The notes under the pieces: generated by a model
The model's input: the letters and a program-made list of their open reading frames with translations, nothing else
What the model was told of the DNA's origin: nothing
The model's database searches: none
Position numbers and translations under genes: made by a program
Shown here: in pieces, positions 1 to 64,000 of the stretch
How the letters are laid out: the number at the start of each line of letters is the position of its first letter
Position numbering within the stretch: position 1 is the first letter of the stretch
From: Bdellovibrionales bacterium
GTDB lineage: Bacteria; Bdellovibrionota; Bdellovibrionia; Bdellovibrionales; UBA1609
Reading direction: 5' to 3'
DNA: 64,000 bases
Assembly (NCBI GenBank): GCA_965204055.1
Contig: OZ241967.1
Span: 1,801,362 to 1,865,361, forward strand

Positions 1-235
1 ACATTATTACTTCTTTTTCTTTAAGATCGGATAAAAAGCCTCATTTTACGCTCAATAATCAGTTAAAGATTGTGTTTCTCCGTGTGGTGTTTTTTTTAAA
101 TTTCTCCTGCTCAAGCCGATAAGCAATATTTGTTACTTTTTTTAAAAATTTTGTTAAGTTTCTGCTAATCAAGCCGATAAGTGATGTATGAAATTGATAA
201 TTCCTTTACACAAAAGAGAATCAGGGAGTGAAAAA

Positions 236-482
236 GTGAAAAAAACCCATTTTACCCCCCCCCCCCCCCCCCCCCGCACTGCGTCATTGCGGTTTTCTTA
301 AGAGAGTCTTACTTAACAATAAAGGCTTTAGCTTGGTTGAAATATTGGTTATGTCGGTTGTCGGTGTTTTAGCTATTTCTGGTAGTGCTGAATTTTTGAA
401 GGTTGTTTTTTATCTTCTGCCAAAGTTTCCAATTCCATACTAACAGAGAATGATTTTTTATTAAGGTTTACAGTGACCACTT
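236..482 (+). pseudogene. Frameshifted/truncated type IV pilin-like (prepilin N-methylation motif) gene
   Basis: GTG at 236 (MKKTHFT) runs into a C21 tract. From 276 another frame reads ALRHCGFLKRVLLNNKG|FSLVEILVMSVVGVLAISG, a class III signal peptide, and stops at 441-443. A further shift at a T6 run gives LSSAKVSNSILTENDF to a stop at 482. Not in the ORF track. Confidence 0.6.
255..275 (+). repeat. C21 homopolymer
   Basis: 21 consecutive C in AT-rich DNA. Confidence 0.95.
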
Positions 483-647
483 AGGAGATATATTATGAAA
501 ACCATAATTTTACTGTTTATCTTTGATCGACTGTCGGGTATTTAAACAGCCGTGTAAAAAATTCTCTCTCCCTATTTTGTCTTTGGTGTTTCTTATAAAA
601 TGCCTTATATTGCCCTTATTATAAATGAATAACAAAAGGAGTTTATT

Positions 648-971
648 ATGAAAACAATACTACTTATTTTATTATCTTTAAGCTTAGGCTTTTTTGCCAA
701 AGCTGAAGAGGAAAAAATGGAAGTTTGCCAAGATTTATCTTGCCTGTCCGAGGAACAAAAAGATACTTTACTAAAAATCGCAATCCCGATTTTAGGCTAT
801 CATTTCGGCTTAACACATAATTTTACCACACAAGAAGATTGTCCAGAAGGTGCGGTTTGCTTATCCAAGGAACAAACAGATTTGTTACAATCACTTTTTG
901 CCCCTGATTATAAAAAAGCCGAAAGCGAAAAACCCCTCAAGCAAAAAACAAGTAAAACGTTACTAAAATGA
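648..971 (+). CDS. Small secreted protein with two Cys-pair repeats
   Basis: Signal peptide MKTILLILLSLSLGFFAKA; internal duplication VCQDLSCLSEEQKDTLL / DCPEGAVCLSKEQTDLL; RBS aggag. Confidence 0.75.
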   Translation: MKTILLILLSLSLGFFAKAEEEKMEVCQDLSCLSEEQKDTLLKIAIPILGYHFGLTHNFTTQEDCPEGAVCLSKEQTDLLQSLFAPDYKKAESEKPLKQKTSKTLLK

Positions 972-1249
972 ATGTTGGGTAAATTAAACCATTTACGGGT
1001 TTTTTCTTCGTTGCCCAAAAAAATACCTGCTACATATTCTATTGCTCCAGCCAATTCTGCTATTACTTCCCTTGTTCTGTTAGCTGTTCTGTCCGGCCTA
1101 AGCTGATCTCCAGTGAGACCAAAGGCCCCTGCCAGTTCTTCCCTGGAAATATCCATAAAATTTAAAATTTTATCAATTTTCACATTTCCTTTTTTATCAA
1201 ACAAACCTATAGAAGTTTTTATATCAAAACCTGGAACTATATTTGACAT
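908..1249 (-). pseudogene. Xre/MbcA/ParS-like antitoxin, 3'-truncated, orphan
   Basis: HTH-like ISREELAGAFGL and KTRKWFNLPNIHF motif. The expected GGxxP continuation is replaced by the antisense of the convergent 648-971 gene. No RES toxin is adjacent. Confidence 0.55.
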
Positions 1250-1397
1250 TTTACCTCCTTACTTTAAAAAGACCTATTTTTTACCGATTTTATACCATAA
1301 TTTTACCTTATTGAAAAGGAGAAATAAAGTCAATTATTTTAATAACTTATCTCAAATGCTCAAATGCTCTACTGCTCTTTTCATCTCCTCCCCCTTG

Positions 1398-1461
1398 TTT
1401 GATAAAATCTCACATTCCTTCGCGCTTATTTTGATAAAATCTCGCATTCCTTCACGCTTAT
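1398..1461. repeat. 32-bp tandem duplication
   Basis: tttgataaaatctcacattccttcgcgcttat followed by tttgataaaatctcgcattccttcacgcttat. Confidence 0.85.
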
Positions 1462-1489
1462 ACTGTTAGATGTCTTTAAAATATAACAG

Positions 1490-2368
1490 TCAACTGTTGC
1501 TTTTGTTTCTTTTATAAAAAAATAAGGTTAATCTGGTAAGAAAATTGATAAGAAACACAAACAACACTAACACCATAGCCCCCGCCCAAGCTTGTTTTTC
1601 CATCTGCTCAAAAGGGCCTTTAGAAAGCTCGTATATTTGCACAGGCAAAGTGGCTATAGGCTCATTTAAACTTCTTGCATGATACTGGTTGCCCAAGGCC
1701 GTAAATAAAAGCGGAGCCGTTTCCCCCGCAATACGAGCCACCGCCAACATAATAACCGTAACCAACATGCTTAAAGCCCCCGGAACAATAATGCGAACTA
1801 TCACCTTCCACCTTGGAAGACCAAGAGCTAAGCCCGCCTCACGAATATGATTTGGGATCATTTTTAAAATCTCTTCTGTCCCCCGCGCCACCACAGGCAA
1901 CATTATCAACAACAAAGCCCCAGCTCCTGCATAAGCAGAAAACCCGTATCTAGCCACAATAACACCATAAATAAAAATCCCTACCACTATAGAAGGAGCA
2001 CTTATCAATAAATCGATTACAAACCTAAGTGCTCTGGCGGTTTTAGTGTGTTTATATTCACTGAGGTAAATGCCCATACCCATACCCCACGGAATGCCAA
2101 AAACACTGGCCATACCTACTACTATAGCACTCCCTAAAAGAGCATTGGACAGCCCACCCCCCTTCTCCCCAGGAGGCTTAGGAAGCTCAGTAAAAAAATC
2201 CCAGTTTAAAGCAGAAGCCCCTTTCCCTAATACATAATAAACAATAAACAAAAACGGAACGGCCGCTAAGAGGCTTAAAAAAAACAAACACCCTATCATA
2301 AAAACATTGTGCCACTTTCGCCGTTTATCTTTTAAGGAAAGAGACCATATTTGAGATTTATTTTCCAT
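1490..2368 (-). CDS. pstA: Phosphate ABC transporter permease PstA
   Basis: APSIVVGIF, ARIAGETAPLLFT, EAGLALG motifs; operon with pstC and pstS. Confidence 0.95.
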   Translation of the reverse strand: MENKSQIWSLSLKDKRRKWHNVFMIGCLFFLSLLAAVPFLFIVYYVLGKGASALNWDFFTELPKPPGEKGGGLSNALLGSAIVVGMASVFGIPWGMGMGIYLSEYKHTKTARALRFVIDLLISAPSIVVGIFIYGVIVARYGFSAYAGAGALLLIMLPVVARGTEEILKMIPNHIREAGLALGLPRWKVIVRIIVPGALSMLVTVIMLAVARIAGETAPLLFTALGNQYHARSLNEPIATLPVQIYELSKGPFEQMEKQAWAGAMVLVLFVFLINFLTRLTLFFYKRNKSNS

Positions 2369-3314
2369 ATTTTTTTTCCATCCTCCACACCAAAAGCAAT
2401 GCCAAACTGTTAATAAGCAAAGAAAGACAAAATAAAGAAAACCCTACAGCCGTAAGAGACGACAGATGCAGTTCACTATCTGCTTCCGCATATTGATTAG
2501 CCAGAATACTGGCCATAGTTTGAGCTGGCTCAAAAAGAGAAGCTTTAAGAGAGATGGCATTACCCACCACCATAGTGACAGCCATTGTTTCGCCCAAAGC
2601 ACGCCCTAAACCCATAATAACAGCACCCACAATGCCAGTAAACCCACCTCTTAACACAGCCACTTTCAACATCTCCCACCGGGTAGCTCCTAACCCTAAC
2701 ACCGCTTCCCTATTGGATTCAGGAATAGCGCGAAACACCTCTCGACAAACAGAAGAAATAGTGGGAACAATCATAATGGCTAAAATTACCCCGCCACACA
2801 TCATCCCCACCCCATAATAAGCCCCTTGGAAAAAAGGTAAAAAAGAAAAATATTTAGATAAAAAAGATTGAATGTAATCCCTAAGAAGAGGGGCTAAAAC
2901 AAAAAGCCCCCATAAACCATATACAACAGAAGGCACTGCTGAAAGCATCTCCACAATAAAGCTTAAAGGTCTGGCCAGCCATTTTGGAGCCAGTTCACTT
3001 AAGAAAAGGGCTACCCCTATACTAACAGGCACAGCCAACAATAAAGCTAAAAAGGAAGTAACTGCTGTGCCATATATTAAAGAAAGTGCACCAAAACTTT
3101 CTGTCCAGTTATTCCAGTCGGCATTAATAAAAAATTTCCAACCAAAATGAGAAAAAGCCGGCCAGGACATTCGAAAAATAACAACCAACATATAAAAAAA
3201 TAAAAAGATAAGAGACCAGGAAAAACCTTTTAGAATAAAATAAAACAGACGATCGGGAATATGGATGTCTTTTTTCTTTTCTTTATTAATTTTTTTTACC
3301 ATCATCTTTATCAT
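2358..3314 (-). CDS. pstC: Phosphate ABC transporter permease PstC
   Basis: VPSVVYGLWG, LGRALGETMAV, EAVLGLGATRWE. Confidence 0.95.
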   Translation of the reverse strand: MIKMMVKKINKEKKKDIHIPDRLFYFILKGFSWSLIFLFFYMLVVIFRMSWPAFSHFGWKFFINADWNNWTESFGALSLIYGTAVTSFLALLLAVPVSIGVALFLSELAPKWLARPLSFIVEMLSAVPSVVYGLWGLFVLAPLLRDYIQSFLSKYFSFLPFFQGAYYGVGMMCGGVILAIMIVPTISSVCREVFRAIPESNREAVLGLGATRWEMLKVAVLRGGFTGIVGAVIMGLGRALGETMAVTMVVGNAISLKASLFEPAQTMASILANQYAEADSELHLSSLTAVGFSLFCLSLLINSLALLLVWRMEKKYGK

Positions 3315-4347
3315 TAACTTTAATAGTCTGTATTCTGTTTTTTACTTCCTGTATAACTGGGCGCGGAAGAGGTATGTAATGTAGTTTTTTACAAAAGTTC
3401 TGCCCTGTATTTAAGTACCAATTTAAAAACTGAACCAACGCTTTTCCTTTTTCAGAAAACATTTCCTTATACACCAATAAATAAGTGTAAGAAGACATAG
3501 GATAAACATCCACTCCTTGAGCTGAAACAAGAGAAGGAAACAAATTATTTGTTTTTTTTAGCATTTCTTGAGCAGAGGAAGCAACGGTCTGAGAGGTAGC
3601 AGAAACAAAATGTCCAGATATGTTTTGCACATCTGCCATAGATAAGTGACGATTTACTGCGTAGCTCATAGCCACATATCCTATAGCACCGGGGATTTTT
3701 TGAACCAGACCCATCACCCCTTCATTTCCTTTGCCCCCCACTCCTGTTATCCAGTTAACTGCTTTTCCTTTGCCCACTTGCTTAAGCCACTCTGGAGAAA
3801 ACTGAGAGAGATATTCTGTAAAAACCGCTGTTGTGCCACTGCCATCTGATCGATAAACCGGCACAATATTTTTATCCGGTAAAGCCACCTGAGGATTTAT
3901 TTTACGAATATCCTTATGGTTCCACTTGGTGATCTTTTTTTGATAGATACCTGCTAAAACAGGAGCTGTTAGACGAAGAGTTTTGGTTTTTAAAGAAGGA
4001 AGGTTATAACTGATAACCACAGCCCCTAAAGCTGTGGGTAAGTGTAAAATTTCTTTTTTAGATTTTTTTAGACGGTTTTTTGACATAGGGACATCGGTCG
4101 CGCCAAAATCTAAAGCCCCTGCTAAAAACTGACGAATGCCCCCCCCACTTCCAATAGAGCGATAATTGATCATAACATCAGGAGCTACTTTTCTGTATTC
4201 TAAAAACCATTTAGAATACAAAATATACGGAAAAGACGCCCCCGCACCATTTATTAACAAAGGACGGCGGACACTGGACTTTCCAGTGGCCGGCAAAGCA
4301 AAAAAGCAACCCAAAAATAAAACAAAAATAACTCTAAAGTAAAGCAA
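3286..4347 (-). CDS. pstS: Phosphate-binding protein PstS
   Basis: GAGASFPY, YRSIGSGGG, RSDGSGTT, GKGNEGV. Confidence 0.95.
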   Translation of the reverse strand: MLYFRVIFVLFLGCFFALPATGKSSVRRPLLINGAGASFPYILYSKWFLEYRKVAPDVMINYRSIGSGGGIRQFLAGALDFGATDVPMSKNRLKKSKKEILHLPTALGAVVISYNLPSLKTKTLRLTAPVLAGIYQKKITKWNHKDIRKINPQVALPDKNIVPVYRSDGSGTTAVFTEYLSQFSPEWLKQVGKGKAVNWITGVGGKGNEGVMGLVQKIPGAIGYVAMSYAVNRHLSMADVQNISGHFVSATSQTVASSAQEMLKKTNNLFPSLVSAQGVDVYPMSSYTYLLVYKEMFSEKGKALVQFLNWYLNTGQNFCKKLHYIPLPRPVIQEVKNRIQTIKVNDKDDGKKN

Positions 4348-4458
4348 AATGAAAATCCTCTTATTACTTTTAGTAACCTGCCTTTGAGGTTATAACAAAA
4401 TAAGATAAAAACTTTATTAAATTTATGTTAAAATTCCAGGCCACTTAAAGGGGAATTT

Positions 4459-5211
4459 ATGACCAAATTAAGCGTAAATGTCAATAAAATTGCCACTCTC
4501 AGAAACTCCAGAGGGAAAAATCAACCCGATCTAATAGAGGCTGTCCGAAAATTGATTCATTTCGGTGTAACAGGGATTACTGTTCATCCCCGCCCTGATG
4601 GTCGACATATTCTTTATAAAGATGTTTTACAGATTAAAAAATGCTTAAAAAAACACCAAAAAGTGGAGTTAAATGTGGAAGGTTACCCCAGCCAGAAATT
4701 TATGACTTTAATAGAGGAGGTAAAGCCTGCTCAATGCACTTTGGTTCCAGATGCTCCGTCTGATCTGACTTCTAATGCGGGTTGGAAAATTCAAAAAAAC
4801 CGGGCTTTATTAACCCACACTCTTAAAAGCTTACAAAAAAATAAAATCCGATCTTCTTTGTTTATAGATCCTTTTTCTCTGACAAAAAAAGAGGAAAAAG
4901 GATTGGTTCAGCTTAGTCCTGATAGGGCAGAGCTTTACACAGAGGCTTATGCAGACGCCTTCTTCACCCTCAAAAAAAGCACTATAACCCAAACTTATAT
5001 TTCCACTGCAAAAAAGCTAATAGCTTATGGAATAGAATTAAACGCTGGGCACGATTTAAACCTTAACAACCTGGCTTTTCTTTTAAAAAAAATTCCTGAG
5101 ATTAAAGAAGTCTCCATTGGGCATGCTTTAATTTGCGAATCCCTTTACCAGGGATTAAAAACAGTAGTGCAAAAATATTTAAAAATTTGCCAAGCCACCC
5201 GGAGCACTTAA
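4459..5211 (+). CDS. pdxJ: Pyridoxine 5'-phosphate synthase
   Basis: LSVNVNKIATLRN, GITVHPRPDGRHI, NAGHDLN, EVSIGHALI. Confidence 0.95.
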   Translation: MTKLSVNVNKIATLRNSRGKNQPDLIEAVRKLIHFGVTGITVHPRPDGRHILYKDVLQIKKCLKKHQKVELNVEGYPSQKFMTLIEEVKPAQCTLVPDAPSDLTSNAGWKIQKNRALLTHTLKSLQKNKIRSSLFIDPFSLTKKEEKGLVQLSPDRAELYTEAYADAFFTLKKSTITQTYISTAKKLIAYGIELNAGHDLNLNNLAFLLKKIPEIKEVSIGHALICESLYQGLKTVVQKYLKICQATRST

Positions 5212-5233
5212 TTTCTGGGAAATAACAAAGGAT

Positions 5234-5458
5234 TTATTTACTTAAAAGCTTATCCAGCTTGGTATTTACTTCTTCAAACTTGTCATTTACTTCTTCAAAC
5301 TTGTCATTTACTTCTGTTTTAAATTGATTCATCTCTTTTTCTATCCGCGCTTGATTTTCCTTTACTGGATTCAAAAGCCAATTAAAAATCACACTCAAAA
5401 CAGTAAGAACAGCACAAACCGCTACAACAGTCATTAAAAGGGCTTGTAAAATATCCAT
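5234..5458 (-). CDS. Small TM + coiled-coil protein with 21-bp heptad tandem repeat (Bdr/DUF1640-like)
   Basis: N-terminal TM helix; EVNDKFE heptad repeated, encoded by tandem ttacttcttcaaacttgtcat units. Confidence 0.65.
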   Translation of the reverse strand: MDILQALLMTVVAVCAVLTVLSVIFNWLLNPVKENQARIEKEMNQFKTEVNDKFEEVNDKFEEVNTKLDKLLSK

Positions 5459-6519
5459 AATTACCCCTTTTGTTTAAAAAAATTTAAAAGCTGTTTAAAG
5501 CTATTAAATAAAACCCCTGTGCAAAGAATAAAAACAGTAATGGCGGGGAGTATTTTTTAAAAAACTTTCACCAGTGTATCACAACCTTTTTCCTTTTGCA
5601 AAAATAATCAAGCGGGGATTTTTAAAAGCGATTTTAGGGGGGTAAGCGATTACTACCTCTTTTCGGGAAAATCCTCAGAAAAGCTGTAAAACTGGATAAA
5701 AACCGGATTTTTCCGGCGCGGAAAAAATGAGAGGACCAGCACGCGATCGACCGGGGAGCTATTTCAAAACATCCCGTAAGGCACTATAAGTTATTAGCAT
5801 AGTTTACAATTTTATCATTCCACTTAAAAATCGCTTTTATTTTCATAATTTTTGGTCTTTCTATACAAAAATCACTACAAAAACAAGTTTGTTTGTTATC
5901 TGCCCCACAATCTTTTTTATTGGTTTTGATCTCTATATGGCCACTTGGGCTATCTGTGTCCATGACTATAATCGCACCCTCTGGAATGCTCTCTGGATTT
6001 TTTTTGTATTTTTCGTCAAGTGGGATTCTTTCAAATAAAGGTACGTCCTCCATTCTATTCCCATCTTTTATGATAGGAAAATTAAGTAATGCTTCATTTG
6101 TTCTTTTAGTGTGGTTATTGCAATTTTCTCTTACAGAGCTGTCTGTTATATCGTCTTTTGAAAAAGGCTGGTCTTTGTATTTGCCATCTAAGTTAAGGGC
6201 ACAGTAAGCATGTTCAAAAACAAAGCTATGTTGACAAATATTATATTTTCCTTTATCCCACTGTTTTAAACATTGTTTCCGATCTCTGGCAGTGGTGTTT
6301 GTATTAATGGCGTTTTCTTTACAGTGAATAGCAAGCTTATTATGAATAGTGTTCATAATAGCCCCCAAGACATGGCGCGCACACCATCCTGTGTCTTTTG
6401 CTGGGTTGTCCTCGCATTTTGATATAGGATGGGGGGTTTGATCTTTCTCTACTTCTCTCAAACATCCTCTTATACAGCCACCATTTGGCCCACACTCACA
6501 CTTAGAATTATCATAAATA

Positions 6520-6662
6520 GTCGTCCGTGAAAAAGTGTATTTCAACACAGTAAACAGGGTTTACTTTGCCCTAAAACAGGCAAGATTCCCGCTCAAGGCG
6601 GGACTGTAAAGCCAAGTACTTGGCTTTACAGTTGGAGATGAACAGGGTTTTTCACGACTGAC
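6520..6662. mobile_element. MITE (143 bp), IS5-element-related
   Basis: TIRs gtcgtccgtgaaaaa / tttttcacgactgac; perfect 6-bp TSD taaata (6514-6519, 6663-6668); internal 28-bp palindrome 6604-6631. Confidence 0.9.
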
Positions 6663-6925
6663 TAAATAGTATTTAAAAAATACTGAGTAAAAGAGTCTTT
6701 ATCAAGGTCAATATATTTCTGAATTATATTTTTTAATTCGTTTAAATCTTCGTTTTTAGTGGGGTCACAATCACTTGATGAGCAATGCGCTTCTGTTTGG
6801 GTATTTTCCGGCTCAAAGGACTGGTTTATTTCAATAAGCCTTTTTGTAAAATAATCGCAAGCTTCTATTTTTTTAGTGCAATTTTCTTTGATAATATCAG
6901 TAGCAGTCCTTTGATACTGTATATA

Positions 6926-7045
6926 GTTGGTCGTGAAAAAGTGTATTTCAACACAGTAAACAGGGTTTACTTTGCCCTAAAACAGGCAAGATTCCCGCTC
7001 AAGGCGGGAATGACAGAAGTAGTGAAAAGGTTTATCACGTGCGAC
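6926..7045. mobile_element. MITE (120 bp), IS5-element-related
   Basis: TIRs gttggtcgtgaaaaa / tttatcacgtgcgac; TSD tatata (6920-6925, 7046-7051); ~75 bp of interior identical to the 6520 MITE; gattcccgctcaaggcgggaatgaca REP/dRS3-like hairpin. Confidence 0.9.
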
Positions 7046-7981
7046 TATATAGTCTTTACGATCAATAGGTGTGTTTTTAGAGGCATTATAACATCTTTCA
7101 GAGATGGAGTCGTTGGGGTCAATCGGTATACATTTATGATTAAATATAAAACCACACTCAAATTTATTTTCTGAACCATCACAATGATTGTCACGGGAAG
7201 GGCAAATATCTCTTTTTAGATATTCAGAGAAAACTGTCTCGTTTAGATTACCACCTATAAGACAAGGTTCTGAAAACACAACAGCAGAAAAAGCTGGTGG
7301 AATAAAAAAATTAAGGAAGTTTAACCAAGCCGTTTTTTTTTGTTGCCTTTGATTTTTTATATCTATTTCAAAGTGTAAAAAGGCTTTTTTTATTTCTTTT
7401 ATATATCTTAACCTAAGAGAGGGGGACATTATTTGATATTGTTTTTTAGGAATAAGATAAGAAGTTTTTTTTAATGGTATATTAACCCCATCCCCATTGC
7501 CTTCTTTATCTACTCGGTCGCATGTATTAAACTTATCTTTAAGCAATCTTAGTTTTTTAGGGGATACAATTTTAAGTGCAATTTTAAAAAATTCACTGGG
7601 GTTTTTTAACTTTGTAGCTGAGTAGTAGTTATAAACACAAAATATTAAAGAATGATCAACCGAAAAATCAAAAGCTTTATCATAAATTTTAACAACTTCT
7701 TGTAATATTTTTTGTCTTATGTCTCCATTGATTTTTTGTGCTGATTCTATATCTTTTAAGCCTCTCATATAAGGGCATACTTTTTGATATACTATTTGCT
7801 GATAATTATAGCCATTAATTTTTATCCTACTTGATATTAAGTCTTTAAGGTAAACTTCCATATCCTTTGTTTTTGACTCTTTACCAAAAGCAAAAGAGCA
7901 ACAAATGATTAAAAATATAAAAAATAAGGTATCGATTAATTTTTTCATATTTTTTCCGTATTTACCTCAAAGGTTAAAGTA

Positions 7982-9895
7982 TTATTGACCTCCTTTATCC
8001 CAATCTTCGCGGTTTGTTTTTGTGGTTGTAAGCTGGCGTGTAGTAGCTTGCCTTTGTCCTGCTTTAGCAAGTCGGTTAGTGTGATCGAGGCAAGCAGGGG
8101 ATTTAGGTTCTTGTGTTTCCGCGCAAATAAAAAAGTCCTGCACAGCACAAACTCGGTCCTCATGGCCTAAGTTAATAAAGTCCATATACTTAAAGGTTTG
8201 CCCTCTGTGTTTGACCGAGGCGTTTTTACATTTATTGTTTATATTTTTGTCTATTGGTGTAAAACCAAGTAGTTTTAAACACATCTTGCTTTTTTCTTTT
8301 TCCCGATCTGAGGGGTTTGTTACTGCCATCTCTTTGTCAATATAATCAAGTGTCCCCTTGGCATCTTTTAAAAATATTTTAGAAAAACTTTTCATTTTTT
8401 GGTGACTACCATCAAAGGCTTGTCTCATATCATCTTGCTTTTGCGCTACTTCTATAAAACTGGAAATATTAAATATTTCATAGACTGTATTTATTTTTTC
8501 AGCATTAAAGTTTTTAGCTATGTTTTGGGGAGTATTATCTGGGTTATTCTGAAAGTGCTTTATTGCTCTTTGGATTTGTTGTTTATTACTATAGTCTATA
8601 AACTTCTTAAAATGTGACACCTGACTTTGAGTCTCTGGATTTGTTGCGGTTAAAAGCTTAAAGCTATTCATAAAGTCTTCTTTTAATTGAGACATCTCTT
8701 CGTCTGTAGTGTCGTCATTATCATAACCTGCTTCCAGTGCTCTATAAGCTGTCTCTGCTTTTTTGATTTTTTCTTTAAATCCCTTCGCTTTTGTTCTACT
8801 AAAAGCCCTTGATCGTTCTTCTAAAAGGTCATTATCTAAATCCGATAATTGAGATAGACTTTTTAAGGCAGACTCACTTTCCTGGTTTTCATACCACCGG
8901 GTAACAAAATCTTCTGAATCCTCTGTTTCTCTTGGTGTAAAAGAATCCAACACACCTTTTAATGAGGCAACCCCACGGTCTATACCATTATTGGAACAAT
9001 CAATACAAGATTGAGCCTCTGTATCTACCTGATCTATAAGTTTTTTATTTTTTATCAATTCACAATGCCCTTGATTAAGTGAGGATAAAGCACATCCTAA
9101 ACCCATAGCCATTAAGGGTTTATCCAAACCTTTAGTGTCGTATTTTTTTCCAATAGCAAAAAGGTTTCTGGTAAGCTTAACAGCTCCAGACAACCCTAAA
9201 CCTAAAGGGGTTGAGCTTAACATAAGGCCCGTTAACCCTGTTAAACTTAATAAAGCTTGTGTTGTGGCCCCACTATCTTTTTTAAGGCATTTTGACTGAA
9301 TAGCACTTCCTAAAGCTTGGGAATATTGATCAATGTTATCAATAATAGCACTATTGGCTTTAATTTGTTGATCTGTTTTACCTGCACCAAGTATATTTCT
9401 TTGTTTAAAAACTGTTAAATCCTGTTTAATTTCCATCTGTTTAGCTTTTAATTGCATTTTTTCAGATGGAGGTAAAAGTTTATCATTTAAGCTATTTTCT
9501 ATATCTCTTAACTCTCTTTCTTTCTGTTTTAGATATCGTAAAGCACTTTTTGCGCTTACAACCTTTTGTATGGCATTTATATCAGGGATATTGTCTAAGC
9601 TATCTTTTACCGCTTTACATCGATCGCTATCTTCTATATTACTGACCATAGTTCTAAAAGCATTGATAGACTTTCTTACCTTATCGGTTTCTGAACCGCA
9701 TCCATCGCTATAGGTGTCTGCCAATATGTTACCCGCCGGTTGACTATCAAATGTTTGACTACCATCCGTTTGACTACCATCCGTTTGAGGGGAGAACGGA
9801 CTCATAGGTGGTTGCATACCCGGCATATTTCCATCCGTTTGAGCTTGAGCTATATTCATTAAACCCATAAAAAAAACACAAACAAAAATAATCAT
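7982..9895 (-). CDS. Secreted Cys-containing hypothetical protein (637 aa) with QTDGS repeats
   Basis: Long ORF, signal peptide, 15-bp tandem repeats near the N-terminus, hydrophobic Gly-rich segment LLSLTGLTGLMLSSTPLGLGLSG. Confidence 0.85.
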   Translation of the reverse strand: MIIFVCVFFMGLMNIAQAQTDGNMPGMQPPMSPFSPQTDGSQTDGSQTFDSQPAGNILADTYSDGCGSETDKVRKSINAFRTMVSNIEDSDRCKAVKDSLDNIPDINAIQKVVSAKSALRYLKQKERELRDIENSLNDKLLPPSEKMQLKAKQMEIKQDLTVFKQRNILGAGKTDQQIKANSAIIDNIDQYSQALGSAIQSKCLKKDSGATTQALLSLTGLTGLMLSSTPLGLGLSGAVKLTRNLFAIGKKYDTKGLDKPLMAMGLGCALSSLNQGHCELIKNKKLIDQVDTEAQSCIDCSNNGIDRGVASLKGVLDSFTPRETEDSEDFVTRWYENQESESALKSLSQLSDLDNDLLEERSRAFSRTKAKGFKEKIKKAETAYRALEAGYDNDDTTDEEMSQLKEDFMNSFKLLTATNPETQSQVSHFKKFIDYSNKQQIQRAIKHFQNNPDNTPQNIAKNFNAEKINTVYEIFNISSFIEVAQKQDDMRQAFDGSHQKMKSFSKIFLKDAKGTLDYIDKEMAVTNPSDREKEKSKMCLKLLGFTPIDKNINNKCKNASVKHRGQTFKYMDFINLGHEDRVCAVQDFFICAETQEPKSPACLDHTNRLAKAGQRQATTRQLTTTKTNREDWDKGGQ

Positions 9896-10431
9896 TGTTT
9901 AACACTCCTACTAACTCGGTTTATTAAAGAACGATATATTTTTTTGGTAAGGCGATCTGTATTAGCGATCAAACAGTCCCCATTTGTGGCAACCCATATA
10001 AGGCTATCTTTTGATTTCCCTTTTTGAGCTTTAGTAACATAAGATAAAAAACTTTGAGCCTTGTTTATTTTTAAGGATTTCGTAACCCCTCCCCATTCTT
10101 TAATTTTTTGACGAGCTAAGGATAGGGAAAAAGGTTCACAGTCTTTAGAAACAAATAAAGTATTGTCTACAACCGGCCCATAAAGCATTAACATAGTGCT
10201 TTCAGAAAAAACAGTGCTTAAGTCCAGCTCTTTAGAGTCAATACGAATATTCCAAGATTTTAAGGTTCTTATACGAGAAGCAGGCGGTGTTTCAATAGCA
10301 ACAATATTTTCACTAACAACTAAAACCAACAAAAATATAAAGAACCTTAGTAAAACAAATGGGTTAACCTGGCCTTTTTTTAAAAATCGAAATGACGCGG
10401 TGCGGGGGGGGGTAAAATGGGTTTTTTTCAC
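9892..10431 (-). CDS. Hypothetical exported protein with C9 tract in its 5' end
   Basis: Overlaps the next gene by 4 nt; hydrophobic segment; 5' ~70 bp nearly identical to 219-295. Confidence 0.7.
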   Translation of the reverse strand: MKKTHFTPPRTASFRFLKKGQVNPFVLLRFFIFLLVLVVSENIVAIETPPASRIRTLKSWNIRIDSKELDLSTVFSESTMLMLYGPVVDNTLFVSKDCEPFSLSLARQKIKEWGGVTKSLKINKAQSFLSYVTKAQKGKSKDSLIWVATNGDCLIANTDRLTKKIYRSLINRVSRSVKQ

Positions 10432-10549
10432 TTTTTCACTCCTTGATTTTCTTTTATTTAAAGAAATTATGGTTTTTATATATCACTTATCGGTTTGAGC
10501 AGGAGAAACTTAATAAAATTAATTAAAAAAAAGTAACAAATACTACTTA

Positions 10550-12129
10550 GTCGGTCGTGAAAAAGCAGTTAACGCATTGTTATCACTTGATTTTTTTATA
10601 AAATGTTTGGAAAATAATTGCACTAAAAGTCCTAAGTATAGGACTTTTAGTTTTCCATAAATCTCTTATTTTCTTGCAAAATAAGGAAAGGAAAAAGCAC
10701 CATGATTCCAAGGAATAATCTTCACAGCGGGCAATATAATCTGTTTAAAAAAAGAACAGACGAGGTAGCCCATAAAGATCACCCTTTGGTTATTTTATCA
10801 AGAGCCTTTGATTGGGATATGTTTGATAAGTCCTTTGGGGAGAAGTTTCACCCTGATAACGGACGCCCCGGTCTTGCTACCCGTTTAATGGTAGGTCTTC
10901 ATTACATCAAGTATGCCTATAATTTAAGCGATGAGGTTTTAATAGAGAGATTTAAAGAAAACCCCCAGTGGCAGTATTTTTGCGGTTTAGAGTATTACAC
11001 AGATACTGTGCCTTGTGATCGGAGTTCTTTAACCCGTTGGAGGCAGAGGATGGGAGAGGATAAGCTTAAGCTGTTATTGCAAGAGACGATAGAAGTAGCT
11101 AAAAGAGGGGGTTTGTTGAAGAGGGGGGAGCTCAAGACCGTTGTAGTGGATACAACCATTATGGAGAAAGCCATAGCTTTTCCAACAGACAGCCGTCTTT
11201 ACTTTAAGTCTTTGCAGTCTTTGGTTCGTTTTTGTAAGAAGTCAGGGATTAAGCTAAGACAGACTTACAAGAGGAAGTCAAAAAAGAGTTTATTTAAGCA
11301 GGCCCGATTAGCCCACTTGAGACGATTTCGTCAGGCCCAAAGGGAACAAAGGAGGTTAAAAACTTACTTAGGTCGTGTGATGAGAGATATTCAAAGGAAG
11401 TGTCCCTCTTGGAAGGATAATGTTCGTTTGCGCAAGCTATTGGAGATAAGCCAAGCGGTGTTTGAGCAAAAAAGAAGTGATCAGGATAAAGTGTATAGTG
11501 TTCATGCTCCAGAGGTGAAGTGTTATTCTAAGGGAAAAGCCCATAAGCGGTATGAGTTTGGCAGTAAAGTGAGTGTGGTTGTTTCTGCAAAGACTTGCTG
11601 GGTATTGGGAGTTAAGTCCTTTACAGAGAGTGTGCACGATGTATTAACATTAAAGCCGGCCCTTTCTGATGTGCAAAGTTTAACGGGAGTTTGTTTAAAG
11701 CGAGTGTTTGTAGATAAAGGCTATAGAGGGAAGAAGCATCATCCTGAAGGATTGGAGGTTAATGTAAGCGGTCAGAGACCATCACCCAGTCGTTATCATC
11801 GCCGTTTGGCACGTCGAAGGAACAGTGTAGAGGCAGTGATAGGTCATTTGAAGGGGGATTGTCGTATGGAGAGGAATTTTTTACATGGTGAGCTGGGTGA
11901 TGGAGTGAATGCTCTACTTTCTAGAAGTGGATACAATATAAGGAGATTGATAAGAGAAGTAAATAGGTTGCCTTCTTTTTTTGTTCTTTTTATCAAGAGG
12001 TTTTTTACTATGTTATTTTGTTTGTCGGCAAAGCCTTAAGCGGTGAGGGTCCAAGCGTAAGCGTCCCGAACAAGCTTAAGGTTTTGCAGACCACAGCTTA
12101 AACTTAAAAGAGGGTTTTTCACGTGCTAC
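10550..12129 (+). mobile_element. IS5-family insertion sequence (1580 bp)
   Basis: TIRs gtcggtcgtgaaaaa / tttttcacgtgctac flank the transposase; flanks are tactta / tacata (non-identical). Confidence 0.9.
10702..12039 (+). CDS. IS5-family DDE transposase
   Basis: GRPGLATRLMVGL, NPQWQYFCG, VVVDTT, KRYEFG, VFVDKGYRG, RRRNSVEAVIGHLK; higher GC than flanks. Confidence 0.95.
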   Translation: MIPRNNLHSGQYNLFKKRTDEVAHKDHPLVILSRAFDWDMFDKSFGEKFHPDNGRPGLATRLMVGLHYIKYAYNLSDEVLIERFKENPQWQYFCGLEYYTDTVPCDRSSLTRWRQRMGEDKLKLLLQETIEVAKRGGLLKRGELKTVVVDTTIMEKAIAFPTDSRLYFKSLQSLVRFCKKSGIKLRQTYKRKSKKSLFKQARLAHLRRFRQAQREQRRLKTYLGRVMRDIQRKCPSWKDNVRLRKLLEISQAVFEQKRSDQDKVYSVHAPEVKCYSKGKAHKRYEFGSKVSVVVSAKTCWVLGVKSFTESVHDVLTLKPALSDVQSLTGVCLKRVFVDKGYRGKKHHPEGLEVNVSGQRPSPSRYHRRLARRRNSVEAVIGHLKGDCRMERNFLHGELGDGVNALLSRSGYNIRRLIREVNRLPSFFVLFIKRFFTMLFCLSAKP

Positions 12130-12320
12130 TACATAGCTGATCAAAAAGTGTTGCAGACAATAAAAACTTTAAGACTTCAGGGTTTTTCTTATAAGAGGGT
12201 TGCGCTGGCTCTGAATGGGTCCGGGCTCTTTATCTTTCTAAAGTTCCGCCTCGTGGTGGTGGCCAGTGGTTTAAGACACAGGTTATTAGAGTATGCAAAA
12301 GGAACGGGCTATCAGGGTAG
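12130..12320 (+). pseudogene. C-terminal remnant of a serine recombinase DNA-binding region, frameshifted
   Basis: DQKVLQTIKTLRLQGFSYKRVALALN, then in a second frame from 12237 SKVPPRGGGQWFKTQVIRVCKR*; the N-terminus is absent to the left of the IS. Confidence 0.55.
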
Positions 12321-12379
12321 AGTCACCCCCTATATGCTTATGTATACACCCCCTGATCACTTGTTTTTGGGATAATAGG

Positions 12380-12589
12380 TTATGTGCAATACTTTACTAT
12401 ATCTTCAAGGGCTTTTTCATAATCAGCATCAGCTTTTTTATAACTGGCGTTAGCTTTACCATAATTAGCCATCGCTGTTTCATGATCGCTTTTTATTTTT
12501 TCGCATATTTCAGTTTTCTTATATGGAATGCCGTCATAAAAAGCAAAAGCTACAAAGGGAAATAAAAGGATTATAAAAATTGCTTTCAT
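12380..12589 (-). CDS. Small secreted protein with heptad repeats
   Basis: Signal peptide ending AFA; YGKANAS/YKKADAD/YEKALED repeats. Confidence 0.6.
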   Translation of the reverse strand: MKAIFIILLFPFVAFAFYDGIPYKKTEICEKIKSDHETAMANYGKANASYKKADADYEKALEDIVKYCT

Positions 12590-12621
12590 ATACCTTGAAT
12601 CGGCACAATCCAGCCTATACT

Positions 12622-12849
12622 TTAGGATTTTAGAGCTTGTTCGATCAAATCTTTTATCTTTTTGTTTATTTTTAATTGGTATCCTTTTTGTGATGAATGC
12701 AAGTTATTTTTGAAACAATAGTCAATCATATCGCTTATTACACTTTTTGTTATATTAGGCCGGCCTTGAATACCGAAATCAGTCGCTATATTATAGACAG
12801 CCTCCCTTATAAAATCATACTCTTGCTTTGGCCTTTGTTGTCTATTCAT
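12622..12849 (-). CDS. Hypothetical protein
   Basis: 75-aa ORF co-oriented with its neighbours, RBS-like aaggggg. Confidence 0.55.
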   Translation of the reverse strand: MNRQQRPKQEYDFIREAVYNIATDFGIQGRPNITKSVISDMIDYCFKNNLHSSQKGYQLKINKKIKDLIEQALKS

Positions 12850-12869
12850 AAATCCCCCTTTACCAAATA

Positions 12870-13277
12870 TTATTTCTTTACCCGCTTTATTTTTTTATCT
12901 TTGGATAAGGGAGATTGCCTATTGTGTTTTTGTTTTTCTAATCCCATCATATCCATTTGAGAGGCATAAACAAAATTCTCCATTAGTGCAATACGATCAC
13001 TATTTACTTGGTCTACTTTTGTGCGCATAATCTCAAAGTAAGTAAAGAAACCCACAACAAAAATCGTGCCAACCGCAAGAACCCACTTCCCTAATATATC
13101 CAATCGTTTGTTTATTATATCAGCGGTTTTGGAATCTATCTTTGAGAGATATAAGTCAAACTTATTGCTCATACTTTCCTGGAATAGCTGAAATTCATGT
13201 TTCATTTCCTGTTTAAATAACATAAAATCAGCTTGTGTGACTGAATCTTTTTTTGAGTCTGACATTTCTCGCCTCAC
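12870..13277 (-). CDS. Coiled-coil + TM protein (DUF1640/Bdr-like)
   Basis: VTQADF..FKQEMKHEF followed by TM WVLAVGTIFVVGFFTYF; resembles 44943-45329. Confidence 0.65.
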   Translation of the reverse strand: MRREMSDSKKDSVTQADFMLFKQEMKHEFQLFQESMSNKFDLYLSKIDSKTADIINKRLDILGKWVLAVGTIFVVGFFTYFEIMRTKVDQVNSDRIALMENFVYASQMDMMGLEKQKHNRQSPLSKDKKIKRVKK

Positions 13278-13535
13278 TTTTTTATATTTTTTTTAATATA
13301 CCACACACAACACCGCAATTTTTACAATCCATTACATGGGCTGTCAATGATTTTACCGCAAATAACTGATATTGAGAATCATCATCATATAAACCTTACT
13401 TTTTTTCAGGATAAGCAATTTTTTCTATAAAAATTTTAAAATCCTTATATTTTATTTTTACTTCCTTTTCTATATCAAACCCGTGCGGTGCGCGGTCTTT
13501 TAATCTTTTATCAGTCTCTTTTAGAGGTATTTATC

Positions 13536-13685
13536 TTATAAAAGATATAATTGTAAGTTTACAATGGCTCTTAGCTCTTTCTGTATTCCATTCAATACTT
13601 TTGTTTGGCTTTTTTGTTGGACGGCGTCTGCAAGGTTTCTTAGCTCTTTCTGTAGCCCAATCAATGCTCTCGTTTGGGTATCCAT
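13536..13685 (-). CDS. 49-aa small protein with internal duplication (xLxGxQKELR x2)
   Basis: Translated by hand: MDTQTRALIGLQKELRNLADAVQQKSQTKVLNGIQKELRAIVNLQLYLL; ggag RBS; below the track cut-off. Confidence 0.5.
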   Translation of the reverse strand: MDTQTRALIGLQKELRNLADAVQQKSQTKVLNGIQKELRAIVNLQLYLL

Positions 13686-14097
13686 TTTATGTCTCCGATT
13701 TTTTTATTCTTTAAGATTTTTGTTTATACTGGGTATGGGGCTGACTATATTCCGCTTCAGTAACAGGTAAGAGCCATAAAACCATTGTAAACAGGCTTAT
13801 CGGACAGCCTGAACAAGACTTTAGGGAAATATTAAAAAATATCAGAAAAACTTGGAAAATATGAGATATTAAAATTAAAAAGTGGACTTTTTGGCTTTTG
13901 TGCCTATAAACAGAGACGGCCTTAAATAGCCAAAAGCCAGTAGCATACCAAAAGGGGTATAAAATGAGACTTCCCATCCTTCACCAAAATTTTCAACACG
14001 GCGCAACTCTTCAACACCATTCTTATACCCCCATTTAGAGGAATCCATCTAAAACACTTCTTGCCCTTAAAGAGTTTAATTTGATATAAACAAGAAC

Positions 14098-14499
14098 ATG
14101 AAAGAAAATACAAATCCCGCGCCTTTATCTGAAGTCTTACACACTTTTTTTAAGACTTATCTTAATAAAACAGATCAGGGGTTTGGAATAAAGCTTTGGC
14201 AAAATTGGCCAAAATTTGCCTCAACAGAAATTTTAAAACATACTAAACCCGTAAGTTATCAAAGTGGCCGGCTGGTTTTGTGGTCAGCTAACTCTGTTGA
14301 AATTCAGGAGCTAAGCTTTCAGGTAGAAGATCTAAAACAGGCCATCAACAACTATTTTGGTAAGGTATGGGTGAAGGATATTTATTTTACTGTCAATAAA
14401 GATATTTTAAACAAAAGAGAAAATTCTTTTCATATCTTACAAAAAATCTCTAAAGAGTTTTTTCAAGAAAAACCCCAAAAAAATACTATCACTACTTAA
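14098..14499 (+). CDS. DciA/DUF721-family protein
   Basis: PLSEVL...W..FA..EI..HTKPVSYQSGRLVL..ANSV..QEL pattern. Confidence 0.7.
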   Translation: MKENTNPAPLSEVLHTFFKTYLNKTDQGFGIKLWQNWPKFASTEILKHTKPVSYQSGRLVLWSANSVEIQELSFQVEDLKQAINNYFGKVWVKDIYFTVNKDILNKRENSFHILQKISKEFFQEKPQKNTITT

Positions 14500-14531
14500 A
14501 GCTTTTACCTTTTTATCTTGCAGGAAGGGGC

Positions 14532-15305
14532 TTAATTTTTTTTAACCGGGTTTTTGTTTTTTTCCTCCACTAAGGACGGAAGATATTTATGATAAGGGCG
14601 CCCCCCTAAAAGGCTTATCACACGGTTATAAAGACGTTTGTTATTGATCAAAGCCCCTGCTGTTCCTTCTCCCTCATCTATTTTCTTTAAAATGTTGTTA
14701 AGAATTTTTAAAGTTTGAGATATCTCTTGGGATTTATTTTCAGAAAACATACGAGACATATCTTTAGCTATCTGGCTTAACTGCCGGACCGTTTGCTCAG
14801 AGTTTAAAGCACGCGTAAAAATTAATAGCTCATCTAAAATAGCAGATATTTTTTCCCCTGTAGCTTGAGTTCCTAAAGTTCCCAACACCCCTGGAACAGG
14901 TTTTGTGGGAATAAAGCTGTTTTTAGCCAGCTTCCTGCCTTGTTTACCCTTAGTTATAATAGAGATATATTTATCCCCTAATAAACCCTTTGTCCTTAAA
15001 CTGGCAGTGGACTTATCCGTAATAACGGAAGTAAATTTACGCAAAACAGATACCACCACCTGTACAGCTCCTGTTTCCGACACAAAATGAATATCAGAAA
15101 CATTGCCAACCGATATTCCGTTAATCCTCACAGCACTTCCCACAAACAAGCCATCCACAGTTTCAAACTTTATTTTATATTTAGACACCATACTGAAATA
15201 AGTTTTATCGTCACCTATTAAAGCAACATAGGCAAACAAACACACCACACCTGCTAATATAAAAACACCTACTTTAAGCTTTATTCTTTGCTTTTTCTGA
15301 CTCAT
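14532..15305 (-). CDS. mlaD: MCE/MlaD-family protein
   Basis: KVGVF TM anchor, GLFVGSAVRINGISVGNV, GLLGDKYI. Confidence 0.9.
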   Translation of the reverse strand: MSQKKQRIKLKVGVFILAGVVCLFAYVALIGDDKTYFSMVSKYKIKFETVDGLFVGSAVRINGISVGNVSDIHFVSETGAVQVVVSVLRKFTSVITDKSTASLRTKGLLGDKYISIITKGKQGRKLAKNSFIPTKPVPGVLGTLGTQATGEKISAILDELLIFTRALNSEQTVRQLSQIAKDMSRMFSENKSQEISQTLKILNNILKKIDEGEGTAGALINNKRLYNRVISLLGGRPYHKYLPSLVEEKNKNPVKKN

Positions 15306-16050
15306 AGTTCTCTCCTTTTTTAAGACCTTTAATAAAATGACCTAAGACTGTGTCTTTATTTTTTCTCACATTTTGTGGGGTATCTATCGCCTTAATTTTT
15401 CCATCCCCCAACAAAGCAATGCGATCACAAACCCTTAAAGCCGTTGGCATATCATGCGTTACCAACATAGAACTTGCTCCTTTTTTTTGCAGTTTCATAA
15501 TAGTATTTTGCATATTTCTTTTTTTATACGGATCTAAACCTGTGGTAGGTTCATCATATAAAATGACCTTTGGTTTGATAATAGTGGCTCGCGCAATACC
15601 TACTCTTTTTTGCATTCCACCTGATAGCTCTGATGGATACATCTTTTCACTCCCAGTTAAATCAAATTCCTCTAATTCCTGTAAAACCGCTGTTTGAATT
15701 TCCTTTTCCGACCAATTTGTATGCTCCCTTAAAGGAAAAGCCAAATTTTCATAAACTGTCATAGAATCAAACAAAGCCCCTCCTTGAAAAACATAAGACA
15801 CCTTTTTTCTGATAAACACATATTGCTCTTCACTGGAACTTAAAACATCTCTGCTTTCAAAAAAAATCTTCCCGCTGGTGGGATATTCCAACCCAATAAC
15901 AGAACGAAGTAAAGTGGATTTGCCCTCTCCAGATCCTCCAATCAATCCCAGACACTCCCCTTCTTCTAAAAAAAAACTCACCCCTTTTAAAACCTTTTTT
16001 TTCTTAAAGGAAACATAGAGGTTTTTTACTTCAATTATAGGTTTTTGCAT
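15274..16050 (-). CDS. mlaF: MlaF-type ABC ATPase
   Basis: GGSGEGKST, VFQGGALFDSMTV, LSGGMQKR, YDEPTTGLDP. Confidence 0.9.
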   Translation of the reverse strand: MQKPIIEVKNLYVSFKKKKVLKGVSFFLEEGECLGLIGGSGEGKSTLLRSVIGLEYPTSGKIFFESRDVLSSSEEQYVFIRKKVSYVFQGGALFDSMTVYENLAFPLREHTNWSEKEIQTAVLQELEEFDLTGSEKMYPSELSGGMQKRVGIARATIIKPKVILYDEPTTGLDPYKKRNMQNTIMKLQKKGASSMLVTHDMPTALRVCDRIALLGDGKIKAIDTPQNVRKNKDTVLGHFIKGLKKGENYESEKAKNKA

Positions 16051-16065
16051 ATAATCTCCTAATTA

Positions 16066-16229
16066 ATCCTCCGTGATAAAGTCTATTTGTCTCCAAACTG
16101 CAAAACCAAGTACTTGGCTTTGCAGTCCTTGGAAAACGGGTATCCAGAACCTAAACTAAAGGCCTAAAAGGCTTTCAGCCTTTTTCAAGTGAGAATCCAG
16201 TCAAAAAAACAATCTTTTTCACGGAGGAT
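16066..16229. mobile_element. MITE (164 bp) inside the mlaE-mlaF operon
   Basis: TIRs atcctccgtgataaa / tttttcacggaggat; perfect TSD taatta (16060-16065, 16230-16235); carries the 28-bp palindrome module (16098-16125) inverted relative to the 6520 MITE. Confidence 0.9.
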
Positions 16230-16304
16230 TAATTAGTCCATCCTGAATAAGTCAGTTTAGTTAAATCAAACGCCTGGTACAATAACTTTTTCCCGGACCA
16301 CTAA

Positions 16305-17060
16305 TTACACCATCATCCAATAAAATTTCGTCAACAGATAATCTCCTAACACAATTAAAACAGAAGAAAAAACAACTGATTTTGTGGTCGCATTTCCCAC
16401 TTCATAAGTTCCTTGGCTCACTCTCAATCCAAAATAACAAGCTGTTAATATAATAAAAGAAGAGAAAAAATAAGTCTTTATATAACCAGAAAAAAAATCG
16501 TGTAAAGTAGGTGTGTCAAAAGCTTTGCGGAAAAAATAAAGCATATCCAAATTCAGCTCAAAATATCCCACCAAAGCCCCACAAATAATGGAAATCAGAC
16601 AAGAAAGCACACATAAAATAGGGACAGCCACCAACCCCCCTAAATAGCGGGGAATGACAATTCTTTTAATGGGAGAGGTGCCTAAGGCCAAAAGCGCGTC
16701 AATTTGCTGAGTGACTTTCATAGCACCGATTTCTGCTGTTATTCCTGCTCCCACCCGACCAGCTAAAATAAGACTTGTAAACACAGGACCAAATTCCCGG
16801 AATATAGATAAAGATAAAATTTTCGGACTGTATATTTTGCCTCCAAATTTTTCAAGAGTTAGCCCAAACTGCAAAGTTAAAACCATCCCTCCACAGGCAG
16901 CAGTAACAAAAATAATAGGTAACGACCTCCAACCTATCTCATAAATTTGACGAATAAAAAGATTAAAATAAAAGGGCCTGGTTTTAAGCTCCAAAACAAT
17001 ATCCCGAAAAAGAAGAACAATACCTCCAAAAAAGTGCACAACCTGCATAACCCAACTCAT
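16305..17060 (-). CDS. mlaE: MlaE-type ABC permease
   Basis: REFGPVFTSLILAGRVGAGITAEIGAMKVTQQIDAL. Confidence 0.93.
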   Translation of the reverse strand: MSWVMQVVHFFGGIVLLFRDIVLELKTRPFYFNLFIRQIYEIGWRSLPIIFVTAACGGMVLTLQFGLTLEKFGGKIYSPKILSLSIFREFGPVFTSLILAGRVGAGITAEIGAMKVTQQIDALLALGTSPIKRIVIPRYLGGLVAVPILCVLSCLISIICGALVGYFELNLDMLYFFRKAFDTPTLHDFFSGYIKTYFFSSFIILTACYFGLRVSQGTYEVGNATTKSVVFSSVLIVLGDYLLTKFYWMMV

Positions 17061-17680
17061 GGCGCGCGAAACTCCTGAATAAAATTTTTAAACACTAAAG
17101 TTTTAAAAGAAAGAGGATTCTTTGTTCCATGACTTAAAAAACTAAGAGCGTAAAAACAACTTTCTTTCTTAAATAAAAAAAGCTCCACAGTGATTTTTAA
17201 GTTCTCCGCTCCTAATTGGCTTAATTTTAAATAACGCGCTTTTTGACCTTGATGATGTGTTTTATCTCTATAAATGACACGAAATCTTTTTAAATCTTCT
17301 AAAATATCTTTTTGAAATTGCTCTAAAGAGGCAAAAGGGGCGGTAGAAGAGCAGTTAGAGAAAAAAGAGAGGATATTGCCATTTTTTGGAGCTTTCCAAA
17401 AAGCATCCACACTTTTTTTAGCCCACTTTTTATAAGGAGGAGGAGGTGGAATAAAAACCACACCTTTAGCTGTTTTATCTTTTAAAGAGCTTAAATCAAA
17501 TGATATGCAGGAGGTAAAAAGTAAAAACAAGCTGGTAAAAAGAGAAATATAATATATTCGCATAAACTGGTTAGATCTCACCTGGACTTTGAGGGCGTAG
17601 TCAGAAAATTCAAAAAAGATTGAGTTAAGCTTTTTTTGCTTAAAAAATTTTCTCAAATAAAAATATACATAATTTTTCAC
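17057..17680 (-). CDS. Putative lipoprotein, first gene of the mla operon
   Basis: LLFTSC lipobox-like motif after an internal Met; overlaps mlaE by 4 nt. Confidence 0.65.
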   Translation of the reverse strand: MKNYVYFYLRKFFKQKKLNSIFFEFSDYALKVQVRSNQFMRIYYISLFTSLFLLFTSCISFDLSSLKDKTAKGVVFIPPPPPYKKWAKKSVDAFWKAPKNGNILSFFSNCSSTAPFASLEQFQKDILEDLKRFRVIYRDKTHHQGQKARYLKLSQLGAENLKITVELFLFKKESCFYALSFLSHGTKNPLSFKTLVFKNFIQEFRAP

Positions 17681-17887
17681 AACAGACAGAATTTCCCATA
17701 ACTGCCTTTAGCTTTCAAGACCACCTGCGACTTAAAAAAAGGTCCTTAACAAAACAATAAGCCATAAAAAGCCTTTTTTCAACATTTAAAGTCAGAATAT
17801 AGAAGTTTTTTAAGAAAAGGGAAGGTATTTTTCTCCAGATGAATAGGTTTTTTTCCTGTATGATTAAACCCGAAGAGGTTACACTTT

Positions 17888-18574
17888 TCACCGGCCCCCT
17901 GTTCTACCACCTTCAGAGTTGTCTATATCTTTGTTTTCCAGCTCAGCTGTTCCTATTTCTGCGGTTTCACGGGCTGAACCTCCGTAATATAACATTACAT
18001 CTAAAATACCATATCCCCCAGCGGGATTAGTGGATGGACTTCTCAAAATAATAGAACCTGTATTGGTGCCTGTAAAACGCACATGAAACCCCTCATAATC
18101 ATTCCAATATTTTGCTGTTCCTTTTAGAATAATAGGAGATAAAAAATTTACTGTAAAACCACAAGCTCCTAAATAACCTTGAAAAAATGATCCACGACTC
18201 CCATTATAATAAGTTTTAATGGTCAAAGTGGCTTTAGAGGGAAATTCCTCTTTTTCAAACTGAATTTTTAAATCAGCTTTAGAATCAAAATTTTTACAAG
18301 AATACGGACCAATATAATGTGTGCAAGGGTCACATCTTCTGCTGTCTCTTAAAAAACTTCTATATTTGCCCGCATTTGTAAAATCTAAAGAACCAGACCA
18401 TATTAAAGAATTATTATCCACCGAACTTTCTTCCGTCTTAACTGGTTTAGCAGACTTAGTGGGAGTGGTTTGATTGGTGTTTTTGTTCGGCTTTTCATCT
18501 AAATGGCAAGCCATTAAAAAAAGCACCGCACAACACAATAAAGAACAATAAAGAAAGTGTTTTAATATTTGCAT
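17888..18574 (-). CDS. Hypothetical lipoprotein
   Basis: LMAC lipobox; Cys pairs. Confidence 0.75.
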   Translation of the reverse strand: MQILKHFLYCSLLCCAVLFLMACHLDEKPNKNTNQTTPTKSAKPVKTEESSVDNNSLIWSGSLDFTNAGKYRSFLRDSRRCDPCTHYIGPYSCKNFDSKADLKIQFEKEEFPSKATLTIKTYYNGSRGSFFQGYLGACGFTVNFLSPIILKGTAKYWNDYEGFHVRFTGTNTGSIILRSPSTNPAGGYGILDVMLYYGGSARETAEIGTAELENKDIDNSEGGRTGGR

Positions 18575-18756
18575 ATTATTTTAATCGGATTTTTTATTGG
18601 CTTTGCTTAAAATATAATTCTTTTAGGTGGCTTTTCTCGCTAATTTTCTCAGTAAAAAATAAAGATTTGCCAAAAAAACAAGGATTTTTCAAAAGCAGAG
18701 GAATATAATCTGGATTTTAGTCCAGCCTACCTAAAACTAAGAACCGAGCGAACCAC

Positions 18757-18954
18757 GGGCTAAATTGTCGCTTAAAAAACCCGTTTTTAGCACCTCATAA
18801 TATTAAATGGCCTATTTATGGGCTAAATTGTTGCTTAAAAAAACCTGTTTTTAGCATCTCACAATATTAAATGGCCGGTTTAAAGGCTAAATTGTCGCTT
18901 AAAAAGCCAATTTTTGGACTTTCTGCTTTATTAAATTCATTGAATATGTTATAA
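18757..18954 (+). repeat. 63/64-bp tandem repeat block, left copy of the direct repeat around the NYN gene
   Basis: ggctaaattgtcgcttaaaaa at 18758, 18821 and 18885; the tail to gaatatgttataa recurs at 19800-19933. Confidence 0.9.
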
Positions 18955-19052
18955 AATAGACTATATCTAACAGTTTTTTCTGAAAAATATTTAAAAAATA
19001 TATTTTTACTATTGATTACCACAACAAATATCCGATATATGTTAGTGTATCT

Positions 19053-19113
19053 ATCTCTTGACAGTAAGCTATCCCACTAATAGAGTGATATGCCAAACTC
19101 AAGAGATTTTTTT
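19053..19113 (+). promoter_or_regulatory. Structured leader hairpin + U-tract before NYN gene 1 (candidate ncRNA/attenuator)
   Basis: Outer stem atctcttga/tcaagagat, inner gc-tat-cact/agtg-ata-gc, T run, then ATG; second copy at 20352. Confidence 0.65.
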
Positions 19114-19806
19114 ATGATTAAAACTGCAATCCTTGTTGATGGTTCTTTCTTTATAAAAAGATATAGAAAACTATATAAGAAAGATAATCGTAATCCTGAA
19201 AAAGTTGCTCATTTTTTATATACTATATGCCACAAACATTTAGTAAATAAAAAACCCATAGAACATTATGAATCAGAACATCAAGACAATTTATATCGGA
19301 TTTTTTACTATGATTGTCATCCACTACAATTCAAAATTCATCACCCTATTACAAAAAAACTTATAGATTTCTCAAAAACGGAGGAATATAATTTTCGTAA
19401 AAACTTTTTTGAACAACTAAAGAAAAAACGAAAAGTAGCTCTTAGGTTAGGACAACTCACAACTTATAAAAAATGGAAGATCTCATCTGATAGTTTAAAA
19501 GTTTTGTTAAAAAAAGAGATTACTGTTGAAAGCCTTACAGAGAAAGAGGTTAGTTTAGATGTTGTTCAGAAGGGCACAGACATTAAAATAGGAATTGATA
19601 TTGCTTCTTTAGCTTTAAAAAAACAAGTTGGTAGAATTATTTTAATTTCAGGTGATAGTGATTTTGTGCCAGCGGCTAAATTGGCCAGACGAGAAGGTAT
19701 TGATTTTATATTAGATCCTTTATGGCAACCTATCAGCCCTTCATTATATGAACATATTGATGGACTGCGTTCCGTTATTAAGAAACCAGATTATAAAAAG
19801 GGCTAA
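19114..19806 (+). CDS. NYN-domain (LabA/DUF88, PIN-like) ribonuclease 1
   Basis: AILVDGSF, QKGTDIKIGIDI, ISGDSDFVP; ATG at 19114 preferred over the track start 19090, which lies inside the hairpin. Confidence 0.9.
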   Translation: MIKTAILVDGSFFIKRYRKLYKKDNRNPEKVAHFLYTICHKHLVNKKPIEHYESEHQDNLYRIFYYDCHPLQFKIHHPITKKLIDFSKTEEYNFRKNFFEQLKKKRKVALRLGQLTTYKKWKISSDSLKVLLKKEITVESLTEKEVSLDVVQKGTDIKIGIDIASLALKKQVGRIILISGDSDFVPAAKLARREGIDFILDPLWQPISPSLYEHIDGLRSVIKKPDYKKG

Positions 19807-19933
19807 ATTGTCGCTTAAAAAACCCGTTTTTAGCACCTCATAATATTAAATAGCCTATTTATGGGCTAAATTGTCGCTTAAAAAGCCAATTTTTGGACTT
19901 TCTGCTTTATTAAATTCATTGAATATGTTATAA
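19800..19933 (+). repeat. 134-bp right copy of the direct repeat; supplies the NYN stop codon and the probable ssrA promoter
   Basis: Near-identical to unit 1 plus the tail of 18757-18954. Confidence 0.9.
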
Positions 19934-19945
19934 GTAGGGAAAATC

Positions 19946-20301
19946 GGGGGCGAGTGGCTTTGACGCAGGCCATGAAGCTTCAGGAGCATACAGAGGCACA
20001 TGGGGACCTCTTTAAAAACATGTATAAAAACTAATTGGCAACTTTTTTCCAGTTGCTCTTGCCGCTTAATTTAAACAAGTGGCCGTTGACTGCCCTTTTG
20101 ACGATGAAGGGTGGAAGGCGTTGATTGAATCGTCTCGGCTTTAGACTGCTTTATCAGGGTAAAAAGCTTAAATTTACTGGTAAAAACCCGATAGATTGTG
20201 TTGGTGCCAGTTTATCGGTACTTTTTGCATCAACTAAGTATGTAGCTTGCCTGAATGTGGATGATTTGCGGACACGAGTTCGACTCTCGTCGCCTCCACC
20301 A
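19946..20301 (+). ncRNA. ssrA: tmRNA, tag peptide (A)GNFFPVALAA
   Basis: 5' GGGGGCG pairs with 3' CGCCTCC-ACCA; T-arm gagttcgactctc; internal ggc aac ttt ttt cca gtt gct ctt gcc gct taa. Confidence 0.93.
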
Positions 20302-20308
20302 TTTGCTT

Positions 20309-20332
20309 GCACAAGCCGATTTAATCTTGTGC
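20309..20332 (+). terminator. Hairpin after tmRNA
   Basis: gcacaag-N10-cttgtgc followed by an AT-rich run. Confidence 0.5.
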
Positions 20333-20351
20333 TTATATATTGTTGATGTAT

Positions 20352-20419
20352 ATCTCTTGACAGTCAAGCTATCCCACTAATAGAGTGATATGCTGAACTC
20401 AAGAGATTTTTTCCTGATT
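20352..20419 (+). repeat. Orphan second copy of the NYN-1 leader hairpin
   Basis: Near-identical to 19053-19119; start ATG ATT AA appears as CTG ATT AA and then diverges. Confidence 0.9.
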
Positions 20420-20464
20420 AAGTGTATTGGATATGTTATAAAAAATTTAAATATTTATATTATT

Positions 20465-21313
20465 ATGTCCCGCTTTCTTTTTTTTAAACCTTTTTTCGCC
20501 CTCATTGTCTTTTTGATCATAATAGCTGGCTGTAGTATGTCGGGACAAACTAACAGCACAGGACCTTCAGAAAATACAGTGGATATTTTTATAGCACCAA
20601 CGGGAGTACAACCACTCATTTTTTTAAACGAAGGGGGAGAGAGAATATGCAGACGAGGCATCCCAGATGAAACTATTTACGGCTTGGATCCAGAGGAAAA
20701 AGTAGACTCAGAAGAAGATAACGAAGAGGAAACACAGGAAGAAGATGACTCTTCCAGGAGTGCTCCCATTCCACCAATAAAAGTAGATAAAAATTGGTTT
20801 AAAATGGGCCTGGTGATAGTAAACAAATCAACAATCTATTGGCTTGTAGTAACTGATTTACAATTCAAGATAGAGGCTACTTGGGGTGATGAAACTTTAA
20901 AAGCAACAGACAATATTGGATCTGGATACTGTGGATCCAGCCCTCTTTATATTGTGCGTCCCACCCCTAAAAATGCTAAAAACTCTTACTCAGGAGATCA
21001 GTACGAACCTCTTAAGAAAGATTATGTAAACAATCTTACCTTATTTATCAGTGGAGTGCCCATTCCTGAAGGTCCCCCAACTTACAAAGAAAGGGAGAAT
21101 GATGCCAAATCTGCCGTGCAATCCACACGCCAGGAAGGGCAGGACGCCACCCAAAATGACCAAACAGAAGAAGAGGAATTTGTGCTTACATCTCTTCCTC
21201 CTTACAGGGTGCAAATGGTTGTACATGGTTACTGGGTTGACAAAAGCCGAAATACTGTAGCTAATTTCCAAAAATTAGTTCGTTTTTCGCTATCTTCTCA
21301 ATTTCTTTATTAA
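20465..21313 (+). CDS. Hypothetical lipoprotein with acidic linkers
   Basis: MSRFLFFKP...IIAGC lipobox; start 20465 preferred over 20390, which lies in the leader copy. Confidence 0.8.
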   Translation: MSRFLFFKPFFALIVFLIIIAGCSMSGQTNSTGPSENTVDIFIAPTGVQPLIFLNEGGERICRRGIPDETIYGLDPEEKVDSEEDNEEETQEEDDSSRSAPIPPIKVDKNWFKMGLVIVNKSTIYWLVVTDLQFKIEATWGDETLKATDNIGSGYCGSSPLYIVRPTPKNAKNSYSGDQYEPLKKDYVNNLTLFISGVPIPEGPPTYKERENDAKSAVQSTRQEGQDATQNDQTEEEEFVLTSLPPYRVQMVVHGYWVDKSRNTVANFQKLVRFSLSSQFLY

Positions 21314-21378
21314 AATTTAGACCATAGGTCGGGAGTTTGGTTTTACCACTTTTGGAGTGAAGTCCCCTTAAAATTTAA

Positions 21379-21405
21379 AAAAGTGTCTCTTTAAGAGACA
21401 CTTTT
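21379..21405. terminator. Intrinsic terminator
   Basis: aaaagtgtctct-tta-agagacactttt. Confidence 0.75.
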
Positions 21406-21539
21406 AATTATTTTTTAAGCCGTGAGATGGTTTTGACGATTATAAGTAATATAAAGCTCAAGATTGATTAAGTTCTGGAAAAAGTTTTATTTCCATTGCC
21501 AAGTCCTCTTCTTTTGAGCTGAGGGCAAGACACTTACGA

Positions 21540-22118
21540 GTGCAAAAAACTTTGGAAAAAGACATCCAGAATAACTACTTTTATTTAAGGAGATTGTTCG
21601 TGAAAACACAAAAATGTGAACCCGCTAACCCTCTTGTGCAGTCCATTGTTAATTTTATATCCCAAAGCCGAGGACTGAGGTTTTTAGAAAGTGGCACAGA
21701 TGAGTTAATCATCTGTCAAAGTGTGGATGGAAAGTATTTAAAAGTAAACACTAATACTATTGCAGAGGTTTTGCCTCGTCAGGATTCAAAAAAAGATTTG
21801 TTTTTACAGGTTAATTTTTCAGACGGGAAAAAAGTTATTTTAACAGATAACCTTATTGGATTTAAACCTGCTACTTATTCAGATCTGGATATGAACCGCC
21901 TACCTAAGGTGGTAACCACGCCGGATTTAATCAGCTTTATTGAGGTTTTAGAAGACTCCTTATACGACACAGAAGTTAGTATGGATGAAATTGAAGATGT
22001 AAAACAATATTTTGAGTCTGTGCTTATGGGGGCAGAAGCTATTGGCTTTAACTTAATTTGTGAAAGGATATGGATAGCCAGGCTTTTAAACCACCAAATA
22101 TCTACTGGTCATGCTTGA
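21540..22118 (+). CDS. Hypothetical protein
   Basis: 192-aa ORF with protein-like composition; no motif recognised. Confidence 0.7.
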   Translation: MQKTLEKDIQNNYFYLRRLFVKTQKCEPANPLVQSIVNFISQSRGLRFLESGTDELIICQSVDGKYLKVNTNTIAEVLPRQDSKKDLFLQVNFSDGKKVILTDNLIGFKPATYSDLDMNRLPKVVTTPDLISFIEVLEDSLYDTEVSMDEIEDVKQYFESVLMGAEAIGFNLICERIWIARLLNHQISTGHA

Positions 22119-22191
22119 GGGCCTGTTTATTATTATACCCACTTGATTTTTTAAGAAACTTAAGGTGTAAAGGATGAGTCTGATACAAAGA

Positions 22192-22267
22192 GGGGGTGTA
22201 GCTCAGCTGGGAGAGCATCCGATTTGCATTCGGAAGGTCGCAGGTTCGATCCCTGTCACCTCCACCA
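22192..22267 (+). tRNA. tRNA-Ala(TGC)
   Basis: Cloverleaf: acceptor GGGGGTG/CACCTCC, anticodon stem tccga/tcgga with loop tttgcat, GGTTCGATCC, encoded CCA. Confidence 0.97.
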
Positions 22268-22473
22268 ATTATAAAACAATAAACAGGGAGCGAAGCGAAA
22301 GCGCGCAGAAAATCAAGATAATTTTGACCTTTAATTGTCCACGGAAAAAGCTCTAAGTTAATAAAAAACGGAATGTTAGTTTTTTAACCCTATCTTTTCT
22401 TTATTTGTTCATCCAGCCTGATTTAATCATCTCTTGCACGATTTTAAAAAAACAGGTTTGTTGAAAGAGGGAT

Positions 22474-22574
22474 TTGACCCTATTCAATAACTATTGTAAC
22501 CTGTTTAGGAACCGCCCCTGCTTATTCGGGCAGGGCGCAAGGCTGTGGCTTACGGCTACAGCCTTTGCTTTTTT
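22474..22574 (+). promoter_or_regulatory. sigma70-like promoter + GC-rich double-hairpin leader + U-tract before NYN gene 2
   Basis: TTGACC-17-TAACCT (22474-22502); hairpins cgcccctgc/gcagggcg and gcaaggctgtggc/gctacagcctttgc, then T6. Confidence 0.65.
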
Positions 22575-22586
22575 ATCAGGTGTCTC

Positions 22587-23210
22587 TTGAAAACGATTGT
22601 TTACATAGATGGATTTAATCTTTATTATGGATGTTTAAAAGGCTCCTCTTATAAATGGCTCAATTTATTGAAGTTATCCAAACTTTTATTACCAAAGCAC
22701 AATATTTCAAAGATCAAGTATTTTACCGCTAAAGTGTCGCCTCAGCCCTATGATCCGGATTGCCATAAAAGACAATACACCTATATACGCGCTCTGAAAT
22801 CTCTGGAATGTTGCGAGATTCATTATGGATTTTACCTGTCAAACATTAAAAAAGTGCCACTTGCGCAACCCATCGCCGGAAAAAAATTTACAGACATTAT
22901 TCATACTGAGGAAAAAGGCTCTGATGTGAATTTAGCCTCTCACTTATTATTGGATGCCTTTAGAGACAGATATGAAACAGCTGTAGTAATTTCAAATGAT
23001 TCAGATTTTGCCTCAACAGTTCAAATAGTGAGAGATGAATTGAAAAAAAATATAGGGATCATTTCCCCTTATAAAAGGCCGGCAAGAGCTTTGCAAAACA
23101 AAGCGACTTTTTATAAAAAAATCAGGACAGGCGTTCTTCAAGCTACCCAATTTCCGGCGATTATCACTCTTGCCAATGGAGAAACCATACACAAACCGTC
23201 TGATTGGTAA
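22587..23210 (+). CDS. NYN-domain ribonuclease 2
   Basis: VYIDGFNLYYG, EEKGSDVNLA, VISNDSDF; TTG start at 22587 with aggt RBS (the track start 22545 lies in the hairpin). Confidence 0.9.
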   Translation: MKTIVYIDGFNLYYGCLKGSSYKWLNLLKLSKLLLPKHNISKIKYFTAKVSPQPYDPDCHKRQYTYIRALKSLECCEIHYGFYLSNIKKVPLAQPIAGKKFTDIIHTEEKGSDVNLASHLLLDAFRDRYETAVVISNDSDFASTVQIVRDELKKNIGIISPYKRPARALQNKATFYKKIRTGVLQATQFPAIITLANGETIHKPSDW

Positions 23211-23333
23211 AAAACTCAAAAACACGCTGTGATTTCGCTGTGATTTATTAGGATAGAGCGGGAAACTGCAGGAAGAGCAGGGAAAAGAATAGCGTTTAAA
23301 ATGAGTGAGTCGGACGCGAACGAATGAAGTAGG

Positions 23334-23355
23334 CGATCCCTCACACCTCCACCAA
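23334..23355 (+). repeat. att-like copy of the tRNA-Ala 3' end
   Basis: cgatccctcacacctccaccaa vs tRNA 22247-22268 cgatccctgtcacctccaccaa (20/22). Confidence 0.75.
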
Positions 23356-23483
23356 CTTCGATTTAATGCGCTAAAAATAGACAAAAAAGCAGTTTTTAAG
23401 CTCTTTAAGATCAATCTTGACAGCGAACAAGTATTGTCAGACAATAGTTGTTAGTGGTGGTATCAATCGCTTGGGAAGGAGTT

Positions 23484-23684
23484 ATGAATCAACTAAAAAA
23501 ACTTAAAAGTTCTGATTGGAAATATATATCAGAAGAGAGAAAAAAAGAAGTTGAGCAGGTTTTTCAAACTCTTAGAATACCATTAACAGAGAACCTTCCT
23601 GATTATTCTGAAGGTTATAACACTCCATTTAAACAACTTTCTGTCTTAAAAAATGAAAAAATAATTTTTAGTAGCTCTGGTTAA
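23484..23684 (+). CDS. Small protein coupled to the ClpP-like protease
   Basis: aaggag RBS before ATG 23484; ends 2 nt before the next start. Confidence 0.7.
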   Translation: MNQLKKLKSSDWKYISEERKKEVEQVFQTLRIPLTENLPDYSEGYNTPFKQLSVLKNEKIIFSSSG

Positions 23685-23686
23685 TT

Positions 23687-24589
23687 ATGCCCAGCTGGAA
23701 CACAATTTTAAAAGAGATCCAAAGCGATCCAAATATAGATCCTTTTCGTAATGTAAGGCAAAAATATATTCAAAAACTGTTTGAAAAGCGTCAGAGAAAT
23801 ATCATTGTCTATTACTCTGGTTGGCTTCAAAAACCAGGTATAAGAGGGACAGAAATTAATGATAACGATAAAAATGCTTTTATGGCGGTTATTCATGGTT
23901 TAAGTCGCGATAAAGGATTAGACTTGATACTTCACACCCCAGGAGGTGAAGTTGCCGCAACAGAATCTTTGATTGATTATTTAAGAAAAATGTTTGACTC
24001 CAATATAGAGGTGTTTGTTCCTCAGATTGCTATGTCAGCAGGAACAGTGGTTGCCTGTGCTTCAAGACTTATACACATGGGAAAACAATCCAACTTAGGG
24101 CCGATTGATCCTCAAATCGGAGGACTGCCGGCTGGTGCCATACTGGACGAATTTGAACAAGCCGCAAGAGAAATTAAAAAACAACCAGAAAAAATTCCAT
24201 TATGGCAGGCTATTGTTAGTAAATATCACCCCAGTCTTATACTGTCTTGTGAAAACGCTATTAAATGGTCAAAAGAAATAGCAGAAAAATATTTAAAAAC
24301 AGGGATGTTTTCTAATGATAAAGAGGTAAATATCAAGCAAATAGTGAGTAAACTTTCAGATTATAAGCAAATGAAGACCCATTTTCGACATATCGGACTT
24401 CGTGAAGCGCAAGATATTGGGTTAAAAATTAGTCAGCTTGAAGATGATGATGATCTTCAAGATATAGTTCTTACCATTCATCATACTTATATACATACGC
24501 TCAACAGCACTCTTGCCATTAAAATTATAGAGAATCAAAAAGGCATTGGGCAGATACAAAGTTTGCCACTCCGGCCAAACACTAATTAA
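23687..24589 (+). CDS. ClpP-class serine protease (SDH_sah/S49-like)
   Basis: LILHTPGG, AMSAGT, LGPIDPQ, THFRHI. Confidence 0.85.
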   Translation: MPSWNTILKEIQSDPNIDPFRNVRQKYIQKLFEKRQRNIIVYYSGWLQKPGIRGTEINDNDKNAFMAVIHGLSRDKGLDLILHTPGGEVAATESLIDYLRKMFDSNIEVFVPQIAMSAGTVVACASRLIHMGKQSNLGPIDPQIGGLPAGAILDEFEQAAREIKKQPEKIPLWQAIVSKYHPSLILSCENAIKWSKEIAEKYLKTGMFSNDKEVNIKQIVSKLSDYKQMKTHFRHIGLREAQDIGLKISQLEDDDDLQDIVLTIHHTYIHTLNSTLAIKIIENQKGIGQIQSLPLRPNTN

Positions 24590-24631
24590 ATTGCAATCAA
24601 TATAACCAGAGGGCAAAAGAAAAATTTACTT

Positions 24632-27274
24632 TTAAGGTTTTCTTTTCTCTAAGGACAAAATTCTTTTTTCTCCTTCTTTTATATATTCTGTGTGTTTGTC
24701 CCATAGAGGAATTGGAAGATTTTTTATATCGAAATTATTTTCTTCAATATATTGTTTGTATTTTTTAGATAAAAATAACCCTATAATATACAGAAAAACC
24801 TCCTGTTGAGAATGAAATCGTGTTGTTTTATTCTTCAACAATAGATGACATTTTATATTGATATTTTTTGCTGAAACAAATCTTGTTCCTGAACCTCCCG
24901 GTTTAAAATAATCTTTGGAAATAGGTTTATTTATTAAATCCACCTCAAATCTCCTTTTTCTCATACACCAACAAAGAGCTAAGTTATTATTCTTTAAATT
25001 TTCTCCCCATACTTCAAAGTGGTTTTGTGTTAACCTGTCTGACAAAATTTTTTCTGAATAAAAATATTTATTTTCATCTTTTCTGTAGCCGACTAAGCAT
25101 ATTTTTTCTTTATCAAATTTTAAACTCGCTGTTGCTTCGTTTTTGATTTTCTTTTTTAAGTCGAGGGAAAGTTTAATTTTTGGATTATCAGGATTTTTCT
25201 TTAAATCCTTTATCAAAAACTTTATTCTTTTCTTTAGTGCCTCTTTATTGGAGTCATAAACATCTTTGTCCCTGTTAGTCACAATTCCAAGAAAAGATTT
25301 TTCAAAAAGATCATTAATAGACAATCCTTCAAAAGGTGTTTCTTGGTTCAACCATTGATATCTTTTATTAGGAGTGATTACTTTAAATGGATATTGGTTT
25401 GGATTTTTATAGTTTGCTAAAAAAGTTTTTTTCTTTCCATTGTTTTCTTGATCAATAAAAGAATTATTTAGTGCTGTTAATTTATAAGATTTTTTATCTC
25501 CTTCCAGATGTTCTGATAATTTTATATACTTAATTTTTGCTTTTTTTTCAGTTCCTGACTTAACCAGAAAAACAATGGAAACCCCGGCTTGAATATCAAA
25601 TACATTGGAATCCTGCGGGTCTCCTGTTCTTATATTGCCCCCTAGATCTAAAATATAAATATGATCAAATTCTTGCTCTAAACAGTGTCTTACCCCTTTG
25701 CCACTGTCTGCATCCAAAAAAGATCGATTTACCACAAAAGATATAATACCTTGATTTTGTATTCTGTCTGTCGCCCATCTCAAAAAATAGATATATTTGT
25801 CTTGTGATAGTTTTTCTTTTTTTGACTTAATATGCCCATAAGTTTCCTTGATTCTTTGTTTCAGCTCAGGGTAATTTTTATTTGGATTGCCATCATCAAA
25901 TCTTTTCTGGTGCTGGTTGTATGGAGGATTCCCTAAAACTATCTGAATGTCTTTTTCATTTTGCTTTTTAACTCTTTTTTGATTCTCTGAAAAAGCATAA
26001 CCCTGAAAACTCATTTGACCTTTTAAAATACCAGAATTTTGCAGACTGTCCATAAGAACAAGGTTTGGAAAATGCTCATTATTGTTTGTCAATTTCTCAT
26101 AAGTGTATTCAATACTTAAATTCGCTACATAGTAAGGCAAAACAGAAATTTCATTGGCATGGATTTCATTCATATACTTATATTTGAGTGTCCGTTTGTC
26201 TGACTGATGGTAAATATATTCAATAAGTTCTGTGACAAAAGTTCCTGTTCCCGTCGCCGGATCCAGTATATGAACATTTTTATCTTTCAACTCTTTGTTA
26301 AAATGCTTTTTTAAAACCTGATTTGTGGATTGAACTATAAACTTAACAATCTCATTTGGTGTATATATAATACCCAGTCTGTCCGCTACTTTTTGATTGT
26401 AGGAATTATAAAAATCCTGATATATATTTTTAAGAAACAGTTGTCGCTCATTTAGGTCAATTATATTGGATCCATAGCTTGTTATAGGAGCCATATATGG
26501 CTTGATTTTTCTTAGTATTGCTCTCTTTTTTGCTCCAAGAAATTTCTTCTCTATGTCACTTATAGCGGCTGATATGTTGTTGGTTTTGTGATACTGTTGC
26601 TCATCAAAGACTTTTAAAAAAAATTGCTCTGTCAAAATATGTTGAATAAGCCAATCTTCTACATTCTCTCTTTTAAAATAAGGGTTAATAAACTTCTGAC
26701 ATTCTGAAACAAGATCATTAGTTTTTTTTATATATTCTTGATTTTCATTCATTTTCACTAACTCTTGTCTGATCTCTTTTGCAAGTGCCGGTAAGTTTTT
26801 ATTAAATTGTTTTTGAGCACTATAAAAACTTCTTTTCTCAGGAGATTCATAATTGAAAAATAGAGCTAAAAGCTCACTTAAAGGTTCTGGATTATCCCAC
26901 ATTCCTGATATTTCTTTTACAGGACGCTTGTCTTGATAAAGAATACAAGAATCTGAATTTTCAAAAATGGTGTTTTTTATCGGATAATTGTTGTTAATTT
27001 TTGTATTTATCGCTTTTTTTAAGTTTGTGGCAGGAGATTTAGCTTCATAATATCCATGAACTGTATAAAGATTTTTTATTGTAGCATCCGGTTTTTTGTT
27101 GTTGTTCAGTCTATCCTCAGCAATGACCCATAGGTTTTTATGAGATCCCGCTCTATTCAAAAGCTCTATAAAAACAGGTCTTAACGATTCTTCCGTGTTA
27201 TTGCTACTGCGTATTCGTCGTATTCTGGGCTTTAAATCAGAAATGTATTGGCTGATAATTTGTGTATTAAACAT
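24632..27274 (-). CDS. Type IIG/ISP-like single-chain restriction-modification enzyme (N6-adenine MTase)
   Basis: N-terminal KPD...YYEAK nuclease motif, ILDPATGTGTF, VLGNPPY, C-terminal TRD-like region. Confidence 0.85.
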   Translation of the reverse strand: MFNTQIISQYISDLKPRIRRIRSSNNTEESLRPVFIELLNRAGSHKNLWVIAEDRLNNNKKPDATIKNLYTVHGYYEAKSPATNLKKAINTKINNNYPIKNTIFENSDSCILYQDKRPVKEISGMWDNPEPLSELLALFFNYESPEKRSFYSAQKQFNKNLPALAKEIRQELVKMNENQEYIKKTNDLVSECQKFINPYFKRENVEDWLIQHILTEQFFLKVFDEQQYHKTNNISAAISDIEKKFLGAKKRAILRKIKPYMAPITSYGSNIIDLNERQLFLKNIYQDFYNSYNQKVADRLGIIYTPNEIVKFIVQSTNQVLKKHFNKELKDKNVHILDPATGTGTFVTELIEYIYHQSDKRTLKYKYMNEIHANEISVLPYYVANLSIEYTYEKLTNNNEHFPNLVLMDSLQNSGILKGQMSFQGYAFSENQKRVKKQNEKDIQIVLGNPPYNQHQKRFDDGNPNKNYPELKQRIKETYGHIKSKKEKLSQDKYIYFLRWATDRIQNQGIISFVVNRSFLDADSGKGVRHCLEQEFDHIYILDLGGNIRTGDPQDSNVFDIQAGVSIVFLVKSGTEKKAKIKYIKLSEHLEGDKKSYKLTALNNSFIDQENNGKKKTFLANYKNPNQYPFKVITPNKRYQWLNQETPFEGLSINDLFEKSFLGIVTNRDKDVYDSNKEALKKRIKFLIKDLKKNPDNPKIKLSLDLKKKIKNEATASLKFDKEKICLVGYRKDENKYFYSEKILSDRLTQNHFEVWGENLKNNNLALCWCMRKRRFEVDLINKPISKDYFKPGGSGTRFVSAKNINIKCHLLLKNKTTRFHSQQEVFLYIIGLFLSKKYKQYIEENNFDIKNLPIPLWDKHTEYIKEGEKRILSLEKRKP

Positions 27275-27462
27275 GGCCCACCTTCCAGAAGAAAATTGTT
27301 AAAGACAATTCGCTTATCGGCAGGCAAAGAGGAAACCTTAATTGAAAGCCCCGTCATAAGTATTGTTTTTTTGGAAAATCAGTCCATAAGCCAAGGTGAA
27401 AGCTTAAAAAAAGCTCATAATTTCTGGAGCCTTATAGAATTAACTAAATACAGAGAAAGCCA

Positions 27463-27666
27463 TTAAAAAGGAGTTTTAGCTGGGATGGTGTTTTGGTTTT
27501 GATCACCTTCTTTAACAAATAAACATTGTGTTTTTAACAAATACTCTACCACTTCTGAACCATTAGCGACAATAATGTCAAATTCTCTCTTTTGAAGATT
27601 ACCGTCAGGTTTTTTCCTTTGAGCATCTGATATTGCATTGCGCTTAATGGAAGTCGGAAGACCTTT
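27463..27666 (-). pseudogene. Possible PD-(D/E)XK nuclease gene fragment
   Basis: Start-less open frame containing KREFDIIVANGSEVV. Confidence 0.35.
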
Positions 27667-27672
27667 TTAAAT

Positions 27673-28806
27673 TCAAAATATTGTTTCTCCTTTTTCAACA
27701 GAATCAACCAATTCTTTTAATTTCCTACAATCTTCTTTTAAGTATTCTTTAAAAAAGTCAATACTTTTAGAAGAGTTAATTTCAATTTTATCTGGGCTAA
27801 CCTTTGTTAAACTGACTATTTCATTCATAGATTTAGACCTCTGAAACTGCTCAATTCTTTTTATAAAAACCTTCTTTTCTTTTTTATCTGGATCAACAAT
27901 AAGCATTTTCTTATTCAAATCAGAACTTAAATTTTGTATTAAAATATTGTTAATATATCTATCTTGAAAACTATATCCAACTGCGATAAATAAATTTGTT
28001 TTTTTTAAAGCTTCACTAAAAGCCCCTAAAAGTGATAAAAAAGGATCGTAAGATTGGATTTTTGAGCCAGAACCAAAAATAATTAAAGGCTTCTGGTTAA
28101 CTCTTCCTTGTTTAATTGTTTCCTCTTCATCATCAAAATACCAGTCAATAGAACCATGAAGTTTATAAAATTTTATTTTTTGAGGACTTTCCGGATCATT
28201 AAAGTCACCGATCCACTTGTTTTGAGAAAATCCAGTATCTACAAGATGCTCATTTTCTGTGTTAAAGGTTTTTTCAAGTATTATATCGTAATTAAGTGAG
28301 AATATTCGCAAATCAAATTTCTCATCAGACTGAATGAGTTTTTGAAATGGATTTAAAAGACATTGAGCTTTTTTATTATCGAATTTAGTCCATTTATTTA
28401 TAAGCTGATCATGTATAAAGTTATAAAAATCTTGAAAAACATTTTTGTCTTTAGACTCCCACAGAGTGATTTTATTATTCCAATTTCCTACTAAAGGAGG
28501 AGGAACAACATATTCTCTATCTATTATTTGTTGCAATACTAACACAAAATCCTCAATATTTGTCACTTCAGACACTTTTATTTCTGTATCTTTTAAACCA
28601 TATTGATATAGAAGGCTTTGCATAATAAAATTGTATATGTCAAGAAAATGGTTCTTGTTTGGCCAAGGAATTTCATAATCAAGTATAGATTTTTTTAGAT
28701 CGCACAACATTTCCTTCGATAAAAAACACCCGGCGTCTTTTGAAGACCCGGCACCAAAAAGAAACACTGTCTTTTCAAATAAACTTTTTAAACTCATAAA
28801 AACCAC
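27673..28806 (-). CDS. SIR2-like (SIR2_2) putative NADase, Argonaute-associated
   Basis: FLFGAGSS, FSLNYD, KLHGSIDW, AVGYSFQDRYIN; start overlaps the pAgo stop. Confidence 0.9.
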   Translation of the reverse strand: MVFMSLKSLFEKTVFLFGAGSSKDAGCFLSKEMLCDLKKSILDYEIPWPNKNHFLDIYNFIMQSLLYQYGLKDTEIKVSEVTNIEDFVLVLQQIIDREYVVPPPLVGNWNNKITLWESKDKNVFQDFYNFIHDQLINKWTKFDNKKAQCLLNPFQKLIQSDEKFDLRIFSLNYDIILEKTFNTENEHLVDTGFSQNKWIGDFNDPESPQKIKFYKLHGSIDWYFDDEEETIKQGRVNQKPLIIFGSGSKIQSYDPFLSLLGAFSEALKKTNLFIAVGYSFQDRYINNILIQNLSSDLNKKMLIVDPDKKEKKVFIKRIEQFQRSKSMNEIVSLTKVSPDKIEINSSKSIDFFKEYLKEDCRKLKELVDSVEKGETIF

Positions 28807-30827
28807 AATGTTTGTTTTGCTGTATTTGAATCAGGCAATTTGCTGTCACTAAAAGATGGTGTCATTTTGGCTATCTTTTCAGAGTATAAAACTGTTACAG
28901 GTTTCCCTTTTTGTTTTACACTAACCCAATACATTCTTGAAAATTGATAAATCTGATCTATAAGTAGTTTAATATCTCCTCTTAAAAGCTTTTCTTGACT
29001 CATTTTTGATATTTTTATTTGAATTGGAAAAGGGAAATCTCTAATTTTTGCTCCGGTTGTATTGGAATATCTCTCATTATTACACAAAAGATACTGCCTT
29101 TTATTATTAAGGATAACACAAGTTCCACTGACTGGCATTTTTCCATTATAAGAAGTATCAAATGGAATGTAATCCTTGTTTTCCGTAATATGTAAAACAA
29201 TATAAGGGATTTTAAGATTTAATTGACTTAGAGTTTCTTCTATTATTTTACTCTCTTTTTTATTCATTGTTTTGTAATAATGGATAATGATTCTTTTAAA
29301 ATTATTTATATCCTCTTTTGATATGCTCAATATGATCTTTTTAAGAAATTCTGAAACTTCATCAATAGAATTTGTTTTTGAGGAATCGAAGTGAACAAAA
29401 GTACCATCGTTTTTAAATGTCATGGTTGTGCCAATGTAAGTATTCTGGCTTGTGTTAAATGCTCCTACACCGATAATTAAATCATTTTCTATAGGGCGAC
29501 TTAATCTCCAAGGTATACCTCCCAGCTTGGCTAAAATAGCAACTCCAATATTTGGCAAAGAGTAATTAAAGTTTTGTTCGATTATATTACCTCTATAAAT
29601 AACTTGAGAAGTGATATTTTTTTTTAAAAATAACTCCTTCAATTTATAATAGATTCCTACCTTATTAGGATCAAGATCATCTTTTTTGATTCTGGAAATA
29701 TAAATCCCCAGATATTTTATATTTGAATCAAAACTTAACGATTCTAACTTCTGTTTAATTTCTGATAAAGGATTTTCCTCTCTAAATTTGATTGTTTTTT
29801 CCTTATCAATATCTATATTTAATTCAACAAATCGAGAAAGACCAGGAAAGCCTTTAATGCCTCTTGTAAAGTAAGCATATAGTTTATTTGCAATATCTTT
29901 GTCATCCTCGTGAAATATAAAAAAGAACCTATACTGCCCTTGTTCAACAGGCCGATATGGACCATACTCTTTAATTCCATAATAAGGGCTAAAATAAGTT
30001 CTGTTCTTACCAAATATTAATAAGTTAGAATCTTTTTTTGCGTATATTATTTGCTCATTACTAATTGTCTGAAAGCCCGATGTAAAAATGGATATTTTTT
30101 TATTGTCATTTATACTAATATCCTGATCTTTAATATATTTCTCATAGAAATCAGAAACTTCATTATAAAACTGAGAGTATTTATTCGGTGGTTTAGAGAA
30201 CTGCTTTAGCCAATTCATTTGTATCCGAAATTTATTACTTACATACGCTTTTGTTTTATCAGATTTTTTTTCTTCTGTAGTCAACCTATCCAAAGGCTTA
30301 ACGGTTTTTCCCACGAGAGCGTTTTTGATAAATCTATGATAATTTTCATAAGAACTTAGAGATTTTTTTGTGATTTCACTTTTCCCCATATAGGAAATAC
30401 TGAGATTCCAAGAGTTCTGCTTATTACAAGCATATTGTTGTTTGGGATGGATAATACGGACTGTAAATTTTTTATATATTATTAAATCAGGTATATTGGA
30501 CTGGTTTTGTTCTTCAAGCAAAATAAGCTCATCTATAAAATCATTATAAACAATTAGCCTTTTTTCTAAAAAATAATCGCGAAAGGATTTTTTTAAAATA
30601 TTTTTAACGACTTTAAAATTCTCTTTATCAATTTCTATTGGTATTGAACCATCAAACTCTTCCAGATCCCAACACACTTTCTTATTAGAATCTTTAAACT
30701 TATCAGGGTCAAGTAGTTTTTTTGGAATAGTGTTATGGCCTTCTTGAGTATCTTCTGAGTAATAAATTTTTACTTTCTCAAAAGATAATTCAAAAGGTAT
30801 TAGGTTAATTGTTAAATTCAGATTCAT
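28794..30827 (-). CDS. Prokaryotic Argonaute, long-B type (catalytically inactive)
   Basis: 677 aa; MID YYKLK...TSQVI...LAKLGGIPW; PIWI DLIIGVG (G at the catalytic D), RIIIHYY, FSRMYW..V...KPVTVLYSEKIA. Confidence 0.9.
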   Translation of the reverse strand: MNLNLTINLIPFELSFEKVKIYYSEDTQEGHNTIPKKLLDPDKFKDSNKKVCWDLEEFDGSIPIEIDKENFKVVKNILKKSFRDYFLEKRLIVYNDFIDELILLEEQNQSNIPDLIIYKKFTVRIIHPKQQYACNKQNSWNLSISYMGKSEITKKSLSSYENYHRFIKNALVGKTVKPLDRLTTEEKKSDKTKAYVSNKFRIQMNWLKQFSKPPNKYSQFYNEVSDFYEKYIKDQDISINDNKKISIFTSGFQTISNEQIIYAKKDSNLLIFGKNRTYFSPYYGIKEYGPYRPVEQGQYRFFFIFHEDDKDIANKLYAYFTRGIKGFPGLSRFVELNIDIDKEKTIKFREENPLSEIKQKLESLSFDSNIKYLGIYISRIKKDDLDPNKVGIYYKLKELFLKKNITSQVIYRGNIIEQNFNYSLPNIGVAILAKLGGIPWRLSRPIENDLIIGVGAFNTSQNTYIGTTMTFKNDGTFVHFDSSKTNSIDEVSEFLKKIILSISKEDINNFKRIIIHYYKTMNKKESKIIEETLSQLNLKIPYIVLHITENKDYIPFDTSYNGKMPVSGTCVILNNKRQYLLCNNERYSNTTGAKIRDFPFPIQIKISKMSQEKLLRGDIKLLIDQIYQFSRMYWVSVKQKGKPVTVLYSEKIAKMTPSFSDSKLPDSNTAKQTLWFL

Positions 30828-30860
30828 AGTTTTGTCTCTTTATTTTCTATTTTAATTTTT

Positions 30861-33506
30861 TTATTGGCTTGTTCTAAAAATGTTGTTTAAAGCCTTCCGC
30901 CACTCATCTTGTAGAATGAGATCAAAAGTCATTTTCTGATCTTGGATTTCAATGGTTCCGGCGTCTATGGATTTTTGAGAGTATTCCGTAAAAAGATCAA
31001 AGAGCTTTTTCTTGTATTTCGTGTCAGGATTCCCCATAAGGTGTTGCCCCTTTGTCTCCAAAATGGAAAAAGAGGCATTGCCGTTTTTAGATGACTTAAC
31101 ACAAATCAAAAAATCAGGATATATCTTGTGTTTTTGCCAGCCCTGTAAATACCAGTCCTGTCTCTCTATGATCCTGTGCCACCACTTAATGGCTGAATCC
31201 TCGTCTAAATACCAAGCCACCCTTTTTTCCAGATCATTGAACTTAAATTCGTTCTTGTAAATATCCTCAAAAAGAGATAGTTGCAAATCTCCGTTACTTT
31301 TTCTTCTCAATAATGTATCCTCCCCTGATACAGAGAGATTTAAAGTTTTCGCCATTTCCCAATTCAAATCCGAATCTCCCGCGCTTACAAGCTTAAATAT
31401 AATCTCATTGTTTTTTAGTTTCTTTCTGAAAATCTTTTCTGTTTTTTGGCTTATTTGACTTTGAAGATCATTTCTTAAACAATCCAGAATATAAAACCGA
31501 TTAGAATAAATTTTTTCCTTCCCGTGCTTTCTCTTTAAAGAGGCCAGAGCTTTATCCACTGTGACGCTTATATTCCAAGGGTTGGGAATAATATCGGAAA
31601 GCCTTTGGCATATAAAGCCAAAATCCTTATTATAATCTTCAGAAACTTTTTCCTCTTCGTTTTCACAAAACGAGTGGATCAATTTCATTTGCTCTTTTAT
31701 ATCAACCTGTGTATGAGATATATCAGGGGGGTTTTCATACAGGGTAAAATCCCTCCTCAATCTTAAGTTTTGCCAGTCAATGGGAAAAAGCAGATCTTCC
31801 TCATAACTCAGTTCTTTAAAGTTTTTTCTGTCCCTATGAAGAACTTTAGGTAAAAATATCTTTAAGCCCCTAAACGGCTTTCTTCTTTTTATATTGACTT
31901 GCCGGATAGTTTCTTTCCCTGAACCCAAGGCTTTTATTTCTCCCGCCAAACCATCCATTCCCTCGTTTTCCAACCCCTTTCGGATTCCCTCTACGGCTTG
32001 GTTTGTGTCCTGATCCATACAAACTATGTATGACTGATTTAAAGCCTCTATGCCGGTTTGCCTTGTTTCCGGCTGTCTTAAAACCCGCCCTATCATTTGC
32101 TCAATGGCCACAGGGGCCTTTGTCTTGGATAGAATTGTCAGGATATAAGCAAAGGGACAATCCCAGCCTTCCTTTAAAGCCTCCTTGGTGATTATATATC
32201 GAACTCTGGAATATTCAGAGAGCAAATCTTCATCTTTCAGCTCATCTTGGAAAGCAGACTTAACCCTGATTTCCAATGGATTCACATTAAAGTTTTTTAT
32301 AAGATATTCCCGAACATCCTCCGCGTGAATGAACTTTTTTTCCCTCTGATCTTTCCCCGTTCTTTCAACTCTTATCAGCTGGACAGGGCGAATATAGCGA
32401 CTCTCGATTGTCTGTAATTTTTCCGCAGATTTTGAAAGGCTTTGCAAGGTTTCGTAACCTTTAGCCAGAGCTTTTTTCCAGTCTTTGCTTTTTAAATTAT
32501 AAATATTAATGGGGAGCTTTATCATCTCCTCTTTTTTCAACTCTCCGCCGGATACAGACACCAAAACATTGCTCTCATGAGATTTTTTATTAGGAGTAGC
32601 GGAAAGCTCTAAAATAAACCGGGGGTTAAAATCCATTAAGGCGTTCTTGGCTTTTTCCGTATAAGCCCTGTGGCCTTCATCAATCACAATCAAAGGCTGA
32701 ACAAGTTTTAAGACATTTCCAAGACTCTGCTTTATGGATATATTTTTTGAACCGGGAAATAAAGGCTCTCCAATGTCGAGGTTAGGACATATATCAAGCA
32801 GTTTTTGATTTTCATAATGAGCATTGATTTCCGGGAAGAAATAAGGAAATTTCCCAGAATTTCTGAATATCCTTAAGGTTTCTTTTGACTGTCTTCCGGC
32901 GGATTGAAGCATCAACAACATCACACATAAAAAATTTTCTGTGTCTTGAGGATGAAAGCTGTCGGTTTTTTGAAGGATTTTAACTTTTCCGGCTGAGGCA
33001 CGATCCAAGGTTTGCCTGTAAAGGCTTTCTCGATTAGTAAGAGCTTTCAGGGTTTGTTTATAAATAGAATCACTTGGAACTACCCACAAAACAAAACCGG
33101 TATTCCTCTCAAAAAAACGAGTATTGATTCGCTCTATTCCTGCCGTCGCAAGTAGTGTTTTGCCACCACCTGTGGGAACTTTAAAGCATATATTGGGAAC
33201 AGGGCGACCCATGCCACTGAATCGGCTTTTATAGGACGCAAGCGTTTGCTCTTGGTTTTTAGAGATAAACAGTCTCTCTTTTTTATCGATGACTCTTCTG
33301 GAAATAAGAGGCAAAAGCCTTTGTTCGTTTAATTCATCCCAAGCTCTTTTGCAAAAGTTAAAATCTCCTGAAGTCCAGGATGCAGACCGTTTTCTGCTTT
33401 TTCGTGATTCCGCCAAAATTAAAGTATCCTGTCTTTTTTCCTTAAGAACCTTAAGGAAAACGGAAAGCCTGTCAAGGACAGCTGACTGATAGTCTTTTAG
33501 TTCCAT
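30861..33506 (-). CDS. res: Type III restriction endonuclease subunit Res
   Basis: PTGGGKT, DEGH, ALKEGWDCP, QMIGRVLR, C-terminal YPDF...ILETKG. Confidence 0.9.
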   Translation of the reverse strand: MELKDYQSAVLDRLSVFLKVLKEKRQDTLILAESRKSRKRSASWTSGDFNFCKRAWDELNEQRLLPLISRRVIDKKERLFISKNQEQTLASYKSRFSGMGRPVPNICFKVPTGGGKTLLATAGIERINTRFFERNTGFVLWVVPSDSIYKQTLKALTNRESLYRQTLDRASAGKVKILQKTDSFHPQDTENFLCVMLLMLQSAGRQSKETLRIFRNSGKFPYFFPEINAHYENQKLLDICPNLDIGEPLFPGSKNISIKQSLGNVLKLVQPLIVIDEGHRAYTEKAKNALMDFNPRFILELSATPNKKSHESNVLVSVSGGELKKEEMIKLPINIYNLKSKDWKKALAKGYETLQSLSKSAEKLQTIESRYIRPVQLIRVERTGKDQREKKFIHAEDVREYLIKNFNVNPLEIRVKSAFQDELKDEDLLSEYSRVRYIITKEALKEGWDCPFAYILTILSKTKAPVAIEQMIGRVLRQPETRQTGIEALNQSYIVCMDQDTNQAVEGIRKGLENEGMDGLAGEIKALGSGKETIRQVNIKRRKPFRGLKIFLPKVLHRDRKNFKELSYEEDLLFPIDWQNLRLRRDFTLYENPPDISHTQVDIKEQMKLIHSFCENEEEKVSEDYNKDFGFICQRLSDIIPNPWNISVTVDKALASLKRKHGKEKIYSNRFYILDCLRNDLQSQISQKTEKIFRKKLKNNEIIFKLVSAGDSDLNWEMAKTLNLSVSGEDTLLRRKSNGDLQLSLFEDIYKNEFKFNDLEKRVAWYLDEDSAIKWWHRIIERQDWYLQGWQKHKIYPDFLICVKSSKNGNASFSILETKGQHLMGNPDTKYKKKLFDLFTEYSQKSIDAGTIEIQDQKMTFDLILQDEWRKALNNIFRTSQ

Positions 33507-33566
33507 TCAAAGCTCCTGATTTTTTTAAAAATCCCAACAGAAGGAAAATAGCTGTTTTTTCACTTA

Positions 33567-35285
33567 TCAAACTCCCATAATTTTGTGAATATGAAAAGGA
33601 AGTTGGCAAAAGTGAATGCCATATTTTTTCTTAAGGTTTTTTTGATTGATATAGCTTGCCGGAGCAAACACCAAACTGATCTTGTTTGATTTTTTATTGA
33701 TTTTTTTTATTGTCTCTGCAAGATCCAAGTGCAGGGCGCATTCTTTTCCGTTCAGAAAATCCAAGTCAGGCTTATACACAAGATGAAAATTATAATTTTC
33801 CGTCTCACCAACCAACCAAGCCGGATTAGCTTTTGGAATAGTGTCCAGGTTTCGTCCCGTTGCTGTATAAAAAACATATCTGGCCAGCTGTTTGTAGTCC
33901 GGGAGATCTTTTCCTCTCAGCATATTTTCAATATTGATTTCCTCTCCCAAAGAGCAATAAGTGAAGGAACCGCCTAAGCCTTTCTTTAGTTTTTCATCCT
34001 TGGATTTTGGAACACCCTTAATTACACGACGAACCCGCTCCGCAGTGATTTTATCCGCGTAATCCTCACACTCAATAAGGATGAACTTGCGATGGCCTCC
34101 GTCCTCTTTGTTTAAGTCAAGAACCGCTTGAGCTGTTGTGCCCGAACCAGCAAAAGAGTCCAAGATAATAGAGTTTTTATCATTGTAGGTAACCGCCTGT
34201 ACAAGTTGTTTAATAAGACCGCTTGGTTTAGGATTTGTAAAAATCTGTTTGCTGAAAATGTTTATCATTTCTTTTGTTGCATCTTCATTTGTAGGGGTTT
34301 TATAATGGTTAAGAAAAGATAAAAGATTTTTCATTTTTTTTATTTCTCCGCCCTTTCTAATATGATTGGGCCGGAAAGGTATTTTACTTATGCTGATTTT
34401 AGCTCCTTCCAAAAGATATGAATCCAGTGTCTTTTGAGAATAGCCCCATTCCCCTTTAAGGCGAAACTCAGAGAGATTTGTTCCGTTTTTTATAATCAGT
34501 TTGTCCATAAGATGTGTCTTTATTTCCCCTTCTGACATATCCTGAGCCTCTATTTTTTGATCCTCACACAAAAACTGAACCGAACCTTTTGGAAATTTCA
34601 ACACAGATTCTTTATTTCCTGCCCGGTTAAGAGGATATTTCTTGCCTTCTGTTGTTTTCTCCAAAGAAAAGGGAAAAGAATATTCCTTATTTTTCAAATA
34701 ACAAACAATAAAATCAGTAACCACTCCAACATTTTTATGTAAAAAAGAGGGCTTTTTCTTTTTCTCCCATATAAACTGAGTAACATAATTTTCTTCTCCA
34801 AAAATTTCCTCCATAATGGCCATAAGCCGAAACTGCTCATTTTCATCAATGCTGACAAAGATCACCCCGTCATCGGAAAGTAGTTCTTTTAATAATTGCA
34901 ACCGTGGCCACATCATGCAGAGCCACTTGTCATGTCTTTCTAAGTCATCGGTCCCGATGCCGTTTTGTTTCAGCCATTCCTTTATTATGGGGCTGTTCAC
35001 TTTATCGTTATATTTCCAACCCTCGTTTCCAGTGTTATAGGGCGGATCAATGTAAATACATTTGATTTTCCCCGAATACCTGGGCAAAAGAGCTTTCAGG
35101 GCGTGAAGATTATCTCCATGAATAATTAAATTGTCATCCAAGTTGGGTGCGCGCCTTTTCTTGCCAGGCACTTCTCGTCCAGTGGGAGGGAGAGATTTTT
35201 TTGCAGACACTTTAAGCACTCGAAAAGGAACTCCTAAATGATGTGAATAGATGACAGATTTTCCCTTAAAATCCAAAAAAGGCAT
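33567..35285 (-). CDS. mod: Type III DNA methyltransferase Mod
   Basis: GDNLHALK, IYIDPPY, DSFAGSGTT. Confidence 0.92.
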   Translation of the reverse strand: MPFLDFKGKSVIYSHHLGVPFRVLKVSAKKSLPPTGREVPGKKRRAPNLDDNLIIHGDNLHALKALLPRYSGKIKCIYIDPPYNTGNEGWKYNDKVNSPIIKEWLKQNGIGTDDLERHDKWLCMMWPRLQLLKELLSDDGVIFVSIDENEQFRLMAIMEEIFGEENYVTQFIWEKKKKPSFLHKNVGVVTDFIVCYLKNKEYSFPFSLEKTTEGKKYPLNRAGNKESVLKFPKGSVQFLCEDQKIEAQDMSEGEIKTHLMDKLIIKNGTNLSEFRLKGEWGYSQKTLDSYLLEGAKISISKIPFRPNHIRKGGEIKKMKNLLSFLNHYKTPTNEDATKEMINIFSKQIFTNPKPSGLIKQLVQAVTYNDKNSIILDSFAGSGTTAQAVLDLNKEDGGHRKFILIECEDYADKITAERVRRVIKGVPKSKDEKLKKGLGGSFTYCSLGEEINIENMLRGKDLPDYKQLARYVFYTATGRNLDTIPKANPAWLVGETENYNFHLVYKPDLDFLNGKECALHLDLAETIKKINKKSNKISLVFAPASYINQKNLKKKYGIHFCQLPFHIHKIMGV

Positions 35286-35743
35286 ATTTCCCCTCTTAGG
35301 TTTATTGTCTCATTAAAATATGTTTCCTGTAAGTCCAAGGATTAGTGTTTATATCCAGTGTAAATTTCATAAATCAGCAAGAAAAGTTGCTCCTTCTAAG
35401 GCTTTCAAAAGATTCCAATAGGCCAAGGTAGAAAGAGGCTTATTAGGAAAATCGCACCTTTTTCCCAACCTCAATTTAACAACAAAACAGCTTATAAAGG
35501 CAAGCGCAAACTTCTGTTCCTGCTTTGTCTAAAGCCCCTTTCCAGCTCCTTAGAAAATAATACAATGCGTTAATTAAGTTTCTGTATCCAATCTGTTGGA
35601 GGTGGTTAATCAAGACTATAGACTTGGCACTTTTCCGGTAAGGCAGTTTTCAACTACAAGAGATGTGACATACTTTGTAACACATACTGATTTTTTAATC
35701 TTGACAACAAAATCCTACAAAGAATATAAATAAAGCCATACAA

Positions 35744-38491
35744 ATGAGTAAAAAATATGATTTACATCTTCCACAAACCCGCTTTCCTATGAAGGCCAAG
35801 CTCCCAGAAAAAGAACCTCAGTTTATCCACTTTTGGCAGAAAGAAAATATTTATCAAAAATTAACAGACAAAAACAAAAACAAAGCCTTTTTCAGCTTTA
35901 TAGATGGCCCACCTTATGCCAACGGCCCGTTACACATAGGCCACGCGTTAAACAAGATCCTAAAAGACATTGTGGTAAAATATATAAATCTTTCCGGCAA
36001 ACACTGCCCATTTACTCCTGTATGGGATTGCCACGGCCTACCTATTGAAATGGCTGTACTAAAAAAAATTAAAAAAGAAAAATCAGAAACAGCTCTTGAG
36101 CCAAAACAAATCCGCGCTCTCTGTCGAAAAGAAGCTCTATACTGGGTAAAAAAACAAAAAGAACAATTCGAAAGACTGGGAGTCCTGGCAGATTGGAGCA
36201 AGCCTCTTCTCACTTTATCCTCGCAATATGAGGCTGGGGAGATACACGCTTTAGCAAAGGTGGCTGAAAAAAATCTTCTTTACCGAGGAAAAAAACCTGT
36301 TTATTGGTGCTTTGCCCTTAAAACCGCTATTGCCTCTTCAGAAGTAGAATACCGGGAACATAAAAGCCCTTCTATTTATGTAAAGTTCCCCCTGCCCCAT
36401 CCCCCTCAAAACTGGAACCTGGAAAAAAAGCCCTGTTCCCTTACAATATGGACCACCACCCCTTGGACTTTACCAGCTAACCAAGCTGTGTGTCTCAAAT
36501 CAGATTTTACTTACGCTGTGTTTGACACAGGTGCAGAATTTTTAATTTTAGCTGAAGATTTAAAAGAACATTTTGAAAAACAAACCGGTTTAAATCTCAA
36601 AAAAATTATTTCCTTTAAAGGAAAAACCTTGGAAAACCAAAAATCCCGCCACCCTTTTATAGAAAGAGATTCTTTAATCATTTTAGGAGACCATGTCACA
36701 AAAGAAGAAGGCACAGGCTGTGTGCACACTGCCCCTGGGCATGGATTAGACGACTGGATAGTAGGAAAAACATACAACCTGCCTGTATCTGTTCCAGTGG
36801 ATGAAAAAGGAGCGTTTACTTCCTCTGTGCCGGAATGGGAGGGGTTAAATGTGTTTAAAGCCAACCCTTTAATTATTGAAAAACTAAGACAAAAATCCGC
36901 ACTCCTTGCGGAAACAGAAATTACACATAATTACCCTTTTAACCCTCGTTCAAACGCTCCTCTGATTTTTCGAGCCACCGATCAGTGGTTTATACAATTT
37001 GATAAAAAAGAATGTCCTGTGCGAAAAAAATCCCTTTCTGAAATAGAAAATGAAATTCAATTCTACCCAGAGTGGGGAAAACAAAGATTAAGAGCTATGA
37101 TAAAAGCCAGCCCCGACTGGTGCCTCAGCCGGCAAAGACATTGGGGTGTGCCTATTCCTGTTTTTTACTGCAAGAACTGCGACCACACTTTATTAGATGT
37201 AGCAATAATGAACCAAATAGGTAGCAAAATGGAGACCTCAAAAGAGGGTATTGAATATTGGTTTTCCAGGCCCGCAGATAAACTTTTACCTAAAAATAAA
37301 GCCTGCCCCAGTTGCAAAAACACAGCATGGGAAAAAGGGGAGGACATTTTAGATGTATGGTTTGATAGTGGTATTTGCCACGAGGTGTTTAAAAAACAAT
37401 ATGGGGAAAAAACTTTTCCGGCGGATATTTATTTAGAAGGGAGTGATCAACACCGGGGCTGGTTTCAAACCAGTCTTAACTCCTCTATTTGCCTGAACAA
37501 TAAAACTCCCTTTAAGGCACTAATCACCCATTGCTTTGTAAACGATGCTAAGGGATATAAAATGAGCAAAAGTAAGGGCAATGTGGTAAACTTAGAAAAC
37601 CTTATTCAACAAAGCGGGGCAGAAATTTTACGGCTTTGGGTATGTAGTGAAGACTACTCACAAGATCTGCAAATTAGCCATGAAAACTTTGAAAGAGTCC
37701 GCGAAACCTATAGAAGATTCAGAAACACCCTTCGCTTTATGTTAGGAAATTTATTTGATTTTGATCCAGAAACAGATAAGATAAATTTTTTAGAAATGAG
37801 AGACATAGATAAATGGATCTTAGGGAAACTGGCTCATCTTATCCAAAAGAGTCAGCTCCATTACAACCAGTTTTTATTCCATAAAATTTACCAGGACTTA
37901 AATGTTTTTTTTACCACAGATTTATCGTCCCTTTACTTGGATATTTTAAAAGATCGCCTTTACACCTTTAAAAAAGAGGGAATAAAAAGAAGATCTGCGC
38001 AAAGTGCCCTTTACCTACTATTAAAAAATCTCCTGCACTTAATGAGTCCTATCACGACCTTTCTGAGTGAAGAAGCCTATCAACATCTTCCCGGAAAGAA
38101 AAAAGAAAAAAGCGTTTTATTGGCGGGTTTTCCATCTGTGCCGGCGGAATGGGTCAACCCAGAAATACAAAAAAAATTCAGTCACTTTTTAAAAATCCGA
38201 CAAATAGCTTACTCTGATATAGAGCATTTAAGAAAAAACCAGAGCATCGGCTCCGGCCTGCAAACAAAGGTCCGGGTGACCTTGCCAAAAGTCCTGTTTC
38301 AACAAATGCAAGACTCAGCCGATGAACTAAGAGAGTTTCTTATTGTGTCTCAAGTGGAACTACTTTCTGGCACAGAAAGAAAAGTGGAGATAGAAAAAGC
38401 GAAAGGGGAAAAATGTGATCGGTGCTGGAATTACAGTGAACAGTTGAACTCTCAAAAAATATGTCCTAAATGTATAAGTAACTTATCCTAA
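35744..38491 (+). CDS. ileS: Isoleucine-tRNA ligase
   Basis: DGPPYANG HIGH, KMSKS, C-terminal Zn finger CDRCW. Confidence 0.97.
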   Translation: MSKKYDLHLPQTRFPMKAKLPEKEPQFIHFWQKENIYQKLTDKNKNKAFFSFIDGPPYANGPLHIGHALNKILKDIVVKYINLSGKHCPFTPVWDCHGLPIEMAVLKKIKKEKSETALEPKQIRALCRKEALYWVKKQKEQFERLGVLADWSKPLLTLSSQYEAGEIHALAKVAEKNLLYRGKKPVYWCFALKTAIASSEVEYREHKSPSIYVKFPLPHPPQNWNLEKKPCSLTIWTTTPWTLPANQAVCLKSDFTYAVFDTGAEFLILAEDLKEHFEKQTGLNLKKIISFKGKTLENQKSRHPFIERDSLIILGDHVTKEEGTGCVHTAPGHGLDDWIVGKTYNLPVSVPVDEKGAFTSSVPEWEGLNVFKANPLIIEKLRQKSALLAETEITHNYPFNPRSNAPLIFRATDQWFIQFDKKECPVRKKSLSEIENEIQFYPEWGKQRLRAMIKASPDWCLSRQRHWGVPIPVFYCKNCDHTLLDVAIMNQIGSKMETSKEGIEYWFSRPADKLLPKNKACPSCKNTAWEKGEDILDVWFDSGICHEVFKKQYGEKTFPADIYLEGSDQHRGWFQTSLNSSICLNNKTPFKALITHCFVNDAKGYKMSKSKGNVVNLENLIQQSGAEILRLWVCSEDYSQDLQISHENFERVRETYRRFRNTLRFMLGNLFDFDPETDKINFLEMRDIDKWILGKLAHLIQKSQLHYNQFLFHKIYQDLNVFFTTDLSSLYLDILKDRLYTFKKEGIKRRSAQSALYLLLKNLLHLMSPITTFLSEEAYQHLPGKKKEKSVLLAGFPSVPAEWVNPEIQKKFSHFLKIRQIAYSDIEHLRKNQSIGSGLQTKVRVTLPKVLFQQMQDSADELREFLIVSQVELLSGTERKVEIEKAKGEKCDRCWNYSEQLNSQKICPKCISNLS

Positions 38492-38713
38492 AAAATTATT
38501 AAGAAAAGGCTCAATCCCTAAAATTTACTTTTTTATTGGATGAGAATAAACTAAAATGGAATCACCTGCGGAACATTGCTACAACAAAGCAAATAAAATT
38601 TACTTTGCTTTAAAACAGGTGTGGATACCTACTACCCGCCTGCGCGGGACTGAAAAGTAAGTAGATGGGCTTTTCAGTTTCCCTTTTTCAGGGAATGACA
38701 ATTTTTTTGTGCT

Positions 38714-39244
38714 ATGAAAACTTACTTAAAATATTTTATATTTCTTTCTATCTCTTTTGCCATACTGGCTTTGGATCAAGCCACTAAGCTTATGATCCAC
38801 ACCCAGTTTAATTTAGGAGAAAAAAAGATAATCATCCCCGGATTTTTTAATATTACTTATGTTAGAAACACAGGCGGGGTGTTTGGACTTTTTTCTCAAA
38901 GCAACGATGTAATTCGTCTACTGCTTTTTCTAATTTTACCCGTTTTGGCGTTTGTTTTGATTGTCTCCATCATACATAAATTAGACATCAAGCAAAAGTA
39001 TCAATTATTGGCTTTTTCGGGTATTTTTGGAGGCGCGCTGGGGAATTATATAGATCGTATTCACTTTGGTTATGTGGTGGATTTTTTAGATTTTCACTAT
39101 AAAGGCCGAGCCTGGCCTGCTTTTAATGTGGGAGATATTTGTATTGTAGTGGGGGTTATTTCAGCGATTGTTATAATTTATGTCACAGAAGGAAGGGAAA
39201 TAAAAAAACAGGAAATGCAAAAATCACCACCACCGGCCACTTAA
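38714..39244 (+). CDS. lspA: Lipoprotein signal peptidase
   Basis: LDQATK, NTGGVFG, GALGNYIDR, VVDF, PAFNVGD. Confidence 0.95.
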   Translation: MKTYLKYFIFLSISFAILALDQATKLMIHTQFNLGEKKIIIPGFFNITYVRNTGGVFGLFSQSNDVIRLLLFLILPVLAFVLIVSIIHKLDIKQKYQLLAFSGIFGGALGNYIDRIHFGYVVDFLDFHYKGRAWPAFNVGDICIVVGVISAIVIIYVTEGREIKKQEMQKSPPPAT

Positions 39245-39792
39245 GAAAATAAATCAGAGTAAGAACCTACTTCCTGATTAGAGCCTGAATTACGAGCTTT
39301 TGTATTTCTTTTTTCACTGTTGATAAAATCTAATTCAATACGCATGCTCCGCATTTGCTCTAATAATTGATACATTTGATACTCATTCTTGGATAAAGTT
39401 TTTTTAACAGAATCAATTTGCAAGCTATAACTTTGAATAAACTGACTGTGACGGCGCATTAAATCCATAATTCTTCTTTGGTCTTCTTTTCTCTGTTCTG
39501 GTTGAACCCAATTCAGCAATTTAGCCTCCCACTCTTTAAACATATTTTTTGTTGCGGAATCCATTTCCGCTTGAGTGTTAGACACTGCATTTATTTTATC
39601 TCTCATCAGCTCCATCCACTTACTGACTTTAGAATATATAGCATTTATTGTTTCATGGTTAGATTCTATTTGAGTCTGAATATGATCCACACGAGACACC
39701 AGATCTTTCCAATCTTTCATGGAAACGAGGTGACTTTCTTCAGAAAGCACTGATTGATGTGGAAAAAGCTTGTCAATTATCTTTCTGGCCAT
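39241..39792 (-). CDS. Coiled-coil hypothetical protein
   Basis: 183-aa ORF with heptad composition. Confidence 0.7.
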   Translation of the reverse strand: MARKIIDKLFPHQSVLSEESHLVSMKDWKDLVSRVDHIQTQIESNHETINAIYSKVSKWMELMRDKINAVSNTQAEMDSATKNMFKEWEAKLLNWVQPEQRKEDQRRIMDLMRRHSQFIQSYSLQIDSVKKTLSKNEYQMYQLLEQMRSMRIELDFINSEKRNTKARNSGSNQEVGSYSDLFS

Positions 39793-40821
39793 TTTTTACC
39801 TATATTTCCTTTAAAAAATTACTCGACTAAAGCCCTGTTTTTAATCTATCTTATTCCCATGTCTTCTGTCACTGATTTTAAACAATATCTTTCAAAAAAA
39901 CTGTTAGAGAGCACAAGAGAGCAAACTGCCATTTATAATTACCTGCGTTATTTTTGTCGCAATGAGCAAATTTTAACAACGGGCTTTTTCAACCAATTTT
40001 ACAGAAAAGCCCTTTTATTTCCTTACTGGCAAGGCCATCTCCCCTTTTTAGAAAAAGTTTTGCGGGAAGAATTAACAGCTTTTTTTAAGTTTTATTACTC
40101 TACGGAATTTGACCCTCAAGAGCTTTCGCCTGGGGCAAAATGGCAGATGATAAGCTTACAAAGAGAAAAAGACCTCATAGATATGGTTTTCGCTTATTTG
40201 CAAAACCAATCTTCAAAAGGGGATCGGATACAGGTTTTGCCTTTTGGCCGAGAAAGAGTTTTAGCCTTAATACTCAAGTCGGACGGCAGGCTTAATGTGT
40301 TTAGTTTCAGCTCTTTAGCAATTATTAACAAGGGAAAATTAGAACCCTTAAGCCCACTTTCCGAATTGCGTTATTCTTGCGAATATGAGCTAAACCCTGC
40401 ATATCCACATATTTTGGAAGATAGACACTTAAACTTTATTCACTTTAAAATTAAAGAGCAAAAAGTAACGGGTTACCAGTGCAAAAATTTTTGCTGGCAG
40501 AAATCTTATCAATTTAAACAAAAAAATTTACACGAAATAAATACCCTTTTTTGCTTGTTAAAAGAAGTAGAAAGTTTTTTTATTCAATCTAAATCCGATC
40601 CACACTATAAACAGCTTATTCAAACTCTCTATAATCACTACCGAAAGCTCTTGATCTCTCCTTATAATCATCAGGCTTTGGAAACAGAACAAATACTCTC
40701 TCAAGCTAAAACCGCCCTTAAGAATCTATATCCTCATGATCATCTGCTTTTCTTACTCACTGCCAATATTGATTTTCACTTCAGAAACCAGCAAAAAAAA
40801 TCCGCAGATCTGGAAGTATAA
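39754..40821 (+). CDS. Hypothetical protein
   Basis: Long ORF; true start probably an internal Met (MSSVTDF). Confidence 0.75.
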   Translation: MMWKKLVNYLSGHFLPIFPLKNYSTKALFLIYLIPMSSVTDFKQYLSKKLLESTREQTAIYNYLRYFCRNEQILTTGFFNQFYRKALLFPYWQGHLPFLEKVLREELTAFFKFYYSTEFDPQELSPGAKWQMISLQREKDLIDMVFAYLQNQSSKGDRIQVLPFGRERVLALILKSDGRLNVFSFSSLAIINKGKLEPLSPLSELRYSCEYELNPAYPHILEDRHLNFIHFKIKEQKVTGYQCKNFCWQKSYQFKQKNLHEINTLFCLLKEVESFFIQSKSDPHYKQLIQTLYNHYRKLLISPYNHQALETEQILSQAKTALKNLYPHDHLLFLLTANIDFHFRNQQKKSADLEV

Positions 40822-40913
40822 CAGCTATATGAAAAATAAACCTATTAGATTGTTTTTTCCAGACCGGAGCAAACACTTACAACAGCTATATGAAAAATAA
40901 ACCTATTAGATTG
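40820..40913 (+). repeat. 33-bp direct duplication of the pseudouridine synthase gene start (period 61)
   Basis: aacagctatatgaaaaataaacctattagattg at 40820 and 40881. Confidence 0.9.
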
Positions 40914-41636
40914 AGTCATTTTTTATCGATCTCAGGAGTGTGCGCACGCCGAAAAGCCAACAGCATCATCAAAAATAAAACTGTAACTGTAAATAACAAA
41001 CGGGTATGCGACCCAAGTTTAAAAATTCAACCGGAAACCGATCAGGTTATTCTGGAGGGAAGGCCCATCCTACTTCCTAAAACAAAGCTTTACATAGCCT
41101 TTAACAAACCTAAAAAAGTTTTAACCACTATGAACGATCCTAAAAATCGGCTTTGCATAGCAGATTTTTTTAAAAAAACAAAAGAAAAAGTGTTCCCTAT
41201 AGGAAGATTAGACTGGGATTCAGAGGGGCTTATTTTACTCACCAACGATGGCTTTTTTGCTGAAAAACTGAAAAAAGCCCCTAAGACCTACCTGGTAAAA
41301 CTAAAAGGCCGTCCCACCTCCACTCAATTAACTAAATTAAAAAAAGGAGTTTGGACAGAAATAGGAAGGCTAAAAGCAGAATATGCAGAAATTACACGCA
41401 AAAAAAACAGTCCACATAGTTGGGTAAAAGTGATTCTTGCAGAAGGTCGAAACAGGCAATTACATCGTATGTTTGAAAAAATGGGATTTCAAATTAAAGT
41501 GTTAAGACGAATAGGTATTGGAAAATTAAAACTAAAATCTCTTAAACCTGGAGAATATTATCTGCTTTCCCCGGCGGACATAAAAAAAGCATTTTCTTCT
41601 CCCTTAAAAACAAAAAAACTATCAAAACTGGAATAA
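40890..41636 (+). CDS. rRNA pseudouridine synthase, RsuA/RluB family
   Basis: S4 domain RLSHFLSISGVCARR, GRLDWDSEGL, GRNRQL. Confidence 0.92.
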   Translation: MKNKPIRLSHFLSISGVCARRKANSIIKNKTVTVNNKRVCDPSLKIQPETDQVILEGRPILLPKTKLYIAFNKPKKVLTTMNDPKNRLCIADFFKKTKEKVFPIGRLDWDSEGLILLTNDGFFAEKLKKAPKTYLVKLKGRPTSTQLTKLKKGVWTEIGRLKAEYAEITRKKNSPHSWVKVILAEGRNRQLHRMFEKMGFQIKVLRRIGIGKLKLKSLKPGEYYLLSPADIKKAFSSPLKTKKLSKLE

Positions 41637-41669
41637 AAAAAATCTCCTTCCTAAACCCCTCTCATTTCT

Positions 41670-42878
41670 TCAAACCGGCAAAACATAAGTTCGAATAGAA
41701 GTACTTAAAGAACTAATAGCATGATAAAGTTGTTTTGTGTGTCTATCTTCCACATCCATAATCAAATAACCTATATCCTCTTTTGTGGATAGATATTGAC
41801 TCTGAATATTGATTTTCAAATTGGAAACCAACCCATTAATATCTCCTAAAACCCCTGGCACATTTTGGTGTATGTTAACCAATCTTTTGTTCTTCTTAGA
41901 TGGATCTAAAAGGGGAGGATTAAGTGATGGAAAATTTACCGCACCTTCTGTTATCCCATGAAAAAGATACTTTACAATAGAGGCACTAACTTGCTTTGCT
42001 ATATTTTCTTGTGCCTCTTCTGTACTGCCGGCAATATGAGGGGTAAGAATCACCTTCTGAATACCCTGCAACTCACAAATAAAATTGTTAGTTTGGCTTT
42101 GGGGTTCTTCAGGAAACACATCTAAAGCCACTCCAGCCAAATGTTTGTCTAACAGTGCACGCCGGACATCTTTTAAGTTAACCACAGTCCCCCGACTGGT
42201 ATTAATAAGAAAAGCCCCTGACTTCAGCCACTTTAATTGTTTTTCCTGGATCATATTTTTTGTTAAGGGAGTTTGAGGCACATGCAATGTTACAAAATCA
42301 GAACGACTCATTAGCTCTTTTAAGCTTTTTACTGGTTGAGCATTACCTAAAGGTAAAGTTTCAACAATATCAAAGTACATTATCTTCATACCCATTGCTT
42401 CTGCTAAAACGCTTATTTGTGTGCCAATATGACCATACCCCACAATACCTAAAGTTTTGCCTCGCACTTCCCGACTGCCCTGGGCGGTTTTATTCCATTT
42501 CTGTTGGTGCATACTGTGATTAAACTTATAGGTCTGGCGGGAAAGTGCGATAATGTGTGAGATCACCAATTCCGCCACACTCCTTGTATTGCCATAAGGA
42601 GCGTTAAAAACGGGTACTCCCATTTTGCCAGCAGACTCTAAAGCAATTTGATCTGTGCCAATACAAAAAGCTCCAATCACCCTTAAAGAGGGGCAAAGAG
42701 CTTTTAAAACATCTTCTGTAACTTGGGTGCGGGATCGCACACCTAATGCCATGCAGTTTACTTGCTGAGTCAACTCATCAGATCCTGGAGCAACCTTGGC
42801 ATGCTCTGCCGTCAATCCTTGGGCATGCAGATATTCCTCTGCGGATTTATGAATACCTTCCAATAATAGACACTTCAT
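41670..42878 (-). CDS. serA: D-3-phosphoglycerate dehydrogenase
   Basis: FCIGTDQI, NTRSVAE, GIVGYGHIG, TPHIAGST, C-terminal ACT domain. Confidence 0.95.
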   Translation of the reverse strand: MKCLLLEGIHKSAEEYLHAQGLTAEHAKVAPGSDELTQQVNCMALGVRSRTQVTEDVLKALCPSLRVIGAFCIGTDQIALESAGKMGVPVFNAPYGNTRSVAELVISHIIALSRQTYKFNHSMHQQKWNKTAQGSREVRGKTLGIVGYGHIGTQISVLAEAMGMKIMYFDIVETLPLGNAQPVKSLKELMSRSDFVTLHVPQTPLTKNMIQEKQLKWLKSGAFLINTSRGTVVNLKDVRRALLDKHLAGVALDVFPEEPQSQTNNFICELQGIQKVILTPHIAGSTEEAQENIAKQVSASIVKYLFHGITEGAVNFPSLNPPLLDPSKKNKRLVNIHQNVPGVLGDINGLVSNLKINIQSQYLSTKEDIGYLIMDVEDRHTKQLYHAISSLSTSIRTYVLPV

Positions 42879-42966
42879 AATGTAAACTCTTTATATCACT
42901 TAAACTATTAAGAACCCAAACAGAATTGGCCCAGAAAAGACATTAAAGTTTTGGAATCTACACAAT

Positions 42967-43722
42967 TTAAAAGTTTGTATAGCCTTTTTCTTCTAATTCT
43001 ACTGCCAATTTATGGTTTCCGCTTTGTTGTATTTTTCCCTCTTTCATAATATGCACAAAGTCCGGCTTAATATGATTTAACAGGCGATTGTAATGAGTTA
43101 TCAACAAAAACGCTGTTTGTTTGTTTTTTAATTTATTTAATACCTCCGCCACACAGGTCATAGAATCCACATCTAATCCAGAATCGGTTTCATCTAAAAC
43201 TGTTAGACGAGGAGATAAAATCGCCAGCTGTAAAATTTCATTTCGTTTTTTTTCTCCTCCTGAAAAACCTTCGTTTACTGAACGATGCAAGAAAGAAAAA
43301 GGAAGGCCAACCCATTCTGCTTTTTGTTTCACAAGAGAGGTAAACTCCTTTTCTCCCATTTCCGGCACTCCTTGGTGCTTGCAGACAGAGTTAAAAGAGG
43401 CTTTTAGTAAATTAAAATTACTTACCCCCGGCACTTCCACAGGGTACTGAAAAGCTATAAACAACCCTTCCCTGGCTCTTTCCTCTGGTGTCCATTTGCT
43501 TATGTCTTTGTAGTCAAAATTTTTTTCGTAAAGTATTTTCCCCTGGGTTATTTCATATTCTGGGTGGCCAGCAATCACCTTGGCTAAAGTGCTTTTTCCG
43601 GAACCGTTTGGCCCCATAATGGCATGAATTTCCCCAGCCTTAACTTCTAAGTTGATGCCATTTAAAATGGAATAGTTAGATGTCTCTAATGTTTTAACAT
43701 AAAGATTTTGAATTTTTAGCAC
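42967..43722 (-). CDS. sufC: Fe-S assembly ATPase SufC
   Basis: MGPNGSGKST, FQYPVEVPGV, RSVNEGFSGGEKKRNE, DETDSGLD. Confidence 0.95.
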   Translation of the reverse strand: MLKIQNLYVKTLETSNYSILNGINLEVKAGEIHAIMGPNGSGKSTLAKVIAGHPEYEITQGKILYEKNFDYKDISKWTPEERAREGLFIAFQYPVEVPGVSNFNLLKASFNSVCKHQGVPEMGEKEFTSLVKQKAEWVGLPFSFLHRSVNEGFSGGEKKRNEILQLAILSPRLTVLDETDSGLDVDSMTCVAEVLNKLKNKQTAFLLITHYNRLLNHIKPDFVHIMKEGKIQQSGNHKLAVELEEKGYTNF

Positions 43723-43875
43723 TTATTACTCCTATTTTATTGATACAGGAAGGGTTTTGATAGTTCAACAAAATAATTAATAGCTTGTGAAAAACCCCTG
43801 CTACTGCCTCTGAAAAGTAGGCAGGCTGGCCTTTTCGATATTGCAATTACACTTAAAAGGGGTTTATAAGATGCT

Positions 43876-44940
43876 ATGAACCGTGTTTATTTTTTACCCT
43901 TTCTAAACTGGACTACCTTAACTTTAGCTCTTTTATGGTCTTGCTCTGTTTTTGCACTCAAAGAGTCAGAAATATCAAAAGTTTATAAACTCCTGGAAAA
44001 TCAAAGTTTTTACCATATTAAAAGCTTTAAAGGAACAAATACTGTAAAACATACCAGCAGGGCAAAACAAAACACTATCACTTTGCGCTATGCCAAGTTT
44101 GGAAAAGGCAAAGGAGAAAAAGGCTCGCTTATGTTTATAAACGGTTGGGCAGAAAACTTACTCAAATACACAGAGCTTTTTTATGATTTACATCTCAAAG
44201 GTTTTTCCCCCATCTACACTTATGACCATAGAGGGCAGGGTTTTTCTGATCGCCTTTTACCAAACCCTCATATTGGCTATGTAGAAGATTACTCTTTTTA
44301 CAGAAAAGACATGAAAGCCTTTATAGAGATAGTTTTAAAAGATCCAGAAATAAATAAAGATAATTTATTTTTAATAGCTCATTCTATGGGAGGTGCTATT
44401 GCCCTGGATTATCTGCAAACCTATCTTGATCAAAAACATTTTAAGGCAATGGTGCTTTCTGCCCCTTTGTTAAAGATTCAGATAGGTTACCCTGTTTTTG
44501 ATCCTTTTATTTTAAGCTTTGTAAAATTAGCCTGCTGGTTTTTTTGCAAAAAACAAGTTCCCGGAATTAACACACGATATATGGAAAGAAAACTGATGAG
44601 TGGTAGTCAAGCCAGAATAAAGTTTGGAATACATATTGAAACAAAGTTCCCAAAAGCAATTTTAGATCGCCCCAGCTATCATTGGGTGCTTAAAAGCTTT
44701 TCAGCTACCAAGGACTTAATGCAGGAGAAAAAAATCCTTCGGATACATATCCCTTTGCTTATTTTGCAAGCAAAAAAGGAAGTCTTAGTCTCTAATAAAT
44801 ACCAAAACCAGTTTTGCGGGAAACTCCAGAATTATTGTCATATCAAACGGTTGGCTGGTCGGCACGAGCTTTTTTTAGAAACAGACACAATACGGGATAA
44901 AGCGATTGAGGAAACAATCCGCTTTTTTTCCATGTTATGA
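43876..44940 (+). CDS. Secreted alpha/beta hydrolase (lysophospholipase PldB-like)
   Basis: YDHRGQGFS, AHSMGG, RHELFLE. Confidence 0.88.
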   Translation: MNRVYFLPFLNWTTLTLALLWSCSVFALKESEISKVYKLLENQSFYHIKSFKGTNTVKHTSRAKQNTITLRYAKFGKGKGEKGSLMFINGWAENLLKYTELFYDLHLKGFSPIYTYDHRGQGFSDRLLPNPHIGYVEDYSFYRKDMKAFIEIVLKDPEINKDNLFLIAHSMGGAIALDYLQTYLDQKHFKAMVLSAPLLKIQIGYPVFDPFILSFVKLACWFFCKKQVPGINTRYMERKLMSGSQARIKFGIHIETKFPKAILDRPSYHWVLKSFSATKDLMQEKKILRIHIPLLILQAKKEVLVSNKYQNQFCGKLQNYCHIKRLAGRHELFLETDTIRDKAIEETIRFFSML

Positions 44941-44942
44941 GG

Positions 44943-45329
44943 TTATTTTTCTTCCGATTTGTTTTTATCTGCTTTTATGTTGTGCTGATTGGGAGAATTA
45001 AGAAGTAATAAAGTTTTTATATCTGCTTCTATCCTGTTAAATCTTTCGTCTATCCTGTTAAATCTTTCGTTGAATCGAGATTCTATATTGTCTAACCGCG
45101 CACTGGTTTTGCTATCTAAATAACTTATAAAGCCCGCAAATAAAACAAACCCGCTTATCACCACCCCTAAAGTCCAAAGCTTTAAATCTTTTTTCAACAG
45201 CTCCAGATCCCTTTTATTAACAGCCCTTTGCTCTACGGTCCGAATAATAGCCTCTGCTTGTTCTACTGTAAAGCCACTTTCTGTTAAATAATTAAGGTTT
45301 TGCTTTGTTAAATTATTTTCCATAACCAC
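44943..45329 (-). CDS. DUF1640/Bdr-like coiled-coil TM protein with 21-bp repeat
   Basis: LTESGFTVEQAEAI, TM segment, ERFNRID heptad repeats from tandem tctatcctgttaaatctttcg. Confidence 0.75.
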   Translation of the reverse strand: MVMENNLTKQNLNYLTESGFTVEQAEAIIRTVEQRAVNKRDLELLKKDLKLWTLGVVISGFVLFAGFISYLDSKTSARLDNIESRFNERFNRIDERFNRIEADIKTLLLLNSPNQHNIKADKNKSEEK

Positions 45330-45527
45330 CTAATGGTGAGCGAAATAAGCCATAAAGTCAAGTAAAACATACACTTTTACCCGTATTTTAGCTTTTTCTT
45401 AAAAGTCACCTACATTCCTTTGTCAAATAAATCATTACCTACATTTTGACTTCCTTCTCTAAAAACAGGAACATCTTTATTAAATAAGGATACCCCTGCT
45501 CGATTATTACGGCTTTCCCTATAGCTA

Positions 45528-45615
45528 TTCGGTCGTGAAAAAGTAGCAGTTAACGCATTATTATAACTTGATTTTTTTATAAGTTAAAATTAAAAAATAC
45601 TTTGTCACAGGCAAC
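45528..45615. mobile_element. Degenerate MITE derived from the IS left end
   Basis: ~55 bp matching 10550-10600 (cggtcgtgaaaaag..gcagttaacgcatt..acttgatttttttataa); degenerate right TIR tttgtcacaggcaac; no clean TSD. Confidence 0.7.
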
Positions 45616-45647
45616 TACTATAGTCGTCTCTGAAGAAGGAAACTAAT

Positions 45648-47037
45648 ATGAATAAAAAATCACTTTTCTTTGGCGCGATTTTTATATCATACGGCCTTTT
45701 AAGTCTTTTTTATGTTTTTCTATCTGGATGTGATTATGACGCCCCCCCCCCATTTTCCAAAAAAGTCCACACCTAAAGAAACCAAGGTTAAAAAAGACAT
45801 CCAGTTTTGCGATAAAGCCAGTGAAGAAAACTCTTGCAAAAAAAACTCTTCTTGCAAAAAAGATTGCGACAAAATTTTTTCTGAAAAAGAAAATGAAGAA
45901 AAATGCCAAGCCCTCCCAACAAACACAGTTAAAGCCTTTAAAACCTTAACTCAGCAAACAAAAGATAAGGACGAAATTCAAGAAATAGCTCCTAAAACCT
46001 TGGGTTGTTTTTTGCAAATTGATCCAGAAGAGTTTGCCGATTTAATAAAAACGGCCAGTCGCCAAACCACAAAGAATTTTTTAGTAGCTATAGCAGAAAG
46101 TAAAGCCTTGGCAGAGGCTTTAGAAAACAAGGACAGTGATTTTGATGTGTTGGAAGAGCTTTTTGAAAAAGCCGTGGGGGGCAAGAATCTGCATCGTGTA
46201 TTAACCCGGTCTATAGAGGATGGGAAAACTTTTTTACAAATAGCTGAGGAGGAAGAAAGCAATCAACCTGCCTTTTACTATTTGGATAACTATGTGGATT
46301 TAAGGTGCGAAGATGAGGATAATTTTTGCGGAGATAAGGAGGAGTCTTTAACGGCTTATTGTAAGGCTTTGGTTCGTTTAAGTGATAATAATTTAGAGGA
46401 TTTTTTAGATAATGCAAAGCACTTTGAGGAGGAATATTCAGGAGAAGTAAAAGACGCGGGATTTGATTATGATGAAGAGGGTTTTCGGGATTTTTGTTCT
46501 GATGATGATAGGGGGAGTAGTTCCGGCAGTGGTTCGTCTTCCGGCACGGGATCTACCCCTACTCCTGTTACCCCATGCCCTAACAGTAATCCTCCATCAG
46601 AACAAAAGCTGGCGGAAATTACTTTTTATCACCATGCCGATCAACCCAGTCTTCAGAGATATGAATATCGTCCCGCTCGTTTTTTTATTGATACCAATGT
46701 TCTAGGAGGCTCTGATATTAGGGGTAGTAGCACTCCCTCTACCATTAATGTTCTTCCAGGCATTTTAACCAGGACAGATAGGCCTCAATGGACACAAGTT
46801 TGGTTAAAAATAAGTGCAATACCAGGTTTTGATTTTAGTAACAATACCTGGTATATTTATATTGCAGGCACACGTTACACCTTAACTAGATCCAGTCCCT
46901 CATACACAGGAGGTGGCGACACATATCAAAAATTTTCCACATCCAATAACATAGTAATCTCAGACACCAACTCGAAAGTGATTCATCTTGCCTATCAACC
47001 ATCTGGTGGTTCTTGTGTGTATATCACACAACCATAA
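45648..47037 (+). CDS. Cys-rich acidic lipoprotein, frameshifted at a C10 tract (462 aa if C9)
   Basis: ATG 45648 with aagga RBS gives signal peptide + LSGC lipobox and stops at 45776; the long frame (track 45712-47037) joins if tract 45742-45751 is C9 or C12. Confidence 0.8.
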
Positions 47038-47055
47038 AATATATATTTATAGTTT

Positions 47056-47204
47056 CAGGCAAAGTATCAAATAAGCCTTAAGAGATTAAACCCTTCTTTT
47101 TCGCGGATGATTGTTATTAACCTTCTCAGACAAAGTATCAAATCAACCCGGAGAGATTAAACCCTTCTTTTTCGCGGATGATTGTTATTAACCTTCTCAG
47201 ACAA
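47056..47204. repeat. 71-bp-period tandem duplication upstream of argS
   Basis: gagattaaacccttctttttcgcggatgattgttattaaccttctcagacaaa twice. Confidence 0.9.
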
Positions 47205-47288
47205 AAAATATAAAGAATACTCTTGACTATGAATAATTATAAAGAAAATATTAATCTTCAGTAGCTATATAGTAATTAGTGATAAAGT

Positions 47289-49166
47289 ATGTTTTTTTTG
47301 GCTGTCATTTATTACAAACCACACTTTAGGAAAAATATAAAAATGAACTCTAATAATAAAAAAACTCAAACAACTACAGCAAAACAGTCAAATCACTTCT
47401 TTTTAGATGTGTTTACAAAAAAAATATGTTTAGAGCTATCTCAAAAAATAACAAATCTGTTTCAAATAAAGATAACCCCTTATGATTTAGCAACTACTTT
47501 TGGCCCTCCTCCTGCCACAGAAAAAGGACATTGGGCTTTGCCTTGTTTTTTCCTTGCTCAACAGCTTAAAAAAAAACCAGCAGAAGTAGCTCTTCAAATA
47601 GCAAAAGCTTATGATAACAGTAACTCACCTGTGTTTGAAAAAGCCCTTAATAAAGGCCCTTATGTTAATTTCTTTTTTAAGAAAGATTTTTTAAAGAACC
47701 ATCTTTTAACTTCTATTTTAACTAATGATTTTTTTCATACTCCAGCTAAAAAAATAGGCTCTTATCTTATTGAGTATTCACAGCCCAACACCCATAAGGA
47801 ATTGCACATAGGCCACACCCGAAACCTTTGTTTTGGCTTAAGCCTTGTTACTCTTTTGAAAAAAAGAGGTTTCCCGGTCATCACCTGCACTTACCCTGGA
47901 GATATGGGGACTCATGTGGCTAAGTGTCTTTGGTATCTTAAATATTACAACAAAGGTGTTCCCACTCATCAAAAAGGCCAGTGGTTGGGTGCAATTTACA
48001 CAAAAGCGTTCCAAAAATATAAAAAAGAAGAAGAAAACCCCTCAAAGAAAGAAAAAAACAAACAGCAGTTAGCAGAAATTTTACAGCAGTTGCAAAAACA
48101 GCAAGGGGAATTTTACGACTTATGGAAGCAAACACGTAGGTGGAGCAAAGATCTTATGGATGAAGTTTATGAATGGGCAGGAGCGAAGTTTGATTATTGG
48201 TATTGGGAATCAGAAATAGATAAACCCTCTGTCCAATGGGTAAAAGAGTTGTTACAACAAAAAAAACTTAAGCTTTCTGAAGGGGCGATCGGGCTGGACC
48301 TAAATGAGCTACTTGGGTTTTGTCTGCTTTTAAAATCAGATGGAAACGGGCTTTACGCCACAAAAGATCTTTATCTGGCCAGAAAAAAGTTTGCAGATCA
48401 TAACATTTCAGAAAATATTTATATTGTAGATCAACGACAATCCACACATTTTCAACAAATTTTTGAAACTCTAAAACAAATTGGCTTAACTAAAGAAGGA
48501 GAAAAGTCTCAGCATTTAAAATACAATTTTGTCCAGTTAAAAACAGGTGCTATGAGCTCTCGCGCCGGCAACATTGTCCCTATTATGAAACTAATAAGGG
48601 AAATGACAAAGTATATATCCACCGCGTTTTTACAAAAATATAAGGACAAATGGCCAGAAGAAAAAATTAAAAACACCGCAAATATTATTGCCCAAGGAGC
48701 TATCAAATACGGAATGAATGAGCAGGAGTTAAATAAAAAAATTATCTTTGACATGAAAGAGTGGCTAAAGTTAGACGGACGCTCCGGCCCTTATATACAA
48801 TATGCTCATGCTCGCGCCTGCTCGCTTTTAAAAAAGCTTGACGCTTTTGAAAATAATAAAAACACACTAACAAAAAATATTAATATAAACTATCTTAACT
48901 CCCCCGAAGAGTGGCAGTTAATCTTGCAGATGTCCTGGTTTTCTCTCATCTTAGAGAAAGCGAGCTGGCAGATGAAAACCTCTATAGTGTGCCATTATCT
49001 TTTTGAGCTGGCTCAAAAATTTTCGCGATTTTACCAAAATTGCCCTATAGGAACTTTAGACAATGAAGAGCAAAAACAATTTCGTTTGTTTTTAGTTCAA
49101 GCTGTCCGAAAAACCCTGAAAGAAGGTTTGTCTGCTCTTTCTATCCCCGCCCCTGAACAAATGTAA
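47289..49166 (+). CDS. argS: Arginine-tRNA ligase
   Basis: EYSQPNTHKELHIGH, YATKDL, MSSRAGN, GPYIQYAHAR; the start may be ATG 47343. Confidence 0.95.
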   Translation: MFFLAVIYYKPHFRKNIKMNSNNKKTQTTTAKQSNHFFLDVFTKKICLELSQKITNLFQIKITPYDLATTFGPPPATEKGHWALPCFFLAQQLKKKPAEVALQIAKAYDNSNSPVFEKALNKGPYVNFFFKKDFLKNHLLTSILTNDFFHTPAKKIGSYLIEYSQPNTHKELHIGHTRNLCFGLSLVTLLKKRGFPVITCTYPGDMGTHVAKCLWYLKYYNKGVPTHQKGQWLGAIYTKAFQKYKKEEENPSKKEKNKQQLAEILQQLQKQQGEFYDLWKQTRRWSKDLMDEVYEWAGAKFDYWYWESEIDKPSVQWVKELLQQKKLKLSEGAIGLDLNELLGFCLLLKSDGNGLYATKDLYLARKKFADHNISENIYIVDQRQSTHFQQIFETLKQIGLTKEGEKSQHLKYNFVQLKTGAMSSRAGNIVPIMKLIREMTKYISTAFLQKYKDKWPEEKIKNTANIIAQGAIKYGMNEQELNKKIIFDMKEWLKLDGRSGPYIQYAHARACSLLKKLDAFENNKNTLTKNININYLNSPEEWQLILQMSWFSLILEKASWQMKTSIVCHYLFELAQKFSRFYQNCPIGTLDNEEQKQFRLFLVQAVRKTLKEGLSALSIPAPEQM

Positions 49167-49197
49167 TACATTAAACCTTTGATACAACACAATAAAT

Positions 49198-49480
49198 CTT
49201 CTCAAAATTACCTCTTTTTGAGAAGATACGACAATACATGTAACAAAAACAAGCATTCTTGAGAAAATGAAAAATATCTGCTTCTCAAAATTACCTTTTT
49301 TTGAGAAGATACGGGAATACATGTAACAAAAACAAACATTTTTGAGAAGATAAAAAAGTATTTACTTCTCAAAATTACGCTTTTCTGAGAAGATAAGACA
49401 TTATATGTAACAAAAACAAACATTTTTGAGAAGATAAAACAACATATACAACAAAAACAAACATTTTTGAGAAGATAAAA
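49198..49480 (+). repeat. 83/84-bp tandem array (3 units + partial) of hairpin-containing repeats directly upstream of the Fic gene
   Basis: cttctcaaaa-N8-ttttgagaag at 49198, 49281 and 49365; tgtaacaaaaacaaacatttttgagaagata sub-unit repeated up to the ATG. Confidence 0.92.
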
Positions 49481-50530
49481 ATGAAAAACCCTATAAAACA
49501 GCCAAAAGTAGAAGAGTTAGAAAGCGTTAGAGTACTAAAGGCTCTTTCTGAGGCACACCGCTTCTTGGCTGAACTAAAAGGAATTGCCCATAGCATTCCT
49601 AACGAAAACATTTTGCTTTCCAATTTAAGACTTCAGGAAGCAAAAGAAAGCTCTGCTATTGAAAACATCATCACCACCCAAGACAGTATGTATAAACACC
49701 AAATAAACCTTGATTCACATAATACAGCTAATAAAGAAATTTACAAATATGCAAAAGCAATGGACGAGGGTTGTAAAAAAATTAAATCTGAAAAGGGCCT
49801 TTCTTTAAATACCATTCTTAAAGTTCAAAGAATTATTAAAAGTAATCGTCCGGGGTTTCGAAAACTTCCGGGGACTGTATTAAAAAATAACATCACACAA
49901 AATATTGTTTATACCCCTCCCTCTCCTGAAAAAATTCCAAAGCTTATGAATCGGCTGGAGAATTTTATTAATAAAAATTCCATAGATCCTCTTATAAAAA
50001 TGGCCATTGTTCATCATTGGTTTGAGAGCATTCACCCTTTTTATGATGGCAACGGCAGGACAGGCCGTATTATCAATATCCTTTACTTGATTTGTAAAGA
50101 GCTTTTAGACAGTCCTATTTTATATCTTAGTCGCTATATCAACAGATACAAATCCGATTATTACAAATTACTTCAGCAGGTGAGAGAGCAAGAGGTTTGG
50201 GAAGATTGGATTATTTATATGTTACAAGCGGTTTCTGTTACCTCTCAGGAAACAACTAAGTTAATTAAAAAAATAGATAAGTTGCTTACTGAATACAAAC
50301 ATATTATTCGTGAAAAGCATAAGTTTTATTCCCACGATTTGATAAATAATATCTTTTCTCATCCCTATACTAAAATAAAGTTCTTAGAAAAAGATATGAA
50401 AGTTTCCAGAGCTACTGCTACTCGTTACCTGGATGCACTAACAGAAGATAAAATTTTGAAAAAAAATAAATTAGGAAAAGAAAGTTATTATGTTAACACA
50501 AAACTTTTTGAATTGCTAAAAAGCTCTTAA
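49481..50530 (+). CDS. Fic-domain protein, class II (SoFIC/SO_4266-like)
   Basis: HPFYDGNGRTGR; N-terminal inhibitory SSAIEN; LAELKG...PNENIL; C-terminal HTH VSRATATRYL. Confidence 0.92.
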   Translation: MKNPIKQPKVEELESVRVLKALSEAHRFLAELKGIAHSIPNENILLSNLRLQEAKESSAIENIITTQDSMYKHQINLDSHNTANKEIYKYAKAMDEGCKKIKSEKGLSLNTILKVQRIIKSNRPGFRKLPGTVLKNNITQNIVYTPPSPEKIPKLMNRLENFINKNSIDPLIKMAIVHHWFESIHPFYDGNGRTGRIINILYLICKELLDSPILYLSRYINRYKSDYYKLLQQVREQEVWEDWIIYMLQAVSVTSQETTKLIKKIDKLLTEYKHIIREKHKFYSHDLINNIFSHPYTKIKFLEKDMKVSRATATRYLDALTEDKILKKNKLGKESYYVNTKLFELLKSS

Positions 50531-50581
50531 TACTTGATAATTTCCGGTAAGAATTTCGCCATTTTACAACCTAAAGCCTAA

Positions 50582-50738
50582 AGGTTTTTTTGCAAGAGCC
50601 ACCAACCTATGGATCCACCCTGCCTTCTTTGAAAAACACCCCATGTCTTAGGGTTTTTGTAAGAACCACCAACCTATGGATCCACCCTGCCTTCTTTGAA
50701 AAACATCCCATGTCTTAGGGTTTTTGTAAGAACCACCA
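50582..50738. repeat. 67-bp-period tandem duplication including the epimerase gene 3' end
   Basis: accaacctatggatccaccctgccttctttgaaaaaca at 50601 and 50668; ggtttttgtaagaaccacca three times. Confidence 0.9.
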
Positions 50739-51692
50739 GTTTATAGATTCTTGAATAGCCTTTTCGGCTGGTGCCGGTTGAAAGCCCAGCTCTTGCTTGG
50801 CTTTAGAATGATCAAACCAATGGTAAAGCCGGGCCATATACGCACTCTCTTTACTGACAGGAAAATTAAATCCTATTTTTTGCAAACCTGCACCAGTTAC
50901 TCCTAAAGTCCTAAGTAAAAAATTATTTAAAGGAATAAAGGGAGGTTTGACTCCAGCGGTTTTTGCTATAAGAGAAAAAAGTTTTTTTATAGTAATGTTA
51001 TCTCCACTTAAAATATATCTCTCTCCATTACGACCCTTTTCCACGGCCTTAAGGCAGGCCAAAACCACAGACTGCACATCCACCACACTCACCCCTCCTG
51101 AAGTGTAAAAAGGAAATCGCCCCTCTGCCACCCGCGCTTGTATTTTACGGCTTTGTTTTTTCATATCTCCCGCTCCATAAATAGTAGAAGGATTAAGTAT
51201 CACAGCGGATATCTCTCCTTTTTTTGAGGCTTTTTGCACCAATATTTCACCTGCCCGCTTAGTATGAAAATACCCCATTTTAGAAAGAGCTGGATTATAA
51301 GGGGATTCTTCGTTTAAAACCTGTGGTTTGTCACTTGCTCCCACAGCCACAACCGAGCTAATATGAACCAGCTTTGCCCCTTTAACACGACACACCTTAA
51401 TCGCATGGGCTGTCCCCTTTACATTTACTTCCTGCATAGCTGTTAAGTCTTTTTCCCGATGAGACACTAACCCCGATAGATGAAAAACTAAGTCCATGCC
51501 CTGGCCTGCTTTCGAAAAAGAATCCAGATCCGTCACATCTCCTATATGAAAATGCAAACCCATATCTTGAAGAGAGCTTTTATCACTAATGGGCCTAAGA
51601 AGGGCGTGAACTTCTAAGCCTTCTTCACACAAAGCTTTGCAAAGCCAGCCACCTAAAAAGCCACTGGCTCCTGTTACTAATGCTTTCATCAT
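50715..51692 (-). CDS. NAD-dependent epimerase/dehydratase (HpnA/DFR-like SDR)
   Basis: VTGASGFLG, HISSV, YFHTK, NPSTIYG. Confidence 0.9.
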   Translation of the reverse strand: MMKALVTGASGFLGGWLCKALCEEGLEVHALLRPISDKSSLQDMGLHFHIGDVTDLDSFSKAGQGMDLVFHLSGLVSHREKDLTAMQEVNVKGTAHAIKVCRVKGAKLVHISSVVAVGASDKPQVLNEESPYNPALSKMGYFHTKRAGEILVQKASKKGEISAVILNPSTIYGAGDMKKQSRKIQARVAEGRFPFYTSGGVSVVDVQSVVLACLKAVEKGRNGERYILSGDNITIKKLFSLIAKTAGVKPPFIPLNNFLLRTLGVTGAGLQKIGFNFPVSKESAYMARLYHWFDHSKAKQELGFQPAPAEKAIQESINWWFLQKP

Positions 51693-51734
51693 CTCTTTTT
51701 ATCACATTTCCTGATTTTTAAAAGAATATTCGCT

Positions 51735-51992
51735 TTACCTGTATACTTCTTTTCTATGCCCTATTTTAATCACGAAAACCGTAATGGTTTTCTTTTTAAC
51801 AGAATAGATTATTCGATAATCCCCTATTCTTAGTTTCATCAACCCTTTTAAGTTTCTCCTCAATGGTGTTCCATATTTAACAGGATCAGGAATCAGTTTT
51901 TCTTCAATAGCTCTTTTTATAAGATTACGCATTTTTTTAGGGATATTGTTCAGATCTTTTTGAATGGATTTTTTATAGACGATCTTCCACAT
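51735..51992 (-). CDS. relE: RelE/ParE-family toxin
   Basis: MWKIVY...KLRIGDYRIIY...IGHRKEVY; TAATG coupling to the antitoxin. Confidence 0.9.
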   Translation of the reverse strand: MWKIVYKKSIQKDLNNIPKKMRNLIKRAIEEKLIPDPVKYGTPLRRNLKGLMKLRIGDYRIIYSVKKKTITVFVIKIGHRKEVYR

Positions 51993-52216
51993 TATTTTGC
52001 AGACCATGTTTTTTTATGTGAAATAACAGGTTCTTTTGCTCTTTCTTCGGCAATTTTAGAAAAATATAAATCTTCCTGCAATTCCAAGGCAAACCTGGTA
52101 AGGTCAATCACTATTGCAGATAAAGAAGAGGCTTTTTTAATTTGTTTTAGTTCCCTTAACTGGCTGTAAAGCTTAGGGTCTACTGTAAGATTGATCCTTT
52201 TATGAGTGGTTGGCAT
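51992..52216 (-). CDS. RHH-type antitoxin of the RelE pair
   Basis: RINLTV..LY..L RHH pattern, ALELQEDLY; upstream of and coupled to the toxin. Confidence 0.8.
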   Translation of the reverse strand: MPTTHKRINLTVDPKLYSQLRELKQIKKASSLSAIVIDLTRFALELQEDLYFSKIAEERAKEPVISHKKTWSAK

Positions 52217-52290
52217 ATTGCCCTCCCTTTTCCAATTTTAAAACCACTGTAAGATTGATCCTTTTATGAGTGGTTGGCATATTGCCCTCC
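52182..52290. repeat. 45-bp perfect duplication of the antitoxin start + RBS (period 64)
   Basis: actgtaagattgatccttttatgagtggttggcatattgccctcc at 52182 and 52246. Confidence 0.92.
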
Positions 52291-52376
52291 TTCTTCCTCT
52301 AAAAATTATGTTACTTTAGTGTAACACCTTAAAACCTCCTGTCAAGCTACTTTTTTAAAGGATATTAGAACATCAT

Positions 52377-52408
52377 AAAAAAAGAAGGCAAAAATGGCCT
52401 TCTTTTTT
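52377..52408. terminator. Bidirectional intrinsic terminator
   Basis: aaaaaaagaaggc-N7-gccttctttttt. Confidence 0.75.
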
Positions 52409-52445
52409 AAAAACTTTAATAATAAACGGGGTGTTAAAAAAAATT

Positions 52446-53273
52446 TTACCGCCTGCATTTTTCCCTAAGTTCGCGTGCTCTTGCCAGCCTTTTAGAGGTT
52501 GTGTCATACCCTCTGCTTGCAAAAGCGTTGGTTAGGGCAACATGCACACCCGCACCACTTTTTATACCTTCATTAGTTTTTCGCGCTAAATCCAAAAACT
52601 CTCCACGAGAACTCGCAGGCCATGTTACAATATCATGTATATGTTGTGCTAAATCCAATACAATATTTGAACTTTCTGGAGCATTTTCACTTTCTGTAAC
52701 CCGTTCTGCGATTCTTTTTGTATTAGCCACAAACTCTAACATTACTGCAACATCTTCTGAACGAACATCTTTTTCATTGTTCGCTATCTTATCAGCCAAT
52801 CTTTTTAAGGAAAGTGCGGTGTTGGGCTTCTTCTGAGAGGTTATAACCTCCATAAGATCCGCTTTTTTATTTGCCACTACTGCTCCTGCCTTGCTCTCTA
52901 AAACCCCTATAATGGCTTGAGCATTCACCTTACTAATAGAAGGCTGGGTTGTAACTTGCAATAAGTTAAGTCCACCACTTTCAGCTGAACCTGATTGTGC
53001 TTTCAGCTGTTGTTCCCTTCTGGCACTTTCGATCCTTAGAGTTTCTACATATACTTCCTGTAAGTTTCGCGGGTTACTAAAAAATCCAGAATTCCGGTTA
53101 TGGATAGCATCTATCGCTTGTTGCAAGCGCGCTGTTTCCGTTGGTGTTAATTTTTCAGCCCCTTTTACTTCGCGTGCAATGGGCTTAGTAGTACTTCTTG
53201 CCTCACTCAGCGAGCTGACCATAAACAAACCAGACAAAATACCTATGGATAATAAAGTTTTCATAATTAACAC
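52446..53273 (-). CDS. Secreted helical hypothetical protein
   Basis: Signal peptide ending SEA; aggag RBS. Confidence 0.8.
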   Translation of the reverse strand: MLIMKTLLSIGILSGLFMVSSLSEARSTTKPIAREVKGAEKLTPTETARLQQAIDAIHNRNSGFFSNPRNLQEVYVETLRIESARREQQLKAQSGSAESGGLNLLQVTTQPSISKVNAQAIIGVLESKAGAVVANKKADLMEVITSQKKPNTALSLKRLADKIANNEKDVRSEDVAVMLEFVANTKRIAERVTESENAPESSNIVLDLAQHIHDIVTWPASSRGEFLDLARKTNEGIKSGAGVHVALTNAFASRGYDTTSKRLARARELREKCRR

Positions 53274-53446
53274 TCCTTTTTTCTATAAAATTATTTATTT
53301 TTTACAAATCTATACCGAAACAAAAAATAAAAAAAGTTTTTTTTCAAATAAACTAATATTTATTTTTCCAGCGTGAAAATTTTTCACCATTCTGTTTAAA
53401 AAACGCTTTTTTGTTCACATTGGATATCTAAAAATTACAATTTTTT

Positions 53447-54652
53447 TCATTTAAGCACAACCTCTTTTGGCAAATTCTGGGCATTATATTGGCTGGCCAT
53501 TACCACACCATAAGCCCCTGTATCTAAAACCACCATAAAATCCCCTTCTTTTAAATTAGAAAAAACCCGATCTTTTCCTAATACATCCGATGACTCACAA
53601 ATAGGCCCTACCACATCATAAATTTGCTTGGAAATTTGTCCGGAACTGGAAAAATGGCGGTTTAGAGGCAAAATCTGATGATATGCCTGATAAAGGCAAG
53701 GGCGGATAAGATGATGCGTCCCTGTATTTAAAATCACAAAATTTTTATAAGCATTGCTTTTTATATACTGTATTTCTCCGATCAAACATCCAAATCGCGC
53801 GGTGATAACCCTGCCCGGTTCTGTTAAAATTTGAGCTTTAAGGTTTTTAGAAAGCTCTGTTAAAAATAACCCATACTCTTTTACAAGCTCTAAATCCTTA
53901 GACCAATCCTGACTTTTATAATCAATACCTAATCCTCCCCCTACATCAAAAGTTTGCAAATCAAACTCTGAGCGCAATTCTTCATAAAGAGACTTAATTT
54001 TAAGGATACCTGTTTTTAAAGCCGTAAGATCTTGAATTTGAGAACCTATATGCAAGGTCAAACCGTATAATGATAGATGAGAAGAATGTTGTTTTAAAAT
54101 CTCCTTCAACTTCGGAATCTGCTCCGATTCCAGACCAAACTTATGCTGGCTTAACCCGGTTTTAATATAAGGATGGGTATCTACATCCATATCGGGGTTC
54201 ATTCGGAAAGCCACTCTGGCTTTTTTGTTCATATTAGCAGATATTTTGGCGATTCTTTTTAACTCACTTACACTTTCTACATTAAATTGTAAAATATCTG
54301 TTTTAAGGGCCAGCTTTATTTCTTCCTCGGTTTTTCCCACTCCAGAAAAAACAATGTCTCTCCCTTGGAATCCTGCTTTTAAGGCCAAGTTAATTTCCCC
54401 CCCAGAAACCACATCCACCCCTACTTTTTCTTTCTGAAAAGCTTTTAATATCTCTATGTTTGAGTTAGCCTTCATGGCGTAATGGACATGAGCGGGAGCA
54501 ATGCTTTGCTTAAAAAACTTTAATCTTTCTAACAAGCCTCTAAGATTATAAACATAAAGAGGTGAGCCGGATTTTCGTACTAAAGAAAGCAGATTATACT
54601 TTTTTTTACCCTGAATGATTTGCAATTCTTCTTTATAATATTCATAAGCCAT
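53447..54652 (-). CDS. lysA: Diaminopimelate decarboxylase
   Basis: HYAMKANSN, DVVSGGE, HIGSQ, DVGGG, EPGR, GPICESSD; downstream of aspartate kinase. Confidence 0.93.
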   Translation of the reverse strand: MAYEYYKEELQIIQGKKKYNLLSLVRKSGSPLYVYNLRGLLERLKFFKQSIAPAHVHYAMKANSNIEILKAFQKEKVGVDVVSGGEINLALKAGFQGRDIVFSGVGKTEEEIKLALKTDILQFNVESVSELKRIAKISANMNKKARVAFRMNPDMDVDTHPYIKTGLSQHKFGLESEQIPKLKEILKQHSSHLSLYGLTLHIGSQIQDLTALKTGILKIKSLYEELRSEFDLQTFDVGGGLGIDYKSQDWSKDLELVKEYGLFLTELSKNLKAQILTEPGRVITARFGCLIGEIQYIKSNAYKNFVILNTGTHHLIRPCLYQAYHQILPLNRHFSSSGQISKQIYDVVGPICESSDVLGKDRVFSNLKEGDFMVVLDTGAYGVVMASQYNAQNLPKEVVLK

Positions 54653-54707
54653 AACAATACCTTATAAAAACAAATCCCCTCTTAGTAAGTGCAGGACTAA
54701 AAAAAAC

Positions 54708-54810
54708 TGTTTATCTTTTTTTAACTCAAGCCCTTGCATTTGTAATATATTTACACTTGACTTTCTATTAGCTTGTTTATCTTTTTTTAGCTCAAGCCCC
54801 TGTATTTGTA
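54708..54810. repeat. 37-bp imperfect duplication of the lysC 3' end (period 66)
   Basis: tgtttatctttttttaactcaagcccttgcatttgta vs tgtttatctttttttagctcaagcccctgtatttgta. Confidence 0.85.
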
Positions 54811-56018
54811 TGGGCACTTTCTAAGTTAAACTCCTTATGCACTGCCCTGGCAGAAGACAACAGGTGTTTTTTATCAATAATAGCACTAATTTTTATTTCC
54901 GAAGTAGTCACTAAATGAATATCCAGCCCGATACTGTTTAAGGCTTTAAAAAAGCGACCAGCCACACCCGGATGATGAGCCATCCCCACCCCTACAATAG
55001 AGAGCTTTGCCAGACCTTCAATAACACTTACTTTTTTAGGATCTATCATTTTATAGACAATTTTTTTGGTTTCTAGCAAATCTTCTTTGTTAATAGAAAA
55101 AGCCAGCCTCTGCCCCTCCTTATTATAGCTTTGAGATATTATATCTACAGAAATATGTTGCTCGGCCAACACATTAAATAAATCGGTTATAAACTGAGAA
55201 CCTGATGGCACGGGATACATCTTAATAATAACTGTCCCCATATCGTGTGTGACGGCGGACACAAGTGGTTTTTCCATAAATTCCTCCTTTGGCAAGATCC
55301 ATGTCCCTTCTGTTTCCTGATAGGCAGATCGAACATGAAGCCTGATTTTATATTTTGCCGCTATTTCCACAGAACGACAATGCAAAACCCGGCTCCCTAA
55401 AGAGGACATTTCCATCATTTCTTCAAAACTAAGTTTCGAAATTCTGGCAGGATTTTCTATTAAACGGGGATCCGCTGTATACACCTTTGGCACATCTGTA
55501 AAAATCTCACAGTCCGGTTGTTTAAAAGCTACTGCTAAGGCTACAGCCGTGGTGTCGCTCCCCCCTCTTCCTAAAGTGGTGATGGTGCTTCCATTAGTTA
55601 CCCCCTGAAAACCCGCTACTAAAGGAACATAACCCGCGTTTAAATATTTTTCAATAGACTCTGTCTGAATTTCCTGAATGCGAGCACGGGAAAAAAGGGC
55701 ATCGGTTTGAATGCCCACCTGATGGGCCAGCAAAGGCATAGCTTTAACTTTTCTTTTTTCCAAAGCCAAGGCTAAAAGAGCCACACTCACCTGTTCACCA
55801 GTAGCAAGCAACATATCATAAGCTGGCCCTTTATAAGAAGGCCCTATTTGCTTTGCCAGGCCAATGAGCCGATTGGTTTCACCAGACATAGCAGACACCA
55901 CCACTAAAGGTTTTTGACCTTGGTGCTTGTCTTTCATAATTCTTTCGGCCACTTGTTCCAGTTTTTCTATAGAACCAACGGAAGTGCCACCAAATTTTTT
56001 AATATGTATTCGTTTCAT
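54792..56018 (-). CDS. lysC: Aspartate kinase
   Basis: KFGGTSV, LGRGGSDTTA, TDVPKVYTADPR, ACT domains TTSEIKIS. Confidence 0.95.
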   Translation of the reverse strand: MKRIHIKKFGGTSVGSIEKLEQVAERIMKDKHQGQKPLVVVSAMSGETNRLIGLAKQIGPSYKGPAYDMLLATGEQVSVALLALALEKRKVKAMPLLAHQVGIQTDALFSRARIQEIQTESIEKYLNAGYVPLVAGFQGVTNGSTITTLGRGGSDTTAVALAVAFKQPDCEIFTDVPKVYTADPRLIENPARISKLSFEEMMEMSSLGSRVLHCRSVEIAAKYKIRLHVRSAYQETEGTWILPKEEFMEKPLVSAVTHDMGTVIIKMYPVPSGSQFITDLFNVLAEQHISVDIISQSYNKEGQRLAFSINKEDLLETKKIVYKMIDPKKVSVIEGLAKLSIVGVGMAHHPGVAGRFFKALNSIGLDIHLVTTSEIKISAIIDKKHLLSSARAVHKEFNLESAHTNTGA

Positions 56019-56405
56019 TTTGCTGGTTTTTTAAGCAACTTTTGTGATTTTTAAGTGTGGTTTATATCCAAGAGCAGAAAGCACCCTCAACATTAAATCT
56101 GTAGATACACAAAAGTGGAAATCCAGTCAAGAAAAAGACCTTTTCAAGCCCGACTAAATAAGTTTTAACAAAATCTTAACATACTGTCCAGTTTTTAAAC
56201 AACTATAAACGAGTTAATCACTTTAAAAAAGTTCCTGTAAAAGTCGTATTTAATTGCCGTATTTGACTTAACTAAACATACTTTTTCACAGACCACTATT
56301 TAAACTTTAAACAAGTGTGAAATCTTTTCATTCCACCAAAAAAATTATTTTTTATTAAGCAGAAATTCATTATAGTAATGGCCTGCGAAACGAATAAATA
56401 ATTGA

Positions 56406-56501
56406 GTAGGATGTGAAAAAGCCTACAACTTGGCTTTGCAGTTTAGTCAAGAAGTAACAAAGGTTTTTTCAGTTAAGGAAAAGTATTTATTCACGGATGA
56501 A
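56406..56501. mobile_element. Possible decayed MITE just upstream of the giant gene
   Basis: gtaggatgtgaaaaa and ttattcacggatgaa resemble family TIRs; contains the half-palindrome acttggctttgcag; no clean TSD. Confidence 0.4.
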
Positions 56502-56524
56502 TAATCAAGGACGAAAAAACCATA

Positions 56525-59500
56525 ATGAGACAATTATTAAACCAGATCAGCATATTATTAATCATTTTCTTTTGTGTCTCCTTTTTTGCACACGCCACAG
56601 AAAATGACAAAAAAGTAGAGGTAGAGATTCCACCCACTTCACCAGCAGATAGGGAGGCTGTTAAGCCTTCTAATATCACCGGCCAGGATGTTATAGACCT
56701 ACTCCACTTTGCAGGAGTTCAGTTAACAGAAGAACAAATAAGAAATCTGCGTGCACTTACCCCAGAGGATAGCGAAAAATTTATCGCACTCAACAAAGAG
56801 CAAGAAGCAAAAATCCTTAAATTAACAAAGCAACAAAAAGAAGATTTTATAGAAATGACAACAGAGGAAAAAATAGCTCTCTTAGGATTAACAGAAAATC
56901 AAAGACAAAAACTGCGCAAGCAATCTCAGCAAGATATAATGCTCACAAACGCCTTTCGCCAGGCTCAAAGCAGAACCTACGGCGGAACATTCATGCACCA
57001 AGTTAAAGGTTTTCATTTAGAATCTTTGGTTTTTTATTCTGCTATGGGGGCCAGTATGGCCGCAGGAGCCTATATGGATTCTATAAAAAAAGGAAGTGCT
57101 GTAGACTGGACGGGCCTTAATAAAGGGGGAAGAGCTGACCCACGATGGATGGAAACCCTTATTTACGAAATGACCTCCCCAGTTGGTTTGTTCAGCTTCT
57201 TTTGCTTTGTAATTGCCAGCGGACAAATGAATACCCTTTACTCTAAATGGCTTACCAACAATATTACTTTTGCAAAAATCCCAGGTATTAAAAAAATTCC
57301 TGGAGCACATAAGATCCCATTAGGTCCAAGACACCAAAACCCTAAAGCGGTGCACAGTCGATTAGAACAGCTAAGAGTCAACAACACCATAAATGGGGGA
57401 TGGAAAAATGGGATTAAATACCATACCGCCCGCAGAGGAAGAAGAATAGCTGTTGCTTTAGGAGGGCAATTAGGTATGGCTGTTGGTATGATGGCCTCTA
57501 ATATTGTGCATGAGGTGCACTTTATTTTTTCTCAAAATCCTCACTCTAAACCCTGTTGGGATGAGTTAAAACCAGATCTCATATTCGGCCCATCTGATCT
57601 AAAGCAAAAAGACGGACAAATGCACTGTGATTTGTTTTTCGATCAGTTAGGGCACACGGCCTACACATGGATGCCAGGGATTGCCTCTTTACTTTCTGCC
57701 TCTCTACTTTCTCACTTCCTGGTAAATCAAGCTTATAAAGGAGGTTTTGTAACTGCTCAAGCTGGAAGACATATCAGTCAAAGAGTGGGCCAAGGCTTTC
57801 TTAAAGGGGCGGTTATTCGGACTTCCAGTCGTATCCCCTTAGGGGCACTGGCAAGGGGGGCGTTATGGCTTGTGCCTGTCCCCGTTGGTAAAGGTGTGGT
57901 AAAAGGAGCCCAGTTTGCAGGAGGTGGGATAAGGTCGAGTGCCCAGTGGTTTACCCGACAAATAAAACCTGGTGGCAGGGGCCATAGCTTCCTCAATCTT
58001 TTTACTTTTATGTTAACAGACACTTGGGTGACCCATAGCTTTTGGGCTGACTTTTGGACAGAAAAAGCAGTCGCAAACGATGTAACAGAAAGTATGGAAG
58101 AACTAATGAAACACCACAATGTGAACTACACCACAAATGAAGATACAAATTTTTTAGATTGTGAAGAAAATGGGGACGACTGTAATTACCACGAAAGTGT
58201 TTTTTCTGCACATAAAATGGGGCTATCGTTTGACCGATGGAGACAGTTTAGAACACAAATTGCTATGACCGCTCATCAAAATTGGTATAAATATGTTTCA
58301 GAAACTCTTGCTTCTTACGAGCATGCTCAAAAAGTCTATAAAGATTTGTTTATAGCTCAAAAAGAAAAAAGCTTTTTTCGTAATATGCGCTATTTTGGAG
58401 AAGTTAAAGAAACAACAGCGCAATGCGCTCTCCAACAGATGTTACAAACCCTTGATGAATATATACTAAACCATAACTTAACCCAACCGGAGGCCCTAAA
58501 CCTTCATGTCCTTTCTGCTGATCCCAATCGATTTTTAAAACCGCCAGAAGAATTGCGTGCAGAGGAAGCTCAAACCCAAGAGCAAAGAGGTAAAGGCTTA
58601 TCCTTTTGGAGCCGTTTTTGGAGATTTTGGACAAGGGAGGATAAAAAAACTACTGATAGAATATTCACCTTGCGTGCTTTATTAACCTCTTCTCATTCTG
58701 CCGAGTGCGAAAATCCTGAAAGCTTAAGCCACTCTCTACAGGTGTCATCTCAAGAAGGGAAAGTTCAGCCAAATGCTTTTTCCACAAACTTAGCCCCGCC
58801 AATAAATTCTTTAAACACAAAAGAAATACCTATTGAAATCTTTTACGGGGATAAATGGGATGAGGCTCTTCAGGTAGAAAAGGAAAAAATTCTAAAGTAT
58901 GAAAACCCGGAAAATATCTTGAGAGAACATTTTGCTGAATTAGAAAAAGTTTTCAATATAGCCAATCTTTCGGTTGAAGATAGCTCCTTCCCTATAAAGG
59001 AAAGAATTAATAATATATCCAGTATTCCAACATATCTTGTAAATAGAATCAACATTTTAGAAGATAAAATTAACAAAGACGAAATAATTTATAATGAAGA
59101 CCTCCCACAAGCCTTAACAGGTTATTTTGCTCTTACACAAAACGAAAATTATATTATCAATAATATTATTAATGGCTTTGGACAATCCACCTCGGAGGAA
59201 ACCAATATTGATCTTAACCAACTATTTAGTGATTACATAGCTGAAACAAACCAGCCGTCAGAAACAAACCAACTGTCAGAAACAAACCAACTGTCAGAGA
59301 TACCCTATACACAAAGCGAACAGAAGTTAAGGGATGGCTTTGCTATATGGTGGCCAACTTATTTAAGTAAATGGAAAACATGGCTAACAGAGCAAAAGCA
59401 AAATATATTAGCCAGCTCAGAAGAGCTTTTAAACCATAGCTCCATTACAGAAGTAGCTAAAGAGCGATTGAGGAAAAAAGCCCAAGCCGGGGCGGTAGAA

Positions 59501-61369
59501 TATTTAAAGTGGATCATAGAAGCAGAACGACTAAAAAAACGACTACCAGCACAAATAAATCGCGTTCACGAGCTGAACCTAACAGAAAAAACTAAAGCCG
59601 GATTGCCCCAATCCGCTTTATCCGCCTATTACCAATTAGGGACAGATAATATTTTTGCCCAACTATATGAGCAAACTTTTATAAATAAGGCTTCTGAAAA
59701 TAAGGCTCAAGATTTGTCTCCAGAAAACCCATATATAGATGCTTCAACTCCAGAAAATCAATACAGACAAATTAACCCCCAGACCCCAGGTATGAATTAT
59801 GTAAATTCTCACAATCAGCTGGCCAAAGTTAAAGAGGAAGGTTTTGATATTGAGCTACATCCTAAACGTTTAAAACTTATCAGAACAAACGGCATTATGG
59901 ATTTTTTTGTGGCCAGTGCACTTTGTGGCCCAGATTTAAGCAAAACAAAACACAACGAACTATTACAAAAATATAGAAACCTTTTAGATAGTAAAGAAGA
60001 AGATCGAAAGGCTTTTGACATTTTATTTCCTGATGAGTCAGCAGATGAGCTTATGAAAAAGTCTCCGGTGTTTGATCAATGGAGTAACGGTACTAATCCC
60101 GATTTTTACCCACCTCGCATTACCACTATAGATGAAAAAACAAGAGGAGAAATATGCAGTGGCCTTCATAGCCAAAACACAGCCGGAATATTGGAAAACA
60201 TTTATGATGGCCATTTTCCAGTAGGGGATAAAGTTTACAGTAATTTATTGCACCTGGTGATAGATCATATTGGGTTAACAGAGGCTTCCTCTTTAGAGGA
60301 ATTTAACACCTGGTGGATAGAGAAAGTAGAACCTTACTACTTGCTTTTTATTTTCTCAGCAGACAGAGAATATAAAAGAATCGTTAAAAACGAGTTTATG
60401 ACACCTCTGTTTGATAATAAAGTTACGGATGAGGATGTAAGTATAGGAAGTAAAGTTATTTCAGCAAACTCCGGGTCCTATCAGTCTGTATTAGATAACA
60501 CTAAAACATTTGATTTGATTCAGAACAAAGGCTGGATGGAGGAGGGAGAAGAGCATAACAATACTGCCCCTAACCATCTTTATAATTGGACCTCGTTAGG
60601 AGAAATGCCTGATCACAAACTTTATTCTTTAGATCTGCATAACGGGGTGTTTAAGAACCTTCATTTTGAAGCTCTTTATTGGGCTGGTGTAATACTTCAT
60701 TATGCCAAAAAAACAGAGTATTACAGTTCAGATCAAGATTTAGAAAATCTAAAGCAGGGCCTAACTGATGAAGAGATAGAAAATCTAAAACAAGGCTTAA
60801 TAACTGATGAAGATTTAGAAAATCTAAAAAAGAGCTTAACTGCTTTTGCAGAAGGTTTTAATACAGAAACTGTTATAAACATAGCAGAAAAAGGAGAATA
60901 TGGAGGAACAACAAAAATGGGTTTCCAAAAAACCCAGTGTGGGCAAACTGACTGTCGATATTATTGGGCAAAAAAATTTATAGAACAAGCTCAGGAAAAT
61001 ATAGGGCTACCTCTCTTATTGGGTTCTGGAGTGGGAGATCAATATGTTGGCATAGCGGGCACATTAAAGATAGATTATAACAGTTTATTAGGAGGAACAA
61101 AGCCAGGGAGCGATCAAACAGCTGAGTTAAATGAAGAGCGACTCAAGAAAATGCAAAGAGAAGCCGTAGGAGTGTTTAGCTGTGAGACAAATACAGGCAC
61201 AATAGGACCATCAGGGGAATGTGAAATGGTTTCTGTTCCAAGGCAGATTTTGCAATACTCTGTTATAAGGCTTAATCAAATGTTAGAAGAAGGTGTAATG
61301 TATGCAAACTTAATAGGATATATAACAGAGCACCCTGATGTAATAAGTGCTACCAACATAGCACAATAA
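56525..61369 (+). CDS. Giant (1614 aa) secreted hypothetical protein with several internal repeats
   Basis: Signal peptide; LT.EQ repeats; Gly/Ala-rich hydrophobic segments; SETNQL x3; ENLKQGL repeats. Confidence 0.9.
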   Translation: MRQLLNQISILLIIFFCVSFFAHATENDKKVEVEIPPTSPADREAVKPSNITGQDVIDLLHFAGVQLTEEQIRNLRALTPEDSEKFIALNKEQEAKILKLTKQQKEDFIEMTTEEKIALLGLTENQRQKLRKQSQQDIMLTNAFRQAQSRTYGGTFMHQVKGFHLESLVFYSAMGASMAAGAYMDSIKKGSAVDWTGLNKGGRADPRWMETLIYEMTSPVGLFSFFCFVIASGQMNTLYSKWLTNNITFAKIPGIKKIPGAHKIPLGPRHQNPKAVHSRLEQLRVNNTINGGWKNGIKYHTARRGRRIAVALGGQLGMAVGMMASNIVHEVHFIFSQNPHSKPCWDELKPDLIFGPSDLKQKDGQMHCDLFFDQLGHTAYTWMPGIASLLSASLLSHFLVNQAYKGGFVTAQAGRHISQRVGQGFLKGAVIRTSSRIPLGALARGALWLVPVPVGKGVVKGAQFAGGGIRSSAQWFTRQIKPGGRGHSFLNLFTFMLTDTWVTHSFWADFWTEKAVANDVTESMEELMKHHNVNYTTNEDTNFLDCEENGDDCNYHESVFSAHKMGLSFDRWRQFRTQIAMTAHQNWYKYVSETLASYEHAQKVYKDLFIAQKEKSFFRNMRYFGEVKETTAQCALQQMLQTLDEYILNHNLTQPEALNLHVLSADPNRFLKPPEELRAEEAQTQEQRGKGLSFWSRFWRFWTREDKKTTDRIFTLRALLTSSHSAECENPESLSHSLQVSSQEGKVQPNAFSTNLAPPINSLNTKEIPIEIFYGDKWDEALQVEKEKILKYENPENILREHFAELEKVFNIANLSVEDSSFPIKERINNISSIPTYLVNRINILEDKINKDEIIYNEDLPQALTGYFALTQNENYIINNIINGFGQSTSEETNIDLNQLFSDYIAETNQPSETNQLSETNQLSEIPYTQSEQKLRDGFAIWWPTYLSKWKTWLTEQKQNILASSEELLNHSSITEVAKERLRKKAQAGAVEYLKWIIEAERLKKRLPAQINRVHELNLTEKTKAGLPQSALSAYYQLGTDNIFAQLYEQTFINKASENKAQDLSPENPYIDASTPENQYRQINPQTPGMNYVNSHNQLAKVKEEGFDIELHPKRLKLIRTNGIMDFFVASALCGPDLSKTKHNELLQKYRNLLDSKEEDRKAFDILFPDESADELMKKSPVFDQWSNGTNPDFYPPRITTIDEKTRGEICSGLHSQNTAGILENIYDGHFPVGDKVYSNLLHLVIDHIGLTEASSLEEFNTWWIEKVEPYYLLFIFSADREYKRIVKNEFMTPLFDNKVTDEDVSIGSKVISANSGSYQSVLDNTKTFDLIQNKGWMEEGEEHNNTAPNHLYNWTSLGEMPDHKLYSLDLHNGVFKNLHFEALYWAGVILHYAKKTEYYSSDQDLENLKQGLTDEEIENLKQGLITDEDLENLKKSLTAFAEGFNTETVINIAEKGEYGGTTKMGFQKTQCGQTDCRYYWAKKFIEQAQENIGLPLLLGSGVGDQYVGIAGTLKIDYNSLLGGTKPGSDQTAELNEERLKKMQREAVGVFSCETNTGTIGPSGECEMVSVPRQILQYSVIRLNQMLEEGVMYANLIGYITEHPDVISATNIAQ

Positions 61370-61374
61370 GCAAA

Positions 61375-62691
61375 CTACTTAGTTGTCCAGGAAGAATCTG
61401 TTTCCGGATCTGCAGGCGGAGTAGGGGGTGCAAGCGGTGCAGGCGGTGCGGGCGGTGCGGGCGGTGCAGAAAATCCATCCCCATAATTTTTAAAAAGGGA
61501 CTTGGTTTTTTGTTTAAACCATTCTTTTTCCGCAAGAGAAACCAAAACGGAAGTAATAAGAATAGATAAAGGAATAATGGCAAAAATTAGGTTTTGTATC
61601 CACTCCCCATCAGTCAACCCACTTTGCATAGGTAAGGTGGCCAGCACCGCACAAGCCAAACCCCTTGGCCCCATAGCCACAGCAGTTACAGCATCTAAAC
61701 GAGAGGTCTCTTTGCCTTTGAATATCAAACGAACAGAAAGATAACGAGTGGCAAAAATCAAAACAGTTAAGAGGAAAGCCCATAAAACAGCAGACACTCC
61801 CTTTATTTGAATCAAAAGTCCTAAGTAGAGAAAGAAAAAAGTCCTAAGTAAAAAAGTAACCGCACTAAGGATAGTTAGCTCGTTAGTAGATACGGGTTTA
61901 TCTTCTAAAAAAGTTCTAAAAGCAGGGGGTAAAAGATTTATATTAGCCAAGGTAAAACCTAAACTCAAAACCCCTATGGCCCCGTTAAAACCCATAGTTT
62001 GCAAAACTCCGTAAGTTAGCAGTGCACCTGCTTCCCCAGCAAAAGGCAGTTTAGACACCTTTGTTGTTTTTTCTAAAAAAGCCCATAAAATACCGGAACC
62101 CACTCCCATACCAATAGATACTATGGGGGTGGAGCTTAGGCTGATAAAAAGTTTTCCTGCCCCTGCGTTTTCTGAAGTAAGATATTCCAGCAAGCCCAAA
62201 AAAATAATAATGGTCAATACATCTGTAAAAGCAGATTCTAAAGAAAGCACAGTTTTTGTTTGTTTTTTTATAGCAAGAGGCTTCACCATAGGAATCACAA
62301 TAGCAGAAGAGGTGCTTCCAATACCCACACCCACCAACACAGCAGACATGATGGGTAAAACCGGCATAAGCGCGAAAGTAGTAACTGCCGTTATAGAGAA
62401 AAAACTAAGGAGCGACAAAACAAGAGCCGAAAGAGAGGACTCCATTAAATCCTTAAAACTTAAATGCAAACCCCCTTCATACAAAATAACAATCAAAGTA
62501 ATAATAGAGAGTGCTTTTCCGGCTTGCCCTAAATGAACATCCGGCTGAATAACATTAGTAACCATAGGACCTAAAATAAAGCCAATAATAATCAGAATCA
62601 GTAGATCGGGAATTTTAGTTTTTATAAAAAACCAATTTAGGGCGTGGCCTAAAAAAAACAAGATAGAAAGCCCAAGAATAGTTATATCCAT
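61375..62691 (-). CDS. Cation:proton antiporter (CPA1/NhaP-like) with Pro-rich tail
   Basis: KIPDLLIL, LYEGGL, LESAFTD, GPRGLACAVLA; tail APPAPPAPPAP from 9-bp repeats. Confidence 0.88.
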   Translation of the reverse strand: MDITILGLSILFFLGHALNWFFIKTKIPDLLILIIIGFILGPMVTNVIQPDVHLGQAGKALSIITLIVILYEGGLHLSFKDLMESSLSALVLSLLSFFSITAVTTFALMPVLPIMSAVLVGVGIGSTSSAIVIPMVKPLAIKKQTKTVLSLESAFTDVLTIIIFLGLLEYLTSENAGAGKLFISLSSTPIVSIGMGVGSGILWAFLEKTTKVSKLPFAGEAGALLTYGVLQTMGFNGAIGVLSLGFTLANINLLPPAFRTFLEDKPVSTNELTILSAVTFLLRTFFFLYLGLLIQIKGVSAVLWAFLLTVLIFATRYLSVRLIFKGKETSRLDAVTAVAMGPRGLACAVLATLPMQSGLTDGEWIQNLIFAIIPLSILITSVLVSLAEKEWFKQKTKSLFKNYGDGFSAPPAPPAPPAPLAPPTPPADPETDSSWTTK

Positions 62692-62710
62692 AAAGTTTCT
62701 CCCTTAATAG

Positions 62711-64000
62711 TTATTCAGACAGGTAGGTGTAACCAGATAAAGCCTGAGAGTAATTTTTTAATAGCCTGCCTGCTTCTTCTCTGGAAAGTCTTTCGTTCAG
62801 CACAGCAGACTCTGTTTTTTGATGGATTTTTTCCATCAAATCCCGCCTATGATACCCCACATATTTAAGCATGTCATATATAGAATCCCCTTCCACATGA
62901 TGATCCACCGAGTAATTGCCATTTTTACTAATGGATACATGAATAGCATCCGTATCTCCAAACAAATTGTGCATATCTCCTAAAATTTCCTGATACGCTC
63001 CAGTTAAAAAGGCTGACATATAGTAAGGTTCTCCTTTTTTTAGGGGATGCGCCATTAAATGTTTTTCGTTTTTCCACAAATTATAATTCATAAAATGAGC
63101 AATTTTTCCGTCTGAATCACAAGTTAAGTCTGCTAAACTGGCCCTTCGGGTGGGTTTTTCGTTCAGGCGATGAATAGGCATAATAGGAAACAAATGGCCT
63201 AAAGCCCAGGAATCTGGCAGACTTTGAAATACCGAAAAATTGGAAAAATAAACATCGGCCAATTCATCCGTTAAAGCTTGAAAAATTTCTTCATGATCCT
63301 CTTTGCCTTCTGTTAATTTTTTTAACCGGCTGGCGGTCCGGGAGTAAATGTTTTCTGCCAATGCGGCCTCTTTTAAACTAAGGACACCATAGATAAATAG
63401 TTGATGAATATCCTTCTTTTTTTCAGTCAGATCGTTAAAGGATTCATTAACCGGTGTTTTTTCCAAACCCTTATATATTTCGTAAAGATCTCGAACAAAA
63501 GCATGGGTTTTAGGTGGAATTTGAAACGGGAGAGGATCTGTAGTTTTACCCGCACCGGGTTTAAGTGGTAAATCAGAAGTGGGAGGGGTTTCAATTAAGT
63601 TAGCATCCATCACATTAAAAACCAGCAAAGAGCTATGGGCCACTAAAAACCTACCTGATTCAGAAATAATATTTGGATGAGGAATATTTTTTTCATCACA
63701 AATGTTTTGCAGGTGGTAAACAATATCATTCACATACTCTTGCGCACTATAATTTGTAGAGGAATGAGACTGCCCTGATCCATCATAGTCTACCCCTAAA
63801 CCTCCTCCTACATCCATGTATTCTACCCGTGCCCCAAAGTTATAAAGCTCTGTCATAATCCGGGCAGATTCACGAATGGCCGATTTAATGGGGTGAATAG
63901 AAGGAGCTTGAGAACCAATATGAAAGTGCAGTAATTTTAAATACTCTAACGCAGAATCCTTTTTTAGTATTTCAAGCCCTTGCACAATCTCACTGGCTGT
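62711..64000 (-). CDS. speA: Biosynthetic arginine decarboxylase, 5'-partial
   Basis: HFHIGSQ, DVGGGLGVDYDG, SESGR, FSVFQSLPDSW, LTCDSDG, GAYQEILGDMHNLFG; frame open to the window edge. Confidence 0.95.
   Translation of the reverse strand, partial: TASEIVQGLEILKKDSALEYLKLLHFHIGSQAPSIHPIKSAIRESARIMTELYNFGARVEYMDVGGGLGVDYDGSGQSHSSTNYSAQEYVNDIVYHLQNICDEKNIPHPNIISESGRFLVAHSSLLVFNVMDANLIETPPTSDLPLKPGAGKTTDPLPFQIPPKTHAFVRDLYEIYKGLEKTPVNESFNDLTEKKKDIHQLFIYGVLSLKEAALAENIYSRTASRLKKLTEGKEDHEEIFQALTDELADVYFSNFSVFQSLPDSWALGHLFPIMPIHRLNEKPTRRASLADLTCDSDGKIAHFMNYNLWKNEKHLMAHPLKKGEPYYMSAFLTGAYQEILGDMHNLFGDTDAIHVSISKNGNYSVDHHVEGDSIYDMLKYVGYHRRDLMEKIHQKTESAVLNERLSREEAGRLLKNYSQALSGYTYLSE

Follow-up and report, generated by a model that had tools for sequence, protein, structure and literature searches.

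Correia and RUP elements are bacterial MITEs comparable to the repeats described here, and E. coli BIMEs and pneumococcal BOX elements are mosaics of short modules around a conserved palindrome. The IS5, IS427, IS1031 and ISL2 subgroups of the IS5 family generate target duplications of 2-4 bp. To our knowledge, no transposase is known for CGTC-type REPs (the dRS3 class). Neisseria dRS3 and Rickettsia RPE-6 belong to the CGTC-1 REPs, which have an unpaired CGTC or TGTC tag at one end, an 8-bp stem starting with AT, a CCA tail and a loop of 4 nt, and occur predominantly as head-to-head dimers; the loop is 5 nt in other CGTC families (Di Nocera et al. 2013, PMC3733652). For Neisseria NIMEs, it has been proposed that the mosaic structure originates from recombination at dRS3 (PMC1797815). 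BrickBuilt, a MITE of Porphyromonas gingivalis, has an internal minisatellite (PMC4596501).

The window analyzed here is a stretch of 64,000 nucleotides from a genome labelled Bdellovibrionales (contig OZ241967.1, positions 1,801,362 to 1,865,361). Its repeats are very probably genuine IS5-type MITEs with the 6-bp duplication typical of their IS clade. According to the whole account given below, to which we assign a probability of roughly 0.8, these MITEs are non-autonomous, the transposase of a resident element, IS-A, would act on them in trans, and their arms would be swapped at a REP hairpin. The repeats resemble other bacterial MITEs in that they are short, non-coding and present in many copies, have inverted ends that match those of an IS and the target duplication of that IS, and lie in or beside genes. 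They are different from them in that several families have common ends and a common hairpin, but differ by whole arms in mixed combinations.

IS-A and its clade

IS-A is an autonomous IS of 1580 bp located at 10550..12129 on the plus strand. Its ends are GTCGGTCGTGAAAAAGCAG (IRL) and GTAGCACGTGAAAAACCCTC (IRR, reverse complement). The flanks of this copy, TACTTA (10544-10549) and TACATA (12130-12135), match at five of six positions. The genome contains three full copies of IS-A, of which the one at genome 380540 has a perfect TSD, TATTTA, and the one at genome 461430 is without a TSD. Two copies encode a full-length transposase with the catalytic residues. The transposase gene of the window copy (10702..12039, plus strand) encodes a 445-aa protein of the DDE type with DUF772 and DDE_Tnp_1 domains. 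This protein matches NCBIfam NF033578 with 468 bits (cut-off 275) over profile positions 2-418 of 419, and matches both Pfam PF05598 and PF01609. Eight aligned sequences, ISRm12, IS1478 and ISXca5 among them, all share the DDE triad D150, D338 and E377 and the downstream K384. Judged from its transposase, IS-A is a member of the NF033578-type (ISRm12/IS1478-like) clade of the IS5 family.

IS-A shares with the IS of this type (ISRm12, IS1478, ISXca5, ISRsp18, and the Leptospira, Paracoccus and Mycetohabitans copies) a transposase of 420-450 aa with DUF772, DDE_Tnp_1 and D/D/E/K, an element length of about 1.5 kb, GTC-N3-C(C/G)TGAAMAA ends, and a 6-bp duplication that is usually TAnnTA. In contrast, its transposase is only 38-47% identical in amino-acid sequence to those of its relatives, its ends contain CGTGA instead of CCTGA, and it has spawned a large MITE population in this genome. 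The initial annotation regarded a 6-bp TSD as unusually long for an IS5-type element, and named ISfinder relatives with these ends and a 6-bp TSD as evidence that would speak against this. As far as the duplication length is concerned, such relatives exist. The ends of the ISfinder-named relatives are GTC..C(C/G)TGAAMAA as in IS-A, and perfect 6-bp TSDs flank ISRm12 (TATTTA), ISXca5 (CCATTA), the Mycetohabitans copy (CAAGTA) and the Paracoccus copy (TAAATA), while TAnnTA is found at both flanks of IS1478. The 6-bp duplication is therefore no oddity, because NF033578-type relatives share the ends of IS-A and are flanked by perfect 6-bp duplications. On this comparison, the whole IS clade has inherited its duplication length and target preference. 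A simple end-pattern scan gives no end pair for ISRsp18, a Bradyrhizobium copy and two Bdellovibrionales MAG loci, which were left out, and a search of the literature available here on ISRm12, IS1478 and the IS5 family gives nothing relevant on a 6-bp duplication for this clade.

MITEs in the window and in the genome

The sequence CGTGAAAAA occurs seven times in the window, compared with 0.86 expected by chance, and 196 times in the whole genome. Three MITEs of the window are flanked by perfect 6-bp TSDs, as the initial annotation stated. The first, a 143-bp member of family F0 (6520..6662, plus strand), is flanked by TAAATA at 6514-6519 and 6663-6668, and consists of IRL-arm A, REP hairpin H (6587-6603), a 28-bp palindrome P (6604-6631) and an IRR end, in this order. 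Its fold z-score is -6.6. The family has 39 copies in the genome, which are 92-98% identical. The second, a 120-bp member of family F1 (6926..7045, plus strand; 24 genome copies), is flanked by TATATA at 6920-6925 and 7046-7051, and consists of IRL-arm A, hairpin H (6991-7011) and a short IRR-arm Y'. The third, a 164-bp member of family F3 (16066..16229, minus strand; 10 genome copies, with longer variants besides), is flanked by TAATTA at 16060-16065 and 16230-16235, and consists of IRR-arm X with palindrome P (16098-16125), a degenerate REP and IRL-arm S. The sequence at 45528..45640 (plus strand), which had been taken as a further MITE, is instead a single-copy remnant of the IS-A left end, with about 90% identity to positions 2-55 of the IS. 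Its ends and flanks are decayed, it has no matching TSD, and it lies outside any multicopy MITE family. A decayed copy of the arm-A/REP/palindrome type with degenerate ends at about 38559..38700 had been overlooked, as had two solo right ends at 56117-56160 (followed by TAAATA) and 56266-56296 (followed by TATTTA). These right ends belong to a cluster of MITE debris at 56117..56501, upstream of a 1614-aa ORF. The element suspected at 56406 is present in this cluster (56406-56501), but is degenerate.

The F0 and F1 elements are located in the same host gene, which encodes a protein of a secreted-protein family (5787..7948, minus strand) and is split by them into three open pieces. When both MITEs and one 6-bp duplicate each are taken out, an uninterrupted ORF of 629 aa is obtained. 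No additional stop codons are present in the split gene. An intact paralogue, 53% identical over residues 1-626, is located at genome 316322-318319, and two genomes of the same genus contain orthologues. The restoration of a 629-aa ORF with intact paralogues and orthologues thus counts as a signature of transposition.

A scan of the genome for inverted ends spanning 60-400 bp identifies 121 TIR pairs, among which are short, non-coding families of 39, 24, 16 and 10 copies. Perfect TSDs of 6 bp are present at 63 pairs and of 7 bp (TAnnnTA) at seven; 25 pairs show a single mismatch, and the remaining 26 show two or more. If left flanks are combined with randomly chosen right flanks, only about 12 perfect 6-bp matches (maximum 22) are obtained. 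This result supports the 6-bp TAnnTA duplications proposed in the initial annotation, for which a genome-wide lack of TSDs would have been the adverse outcome. MITE-like loci are more numerous, 328 in all, and account for about 1.8% of the 2.3-Mb genome; clean pairs number just 121.

Interior modules and proposed arm exchange

The interiors of the MITEs are not simple deletions of the IS, but are assembled from recurring modules, among them a dRS3/REP-like hairpin and the 28-bp palindrome, as had been recognized. P is perfect, such that the two orientations ascribed to it apply to the flanking arm only. Eighty-seven elements bear a hairpin, and they always consist of one IRL-arm and one IRR-arm around it, whereas 34 of the 121 TIR pairs have no recognizable hairpin. 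The arm combinations are A-X (32), S-Y (16), A-Y' (14), A-Y (8), Y-c6 (3), S-X (2) and X-Z (1). The X/S-type families with a degenerate hairpin, F3 (10 copies) and F6 (3), are additional to the two S-X elements. Arm S carries a second palindrome, and tandem expansions of 25 bp of the half-palindrome are present in MITEs, which parallel the minisatellite of BrickBuilt.

The hairpin has the form (T/C)GTC-AT(T/A)CCCGC-N4/5-GCGGG(A/T)AT-CC. Sixty-eight perfect copies are found in the genome and none in a reversed-genome control; 56 are borne by MITEs and 12 are solo. Sixty-four have a TGTC or CGTC tag on one side. Their stems, which are 8 bp long and start with AT, are exclusively ATTCCCGC (45 copies) or ATACCCGC (23 copies), and the loops are 4-5 nt. 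A CCAG tail follows 31 of the 68 hairpins; elsewhere CTCG or palindrome P is next. Most copies are single within a MITE, and the only small array seen is that at genome 1640912 and 1640978. Judged by these features, the central hairpin is a known CGTC-1 REP, whose class includes Neisseria dRS3. It agrees with this REP (PMC3733652) in its (C/T)GTC tag, 8-bp stem beginning with AT and 4-5 nt loop, in its ATTCCC-N8-GGGAAT format, in the CCA-type tail of part of the copies, and in having no dedicated transposase nearby. It is different in that 56 of the 68 copies are inside IS5-type MITEs, instead of occurring free as dimers or arrays. The five phyla for which PMC3733652 lists CGTC repeats do not include the host lineage. 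A search across genomes identified 11 REP-positive genera. Like NIMEs, the MITEs contain short modules recombined around a conserved palindrome. However, NIMEs consist of arrayed dRS3 copies on either side of RS segments and have no transposon ends, whereas the MITEs hold a single REP between ends of the type recognized by a transposase, and the whole unit is flanked by a target duplication. The MITEs are therefore not NIMEs, since most hairpins are single and lie between IS-type ends with a TSD. A RAYT/IS200-type transposase was considered as the agent acting on the hairpins and rejected, because six identical IS200-like copies in the genome have end hairpins (CCCCGTGGC-TTG-CCACGGGG) unrelated to H and P. 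No domain match to an IS110/Piv-type recombinase, as for Neisseria dRS3, is found in the genome.

The initial annotation proposed that the ends capture and shuffle other small repeats. Shuffling is borne out by the arm combinations, but repeated de novo capture, by which IS ends would flank pre-existing REPs or palindromes time and again and each event would found a new family, is unlikely. Arms are always joined at the same hairpin in strict IRL-arm plus IRR-arm combinations, and the arm-hairpin junctions are identical from family to family, whereas independent captures would give differing junctions. The same arms occur at about 90% identity with different partners (arm Y, for example, at about 92% on the unrelated arms A2 and S), whereas independent captures would give unrelated subterminal sequences. 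The existence of near-identical arms on unrelated partners around one common hairpin favors recombination between existing MITEs over repeated capture. Nevertheless, capture has precedents in mini-elements derived from IS ends, namely that at 45528 of the window and one made of two IS right ends at genome 1533199-1533367. Free REP hairpins are also available, as the 12 solo copies and arrays in a distant genome of the same phylum, so that at least one entry of the hairpin into a MITE must have taken place.

Recombination at the REP hairpin is a somewhat better than even explanation for the arm combinations. New families would arise mainly by arm exchange between different MITEs at the common hairpin. 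The exchange point is apparently located at the IRR-side base of the hairpin. Each variant of stem and loop goes along with the IRL arm. One route would be a deletion between the hairpins of two head-to-tail MITEs on a common target duplication. Eight tandem MITE pairs with a common 6-bp TSD are present, and three of the five classifiable ones are head-to-tail and of different families (genome 296560/296687, 657938/658088 and 1457128/1457275). Palindrome P and the second palindrome of arm S would be optional hairpin modules that can be acquired, lost or multiplied in tandem. It is not clear that ordinary homologous recombination would suffice for this exchange, because the homology at the exchange point extends over a few bases only. 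Similar patterns could result from template switching, or from palindrome P being gained and lost independently. The 34 TIR pairs without a recognizable hairpin also speak against the account.

Probable mobilization in trans

The MITEs retain about 16 nt of an IRL-type end (GTNNNNCGTGAAAAAG) and about 20 nt of an IRR-type end (GTNNNNCGTGATAAACCC). Like the IS-A IRL, the IRL-type arms carry A at position 12 and G at position 16 (55 of 57 and 19 of 19 copies). The IRR-type arms resemble the IRR of two IS-A copies, with T at position 12 and CCC at positions 16-18. The MITEs and the resident IS5-family element thus share ends, as first noted. We infer from these matches that the MITEs are probably mobilized in trans by the DDE transposase of IS-A. 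The imperfect TSD of the window copy of IS-A and the lack of one at genome 461430 speak against this account.

It is improbable that the MITEs are immobile relics or are moved by IS-B, a second IS of this genome. The transposase of IS-B is 45% identical to that of IS-A, and its two copies are intact, identical and flanked by perfect TSDs (TAAGTA). The GTC...TGAAMAA ends and 6-bp duplication typical of the clade are found in IS-B as in IS-A. A few decayed elements have CCTGAA-type ends, and degenerate copies are many, as is evident from the 328 loci for 121 clean pairs and the 26 pairs with two or more TSD mismatches. However, the ends of IS-B, CCTGAATAAA, are absent from the abundant MITE families, which end in CGTGA, as IS-A does, and not in CCTGA. 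The high identity of the F0 copies, the 70 perfect TSDs and the split gene without further stop codons argue against relics, and the two full-length transposases encoded by IS-A copies argue for IS-A as the source of activity.

Target duplication

Left and right flanks agree at 76-84% at exactly six positions, compared with about 25-45% outside, and flank matches of 4 or 5 bp are at background level only. Since the flank profile shows exactly six duplicated positions, IS-A is not placed in the IS5 subgroups that duplicate 2-4 bp. The target consensus is C-TAWWTA-G for the 6-bp duplications, and C-TA-N2(3)-TA-G when the 7-bp cases are included. Paralogous empty sites have one copy of TATTTA, TATATA or TAGTCA. 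The evidence from empty sites is drawn from paralogous sites and protein-level comparison; matches to the MITEs in same-genus genomes are only 70-80% identical, and intergenic DNA is too diverged for orthologous empty sites. The MITEs thus have the TSD length and sequence preference of the parent IS, together with single-copy empty sites. A duplication of only 2 bp, with the inner TA as part of the element and the outer TA as a target preference, would fit the TAnnTA empty sites equally well and the slightly better conservation of the TA adjoining the element (95%) than of the distal one (80-88%), but is rejected as highly improbable, because non-TA duplications are copied in full both here (GAATTA/GAATTA and TAATTC/TAATTC) and in relatives (CCATTA and CAAGTA), as are the 7-bp TAnnnTA duplications.

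According to the 6-bp model, the transposase would join both MITE ends to target positions staggered by 6 nt, occasionally 7, within a palindromic AT-rich target, C-TA-N2(3)-TA-G, and repair would duplicate these 6 (or 7) bases.

Implications

The MITE family described here is new and well supported, but is of an ordinary kind, and no new mechanism is needed to explain it. For annotation, the MITEs interrupt genes and give rise to false N-termini, and should therefore be masked before this uncultured lineage is read at the gene level. For IS biology, they provide a clean and statistically strong target logo for a widespread but little-described IS5 clade, with a stagger of 6 or 7 nt. For repeat biology, they represent a case in which a dRS3-class REP is carried almost entirely in MITEs and the halves of the MITEs would reassort at it, which bears on the propagation of CGTC REPs. 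We tentatively suggest that, in this lineage, transposase-less CGTC-type REPs may spread inside IS5-mobilized MITEs and serve as a recombination hub that reassorts MITE halves. If true, hitch-hiking would be a concrete answer to how REPs without a transposase are disseminated, and the hairpin would also diversify the MITEs that carry it.

MITEs of the window and of the whole genome

The three complete MITEs that the initial annotation placed in the window, the resident IS5-family IS (IS-A) and two doubtful elements are all found at the sites claimed, with their limits slightly corrected. The MITEs extend over 6520-6662, 6926-7045 and 16066-16229 and are flanked by the target duplications (TSDs) TAAATA, TATATA and TAATTA respectively, and the flanks of IS-A (10550-12129) are TACTTA and TACATA. 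The element at 45528 represents a remnant of the IS-A left end and is single-copy, and that at 56406 is degenerate. The list is extended here by a decayed MITE copy (around 38559-38700) and by two solo ends (56117-56160 and 56266-56296). Seven occurrences of the sequence CGTGAAAAA are found in the window versus 0.86 expected. A G9 tract is located at 10404-10412, just upstream of IS-A, and a C11-12 run at 45741-45752, close to the beginning of an ORF (45712-47037); both could be phase-variation or assembly-error sites.

The source genome, of which the window covers bases 1801362-1865361, is a single contig of 2.31 Mb with 36.4% G+C, and the genomes of the same genus are 1.3-2.3 Mb in size. When the whole genome is scanned for GTNNNNCGTGAWAAA with up to one mismatch, and opposite ends are paired at a spacing of 60-400 bp, 121 elements are obtained, whose lengths peak sharply at 120-165 bp. 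Perfect 6-bp TSDs flank 63 of these elements, and TSDs with one mismatch 25, versus a mean of 12 and a maximum of 22 upon random re-pairing of left and right flanks. The two flanks are 76-84% identical at exactly six positions and show the background level beyond them. The target logo, C-TA-W-W-TA-G, is palindromic and AT-rich far beyond the base composition. A 2-bp TSD beside elements that end with TA is excluded, because duplications that depart from TA (GAATTA and TAATTC) are copied whole. Seven further MITEs have perfect 7-bp TSDs of the form TAnnnTA (genome positions 103795, 225380, 934312, 1381263, 1651742, 1760476 and 2208423), suggesting that a TA step determines each of the two strand-transfer sites and that their spacing may vary by one base.

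Clustering yields four main families, F0 (143 bp, 39 copies), F1 (120 bp, 24 copies), F2 (141 bp, 16 copies) and F3 (164 bp, 10 copies), together with many singletons and long variants. A BLAST search with all 121 elements as queries detects 328 loci with a total length of 40.9 kb (1.8% of the genome). Diverged versions of F0 are present in three genomes of the same genus, indicating that this family is older than the species. These elements form a genuine and well-defined superfamily of MITEs that belongs to an ISRm12/IS1478-like IS5 element.

Several MITEs are located in repeated DNA, of which other copies are uninterrupted and contain a single 6-mer. At genome position 1251346, for instance, a MITE is flanked by TATTTA, and two paralogous sites read ...TTTTTTCCTATTTATACAAACAGG... 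Likewise, when the MITEs at 6520 and 6926 are excised, each with one duplicate, a continuous ORF of 629 aa is restored on the minus strand. This gene of a secreted-protein family (5787-7948) is split by these two MITEs of different families into three pieces that are still open. It has an intact paralogue at genome positions 316322-318319 (53% identity over residues 1-626) and full-length orthologues in two genomes of the same genus. The three pieces contain no further stops, indicating that both insertions are recent.

Relationship to IS-A and its clade

The 445-aa ORF of IS-A matches NCBIfam NF033578 ('IS5 family transposase') with 468 bits (cut-off 275) and contains the Pfam domains DUF772 and DDE_Tnp_1. 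An alignment with seven relatives shows its residues D150, D338, E377 and K384 to be invariant. IS-A is present in three full copies and several fragments, and its nearest public relatives are in MAGs labelled 'Bdellovibrionales bacterium'. A second IS of this genome, IS-B, encodes a transposase 45% identical to that of IS-A, has the ends GTCGGCCCTGAATAAA and is flanked by perfect TAAGTA TSDs. The MITE arms carry CGTGAAAAAG, which resembles the IS-A left end, on one side, and CGTGATAAACCC, which resembles the right end of two IS-A copies, on the other. IS-B-type ends (CCTGAATAAA) are found in none of the abundant MITE families. The similarity between MITE and IS ends after ~16-22 nt, so that the MITE interiors are not simple IS deletions, in agreement with the initial annotation.

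The same annotation regarded the 6-bp TAnnTA TSD as genuine and unusual. The former is borne out, but the length is no oddity of this IS. A tblastn search against annotated plasmids yields 476 records that contain relatives of the transposase, some annotated as ISRm12, ISRsp18, IS1478 and ISXca5 families, and ends and flanking 6-mers were read directly from such sequences. ISRm12 (end GTCGGCGCTGAAAAA), ISXca5 (GTCGCCCCTGAAAAA), a Paracoccus copy (GTCCGATCTGAACAA) and a Mycetohabitans copy (GTCCGTCCTGAACAA) are flanked on both sides by TATTTA, CCATTA, TAAATA and CAAGTA respectively. The flanks are TAGCTA and TAATTA for IS1478 (GTCGCCCCTGAAAAA) and TACATA and TATTTA for a Leptospira copy (GTCGTCCCTGAAAAA). 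As these sequences show, such ends and a 6-bp, mostly TAnnTA, TSD are ancestral to the IS clade and typical of it. No paper in the literature searched states this.

Proposed exchange of arms at the central hairpin

Each of the 87 elements with a recognisable central hairpin was divided into its two arms, which were read from the terminus towards the interior. All 87 consist of one arm with an end of the IS-A left type (IRL; A, S, Z, c6 and others) and one with an end of the right type (IRR; X, which holds the 28-bp palindrome, Y, Y' and others). The combinations are A-X (32), S-Y (16), A-Y' (14), A-Y (8), Y-c6 (3), S-X (2) and X-Z (1); further X/S-type MITEs, in families F3 and F6, have a degenerate hairpin and are counted apart from the two S-X elements. 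A Y arm that is ~92% identical is joined to A2 and to S, two unrelated arms. These mixed pairings of few arm types indicate that modules are re-used and exchanged, in line with the initial annotation. Arm Z corresponds to arm S minus an internal palindrome flanked by two ATCCAG repeats. The MITE copies at genome positions 1214731-1215069 and 1705688-1705950 contain a 25-bp half-palindrome (CTGCAAAGCCAAGTTGTTTGGCCAA or similar) in 5-8 tandem copies, which form a minisatellite within the MITE. As single strands, copies of F0 and F1 fold much better than shuffled sequences (z = -6.6 and -4.2 respectively), with an own hairpin for each module.

It had been proposed that the IS ends capture and shuffle other small repeats. 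The shuffling is borne out, but repeated capture is less favoured, because the IRL-plus-IRR build is strict, the junctions are identical and the arms are shared. These features point instead to recombination between existing MITEs at their common hairpin, and the modular build is best explained by arm exchange at this hairpin, a CGTC-1 REP. There is a concrete route for this: the TSD of a resident MITE is a frequent insertion site for another. In eight cases, two complete elements have exactly one 6-mer between them, identical to the outer duplications, and 33 of the 242 MITE ends adjoin another end in this manner, versus an expectation of ~2% based on the proportion of TAnnTA sites located beside MITEs. 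Of the five tandem pairs that could be classified, three are head-to-tail and combine different families. Deletion between the hairpins of such a pair would generate a chimeric element; for example, the S-Y/A-X pair at genome positions 1457128/1457275 would give an S-X element. The variant of the hairpin stem and loop travels with the IRL arm, suggesting that exchange takes place at the hairpin base on the IRR side, which offers only a short stretch of homology. RecA-type recombination and template switching at the hairpin are equally plausible.

The REP hairpin

CGTC-1 REPs are defined by a CGTC/TGTC tag, an 8-bp stem starting with AT, a 4-nt loop and a CCA tail, are equated with Neisseria dRS3 and Rickettsia RPE-6, and have no dedicated transposase (Di Nocera et al. 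2013, PMC3733652); dRS3 is ATTCCC-N8-GGGAAT (PMC1797815). The MITE hairpin matches this definition in tag, stem and loop. The genome contains 68 perfect hairpins of the pattern AT, (T/A)CCCGC, a 4-5 nt loop, GCGGG(A/T) and AT, and the reversed-genome control none. TGTC or CGTC is present on one side of 64 of them, with CCAG opposite in about half. No IS110-type domain is found in the source genome. An IS200/IS605-type element of roughly 0.7 kb with a 151-aa Y1 transposase is present in six identical copies (500343-500705, 769170-769532, 888096-888458, 1045257-1045619, 1508936-1509298 and 1757429-1757791), which look recently active, and its end hairpins, CCCCGTGGC-TTG-CCACGGGG, are unrelated to those of the MITEs. 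Both results are consistent with REPs that lack a dedicated transposase.

Of 100 other genera sampled across the phylum, 11 contain the strict REP motif, GG-ATTCCCGC-N4-GCGGGAAT-GACA, in up to 71 copies (for example in genomes G036, G067, G035, G089 and G104, loci L033-L052). The genomes that contain it are mostly small, and it is absent from the other genera sampled in the same family or order. In the distant genome G036, the motif is located in free REP arrays with related hairpins (GTCATCCCCGTGAAAACGGGGATCC) that have the same GG...GACA flanks. At 1640912-1640997 of the source genome, REP hairpins and a conserved spacer alternate in a short array with a period of 66 bp, which is the sole NIME-like arrangement seen there. 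Of the 68 hairpins, 42 are located within the 121 paired elements and 14 more have arm-like flanks, so that 56 (82%) are MITE-borne. The possible hitch-hiking of REPs in MITEs is the aspect that deserves follow-up.

Follow-up and report, generated by a model that had tools for sequence, protein, structure and literature searches.

The locus described here lies within a window of 64,000 nucleotides from the genome of a Bdellovibrionales bacterium, and is organised around ssrA, the tmRNA gene. Along the plus strand, its elements are arranged in the order P1 (18757-18956), a promoter block; L1 (19048-19113), a leader RNA motif; a gene for a NYN-domain protein (19114-19806); P2 (19800-19935), a second copy of the block; tmRNA (19946-20301); and L2 (20347-20413), a second copy of the leader. 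Beyond L2 lies a third, 25-nt relic of P (20417-20441). The left neighbour is a lipoprotein-like gene called as an open reading frame (17888-18574, minus strand), which is conserved beside ssrA in the genus and adjoins it in 13 same-genus loci (tblastn). The conserved right neighbour is also a lipoprotein gene (20465-21313, plus strand). Searches with blastn-short and covariance models found no further copies of P or L in the 2.31-Mb, one-contig genome.

The tmRNA gene matches Rfam RF00023 over its full length (model positions 1-374) with 129.9 bits, against a gathering score of 47, and its tag reading frame ends in ...FFPVALAA*. ARAGORN made no call for this gene, although Rfam detects it. 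Its probable native terminator (20309-20341, plus strand) consists of a hairpin, GCACAAG..CTTGTGC, followed by UUAUAUAUU, with a predicted fold of -8 kcal/mol. Relatives carry a terminator hairpin at the same place after the tmRNA CCA.

P is the promoter region of ssrA, comprising 63-bp units and an extended -10 element. A preliminary description of this DNA had already placed a probable promoter in P, upstream of ssrA, and this is borne out: throughout the genus, an extended -10 (TGnTAnAAk) is found 10-15 nt upstream of the mature tmRNA 5' end. P1 consists of three units, all on the plus strand. U1 (18757-18819) begins with a 22-nt core, GGGCTAAATTGTCGCTTAAAAA, and is identical at 62 of 63 positions to its copy in P2, U1' (19800-19862), which was identified by repeat comparison with U1. 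U2 (18820-18883) is a 64-bp unit found in P1 only and 87.5% identical to U1. B1 (18884-18956) copies the promoter-proximal unit of ssrA and carries the extended -10 TGTTATAAA, with its hexamer at 18950-18955. P2 is a contiguous 134-bp copy, while the two halves of P1 are split by the more diverged U2. It ends with B2 (19863-19935, plus strand), the working ssrA promoter unit, whose extended -10 is formed by TG (19926-19927) and TATAAG (19929-19934) and which agrees in position and sequence type with the unit in a sister genome and across the genus. B1 and B2 are identical across 70 nt, and their homology stops directly after TATAA (junction J1). In total, the 22-nt core occurs five times at the locus and once in the sister genome, where a single promoter unit precedes ssrA.

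A mobile cassette with a leader RNA

The NYN gene (plus strand) encodes a 230-aa protein of the LabA/DUF88-like type, which matches Pfam PF01936 with 39 bits against a cutoff of 24.2 (E = 1.5e-9). The motifs ..ILVDGSFF.. near the N-terminus and ..SGDSDF.. provide the acidic residues expected of a PIN-like site, and the product is predicted to be an RNA-cutting enzyme. Orthologues in related metagenome-assembled genomes are 74-89% identical. The 3' end of the gene is formed by the flanking repeat, as the preliminary description had noted in placing P on both sides of NYN: U1' meets the gene at about 19799/19800 (junction J2) and supplies the last codon and stop (GGC TAA; TAA at 19804-19806). 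The protein accordingly ends in ...YKKG*, as opposed to ...YKK* in relatives. NYN is the sole gene-sized open reading frame of the insert; the other, of 51 aa on the minus strand, overlaps the insert's 5' edge.

The leader and gene are preceded by a cassette 5' part (18957-19047, plus strand), in which a truncated upstream element (..CTATATCTAA..) and an A/T-rich tract are accompanied by a promoter of its own (TTGATT at 19012-19017, a 17-nt spacer, and ATATAT at 19035-19040). This part is kept upstream of NYN orthologues at unrelated sites (L036-L042, L062, L083 and L084). Promoter, leader and nuclease gene thus make up a mobile, one-gene cassette. Among related Bdellovibrionales, the cassette occupies a different chromosomal site in each genome, and the sites of cassette and leader in relatives include the carB/carA gap, tonB-ribH, gcvH and defence islands. 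NYN was found at ssrA in 0 of 30 relatives. In the present genome, both ends of the cassette are truncated, within the upstream element on the 5' side and at the stop codon on the 3' side.

The leader motif L1 (plus strand) scores 79.9 bits with our covariance model R1. Its outer stem is 9 bp long, its internal loop (CAGUAAG / CCAAAC) resembles a sarcin-ricin loop (AGUA/GAA), and the motif further comprises an inner hairpin and, touching the start codon, a U7 run. The predicted fold has an energy of -14.1 kcal/mol (z = -2.9). Leaders of this type covary across at least eight phyla: the outer stem shows compensatory changes in 8/8 pairs, with 97.5% of cells paired, and 0/500 shuffles match this. 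Each of the 25 leaders examined has a single hairpin per cassette, and in most leaders a U6-U9 run follows the outer stem, 0-40 nt before the start codon. Outer stem and U-run together look like an intrinsic terminator, judging from sequence. In two genomes, the leader precedes a DuOB gene in place of NYN. L is a portable, cross-phylum RNA module that moves with the cassette, and is not specific to the ssrA locus.

Two alternative readings of the leader were considered and rejected. The sequence TTGACA-17-TAGAGT inside L is not taken as the main promoter because TTGACA is outer-stem sequence and differs in other phyla. A separate upstream promoter is present in all Bdellovibrionales cassettes and, by eye, at the four leaders checked from other phyla. 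Similarly, in-frame ATGs within L1 (19090, MPNSRDFF) and L2 (20390, MLNSRDFF) were rejected as starts because this ATG belongs to the conserved GAUAUGCC stem/loop sequence, NYN homologues begin after the U-run, and the lipoprotein signal peptide begins at 20465.

The second leader copy, L2 (plus strand), scores 67.4 bits with the same model, and its hairpin and U6 run are intact. As the preliminary description had recognised, it repeats the NYN leader behind tmRNA with a dead start: L1 and L2 are 93% identical across 71 nt, and CTG replaces ATG. Homology spans 20335-20421, from the cassette -10 through just 8 nt of NYN coding sequence. The cassette -35 is absent at L2. In this genome and its sister, a 1-nt insertion disrupts the most conserved loop (AGUA to AGUCA), and L2 is therefore probably a relic or a back-up terminator. 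At most, it is likely to serve as a further terminator downstream of ssrA. The suggestion that L2 might be a spare antitoxin-like RNA is correspondingly weakened by the loop lesion, the missing -35 and the occurrence of the leader before DuOB in two relatives.

The region upstream of L2 (TTGCTT..) appears to align with the cassette -35. The alignment is uncertain; the hairpin there occupies the position of the ssrA terminator in relatives.

Behind L2, the P relic (ATTAAGTGTATTGGATATGTTATAA, 20417-20441, plus strand) retains an extended -10 and ends 24 nt before the start of the downstream lipoprotein gene. It overlaps L2 in the microhomology ATTAA. In this genome, it is the sole other stretch within 4 mismatches of the corresponding 25-mer of B, and it matches the B unit of the sister genome at 23 of 25 positions. 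The relic is absent from relatives outside this pair of genomes, and the preliminary description had overlooked it.

An empty site and the origin of the locus

The locus is best read as a scar left by rearrangement, through gain and loss of a gene, and not as a new machine. Its closest relative, the sister genome L043, carries one P unit, tmRNA (ssrA being 99.4% identical between the two), an orphan L2 and the P relic, and lacks both NYN and the P duplication. It also contains neither U1 nor U2. Its L2 relic (5883-5949) has the same deletion junction as that described here. Compared with L043, the present genome has 1,106 extra bases (U1-U2-B1, the cassette and U1') whose ends fall within the 22-nt core. 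NYN and one P copy therefore constitute a 1,106-bp indel bounded by the core, and L2 is older. The view that the NYN unit is bounded by direct repeats and polymorphic for presence and absence, put forward in the preliminary description, is upheld by this empty allele. The same description had tied its reading to ssrA synteny, such that relatives with this layout but no L after ssrA would speak against it; in L043, however, L is present downstream of ssrA.

The genome is a single contig assembled from a metagenome, and the empty allele is known from another sample. A false P-NYN-P arrangement could in principle be stitched together from collapsed repeats, or from the haplotypes of two strains of which one has the cassette and the other does not. 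We regard such an artefact as highly improbable. The repeats are just 63-134 bp, far below long-read length; the sequences at J1 and J2 are unique; NYN has an unbroken frame with a neat end within U1'; and the diverged extra unit in P1 would not arise by collapse. Furthermore, the independent assembly of the sister genome reproduces the part comprising tmRNA, L2 and the relic.

The position of the indel ends exactly in the cores, together with the number of cores (five here, one in the sister), could also reflect site-specific recombination. On this view, recombination would take place at the 22-nt core as the attachment site. The NYN unit, lacking an integrase, would depend on a recombinase encoded elsewhere and acting in trans, as integron cassettes or cis-mobilisable elements do. 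The NYN cassettes of relatives are often beside tRNA or tmRNA genes, lying about 100 nt from tRNA-Leu in L042, about 60 nt from tRNA-Gly in L062 and 1.6 kb from tmRNA in L056, and one relative (L037) carries the cassette in an integrase-bearing island. In L056, a Woeseiaceae locus, the open reading frames between tmRNA and NYN gave no Pfam hits. However, neither the core nor other P sequence was found beside the cassette in any other genome: comparison of P and U sequence with cassette surroundings gave no significant match (best z = 3.6 over 22 nt). Within the genome, the core is confined to this locus, and a metagenome scan returned one match, on an unrelated contig, which was taken as chance. 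The two cassette ends are truncated rather than defined, and the insert contains no recombinase. Site-specific recombination is consequently a very unlikely explanation.

The divergence of the repeats bears on a further alternative. P1 and P2 are 99% identical (1/133 differences), and L1 and L2 are 89-93% identical (6/86 differences; p = 0.016). This difference fits two separate events, but also one old event with gene conversion of P. The preliminary description had offered a tandem duplication followed by reciprocal loss, alongside an integrase-free cassette moved by recombination. In the duplication model, an ancestral P-tmRNA-L-NYN unit was duplicated, and possibly expanded by unequal crossing-over between P copies, after which tmRNA disappeared from the first unit and NYN from the second. 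The sister would later have excised its NYN unit by repeat recombination. Such a history would account for the periodic layout (P-x-L-NYN, then P-tmRNA-L with NYN deleted, then a P relic), and the relic behind L2 shows that P once followed NYN at the downstream site. L1 and L2 also have in common derived states (ATC-CCAC and GCCAAAC) that are absent from other cassettes. Recombination between the cores of U1 and B2 would yield the A-B-tmRNA order of the sister, but would not reproduce B exactly. Between the sister and either B copy here, 5/83 positions differ, compared with 6/698 in the flanks (Fisher p = 0.003), which a recent excision from an allele like the present one would not yield. In addition, the cassette's upstream part is present at L1 and missing at L2, and P1 and P2 are much more alike than the two leaders. 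At least five events would be needed: after one insertion and a duplication or triplication, no fewer than three deletions would have to follow, among them those of two spare ssrA copies. Since the sister has an orphan L2 with an identical junction, and neither NYN nor a P duplication, reciprocal loss is not the simplest path. Tandem duplication is thus possible, but not favoured, and we judge it rather unlikely.

The reading we prefer, and hold to be probable, is that the mobile one-gene cassette was inserted at ssrA at least twice and left the locus as a scar, and not as a functional repeat machine. An older cassette copy, with a copy of P, would have landed just 3' of the ssrA terminator. 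It would then have lost NYN through deletion between ATTAA microhomologies, leaving L2 and the 25-nt P relic before the lipoprotein gene. The present cassette may have been pasted into the promoter block later, duplicating about 200 bp of target, with U2 subsequently dropped from P2 through slippage between cores. The entire P-cassette-P allele may have come from a diverged relative through homologous recombination. The empty allele of L043 could be ancestral, or the product of core-by-core excision.

Since the promoter is duplicated, NYN and ssrA each keep one. NYN is likely to be transcribed both from the duplicated, strong ssrA promoter and from its own, gated by the leader terminator, which in L1 also likely covers the sole Shine-Dalgarno-like sequence, AAGAGA. 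ssrA likely retains an intact promoter, and the NYN unit is likely to be deletable again via recombination between P copies. With its matched empty allele, the locus shows how one accessory nuclease gene can be added next to a stable-RNA gene of essential type that is not disabled in the process.

Long direct repeats are found elsewhere in this genome. Perfect direct repeats of 87-551 bp accompany at least 11 IS1634-family copies, and direct repeats of 55-270 bp flank six non-IS toxin-antitoxin or defence modules, which have no ends in common. The duplication of P is thus consistent with a style of insertion seen across the genome. IS1634/IS1549-type insertions are known for long, variable target duplications of 8-514 bp (De Palmenaer et al. 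2008, PMC2266710), for which no mechanism is known (PMC2266710). No IS-like inverted repeats were found at the ends of the NYN insert or the six modules, and the cassette ends have no likeness to the inverted repeats that bound the two IS1634-type elements of this genome. Any link between the NYN insert and an IS1634 transposase is conjecture. It is a speculative and doubtful proposal that this reduced-genome lineage has an insertion pathway that pastes promoter-bearing toxin-antitoxin and defence cassettes without IS ends into intergenic DNA, with target duplications of 55-270 bp. In such a pathway, IS1634-family transposases may provide long-staggered cleavage of the target. Cassettes would be able to leave again, with tandem footprints of 60-80 bp, such as U1/U2, marking their excision, and the ssrA promoter would be a hot spot where a cassette acquires a strong stable-RNA promoter. 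The locus ties a local oddity to genome-wide long target duplications around IS1634-family elements and toxin-antitoxin or defence modules.

Comparison with known systems

The locus resembles ssrA and tRNA islands in having an accessory gene beside ssrA, direct-repeat flanks, and presence/absence polymorphism between close relatives, and in that the same cassette adjoins tRNA genes in other genomes. In contrast, those islands are integrase-mediated and flanked by att direct repeats. Here, the insert, truncated at its ends, comprises one promoter-leader-gene unit of 0.84 kb and carries no integrase or other recombinase, and the repeats copy the promoter region of ssrA instead of its 3' end. This is not the arrangement of an integrase-borne ssrA island. 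The unit's own promoter would be atypical for an integron gene cassette. The P duplication (134-200 bp) is in the size range of those made by IS1634/IS1549-type elements and directly abuts the insert. However, the insert lacks both a transposase and IS-like inverted repeats, so that only the long target duplication is common to the two, and the insert does not belong to the IS1634 family.

Type III toxin-antitoxin systems of the ToxIN type show the same order of promoter, structured RNA, intrinsic terminator and endoribonuclease-type gene, and a putative terminator likewise separates RNA and gene here. In common with them, the cassette is also a small mobile module that occurs in defence islands, with RNA copies that outlast the protein gene. 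The present RNA differs in being one hairpin and not a tandem array (25 leaders), and in that the leader also precedes a DuOB gene.

The leader has the same architecture as Rfam RF03535 (TEG147): a 9-bp outer stem, a 5' loop with ..AGUA.., an inner hairpin, a 3' loop with ..GAA.. and a U-tail, over about 60 nt. JAR3D classes the internal loop of TEG147 as sarcin-ricin (PMC13085918). In a 111-nt search, L1 reached 19.6 bits with this family (E = 0.078), below the gathering score of 56.1, and is not assigned to it. Related leaders reach 42.1 bits at best (L060), and a Bacillota copy upstream of a NYN gene scores 42 bits. Only the fold and the loop letters are common to both. A further difference is that Teg147 appears in the literature as an sRNA that stands alone (PMC5826253), and L1 is the 5' leader of NYN, with DuOB in place of NYN in relatives. 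This form-level kinship to the Staphylococcus aureus sRNA Teg147 gives Teg147-like RNAs a testable genomic context.

Layout of the repeats around ssrA

The interleaved P-L-NYN-P-tmRNA-L arrangement reported in the preliminary description was recovered with a repeat finder and by blastn against the whole genome (2.31 Mb, 36% G+C, single contig). A full-length tmRNA gene (ssrA; 19946-20301, plus strand; Rfam RF00023, 129.9 bits), uncalled by ARAGORN, lies downstream of a 230-aa NYN-domain ORF (19114-19806, plus strand; Pfam PF01936, 1.5e-9). The ssrA promoter block, P, occurs on both sides of this ORF, each time on the plus strand. P1 comprises two 63-64-bp units, U1 (18757-18819) and U2 (18820-18883), and a promoter-proximal unit, B1 (18884-18956), while P2 comprises U1' (19800-19862) and B2 (19863-19935). 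U1 and U1' share 62 of 63 positions, and B1 equals B2 across 70 nt, up to the -10 (blastn); U2, present in P1 only, is 87.5% identical to U1. The 22-nt core found in B is also part of these 63-64-bp units, whose predicted folding is not significant (z = 0.3). As had been proposed, P supplies the end of the NYN gene: the stop codon falls within U1', giving the ending YKKG* here versus YKK* in orthologues.

The leader RNA motif, L, precedes the NYN gene (L1, 19052-19121) and recurs as an orphan copy after the tmRNA (L2, 20351-20421; 93% identical by blastn). No further copy of P or L was found anywhere in the 2.31-Mb genome. An additional element, 25 nt at 20417-20441, is a relic of the B tail. 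It is the sole other stretch within four mismatches of the B 25-mer among 4.6 million genome positions, and it matches the B of a sister genome at 23 of 25 positions. The interleaving is therefore P-L-NYN-P-tmRNA-L-P(relic). Its P1-NYN-P2 part is known from one assembly, and its tmRNA-L2-relic part is reproduced in the independent assembly of the sister genome (L043).

Across 14 further species of this genus, ssrA (+) lies between two lipoprotein-type genes, lipo_up (-) and lipo_dn (+), followed by orf192 and tRNA-Ala, and its upstream region spans only 160-250 bp. An NYN gene occupies this upstream site in none of 30 relatives. The relatives have an extended -10 (TGnTAnAAk) 10-15 nt ahead of the mature 5' end, and its counterpart in B2 is TGTTATAAG at 19926-19934. 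This match, which bears out the probable promoter tail ascribed to P, identifies B as the native ssrA promoter unit and B1 as a copy retaining TGTTATAAA.

Directly after a tRNA-Ala in the window comes another NYN-domain gene, unrelated to the first (together 22192-23210; gene 22545-23210), which matches the PADLOC candidate HEC-09 (3.6e-46). Beyond it are a gene for an SDH-type ClpP-like protease and a large unannotated ORF (880 aa; 24632-27274, minus strand). The stretch from tRNA-Ala onward looks like a defence island at a tRNA.

Distribution and predicted function of the leader

Close NYN orthologues (74-89% amino acid identity) differ in location from one related genome to the next. In L036 the surrounding genes are unknown, and in L037 the orthologue belongs to an island that also carries an integrase, DUF3800 and an MmeI-type restriction-modification gene. 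It separates carB from carA, on the opposite strand, in L038/L039, and a TonB/TPR operon from ribH in L040. Small ORFs in an array surround it in L041, and its neighbours are gcvH in L042 and ThsB-TIR and caspase-like genes in L084. About 110 nt upstream of NYN are conserved at all these sites, in the order promoter (TTGAYn-17-TAnnnT), hairpin with U-run, start codon. The hairpin also occurs in Verrucomicrobia, Desulfuromonadales, Woeseiaceae, Bacteroidota, Rhodothermia, Acidaminococcaceae, Bacillota and Desulfovibrionaceae. In a 20-sequence alignment, its outer stem has compensatory changes at all eight pairs and 97.5% of cells paired; slid controls reduced pairing to 21-52%, and none of 500 shuffles reached the observed covariation. 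The conserved loop strands are CAGUAAG (5') and GCCGAAC (3').

Our own model of the motif, R1, detected nine copies in an order-wide sample of 301 genomes, all within three reduced-genome genera. Five precede NYN, two precede DuOB genes instead (PF22557; PADLOC PDC-M45A, 9e-82), in two related genomes, and the remaining two, L2 here and one in G016, stand alone as orphans. Occurrence at unrelated sites, across phyla and ahead of DuOB shows L to be a portable promoter-leader module of defence-island genes. The preliminary description had treated L as the NYN leader; its cross-phylum distribution and its presence before DuOB indicate that it is neither NYN-specific nor an invention of the ssrA locus. 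One DuOB gene with promoter and leader is intact (L088:1501-2310, plus strand), and another appears disrupted (L074, minus strand, motif 1501-1567). A true orphan leader occurs in L087, and the opposite kind of relic to L2, an NYN gene truncated at residue 38 and lacking a leader, occurs in another species of the genus (G011, L050:2501-3055). NYN cassettes (promoter, leader and gene) of this family are often close to tRNA or tmRNA genes: tRNA-Leu lies about 100 nt (L042:2900-2985) and tRNA-Gly about 60 nt (L062:3251-3326) after the NYN stop, and a tmRNA lies 1.6 kb upstream of the cassette in a Woeseiaceae MAG (L056:549-910).

With B1, an ssrA promoter copy lies 60 nt ahead of the promoter that belongs to the cassette, and both would read into L1. 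The predicted L1 fold (-14.1 kcal/mol, z = -2.9) has a U7 run abutting the ATG, and AAGAGA, the sole Shine-Dalgarno-like sequence, is part of the outer stem's 3' strand. The hairpin thus probably both terminates transcription and masks translation, such that NYN would be made only on read-through or with the stem opened. Sarcin-ricin-type loops are typical platforms for protein binding. NYN may feed back on its own leader, or L may act as an RNA antitoxin; that this leader also precedes DuOB genes is an argument against a partner strictly specific to NYN. In L2 the hairpin and a U6 run are preserved. The -35 is missing, the loop reads AGUCA instead of AGUA both here and in the sister genome, and this genome has two more changes in the 3' loop. 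L2 sits 46 nt (20302-20347) beyond where the tmRNA ends, with a weak native terminator in between. L2 is most simply a relic, and may serve as a back-up terminator. The leader's conserved GAUAUGCC gives an in-frame ATG in both copies (19090 and 20390), from which gene callers predict a 238-aa NYN (MPNSRDFF..) and a 307-aa lipoprotein (MLNSRDFF..), both probably spurious extensions.

The nearest Rfam family is RF03535 (TEG147). Teg147 is a Staphylococcus aureus sRNA of about 60 nt (PMC5826253), the internal loop of which is assigned to the sarcin-ricin class by JAR3D (PMC13085918). L is alike in fold and loop letters, yet falls below the gathering score of 56.1 (Bacillota copy 42.1 bits, L1 19.6 bits).

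Gain, loss and origin of the NYN unit

The closest relative found, the ENA contig L043, has 95% identity in lipo_dn (amino acids), 99.4% in the tmRNA and 99.5% in the left intergenic region. Its order is lipo_up, a single B unit, tmRNA, terminator hairpin, L2, P relic and lipo_dn, with the hairpin, L2 with CTGATTAAG and the relic the same as here. The orphan L2 and its deletion junction are therefore older than the split between the genomes. The intergenic distance is 784 bp in L043 versus 1,890 bp here, and the 1,106-bp difference corresponds to U1, U2, B1, the cassette and U1', with both ends in the 22-nt core. Against this one close relative, the NYN-plus-P unit is a gain/loss polymorphism, in agreement with the earlier proposal that it is removable between its repeats.

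At the 5' junction, the -10 of B1 runs directly into an upstream element (..CTCTATCTAA..) at its middle; L036, L042, L044, L083 and L084 have longer versions of this element, so the cassette's 5' end is truncated here. At the 3' junction, NYN lacks its own stop codon, leaving that end truncated too. Both truncations argue against the present cassette being a site-specific element with defined ends, and are evidence for illegitimate insertion. The cassette would have entered in this way, duplicating about 200 bp of target, and P2 would then have lost U2 through slippage between cores. Direct repeats also bracket the cassettes of L036 (3707-3870 / 5200-5363, about 150 nt, 87%) and L041 (3529-3596 / 4726-4793, 68 nt, 94%); in L036, the repeat overlaps a conserved element (..TTTCCCGCTCTATYY..AAATCACAGC..) that L042, L044, L083 and L084 also have ahead of the cassette.

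The junction between L2 and the relic lies in ATTAA, present at NYN codons 2-3 and within B, which suggests that about 0.8 kb was deleted through microhomology. This older structure shows that downstream of ssrA as well, NYN once had a P copy behind it. An older insertion behind the ssrA terminator may have duplicated P-tmRNA, with NYN and the spare ssrA copy subsequently lost. Tandem duplication of a P-tmRNA-L-NYN unit followed by reciprocal loss, as first proposed, is another possible path to the same structure. P1 and P2 differ at 1 of 133 positions versus 6 of 86 for L1 and L2 (p = 0.016), which favours two events of different age, unless gene conversion homogenises P.

Compared with the sister's B, both B copies carry 5 differences in 83 positions, versus 6 in 698 for the flanks (p = 0.003), and the relic is nearer to the sister's B than to the genome's own. 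The P block therefore has a history different from that of its flanks, which would be reconciled most easily if the P-cassette-P allele had been imported as a whole from a diverged relative.

Long direct repeats and probable target duplications across the genome

Long-duplication insertions are characteristic of this genome. Self-comparison for repeat-flanked elements revealed six non-IS modules of toxin-antitoxin or defence type, bracketed by 55-270-bp direct repeats of local DNA and having no common ends (outside the window, at C1:284515-286138, 583869-585886, 666027-667950, 212408-214128, 1293978-1296138 and 531773-533065). The modules are a DUF6036 nucleotidyltransferase with a partner, Schlafen AlbA_2/HATPase_c_4, DUF1828/DUF1829 with a putative ribbon-helix-helix protein, ParS/MbcA-RES, AAA_21 with DUF4276, and BrnT with a downstream 92-aa ORF (presumed BrnA). 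This geometry also fits the NYN cassette, whose P repeats span 134-200 bp and whose insert has no IS-like inverted repeats. Elsewhere in the window there are more tandem duplications, with 64-84-bp periods: those at 47055-47205, 49198-49480 and 50587-50738 (periods 71, 84 and 67 bp; 2-3 copies) resemble U1/U2/B at 18757-18905, and might be footprints of excised long-duplication insertions.

The same comparison recovered two IS1634-family elements (transposase NF033559, 4.5e-109 and 7e-113) in at least 11 copies outside the window, each copy bracketed by perfect direct repeats of 87-551 bp. Copies of the 1950-bp type lie at C1:145404-147613, 254795-257659, 470175-472694, 491564-494622, 888663-891143, 965841-968247 and 984613-986807, and those of the 1972-bp type at C1:43983-46128, 525011-527295 and 1000676-1002940. 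Long, variable target duplication, for which no mechanism is known, has been reported for IS1634 and IS1549 (PMC2266710), and duplications of this same rare kind surround the copies in this genome.

Follow-up and report, generated by a model that had tools for sequence, protein, structure and literature searches.

The 64,000-nt stretch of a Bdellovibrionales genome analysed here (contig OZ241967.1; hereafter the window) contains a gene for a NYN-domain protein, which is preceded by a promoter-like site and a hairpin ending in a U-run. This arrangement raises the question of whether the RNA acts as an antitoxin of the protein or controls the expression of its gene. The first-pass annotation, which was made without database searches, had suggested a type III-like RNA antitoxin. 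Our preferred reading, to which we give a probability of roughly 0.6, is that the hairpin is a self-terminating leader RNA, which forms one cassette with a mobile-element NYN gene and keeps the expression of a probably toxic RNase very low. The features of the locus are listed in Table 1.

Table 1. Features of the NYN-ssrA region (window coordinates).
Feature	Position	Strand	Basis or content
Module A copy 1	18755..18956	+	ssrA promoter copy behind three tandem units of 63 nt
Sigma-70-like promoter of the NYN cassette, TTGATT-18-TATATG	19012..19041	+	sequence and relatives
Leader hairpin copy 1	19053..19113	+	folding and covariance model, 69.1 bits
NYN-domain protein, 230 aa	19114..19806	+	Pfam NYN match, homologue alignment, AF2 model
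Module A copy 2	19798..19935	+	working ssrA promoter behind two units of 63 nt
tmRNA gene (ssrA)	19946..20301	+	Rfam RF00023, 129.9 bits, E 1.7e-50
Leader hairpin copy 2 and NYN-start vestige	20352..20421	+	covariance model, 64.1 bits
Third, diverged promoter-segment copy	20422..20443	+	repeat family D4, 78% identity

The hairpin with its U-run does lie between the TTGATT site and the ATG, as had been noted before, and is supported by sequence, fold and covariance model. Its 9-bp outer stem P1 is formed by the 5' arm ATCTCTTGA (19053-19061) and the 3' arm TCAAGAGAT (19099-19107), which enclose an internal loop, CAGUAA (19062-19067) opposite CAAAC (19094-19098), and the inner hairpin P2 (19068-19093). 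A run of seven U (19107-19113) follows and abuts the ATG with a gap of 0 nt. An in-frame ATG further upstream (19090) was rejected as the start of NYN, as the alignment of homologues supports the ATG at 19114. The only purine-rich stretch ahead of this ATG, the SD-like AAGAGA (19101-19106), is part of the 3' arm of P1, just as the first-pass annotation had stated. Copy 1 is predicted to fold into a multi-stem hairpin with a minimum free energy (MFE) of -14.1 kcal/mol (z = -2.5). The TTGATT hexamer (19012-19017) is separated by an 18-nt spacer from TATATG (19036-19041), which ends about 10 nt before P1, and the same element is found at the same distance in relatives (TTGACT-18-TATATT, TTGCTA-17-TATATT and TTGACT-17-TAATAT). 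Two details of the window were counted against a gated RNase: its P2 is weak (z = -0.5), and a G replaces the usual final T of the -10 hexamer. The loop of copy 1 also carries a G-to-A variant, which is common to five other members of the family. Public runs containing the window consist of assembled contigs and are DNA-like; strain variants co-occur in them, e.g., the consensus G at position 19095. A joint between 19071 and 20374 in these runs was rejected as a deletion; it stems from a short contig of a related strain's leader.

A covariance model was built from 14 seed sequences. Both window copies are among the seeds, and their scores (E 6e-16 for copy 1 and 1.5e-14 for copy 2) are therefore partly circular. 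With this model, they are the only strong copies in the 2.31-Mb genome, and five other genomes contain exactly one copy apiece, at NYN; the class-level genome sample around L025 comprised seven genomes. The first-pass annotation had proposed an alignment of the regions upstream of NYN homologues and a covariation analysis as a check, and both came out in favour of a conserved structure. Of about 97 homologous loci, which represent many phyla, 73 have the same RNA directly ahead of NYN (E <= 0.0023), always on the NYN strand, and a long hairpin with a U-run is still present in the NYN loci that the model missed. All nine P1 pairs covary with changes on both sides, and 93.7% of the cells are paired, a value that drops to 29-58% when the 3' partner is slid by one to three columns. 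Several changes in P1 convert U-A to U-G, which pairs only as RNA and only on this strand. The loop letters are nearly invariant (U in 73/74, A in 73/73, A in 73/74 and G in 65/73), and the resulting internal loop, 5'-(C)AGUA(N) opposite 5'-(Y)GA(R)(C), is present in copy 1. U occupies the six columns after P1 in 47 to 71 of 75 members, and 78% of the distinct P2 segments fold better than their shuffles (z < -1.5). In a variant from an E. coli phage, the hairpin and a U7 are kept and the AGUA/GAA loop is absent. Judged from sequence and covariation, the hairpin belongs to a class of small leader RNAs that is widespread, with members in many bacterial phyla and in temperate phages.

The position of the RNA is equally constant. 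NYN follows 76 of the 77 plus-strand hits, its start codon being -1 to 61 nt (median 16.5) away from the U-run. At this distance a promoter does not fit in between, and NYN must therefore be expressed by read-through of the terminator. Strong sigma-70 promoters are found 10-70 nt upstream of P1 in the loci of the family; a terminator thus stands between promoter and open reading frame with no later promoter, as in attenuators and riboswitches. Neither an antiterminator pairing nor a separate upstream aptamer was found in this lineage. Since the -10 hexamer ends about 10 nt before P1, the transcript would start a few nucleotides before the hairpin. Metatranscriptome contigs of one locus (L024) start at 2887, 2950 and 2966, which is near the predicted promoter, and extend through the terminator into NYN. 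Only a single NYN gene, which is truncated at its 5' end (L015), was found without a leader.

The protein matches the Pfam family NYN (PF01936) with 39 bits (E 1.5e-9; cut-off 24.2). The 80 homologues compared all share five aspartates (D9, D156, D162, D181 and D183), and these acidic residues are intact in the window protein. Its AF2 model has a pLDDT of 92; with this model, Foldseek retrieved no PDB entry at E <= 0.001, and a profile search of PDB sequences retrieved only 2qip (E 0.25). NCBIfam yielded nothing above its cut-off, and PADLOC only weak NYN and HEC-09 matches. That the protein is a toxic RNase is assumed here on the basis of its family name and of the acidic residues that are conserved. 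The absence of a protein antitoxin, which the first-pass annotation had noted at this locus, holds more widely, since no conserved protein neighbour of NYN was found in about 100 loci. NYN is carried by temperate phages, including Stx2a-converting and lambdoid ones, conjugative plasmids and genomic islands. An integrase gene lies just 3' of NYN in 16 loci, and NYN adjoins int in phiE202, whose hairpin has a score of 36.9 bits. In Escherichia phage ev099, NYN is located between cI and N, i.e., in the slot that rexA-rexB occupies in lambda, although the proteins are unrelated; this position suggests an exclusion or defence role expressed in the lysogen. In contrast to ev099, the NYN gene of the window lies outside any recognisable prophage.

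How could such an RNA act? Members of the class have a U-run after an outer stem, which encloses an inner hairpin and an AGUA/GAA internal loop of the sarcin-ricin type. The dedicated promoter is proposed to fire a few nucleotides 5' of P1, and most transcripts would stop at the U-run, thereby yielding an RNA of about 60-65 nt with a stable hairpin at its 5' end. NYN mRNA would be produced solely by polymerases that read through, and in this lineage the SD-like purines would also be locked in the 3' arm of P1. A very low level of a probably toxic RNase would follow from this anatomy and its conservation. The near-invariant loop is a putative protein-binding site, and the likeliest binder would be NYN itself, which could result in feedback on termination or in neutralisation. 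Autoregulated RNase leaders comprise the hairpins in the 5' UTRs of E. coli rne and rnc as well as the stem-loop that Regnase-1 cleaves in its own mRNA. These resemble the NYN leader in that a nuclease gene stands behind a conserved hairpin of its own transcript; however, they are not terminators. We know of no cleavage by NYN, and a description of the hairpin-NYN pair was not found in the literature searched.

The first-pass annotation did not recognise the RNA as a known riboswitch, and the Rfam search indeed gave no riboswitch match; the RNA is not wholly unknown, however, as it has a sub-threshold relative. The best Rfam match for the window is TEG147 (RF03535; S. aureus Teg147, also sRNA85 or srn_0960) with 19.6 bits, and the best relative is a Bacillota NYN leader with 42.1 bits; the window and its relatives all score below the gathering threshold of 56.1 bits. 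TEG147 shares with the leader a 9-bp outer stem, an internal loop of the GAGUAG/CGAAA type, an inner hairpin, a U-run and a length of about 60 nt. Judging by this likeness, the window RNA is a distant relative of TEG147 below the Rfam threshold. In Rfam, TEG147 is represented by a narrow Staphylococcus model, to which no function is assigned. Teg147 is encoded on a genomic island in S. aureus (PMC3053349) and was detected as a discrete 60-nt RNA (PMC5826253), for which a sarcin-ricin loop has been predicted (PMC13085918).

A type III-like antitoxin, in which an excess of terminated hairpin RNA would bind NYN via the AGUA/GAA loop and inhibit it in trans, is a possible but rather unlikely alternative. 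If transcription stopped, e.g., upon phage infection, the RNA would decay and NYN would be freed. The layout speaks for this idea: like ToxIN, CptIN, TenpIN and AbiQ-antiQ, the cassette consists of one promoter, a non-coding RNA, an intrinsic terminator and an endoribonuclease-type gene, in this order. In type III systems, the terminator sets the RNA-to-protein ratio, and they, too, reside on plasmids and prophages. The absence of a protein partner points in the same direction, and so does the location of the module, which occupies immunity and integrase slots of prophages and is also found on conjugative plasmids. The layout seen by the first-pass annotation is thus real and conserved across phyla, but membership in the ToxIN/AbiQ type III group does not hold: the toxin of these systems has the ToxN/AbiQ fold, whereas Pfam gives only NYN (PIN-like) here, and their RNA consists of 2-5.5 tandem repeats processed by the toxin, whereas a single hairpin is found here. 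A ToxI-like array was considered for the 63-nt tandem units (18755-18950) and rejected: both promoters are located 3' of these units, which are found ahead of ssrA as well and are confined to this genome. A precedent for a non-repeat RNA is RCd22-AbiF of a C. difficile prophage, a conserved structured RNA directly 5' of a toxin gene like the leader, which lowers AbiF expression in cis and neutralises the AbiF protein in trans (bioRxiv 10.1101/2025.04.15.648962). By analogy, the leader RNA could possibly act as an antitoxin in trans; the C. difficile system, however, combines an Abi_2 protein with the abiF motif RF03085, whereas the window encodes NYN and has no Rfam match to RF03085. An asymmetry also speaks for an antitoxin, as essentially all intact NYN genes have a hairpin, yet hairpins outlast the loss of NYN; cis gating of a toxic gene explains this equally well. 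Furthermore, the hairpin also stands directly ahead of unrelated genes, which would not be expected of a NYN-specific antitoxin. When hairpins were searched for without regard to NYN, only about half of the well-formed ones preceded NYN, and the rest preceded other genes or nothing, which argues against an exclusive partnership of the RNA with NYN. In viral contigs, 6 of 13 hairpins are ahead of NYN, the others preceding an RNA polymerase alpha-CTD-like gene (25 nt), a 288-aa protein gene of unknown function (16 nt), RelA_SpoT (260 nt), an integrase gene or relics; in Desulfobacterota, the share is two of four. Within the genus of the window, hairpin and NYN occur together in three genomes (plus a frameshifted fourth locus), and DuOB/DUF488 or nothing follows the hairpin in two others.

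This variety of cargo could also mean that the hairpin is a portable gate, whose loop binds a host or phage factor that sets the level of read-through, with NYN being merely the commonest cargo. In addition to the genes mentioned above, DUF72 and DuOB/DUF488 (PADLOC candidate PDC-M45A) are found behind it, orphan hairpins retain the promoter and the consensus loop, and one viral contig (L300) carries two copies with different genes downstream. We nevertheless consider this reading improbable. Several of the cases are relics of NYN deletions (L199, L216, L161 and copy 2 of the window), and in others more than 80 nt separate the hairpin from the next gene, which may be transcribed from a promoter of its own. 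Fragments of the NYN start are preserved behind copy 2 of the window and in L199 (30 codons), and possibly behind the leader of a further genome, G126. The near-total coupling of NYN to the hairpin across phyla points to a special need of NYN, and the binding factor is hypothetical. A reading at the DNA level is hardly credible; it takes the sequence at 19058-19086 and 20357-20386 as a sigma-70 promoter (TTGACA-17-TAGAGT), possibly with an inverted-repeat operator around it, and the hairpin as incidental. A promoter scan gave a 10/12 match in both copies, and the hexamers are conserved in four Bdellovibrionales loci, but outside the genus the first one reads TTGGCA and is part of P1 and the loop, and the second falls in the variable P2. 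The compensatory changes in P1, several of them to RNA-only U-G pairs, the conserved U-run and the presence of better promoters upstream also stand against it. A more daring proposal, to which we assign little likelihood, is that the hairpin mimics the ribosomal sarcin-ricin loop and serves as a decoy or antitoxin for a NYN protein whose target is a comparable S-turn, in rRNA or in some other stable RNA, the restraint of NYN being tied to the transcription of ssrA. The highly transcribed tmRNA precursor would then carry copy 2 as its 3' trailer, and the cassette would be expressed behind a duplicate ssrA promoter; the cassette does adjoin ssrA and has such a duplicate ahead of it. Such a decoy would represent a new class of RNA-protein toxin-antitoxin or abortive-infection systems, the first with a PIN-like NYN protein and a single non-repeated RNA.

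If gating by a leader RNA is the correct reading, a very common mobile cargo gene gains a defined control logic based on a tiny self-terminating RNA with a sarcin-ricin-type loop, and the orphan S. aureus sRNA Teg147 gains a functional context. RNA-controlled toxin or defence modules would then extend from the ToxN fold and Abi_2 to PIN-like nucleases. To this, the window adds a transcript without room for an antiterminator, a measured non-exclusivity of the hairpin for NYN, and a natural example of a leader that outlived its nuclease and found a new use as terminator behind an essential RNA gene; together, these reduce the number of possible mechanisms.

The reused leader, copy 2, begins 50 nt downstream of the tmRNA gene, a neighbour that the first-pass annotation did not mention, and occupies the position of the ssrA terminator. 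Its P1 (20352-20360 with 20399-20407) is followed by a U6 (20407-20412) and by CCTGATTAA (20413-20421), which is a vestige of ATGATTAA, the start of NYN, and its MFE is -17.7 kcal/mol (z = -3.0). P1 is identical in both copies and every difference lies within the internal loop, including a C inserted inside AGUA, which is unique among the 75 best hits. The first-pass annotation had noted that the changes keep or extend pairing and took this as a sign of selection on structure. The MFE fold does contain longer Watson-Crick pairing, but the family-conserved AGUA is broken and an identical P1 offers no covariation; the comparison of the two copies is no evidence of such selection. From the sequence, copy 2 is a relic left by a lost NYN cassette. 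The opposite order, an ancestral ssrA terminator that gave rise to the NYN leader, was rejected because this hairpin was not found after ssrA in the genus relatives examined and the NYN-start vestige is kept.

A duplicate of the ssrA promoter precedes the cassette. The two copies of module A are 100% identical over 18885-18954 and 19864-19933, and the repeat is absent elsewhere in the genome. The -10 region ATGTTATA is conserved ahead of ssrA in 14 genus relatives; the working ssrA promoter has TGtTATAAG at 19926-19934, and copy 1 has the extended -10 TGtTATAAA at 18947-18955, from which transcription would run into the NYN leader. NYN ends within module A copy 2, the first bases of which contain the stop codon. 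As to the duplication order behind the arrangement A-leader-NYN-A-ssrA-leader, a Campbell-type integration of a circle consisting of A and the cassette would explain it in part, as it accounts for the two copies of A and leaves hairpin copy 2 unaccounted for. Repeat family D4 spans 20407-20443 and overlaps the U-run and the NYN-start vestige of copy 2. The third promoter segment within it contains TGtTATAAA at 20434-20442, ahead of a lipoprotein gene (20465-21313); in a relative (G001), the lipoprotein gene directly follows ssrA.

The region from 18600 to 21600 was laid out by direct reading and by scans for ORFs, repeats, tRNAs and Rfam families (see table). The host genome is a Bdellovibrionales MAG of 2.31 Mb with 36% G+C, in which the repeat families of module A (63-nt tandem units plus an ssrA-type promoter segment) and of the hairpin are confined to this locus. 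The order of promoter, hairpin, U-tract and NYN gene described in the first-pass annotation was confirmed, and the hairpin folds as stated there, with -14.1 kcal/mol for copy 1 and -17.7 kcal/mol for copy 2 (z -2.5 and -3.0, respectively). The 63-nt units, which are likewise unique to this locus genome-wide, open with GGGCTAAATTGTCGCTTAAAAA; three are located at 18755-18950 and two at 19798-19925, where the first of the two contains the NYN stop codon. An extended -10 sequence, TGtTATAA(A/G), is present three times (18947-18955, 19926-19934 and 20434-20442), preceding the NYN leader, ssrA and the lipoprotein gene, respectively.

Features of the NYN-ssrA region (window positions)
Feature	Position	Strand	Basis
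Module A copy 1 (three 63-nt tandem units and promoter-like segment)	18755-18956	+	repeat scan
TTGATT-18-TATATG, within a 95-nt stretch	19012-19041	+	sequence reading
Hairpin copy 1 with U-run	19053-19113	+	sequence/fold
NYN ORF, 230 aa, ATG at 19114	19114-19806	+	Pfam NYN, 39 bits, E 1.5e-9
Module A copy 2	19798-19935	+	70 nt 100% identical to copy 1
tmRNA gene (ssrA)	19946-20301	+	Rfam, 129.9 bits
Hairpin copy 2, 50 nt past the tmRNA gene	20352-20412	+	93% identical to copy 1 over 71 nt
Third promoter segment, diverged	between hairpin copy 2 and lipoprotein gene	+	repeat scan
Lipoprotein gene	20465-21313	+	ORF scan

NYN proteins with 40-79% identity were collected from 22 species genomes and 80 metagenome contigs (Verrucomicrobiota, Bacteroidota, Bacillota, Desulfobacterota, Gammaproteobacteria, Campylobacterota and others). 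Their upstream regions share one element: a stem arm of 8-9 bp whose sequence differs between loci is followed by GCAGUAAGC, a variable hairpin, GCCGAAC and the matching second arm, after which a U-run leads to the start codon. A covariance model built from 14 seeds and searched against 0.49 Mb of loci matched 73 loci at E <= 0.0023, every time on the NYN strand. In the outer stem P1, both-side changes occur at 9/9 pairs, with pairing in 93.7% of cells; when the 3' partner was shifted by 1-3 columns as a control, only 29-58% of cells still paired and the covariation score fell from 0.47 to 0.06-0.18. The internal loop is near-invariant on its 5' strand (U in 73/74, A in 73/73 and G in 65/73) and on its 3' strand (G in 63/74 and A in 73/74), and the six positions after P1 are U in 47-71 of 75 members. 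The inner hairpin P2 is 22-54 nt long, has no fixed sequence and beats shuffles in folding in 78% of distinct members; the window's own P2 is weak. At NYN loci missed by the model, such as that of the lambdoid E. coli phage ev099, a long imperfect hairpin and a U-run still precede the gene, with differing loop sequences. The structured RNA noticed in the annotation is conserved upstream of the homologues with covariation at all nine P1 pairs, and it is a conserved RNA rather than a local curiosity. Several P1 changes in close relatives convert U-A to U-G, which pairs solely as RNA on the NYN strand; that the hairpin acts at the DNA level, as a promoter or operator, is very improbable.

The NYN start lies -1 to 61 nt past the end of the model match (median 16.5) in 76 of the 77 plus-strand hits, the sole exception being copy 2. 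Between U-run and NYN, many loci contain a good Shine-Dalgarno sequence, and the gap is in every case too short for a promoter; good sigma-70 promoters, often TTGACA-17-TATAAT, are located 10-70 nt upstream of P1. The promoter would therefore fire directly into the terminator. In Bdellovibrionales, the -10 element ends around 10 nt ahead of P1, and the transcript therefore starts a few nucleotides ahead of the hairpin, which makes an alternative antiterminator impossible. The main product would be an RNA of about 60-65 nt ending at the terminator, and NYN mRNA would arise solely via read-through. The only purine-rich ribosome binding site candidate indeed sits in the 3' arm of P1, as AAGAGA in the window and as AGGGGA or AAGGGA in close relatives, and may add a translational lock. 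For L024, an Acidaminococcaceae locus from an anaerobic reactor, metatranscriptome contigs of three of four runs show no upstream coverage; they set in at 2887, 2950 or 2966, close to the predicted promoter, and extend across the terminator into NYN. These contigs, from libraries in which a 60-nt RNA would escape capture, weakly support the promoter and read-through model.

At Rfam gathering thresholds, tmRNA and one tRNA are the sole matches in the window; with E-value thresholds, the best match is TEG147 (RF03535), against which the window scores 19.6 bits, one NYN leader from Bacillota 42.1 bits and one from Desulfuromonadales 27.2 bits. Since all scores are below the gathering score of 56.1 bits, the window RNA is a distant relative, and not a member, of this catalogued, unexplained sRNA. 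TEG147 is a 60-nt S. aureus RNA counted among the bona fide sRNAs with no function given (PMC5826253); it is located on a genomic island (PMC3053349), and its Rfam family originated in a student course (PMC7779021). For its internal loop, JAR3D predicted a sarcin-ricin motif (PMC13085918), in agreement with the AGUA/GAA letters of the NYN leaders. Full-text literature searches revealed no paper tying NYN genes to such an RNA.

Conservation within the NYN family is high, with D9, D67, D156, D162, D181, D183, D201 and D216 invariant in 80 sequences. The AF2 model of the protein is confident (pLDDT 92), and structure and sequence searches of the PDB returned nothing informative. In line with the reported lack of a protein antitoxin, all-against-all ORF clustering of about 100 loci found no conserved protein partner of NYN. 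Two neighbors recur: a tyrosine integrase gene immediately downstream of NYN in 16 loci, and upstream of it, in 12 loci, a cI-like HTH gene. The gene is present in 65 phage records, 48 of which are Stx2a-converting phages, and on 165 plasmids, among them Campylobacter conjugative and Xanthomonas plasmids; in ev099 it lies between cI and N, the position of rexAB in lambda, and in phage phiE202 it adjoins int (hairpin 36.9 bits). Judged by position, NYN sits where lysogen-expressed genes for exclusion, abortive infection or addiction would be expected. The closest relative (L027, 3001-3689; 79% identity) has an intact leader and is frameshifted at A-rich KKKRK codons, which could be a homopolymer error of long-read assembly or a real inactivation.

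Hairpins were also searched without selection for NYN in 41 relatives, 401 Desulfobacterota genomes and IMG/VR. Among the 41 relatives, NYN-linked copies were found in G000, G006 and G014; G016 carries a hairpin with its promoter and no gene after it, and in G012 (L119, G012:C7, 99-1564, minus strand) a DuOB-domain gene and a DUF488 gene lie about 80 nt past hairpin and promoter. The DuOB-domain gene matches the PADLOC candidate PDC-M45A and appears to be divided between two ORFs. Four of the 401 Desulfobacterota genomes contain the hairpin: two copies adjoin NYN, and another (L176, G126:C58, 1000-3700), with a TTGACA-17-TATGTT promoter, precedes a 10-codon ORF at the usual NYN start position, a DUF72 gene (E 8e-71) and a PolX/PHP-type gene of 573 aa. 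In IMG/VR, three exact-pattern scans filtered on P1 pairing and U-run yielded 13 viral motifs with enough downstream sequence, and NYN follows in six. In L199, the hairpin is followed by 30 codons of the NYN N-terminus and a stop; in L216 and L161 it directly precedes the integrase that usually follows NYN. A RelA_SpoT-domain gene lies 260 nt from the hairpin in L180 and an RNA polymerase alpha-CTD-like gene 25 nt from it in L172, and the contig L300 carries the hairpin twice, in one case 16 nt ahead of a 288-aa unknown. A truncated ORF beside the orphan hairpin of L161 (9252-9569, minus strand) is one we take to be ToxN/AbiQ-like (FYHIREGYVDYLHKID...YYVPLESPK), which suggests that classical type III toxins can occupy the same prophage slot. 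The sole NYN gene without a leader (L015) is 5'-truncated by an insertion. Intact NYN is always accompanied by the hairpin, which is not exclusive to NYN, often outlives it and occasionally serves other cargo.

The reading we favor, at a probability of roughly 60%, sees the element as a self-terminating gate in front of a toxic NYN RNase, with the loop binding a protein, most likely NYN itself; the constant presence of the hairpin ahead of intact NYN fits a toxic gene unable to exist ungated. The same pattern, including hairpins that outlive NYN, would be the toxin-first decay of a toxin-antitoxin pair if the hairpin RNA were a true trans antitoxin; however, in the absence of NYN the RNA is at least able to persist and perhaps to function, which lowers the odds of an NYN-specific antitoxin and leaves this explanation rather unlikely. 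Still less probable is a general cargo gate read by a factor other than NYN, a role for which hairpins ahead of other genes might be cited. The type III-like classification proposed in the annotation holds for the layout, which resembles those toxin-antitoxin systems, but the cassette does not show the defining features of the type III family; in architecture, the RCd22-AbiF pair (bioRxiv 10.1101/2025.04.15.648962) is closer to it. New here are the reverse-association measurement, i.e., hairpins collected without NYN selection, the no-antiterminator argument for the gate and the relic status of copy 2.

The two copies are similar from around the -10 region onward, across the U-run and into ATGATTAA versus CCTGATTAA, at the NYN start; copy 2 is therefore what remains of a leader-NYN junction after loss of the NYN body. 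The reverse order, with the NYN leader derived from copy 2, is ruled out by the same similarity. P1 and U-run of copy 2 are intact, a C is inserted within AGUA, a lesion that no other sequence among the 75 best members of the family shows, and a C-to-U change adds one Watson-Crick pair. These changes had been proposed as evidence of selection on structure; since the copies do not differ in P1, however, they do not represent covariation. Judging from its sequence, copy 2 is read as having lost the loop constraint and probably retained a terminator function for ssrA. Each of the 14 other genomes of the genus has one tmRNA gene, and the hairpin is downstream of ssrA in none of them (0/14); in G001, the lipoprotein gene directly follows ssrA. 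The ssrA promoter regions of these 14 relatives share ATGTTATA with module A, which validates module A as an ssrA promoter. The two 100%-identical module A copies flanking the cassette would be the expected trace of a Campbell-type integration of a circle carrying module A and the cassette.

In public runs of the same host sample, a second related strain has a leader (19019-19095) that carries the consensus G at 19095 and differs in P2, and sponge metagenomes contain a relative with around 95% identity. A second, unrelated NYN gene is located in the window at 22545-23210, just past tRNA-Ala (22192-22267); it matches the PADLOC candidate defense family HEC-09 (E 3.6e-46), and the covariance model found no hairpin of this class before it. 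A second case of NYN near ssrA is L021 (Woeseiaceae), in which the NYN cassette (2924-3654) lies 1.5 kb downstream of the tmRNA gene (1049-1410; 227 bits), with a 503-aa ORF in between.

Follow-up and report, generated by a model that had tools for sequence, protein, structure and literature searches.

A NYN nuclease gene and a conserved two-hairpin RNA in the stump of a small mobile element at tRNA-Ala of a Bdellovibrionales bacterium

What kind of DNA fills the 1.1 kb downstream of a tRNA-Ala gene in a Bdellovibrionales bacterium (assembly GCA_965204055.1), how it came to be there, and what is done by the structured RNA in front of its single NYN gene, are questions raised by a window of 64,000 nucleotides (the whole stretch of DNA analysed; contig OZ241967.1, positions 1,801,362 to 1,865,361), in which a first-pass annotation had proposed a minimal integrase-less islet bracketed by copies of the tRNA 3′ end. 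A small mobile element, now decayed, has left this 1.1-kb stretch as its stump, and the cargo of the stump is a nuclease gene together with a conserved RNA gene of ~65 nt. From tRNA-Ala to the terminal repeat unit, the order is promoter, two-hairpin RNA with its terminator, NYN gene and arm fragment:

22192..22267, + strand: tRNA-Ala(UGC), the anchor of the islet (ARAGORN; Rfam RF00005, 67.7 bits)
22285..22325, + strand: candidate remnant of the middle part (columns ~45–88) of a tRNA-linked-repeat unit (local alignment to three intact units)
22474..22502, + strand: small-RNA promoter, with −35 box TTGACC at 22474–22479, a 17-nt spacer and −10 box TAACCT at 22497–22502
22512..22576, + strand: two-hairpin small RNA, the "leader" (model R2, 53.5 bits, E 2.9e-11)
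22514–22536, + strand: hairpin 1 of the small RNA
22539–22565, + strand: hairpin 2 of the small RNA, an intrinsic terminator (also listed as terminator-like)
22569–22574, + strand: U-run (T6) at the 3′ end of the small RNA
22587..23210, + strand: NYN-domain nuclease gene of HEC-09 type, 207 aa, TTG start, with AGGTG upstream at 22578–22582
23211..23300, + strand: first ~90 nt, truncated here, of the "family A" arm on the right (attR) side of a tRNA-targeting integrative element
23301..23355, + strand: 3′ domain of a tRNA-linked-repeat unit, closed by a 20/22 copy of the tRNA-Ala end at 23334–23355 (model R1)

We consider it reasonably probable that the islet is a mosaic of an RNA–NYN expression module, the stump of an integrative element, and pieces of resident repeat units, and that its RNA acts in trans as the partner of the NYN protein.

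A single NYN gene does sit between tRNA-Ala and the repeat copy, as first annotated, and its product matches Pfam PF01936 above the cut-off (47.5 versus 24.2 bits, E 3.6e-12, profile positions 1–139 of 145) and the PADLOC model HEC-09 (PDLC04163) over its full length (E 2.7e-46, residues 2–207 on model positions 3–202 of 203). Translation likely starts at TTG 22587 (MKTIVYIDGFN), as in homologues, and not at GTG 22545, a codon inside hairpin 2. A PDB sequence search with the protein gave no match; the AlphaFold2 model (pLDDT 90.8) predicts an alpha/beta fold of PIN-like type in which the acidic, metal-binding residues are conserved, and Foldseek ranks 2qip (E 3.5e-9) and the NYN domains of MARF1 (5yaa and 6fdl) as its best matches. 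Residues D8, N11, E109, D113, D138 and D140 are invariant (20 homologues were checked for D8, D113, D138 and D140), and by these catalytic residues and the modelled NYN fold the nuclease looks active. Homologues of HEC-09 number several thousand at about 50% identity, across phyla. The gene also decays, being frameshifted in genome G011 and in L152, a twin of the islet, and truncated after eight codons in G008 and in the second G011 copy, a turnover typical of costly genes. Full-length match, NYN/MARF1-like fold, acidic residues and a place among defence genes liken it to HEC-09, a candidate defence gene of PADLOC (Payne et al.); unlike HEC-09, it does not lie within an Hma system, and it comes with a conserved small RNA gene, whereas the available part of the HEC-09 paper presents the protein alone, mentions no RNA partner, and reports, for one representative, no protection in E. 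coli against any phage tested (bioRxiv 10.1101/2024.01.29.577857).

The two GC-rich hairpins and the T6 run in front of the gene were correctly annotated; the RNA has a fold energy of −39.4 kcal/mol (z-score −3.6). The promoter, called textbook in the first-pass annotation, does have its two boxes and 17-nt spacer, but its −10 box matches TATAAT at only three of six positions, and because of this weak box it does not deserve the epithet and was missed by a consensus scan. Its position is conserved over homologous loci: of 88 homologous copies of the RNA, 53 have a TTGAC box 39–42 nt 5′ of the C-run, as against 3.9% of random 52-mers. At all 78 loci that could be evaluated with model R2, which come from many phyla, the RNA adjoins a NYN gene, in tandem in 65 (6–80 nt upstream, same strand), convergently after the stop codon in ten, divergently in one, and further upstream in two; an independent collection replicated the association in all 15 loci with at least 45% identity. 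Compensatory changes occur within the genus and across phyla: 97% of cells in the alignment are paired, 15 of 16 pairs show double changes, and none of 500 shuffles reaches the observed values. The suspicion that the leader might not be conserved thus falls away before strong covariation, and the notion of an RNase-plus-RNA cassette was, if anything, understated, since the RNA accompanies the NYN family at every evaluable locus. Neither the RNA (no Rfam family match at gathering or E-value threshold) nor its pairing with a nuclease is to be found in Rfam 15 or, for the pairing, in the literature searched. There is one two-hairpin unit per NYN gene, without tandem repeats, save two loci with two copies. 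A high-copy repeat was considered for the leader and rejected, at no more than two copies per genome. A second RNA–NYN pair and one orphan RNA lie elsewhere in the present genome.

Because it stands downstream on the opposite strand in ten loci, the two-hairpin element is an RNA gene and not only a cis leader. The sigma-70-type promoter would drive a ~65-nt RNA that ends at hairpin 2, acting as intrinsic terminator, and the NYN gene starts 13 nt past the U-run; by this tandem layout, the nuclease would be made only from transcripts that read through the terminator, and the RNA would be abundant, as most transcripts would stop there. Most likely, judging from its arrangement and conservation, the RNA acts in trans as a partner of the nuclease and holds it in check by binding to it or by serving as its substrate, as the RNA antitoxin does in a type III toxin–antitoxin or abortive-infection module, the RNA–NYN pair then serving as defence or addiction cargo of mobile islets. 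With the type III systems ToxIN, CptIN and TenpIN, the islet shares the order of promoter, structured RNA, intrinsic terminator and RNase gene, as well as residence on mobile DNA or in defence islands and fast turnover. It differs from them in that its nuclease has a NYN rather than a ToxN-like fold, and in that known antitoxins are tandem repeat arrays processed by the toxin, while the islet RNA is a single two-hairpin unit; moreover, the order within one transcription unit, seen in the window and in the 65 tandem loci, does not extend to the ten convergent loci and the divergent one. We advance only tentatively the wider proposal that HEC-09-type NYN genes and two-hairpin RNAs form a widespread, undescribed module, a single-unit analogue of type III toxin–antitoxin or abortive-infection systems with a different fold, whose RNA restrains or directs the RNase in trans and which spreads on tRNA-targeting mini-islands of ~1.4–3 kb. 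An obligate small-RNA partner, if real, would change how this family of widespread candidate defence genes, inactive in its phage test, should be cloned and assayed, and would bring a new nuclease fold into the RNA-antitoxin systems.

The alternative that the two hairpins are solely a cis-acting 5′ leader, an attenuator or a stem-loop target for autoregulation yielding no trans RNA product, is unlikely. It would suit the tandem loci, where the gene is read through the terminator, and Regnase-1-type NYN and PIN-like RNases do cleave stem-loops in their own mRNAs. A 5′ leader cannot, however, work from convergent, divergent or orphan positions, all of which occur, the convergent copies with a promoter of their own; besides, a non-rigorous look revealed no alternative antiterminator pairing, and hairpin 1, a small stem capped in most cases by a UUCG-type loop, offers no obvious pocket for a ligand.

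As to how the RNA–NYN module reached tRNA-Ala, the arm fragment after the NYN gene is informative. Within 23225–23246 it has two GCTGTGATT-type repeats, which are putative integrase-binding sites, and the family A arm to which it belongs has many copies in sister genomes, the full ones measuring ~175 nt and ending in 13–17 nt of the 3′ end of a tRNA (Val, Met, Glu, Asp, Ile or Ser). In the twin locus L152, which belongs to a distantly related genome, the full arm copy ends in the tRNA-Ala end, and the layout, only 1.4 kb long, runs from tRNA-Ala through two copies of GCTGTGATT, an integrase pseudogene (PF00589 C-terminus, E 8.6e-6; residues 237–384 of a 403-aa homologue) and NYN to the arm, which closes with CCCGTCACCTCCACCA; the two-hairpin RNA is absent from L152. 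Its NYN-plus-arm segment is 95.8% identical to that of the window over 740 nt and the proteins flanking it are 33–50% identical to those of the present genome, a disparity that points to recent horizontal transfer. The islet is in this respect a dated transfer example (96% nucleotide versus 33–50% flanking-protein identity), and through it the module is linked with integrative elements of a very small, tRNA-targeting family. Identity to the L152 arm stops at 23300, and the contig of run X5 stops at the same place; the attR that L152 has, made of the arm and a tRNA 3′-end copy, is missing from the window copy. The stretch was found in assembled contigs of unspecified library type only, and no RNA-seq run matched.

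With its twin at tRNA-Ala bounded by attL and attR, the derivation of the islet from a mobile element targeting the tRNA-Ala 3′ end, as first suggested, is borne out. That the elements themselves are integrase-less is not: besides the L152 pseudogene, sister genomes have 5–15 intact integrases of the family beside tRNAs, with GCTGTGATT between. No tyrosine integrase gene lies within 22268–23355, and neither the window nor the genome has one of the element's family, the genome having only two distant PF00589 genes; the window copy has simply lost its integrase. Of the genomes that both searches cover, G011, G013 and G014 have arm copies as well as integrases, and G005, G010 and G000 have no integrase and at most the one truncated arm copy. 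A 3.6-kb islet without integrase in G003 consists of tRNA-Asp followed by DUF4145, AbiEi/AbiEii and arm sequence. In four sister genomes, NYN copies occupy non-tRNA loci and are free of arm sequences, so that such islets are not the only setting of the module; an intact integrase–RNA–NYN–arm element was not found, and a metagenome scan for one gave nothing above 54% identity. Islets built by tyrosine integrases at tRNA genes share with this one the tRNA 3′ end at one side and a conserved arm with putative integrase-binding repeats, and the L152 copy adds attL, attR, an integrase remnant and defence-type cargo; the window copy differs in having neither integrase nor attR and only half an arm.

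The right-hand boundary has another origin. The sequence at 23334–23355, CGATCCCTCACACCTCCACCAA, matches the tRNA-Ala 3′ end at 20 of 22 positions, as annotated, and is the sole other match in the window at three or fewer mismatches. It is embedded in a tRNA-linked-repeat unit, a folded element of ~160 nt found 3′ of many tRNAs in this genome, which opens with an inverted copy of the tRNA end, has a conserved multi-helix core, and always closes with a copy of its tRNA's 3′ end running from the T-loop onwards. Model R1 matches 17 places in the genome, among them 23268–23351 (29.7 bits, E 6.7e-7; the posterior probability of the alignment is high over the 3′ domain), and the unit alignment has compensatory changes in 18 of 43 pairs. 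The tRNA-end-copy rule is true also of Leu, Gln, Trp, Asn and Ser units; in sister genomes a 35-nt motif of the unit lies 3′ of Leu, Gln, Trp and Asn tRNAs and is followed by each tRNA's own 3′ end, and in genome G016 an intact Ala unit lies 3′ of tRNA-Ala (R1, 112.9 bits). By the R1 match and this intact unit, the 20/22 repeat is the terminal tRNA-end copy of a unit and not, as had been thought, the att site of a mobile element. More generally, among the 36 tRNA and tmRNA genes called by ARAGORN in this genome, 10 are followed within 4 kb by a further copy of their 3′ end, direct or inverted. The units correspond to no known RNA family in Rfam at gathering or E-value threshold, and none was found near other NYN modules. 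In lying 3′ of a tRNA, repeating its 3′ end (~20 nt) and forming tandem arrays, they recall the TLRs of E. coli (tyrT distal repeats, rtT, RrA/B/F; PMC8144298), but the resemblance is one of layout only, the Rfam rtT family being similar to them neither in sequence nor by model, and the inverted tRNA-end copy at the start and the multi-helix core set them apart.

Left of the module, an exact GCAGAAAATCA occurs within 22285–22325, together with a degenerate version of the P3 hairpin of the unit. Of 500 shuffles, 1, 7 and 28 attained the alignment scores of this segment against three intact units, and model R1 does not detect it; as the left remnant of a repeat unit it is a weakly supported candidate, and for this reason the order of events is a reconstruction. 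The vehicle would have been a small integrative element that entered tRNA 3′ ends by means of a tyrosine integrase. Most likely it integrated at a tRNA-Ala that already carried one or more repeat units downstream, after which deletions would have joined arm position ~90 to unit position ~112, and integrase, left arm and true attR would have been lost; the islet would now be stranded, its integrase gone and none of that family encoded in the genome. The pairing of ORF192 with tRNA-Ala is kept across the genus and the order, and the flank 3′ of tRNA-Ala is different in every relative examined (n=10), so no clean empty site was found among these ten, the intact Ala unit in G016 coming nearest.

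It is quite unlikely that the NYN segment was instead inserted directly into an existing tRNA-Ala unit, whether through illegitimate recombination or through a preference for such units as landing sites, with no integrase step at tRNA-Ala in the lineage. Unit-like sequence on both sides (columns ~45–88 on the left, 112–167 on the right, with 23 nt missing) would agree with such an event, but the left piece is the doubtful one, none of the other units among the 17 in the genome holds an insert, and the insert includes part of an integrative-element arm and has a twin at the same tRNA with proper att sites, which makes an independent chance arrival there improbable.

Decidedly unlikely is the view of the first-pass annotation, that the islet is a self-contained, integrase-less RNase-plus-RNA cassette with the tRNA end as attL and the 20/22 copy as attR, one of a class that gathers at the 3′ ends of tRNAs and tmRNAs and depends on mobilisation in trans. 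In its favour, the direct repeat is real, the arm retains putative integrase-binding repeats, an integrase of the relevant family is missing from window and genome, and small islets without integrase exist in the genus, as in G003. Yet the 22-nt repeat belongs to the unit, whereas the element's own attR would share 13–17 nt with the tRNA and is missing, its core having gone with the arm cut after 90 of ~175 nt; the L152 twin has an integrase pseudogene; and a survey of NYN genes showed no enrichment at tRNA or tmRNA ends, with a tRNA within 1 kb at four of 80 genome loci. An independent set of 31 metagenome loci yielded one tRNA in 126 kb, and on both sets a general enrichment of the NYN family at tRNAs was rejected. 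The supposed parallel was with a second NYN gene of the window, NYN-1:

19090–19806: NYN-1, 5′ of the tmRNA and not at its 3′ end
19946–20301: tmRNA

Both tmRNA and tRNA-Ala do end in CCTCCACCA, which is expected, since tmRNA mimics the tRNA-Ala acceptor stem, and the leader of NYN-1 does differ from the islet RNA (no R2 match). The parallel nonetheless fails, with NYN-1 upstream of the tmRNA, a different leader, and a shared CCUCCACCA that reflects just tRNA-Ala identity.

The reading of the 20/22 repeat as accidental, with an islet that is no more than ordinary intergenic sequence and a single gene, has a negligible probability, for nothing but the shortness of the repeat favours it, and it is refuted by shuffles (none expected at three or fewer mismatches), by a binomial estimate (p ~1.6e-5 for two or fewer mismatches in 22 over 128 kb) and by the embedding of the repeat in a motif matched by R1. 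Since repeats of tRNA ends can mimic att sites in this way, island finders that rely on direct repeats of tRNA ends should be used with caution. One more candidate for a NYN islet bounded by tRNA ends is the Dehalococcoidia locus L046, where the NYN gene is followed at 150 nt by a 13/14 copy of the tRNA-Gly end; this copy falls inside the neighbouring coding region, and the flanks of L046 are syntenic with those of L033. The tRNA-Ala islet itself stands at the head of a ~12-kb defence island with a type IIG enzyme, a SIR2-pAgo and a type III R-M system.

The islet is a stretch of about 1.1 kb (22192-23355) between the tRNA-Ala gene and a second copy, at 23334-23355 and with two mismatches (20/22), of the last 22 nt of that tRNA together with one flanking base. 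Allowing up to three mismatches, the window contains no further copy of the tRNA-Ala end, and shuffled sequence is expected to yield none, which places the match outside chance expectation. The two copies bracket only one credible gene, as described in the first-pass annotation, and its product is an NYN-domain protein (Pfam E 3.6e-12). The features concerned are as follows.

19946-20301, tmRNA
22192-22267, tRNA-Ala(UGC), the sole tRNA gene within the window
22474-22502, promoter upstream of the NYN gene: TTGACC, 17-nt spacer, TAACCT
22514-22536 and 22539-22565, two GC-rich hairpins upstream of the NYN gene
22569-22574, T6 after the second hairpin
22587, TTG start codon of the NYN gene (207 aa)

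The start is placed at TTG 22587 because homologues open with MKT.VYIDGFN; a longer frame from GTG 22545 was rejected, as it passes through a hairpin. The hairpins and T6 previously noted ahead of the gene are present, and the second hairpin with its T-run is scored as an intrinsic terminator, the order thus being promoter, RNA, terminator, gene. The promoter had been called textbook, and its boxes and spacer are indeed there, but the -10 box agrees with the consensus at only three of six positions and is weak.

The nuclease matches the PADLOC model HEC-09, a candidate defence gene family, over its full length (E 2.7e-46). Members of this very large family stay at about 50% identity between phyla and keep to a length of about 207 aa. 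D8, N11, E109, D113, D138 and D140 are invariant in the 20 homologues compared; an AlphaFold2 model (pLDDT 90.8) has VPA0982 (2qip) and the MARF1 NYN domains as its closest structures. According to the source paper, HEC-09 gave no protection against the phages tested (bioRxiv 10.1101/2024.01.29.577857).

What had been taken for a leader is, on comparative grounds, a conserved RNA gene. Among copies from the genus, conserved sequence spans exactly the interval from the start of hairpin 1 to the NYN stop codon, with compensatory changes in both hairpins, and a regular-expression search upstream of the NYN gene in 80 homologue loci from many phyla recovered the motif CCCCCUG..UUCG..CAGGG-YGC-GAGGCCGCC-GNRA-GGCGGCCUC-UGCUUUUU in 60. 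A covariance model of this two-hairpin RNA (R2), trained on 50 copies, places the RNA beside the NYN gene in all 78 loci for which both flanks were available: in tandem upstream in 65, on the opposite strand immediately past the stop codon in 10 (mostly Actinomycetota, several of these RNAs having their own recognisable promoter), divergent in one and further upstream in two. In the alignment 97% of cells are paired and 15 of 16 pairs show double changes, values that neither shuffles (0/500) nor slid registers approach, so that the covariation proposed as a check on the leader is borne out. A TTGAC box stands 39-42 nt ahead of the C-run in 53 of 88 RNA copies, as against 3.9% of random 52-mers, and the TTGACC of the window occupies this conserved -35 position. 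The proposed pairing of RNase and RNA in one cassette held equally in an independent collection, where each of the 15 loci at 45% identity or more carries the RNA, while homologues at 41% or below mostly lack it. Together these comparisons show an RNA that covaries, is obligately linked to the gene, and varies in its orientation to it. No Rfam family matches it, and full-text literature searches found no description of it.

This genome holds a second RNA-NYN pair (78680-79378) and an orphan RNA (G000:C1:1914706-1914767, 40.3 bits) with a good promoter (TATAAT) and no NYN gene downstream. In G006, a relative's genome, a second copy of promoter and RNA lies some 580 nt past the NYN gene (G006:C1:1540737-1544435, loci L007 and L110), this duplicate standing before a multiubiquitin-domain gene (PF14452), and a divergent second NYN paralogue there also has an R2 match upstream. 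Relics of the module occur as the RNA with only the first eight NYN codons (L102 in G008, L109 in G011), one of them ahead of a MITE-like insert whose target duplication reads TATATAGAT, and as the RNA alone (L107 in G010).

How the pair works can be proposed from its layout. Most transcripts would end as an RNA of about 65 nt, and in the tandem layout the nuclease would be produced by read-through; the RNA may then affect the nuclease in trans, whether as inhibitor, decoy or preferred substrate, the two forming a type III-like toxin-antitoxin or defence pair. That the RNA is purely a cis-attenuator is disfavoured because convergent, divergent and orphan copies exist. The lasting interest lies in this RNA-NYN pair and in its carriage on very small tRNA-targeting islets.

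The 20/22 copy had been read as an att site; it is instead the terminal part of a tRNA-linked repeat unit. A search of the genus with 23205-23365 as query identified 23300-23334 (AATGAGTGAGTCGGACGCGAACGAATGAAGTAGGC) as a dispersed motif, every examined copy of which follows a tRNA gene (Leu, Gln, Trp or Asn) on the same strand at a distance of 100-400 nt and is itself followed by the 3' end of its own tRNA, not the Ala end. The full unit of about 160 nt runs from an inverted copy of the tRNA 3' end through a conserved multi-helix core to a direct copy, and is occasionally arranged in tandem arrays; the consensus fold of nine aligned units has compensatory changes in 18 of 43 pairs. Its covariance model (R1) matches 23268-23351 (29.7 bits, E 6.7e-7), the 3' domain aligning with high posterior probability, and matches 17 places in this genome, several adjoining tRNAs with such end copies. 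Direct or inverted 3'-end copies lie within 4 kb downstream of 10 of the 36 tRNA/tmRNA genes listed by ARAGORN in this genome, and G016, of another genus in the same family, has an intact Ala-specific unit directly 3' of tRNA-Ala (R1, 112.9 bits). Just past the window's tRNA-Ala, 22285-22325 aligns weakly to the middle of the unit, the observed score being reached in 1, 7 and 28 of 500 shuffles. The unit has no match in Rfam. The tRNA-linked repeats of E. coli, whose function is unknown, are defined by 3' 18-19 bp identical to the 3' end of the upstream tRNA (PMC8144298).

Repeats of tRNA ends occur throughout this genome. Four tandem 167-nt units downstream of tRNA-Ile (C1:1460410) each copy that tRNA from the anticodon loop on, tRNA-Gln (C1:895043) has 2.5 units of 179 nt downstream, and several unit-like copies flank tRNA-Gly(GCC) to either side (C1:1549361-1550266). 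With the inverted copy first and the direct copy last, units transcribed as RNA would fold to a minihelix-like stem ending in NCCA.

A second repeat family points to the origin of the gene. Directly 3' of the NYN stop codon, 23211-23300 is the start of family A, a repeat of which sister genomes contain up to 10 copies. A full copy measures about 175 nt: it opens with two GCTGTGATT repeats, and its last 13-17 nt match exactly the 3' end of tRNA-Val, Met, Glu, Asp, Ile or Ser, the tRNA itself often lying kilobases away. Family A has in this the layout of the right (attR-side) arm of a tRNA-targeting integrative element. L152, found through the protein cluster (90% identity) to which the window's NYN belongs, is a locus on a 2.2-Mb contig of another organism; it reads tRNA-Ala, two GCTGTGATT repeats, integrase remnant, NYN gene and a complete family A arm ending CCCGTCACCTCCACCA, 1,386 nt in all. 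The tyrosine integrase, on the opposite strand, is frameshifted and N-terminally truncated, reads LGHTSSRMTERYA (PF00589, E 8.6e-6) and corresponds to residues 237-384 of a 403-aa homologue. NYN gene and arm are 95.8% identical to 22562-23300 over 740 nt, whereas the flanking proteins reach just 33-50% identity to their best matches in this genome, which indicates recent horizontal transfer of this segment, with tRNA-Ala as its site in both genomes.

The proposed class of integrase-less cassettes is not upheld, since L152 retains its remnant and intact integrases 57-78% identical to it number 5-15 per genome in G011, G013, G014, G016, G022 and G073; those inspected adjoin tRNA genes, most with GCTGTGATT between. 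This genome has no integrase of that type, only two distant PF00589 genes that are probably XerC and XerD. Where both searches covered a genome, many arms go with many integrases, and in the integrase-free G005, G010 and G000 (this genome) there is no arm beyond the one truncated copy described here. The mobile origin suspected earlier is retained, the NYN gene having apparently come on a tRNA-targeting integrative element. Another small islet of the family, 3.6 kb at tRNA-Asp in G003 (L151, G003:C1:62000-78000, positions 1335-5074), comprises tRNA-Asp, DUF4145, AbiEi/AbiEii and a terminal family A arm carrying the tRNA-Asp 3' end; an integrase is absent from it.

Identity between window and L152 stops exactly at 23300, where the window continues as the 3' domain of the repeat unit, and a contig from run X5, an unrelated sequencing study, has the identical boundary. 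An ancestral element of the order integrase, RNA, NYN, arm probably integrated at a tRNA-Ala that already had one or more downstream units, as in G016; deletions would then have removed the integrase and left arm, and joined arm position ~90 to unit position ~112, eliminating the true attR. Direct insertion into a repeat unit is less likely, and under either history the islet is at present immobile.

NYN genes show no enrichment at tRNAs: around 80 homologues there were five tRNAs in ~720 kb, and four of these lay no more than 1 kb away, where about 2.7 would be expected (our estimate from typical tRNA density). A second set gave a single tRNA in 126 kb. Nor does the parallel drawn with NYN-1 (19090-19806) persist, for this gene lies 5' of the tmRNA, belongs to a different NYN subfamily (28% identity over 43 residues) and has no R2 match. 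The tmRNA mimics tRNA-Ala, hence the CCUCCACCA common to both. NYN-1 and the tmRNA gene are bracketed by a 56-nt direct repeat (19066-19121 and 20366-20421, 93% identical) that includes a TTGACA-N17-TAGAGT promoter-like site, and another repeat (19800-19831 and 19863-19894, 91% identical) is found between its copies.

Beyond the islet, 23448-24589 holds a 78-aa ORF and a ClpP-like SDH-type serine protease (PF01972, E 1.4e-22); PADLOC has no match for the pair, which recurs at other loci in G003 and G016 with 75-78% nucleotide identity and could be a further mobile module of two genes. Between the islet and ileS, a defence island (24632-35285) contains a type IIG/ISP-like R-M enzyme, a SIR2 protein (Aga_SIR2 model), type III Res and Mod genes and a 677-aa pAgo (PADLOC, E 1.3e-165). 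In a locus of G004 (L020, G004:C1:30200-37500), the orientation of tRNA-Ala to the conserved upstream gene ORF192 is reversed, suggestive of a rearrangement that had its breakpoint at the tRNA.
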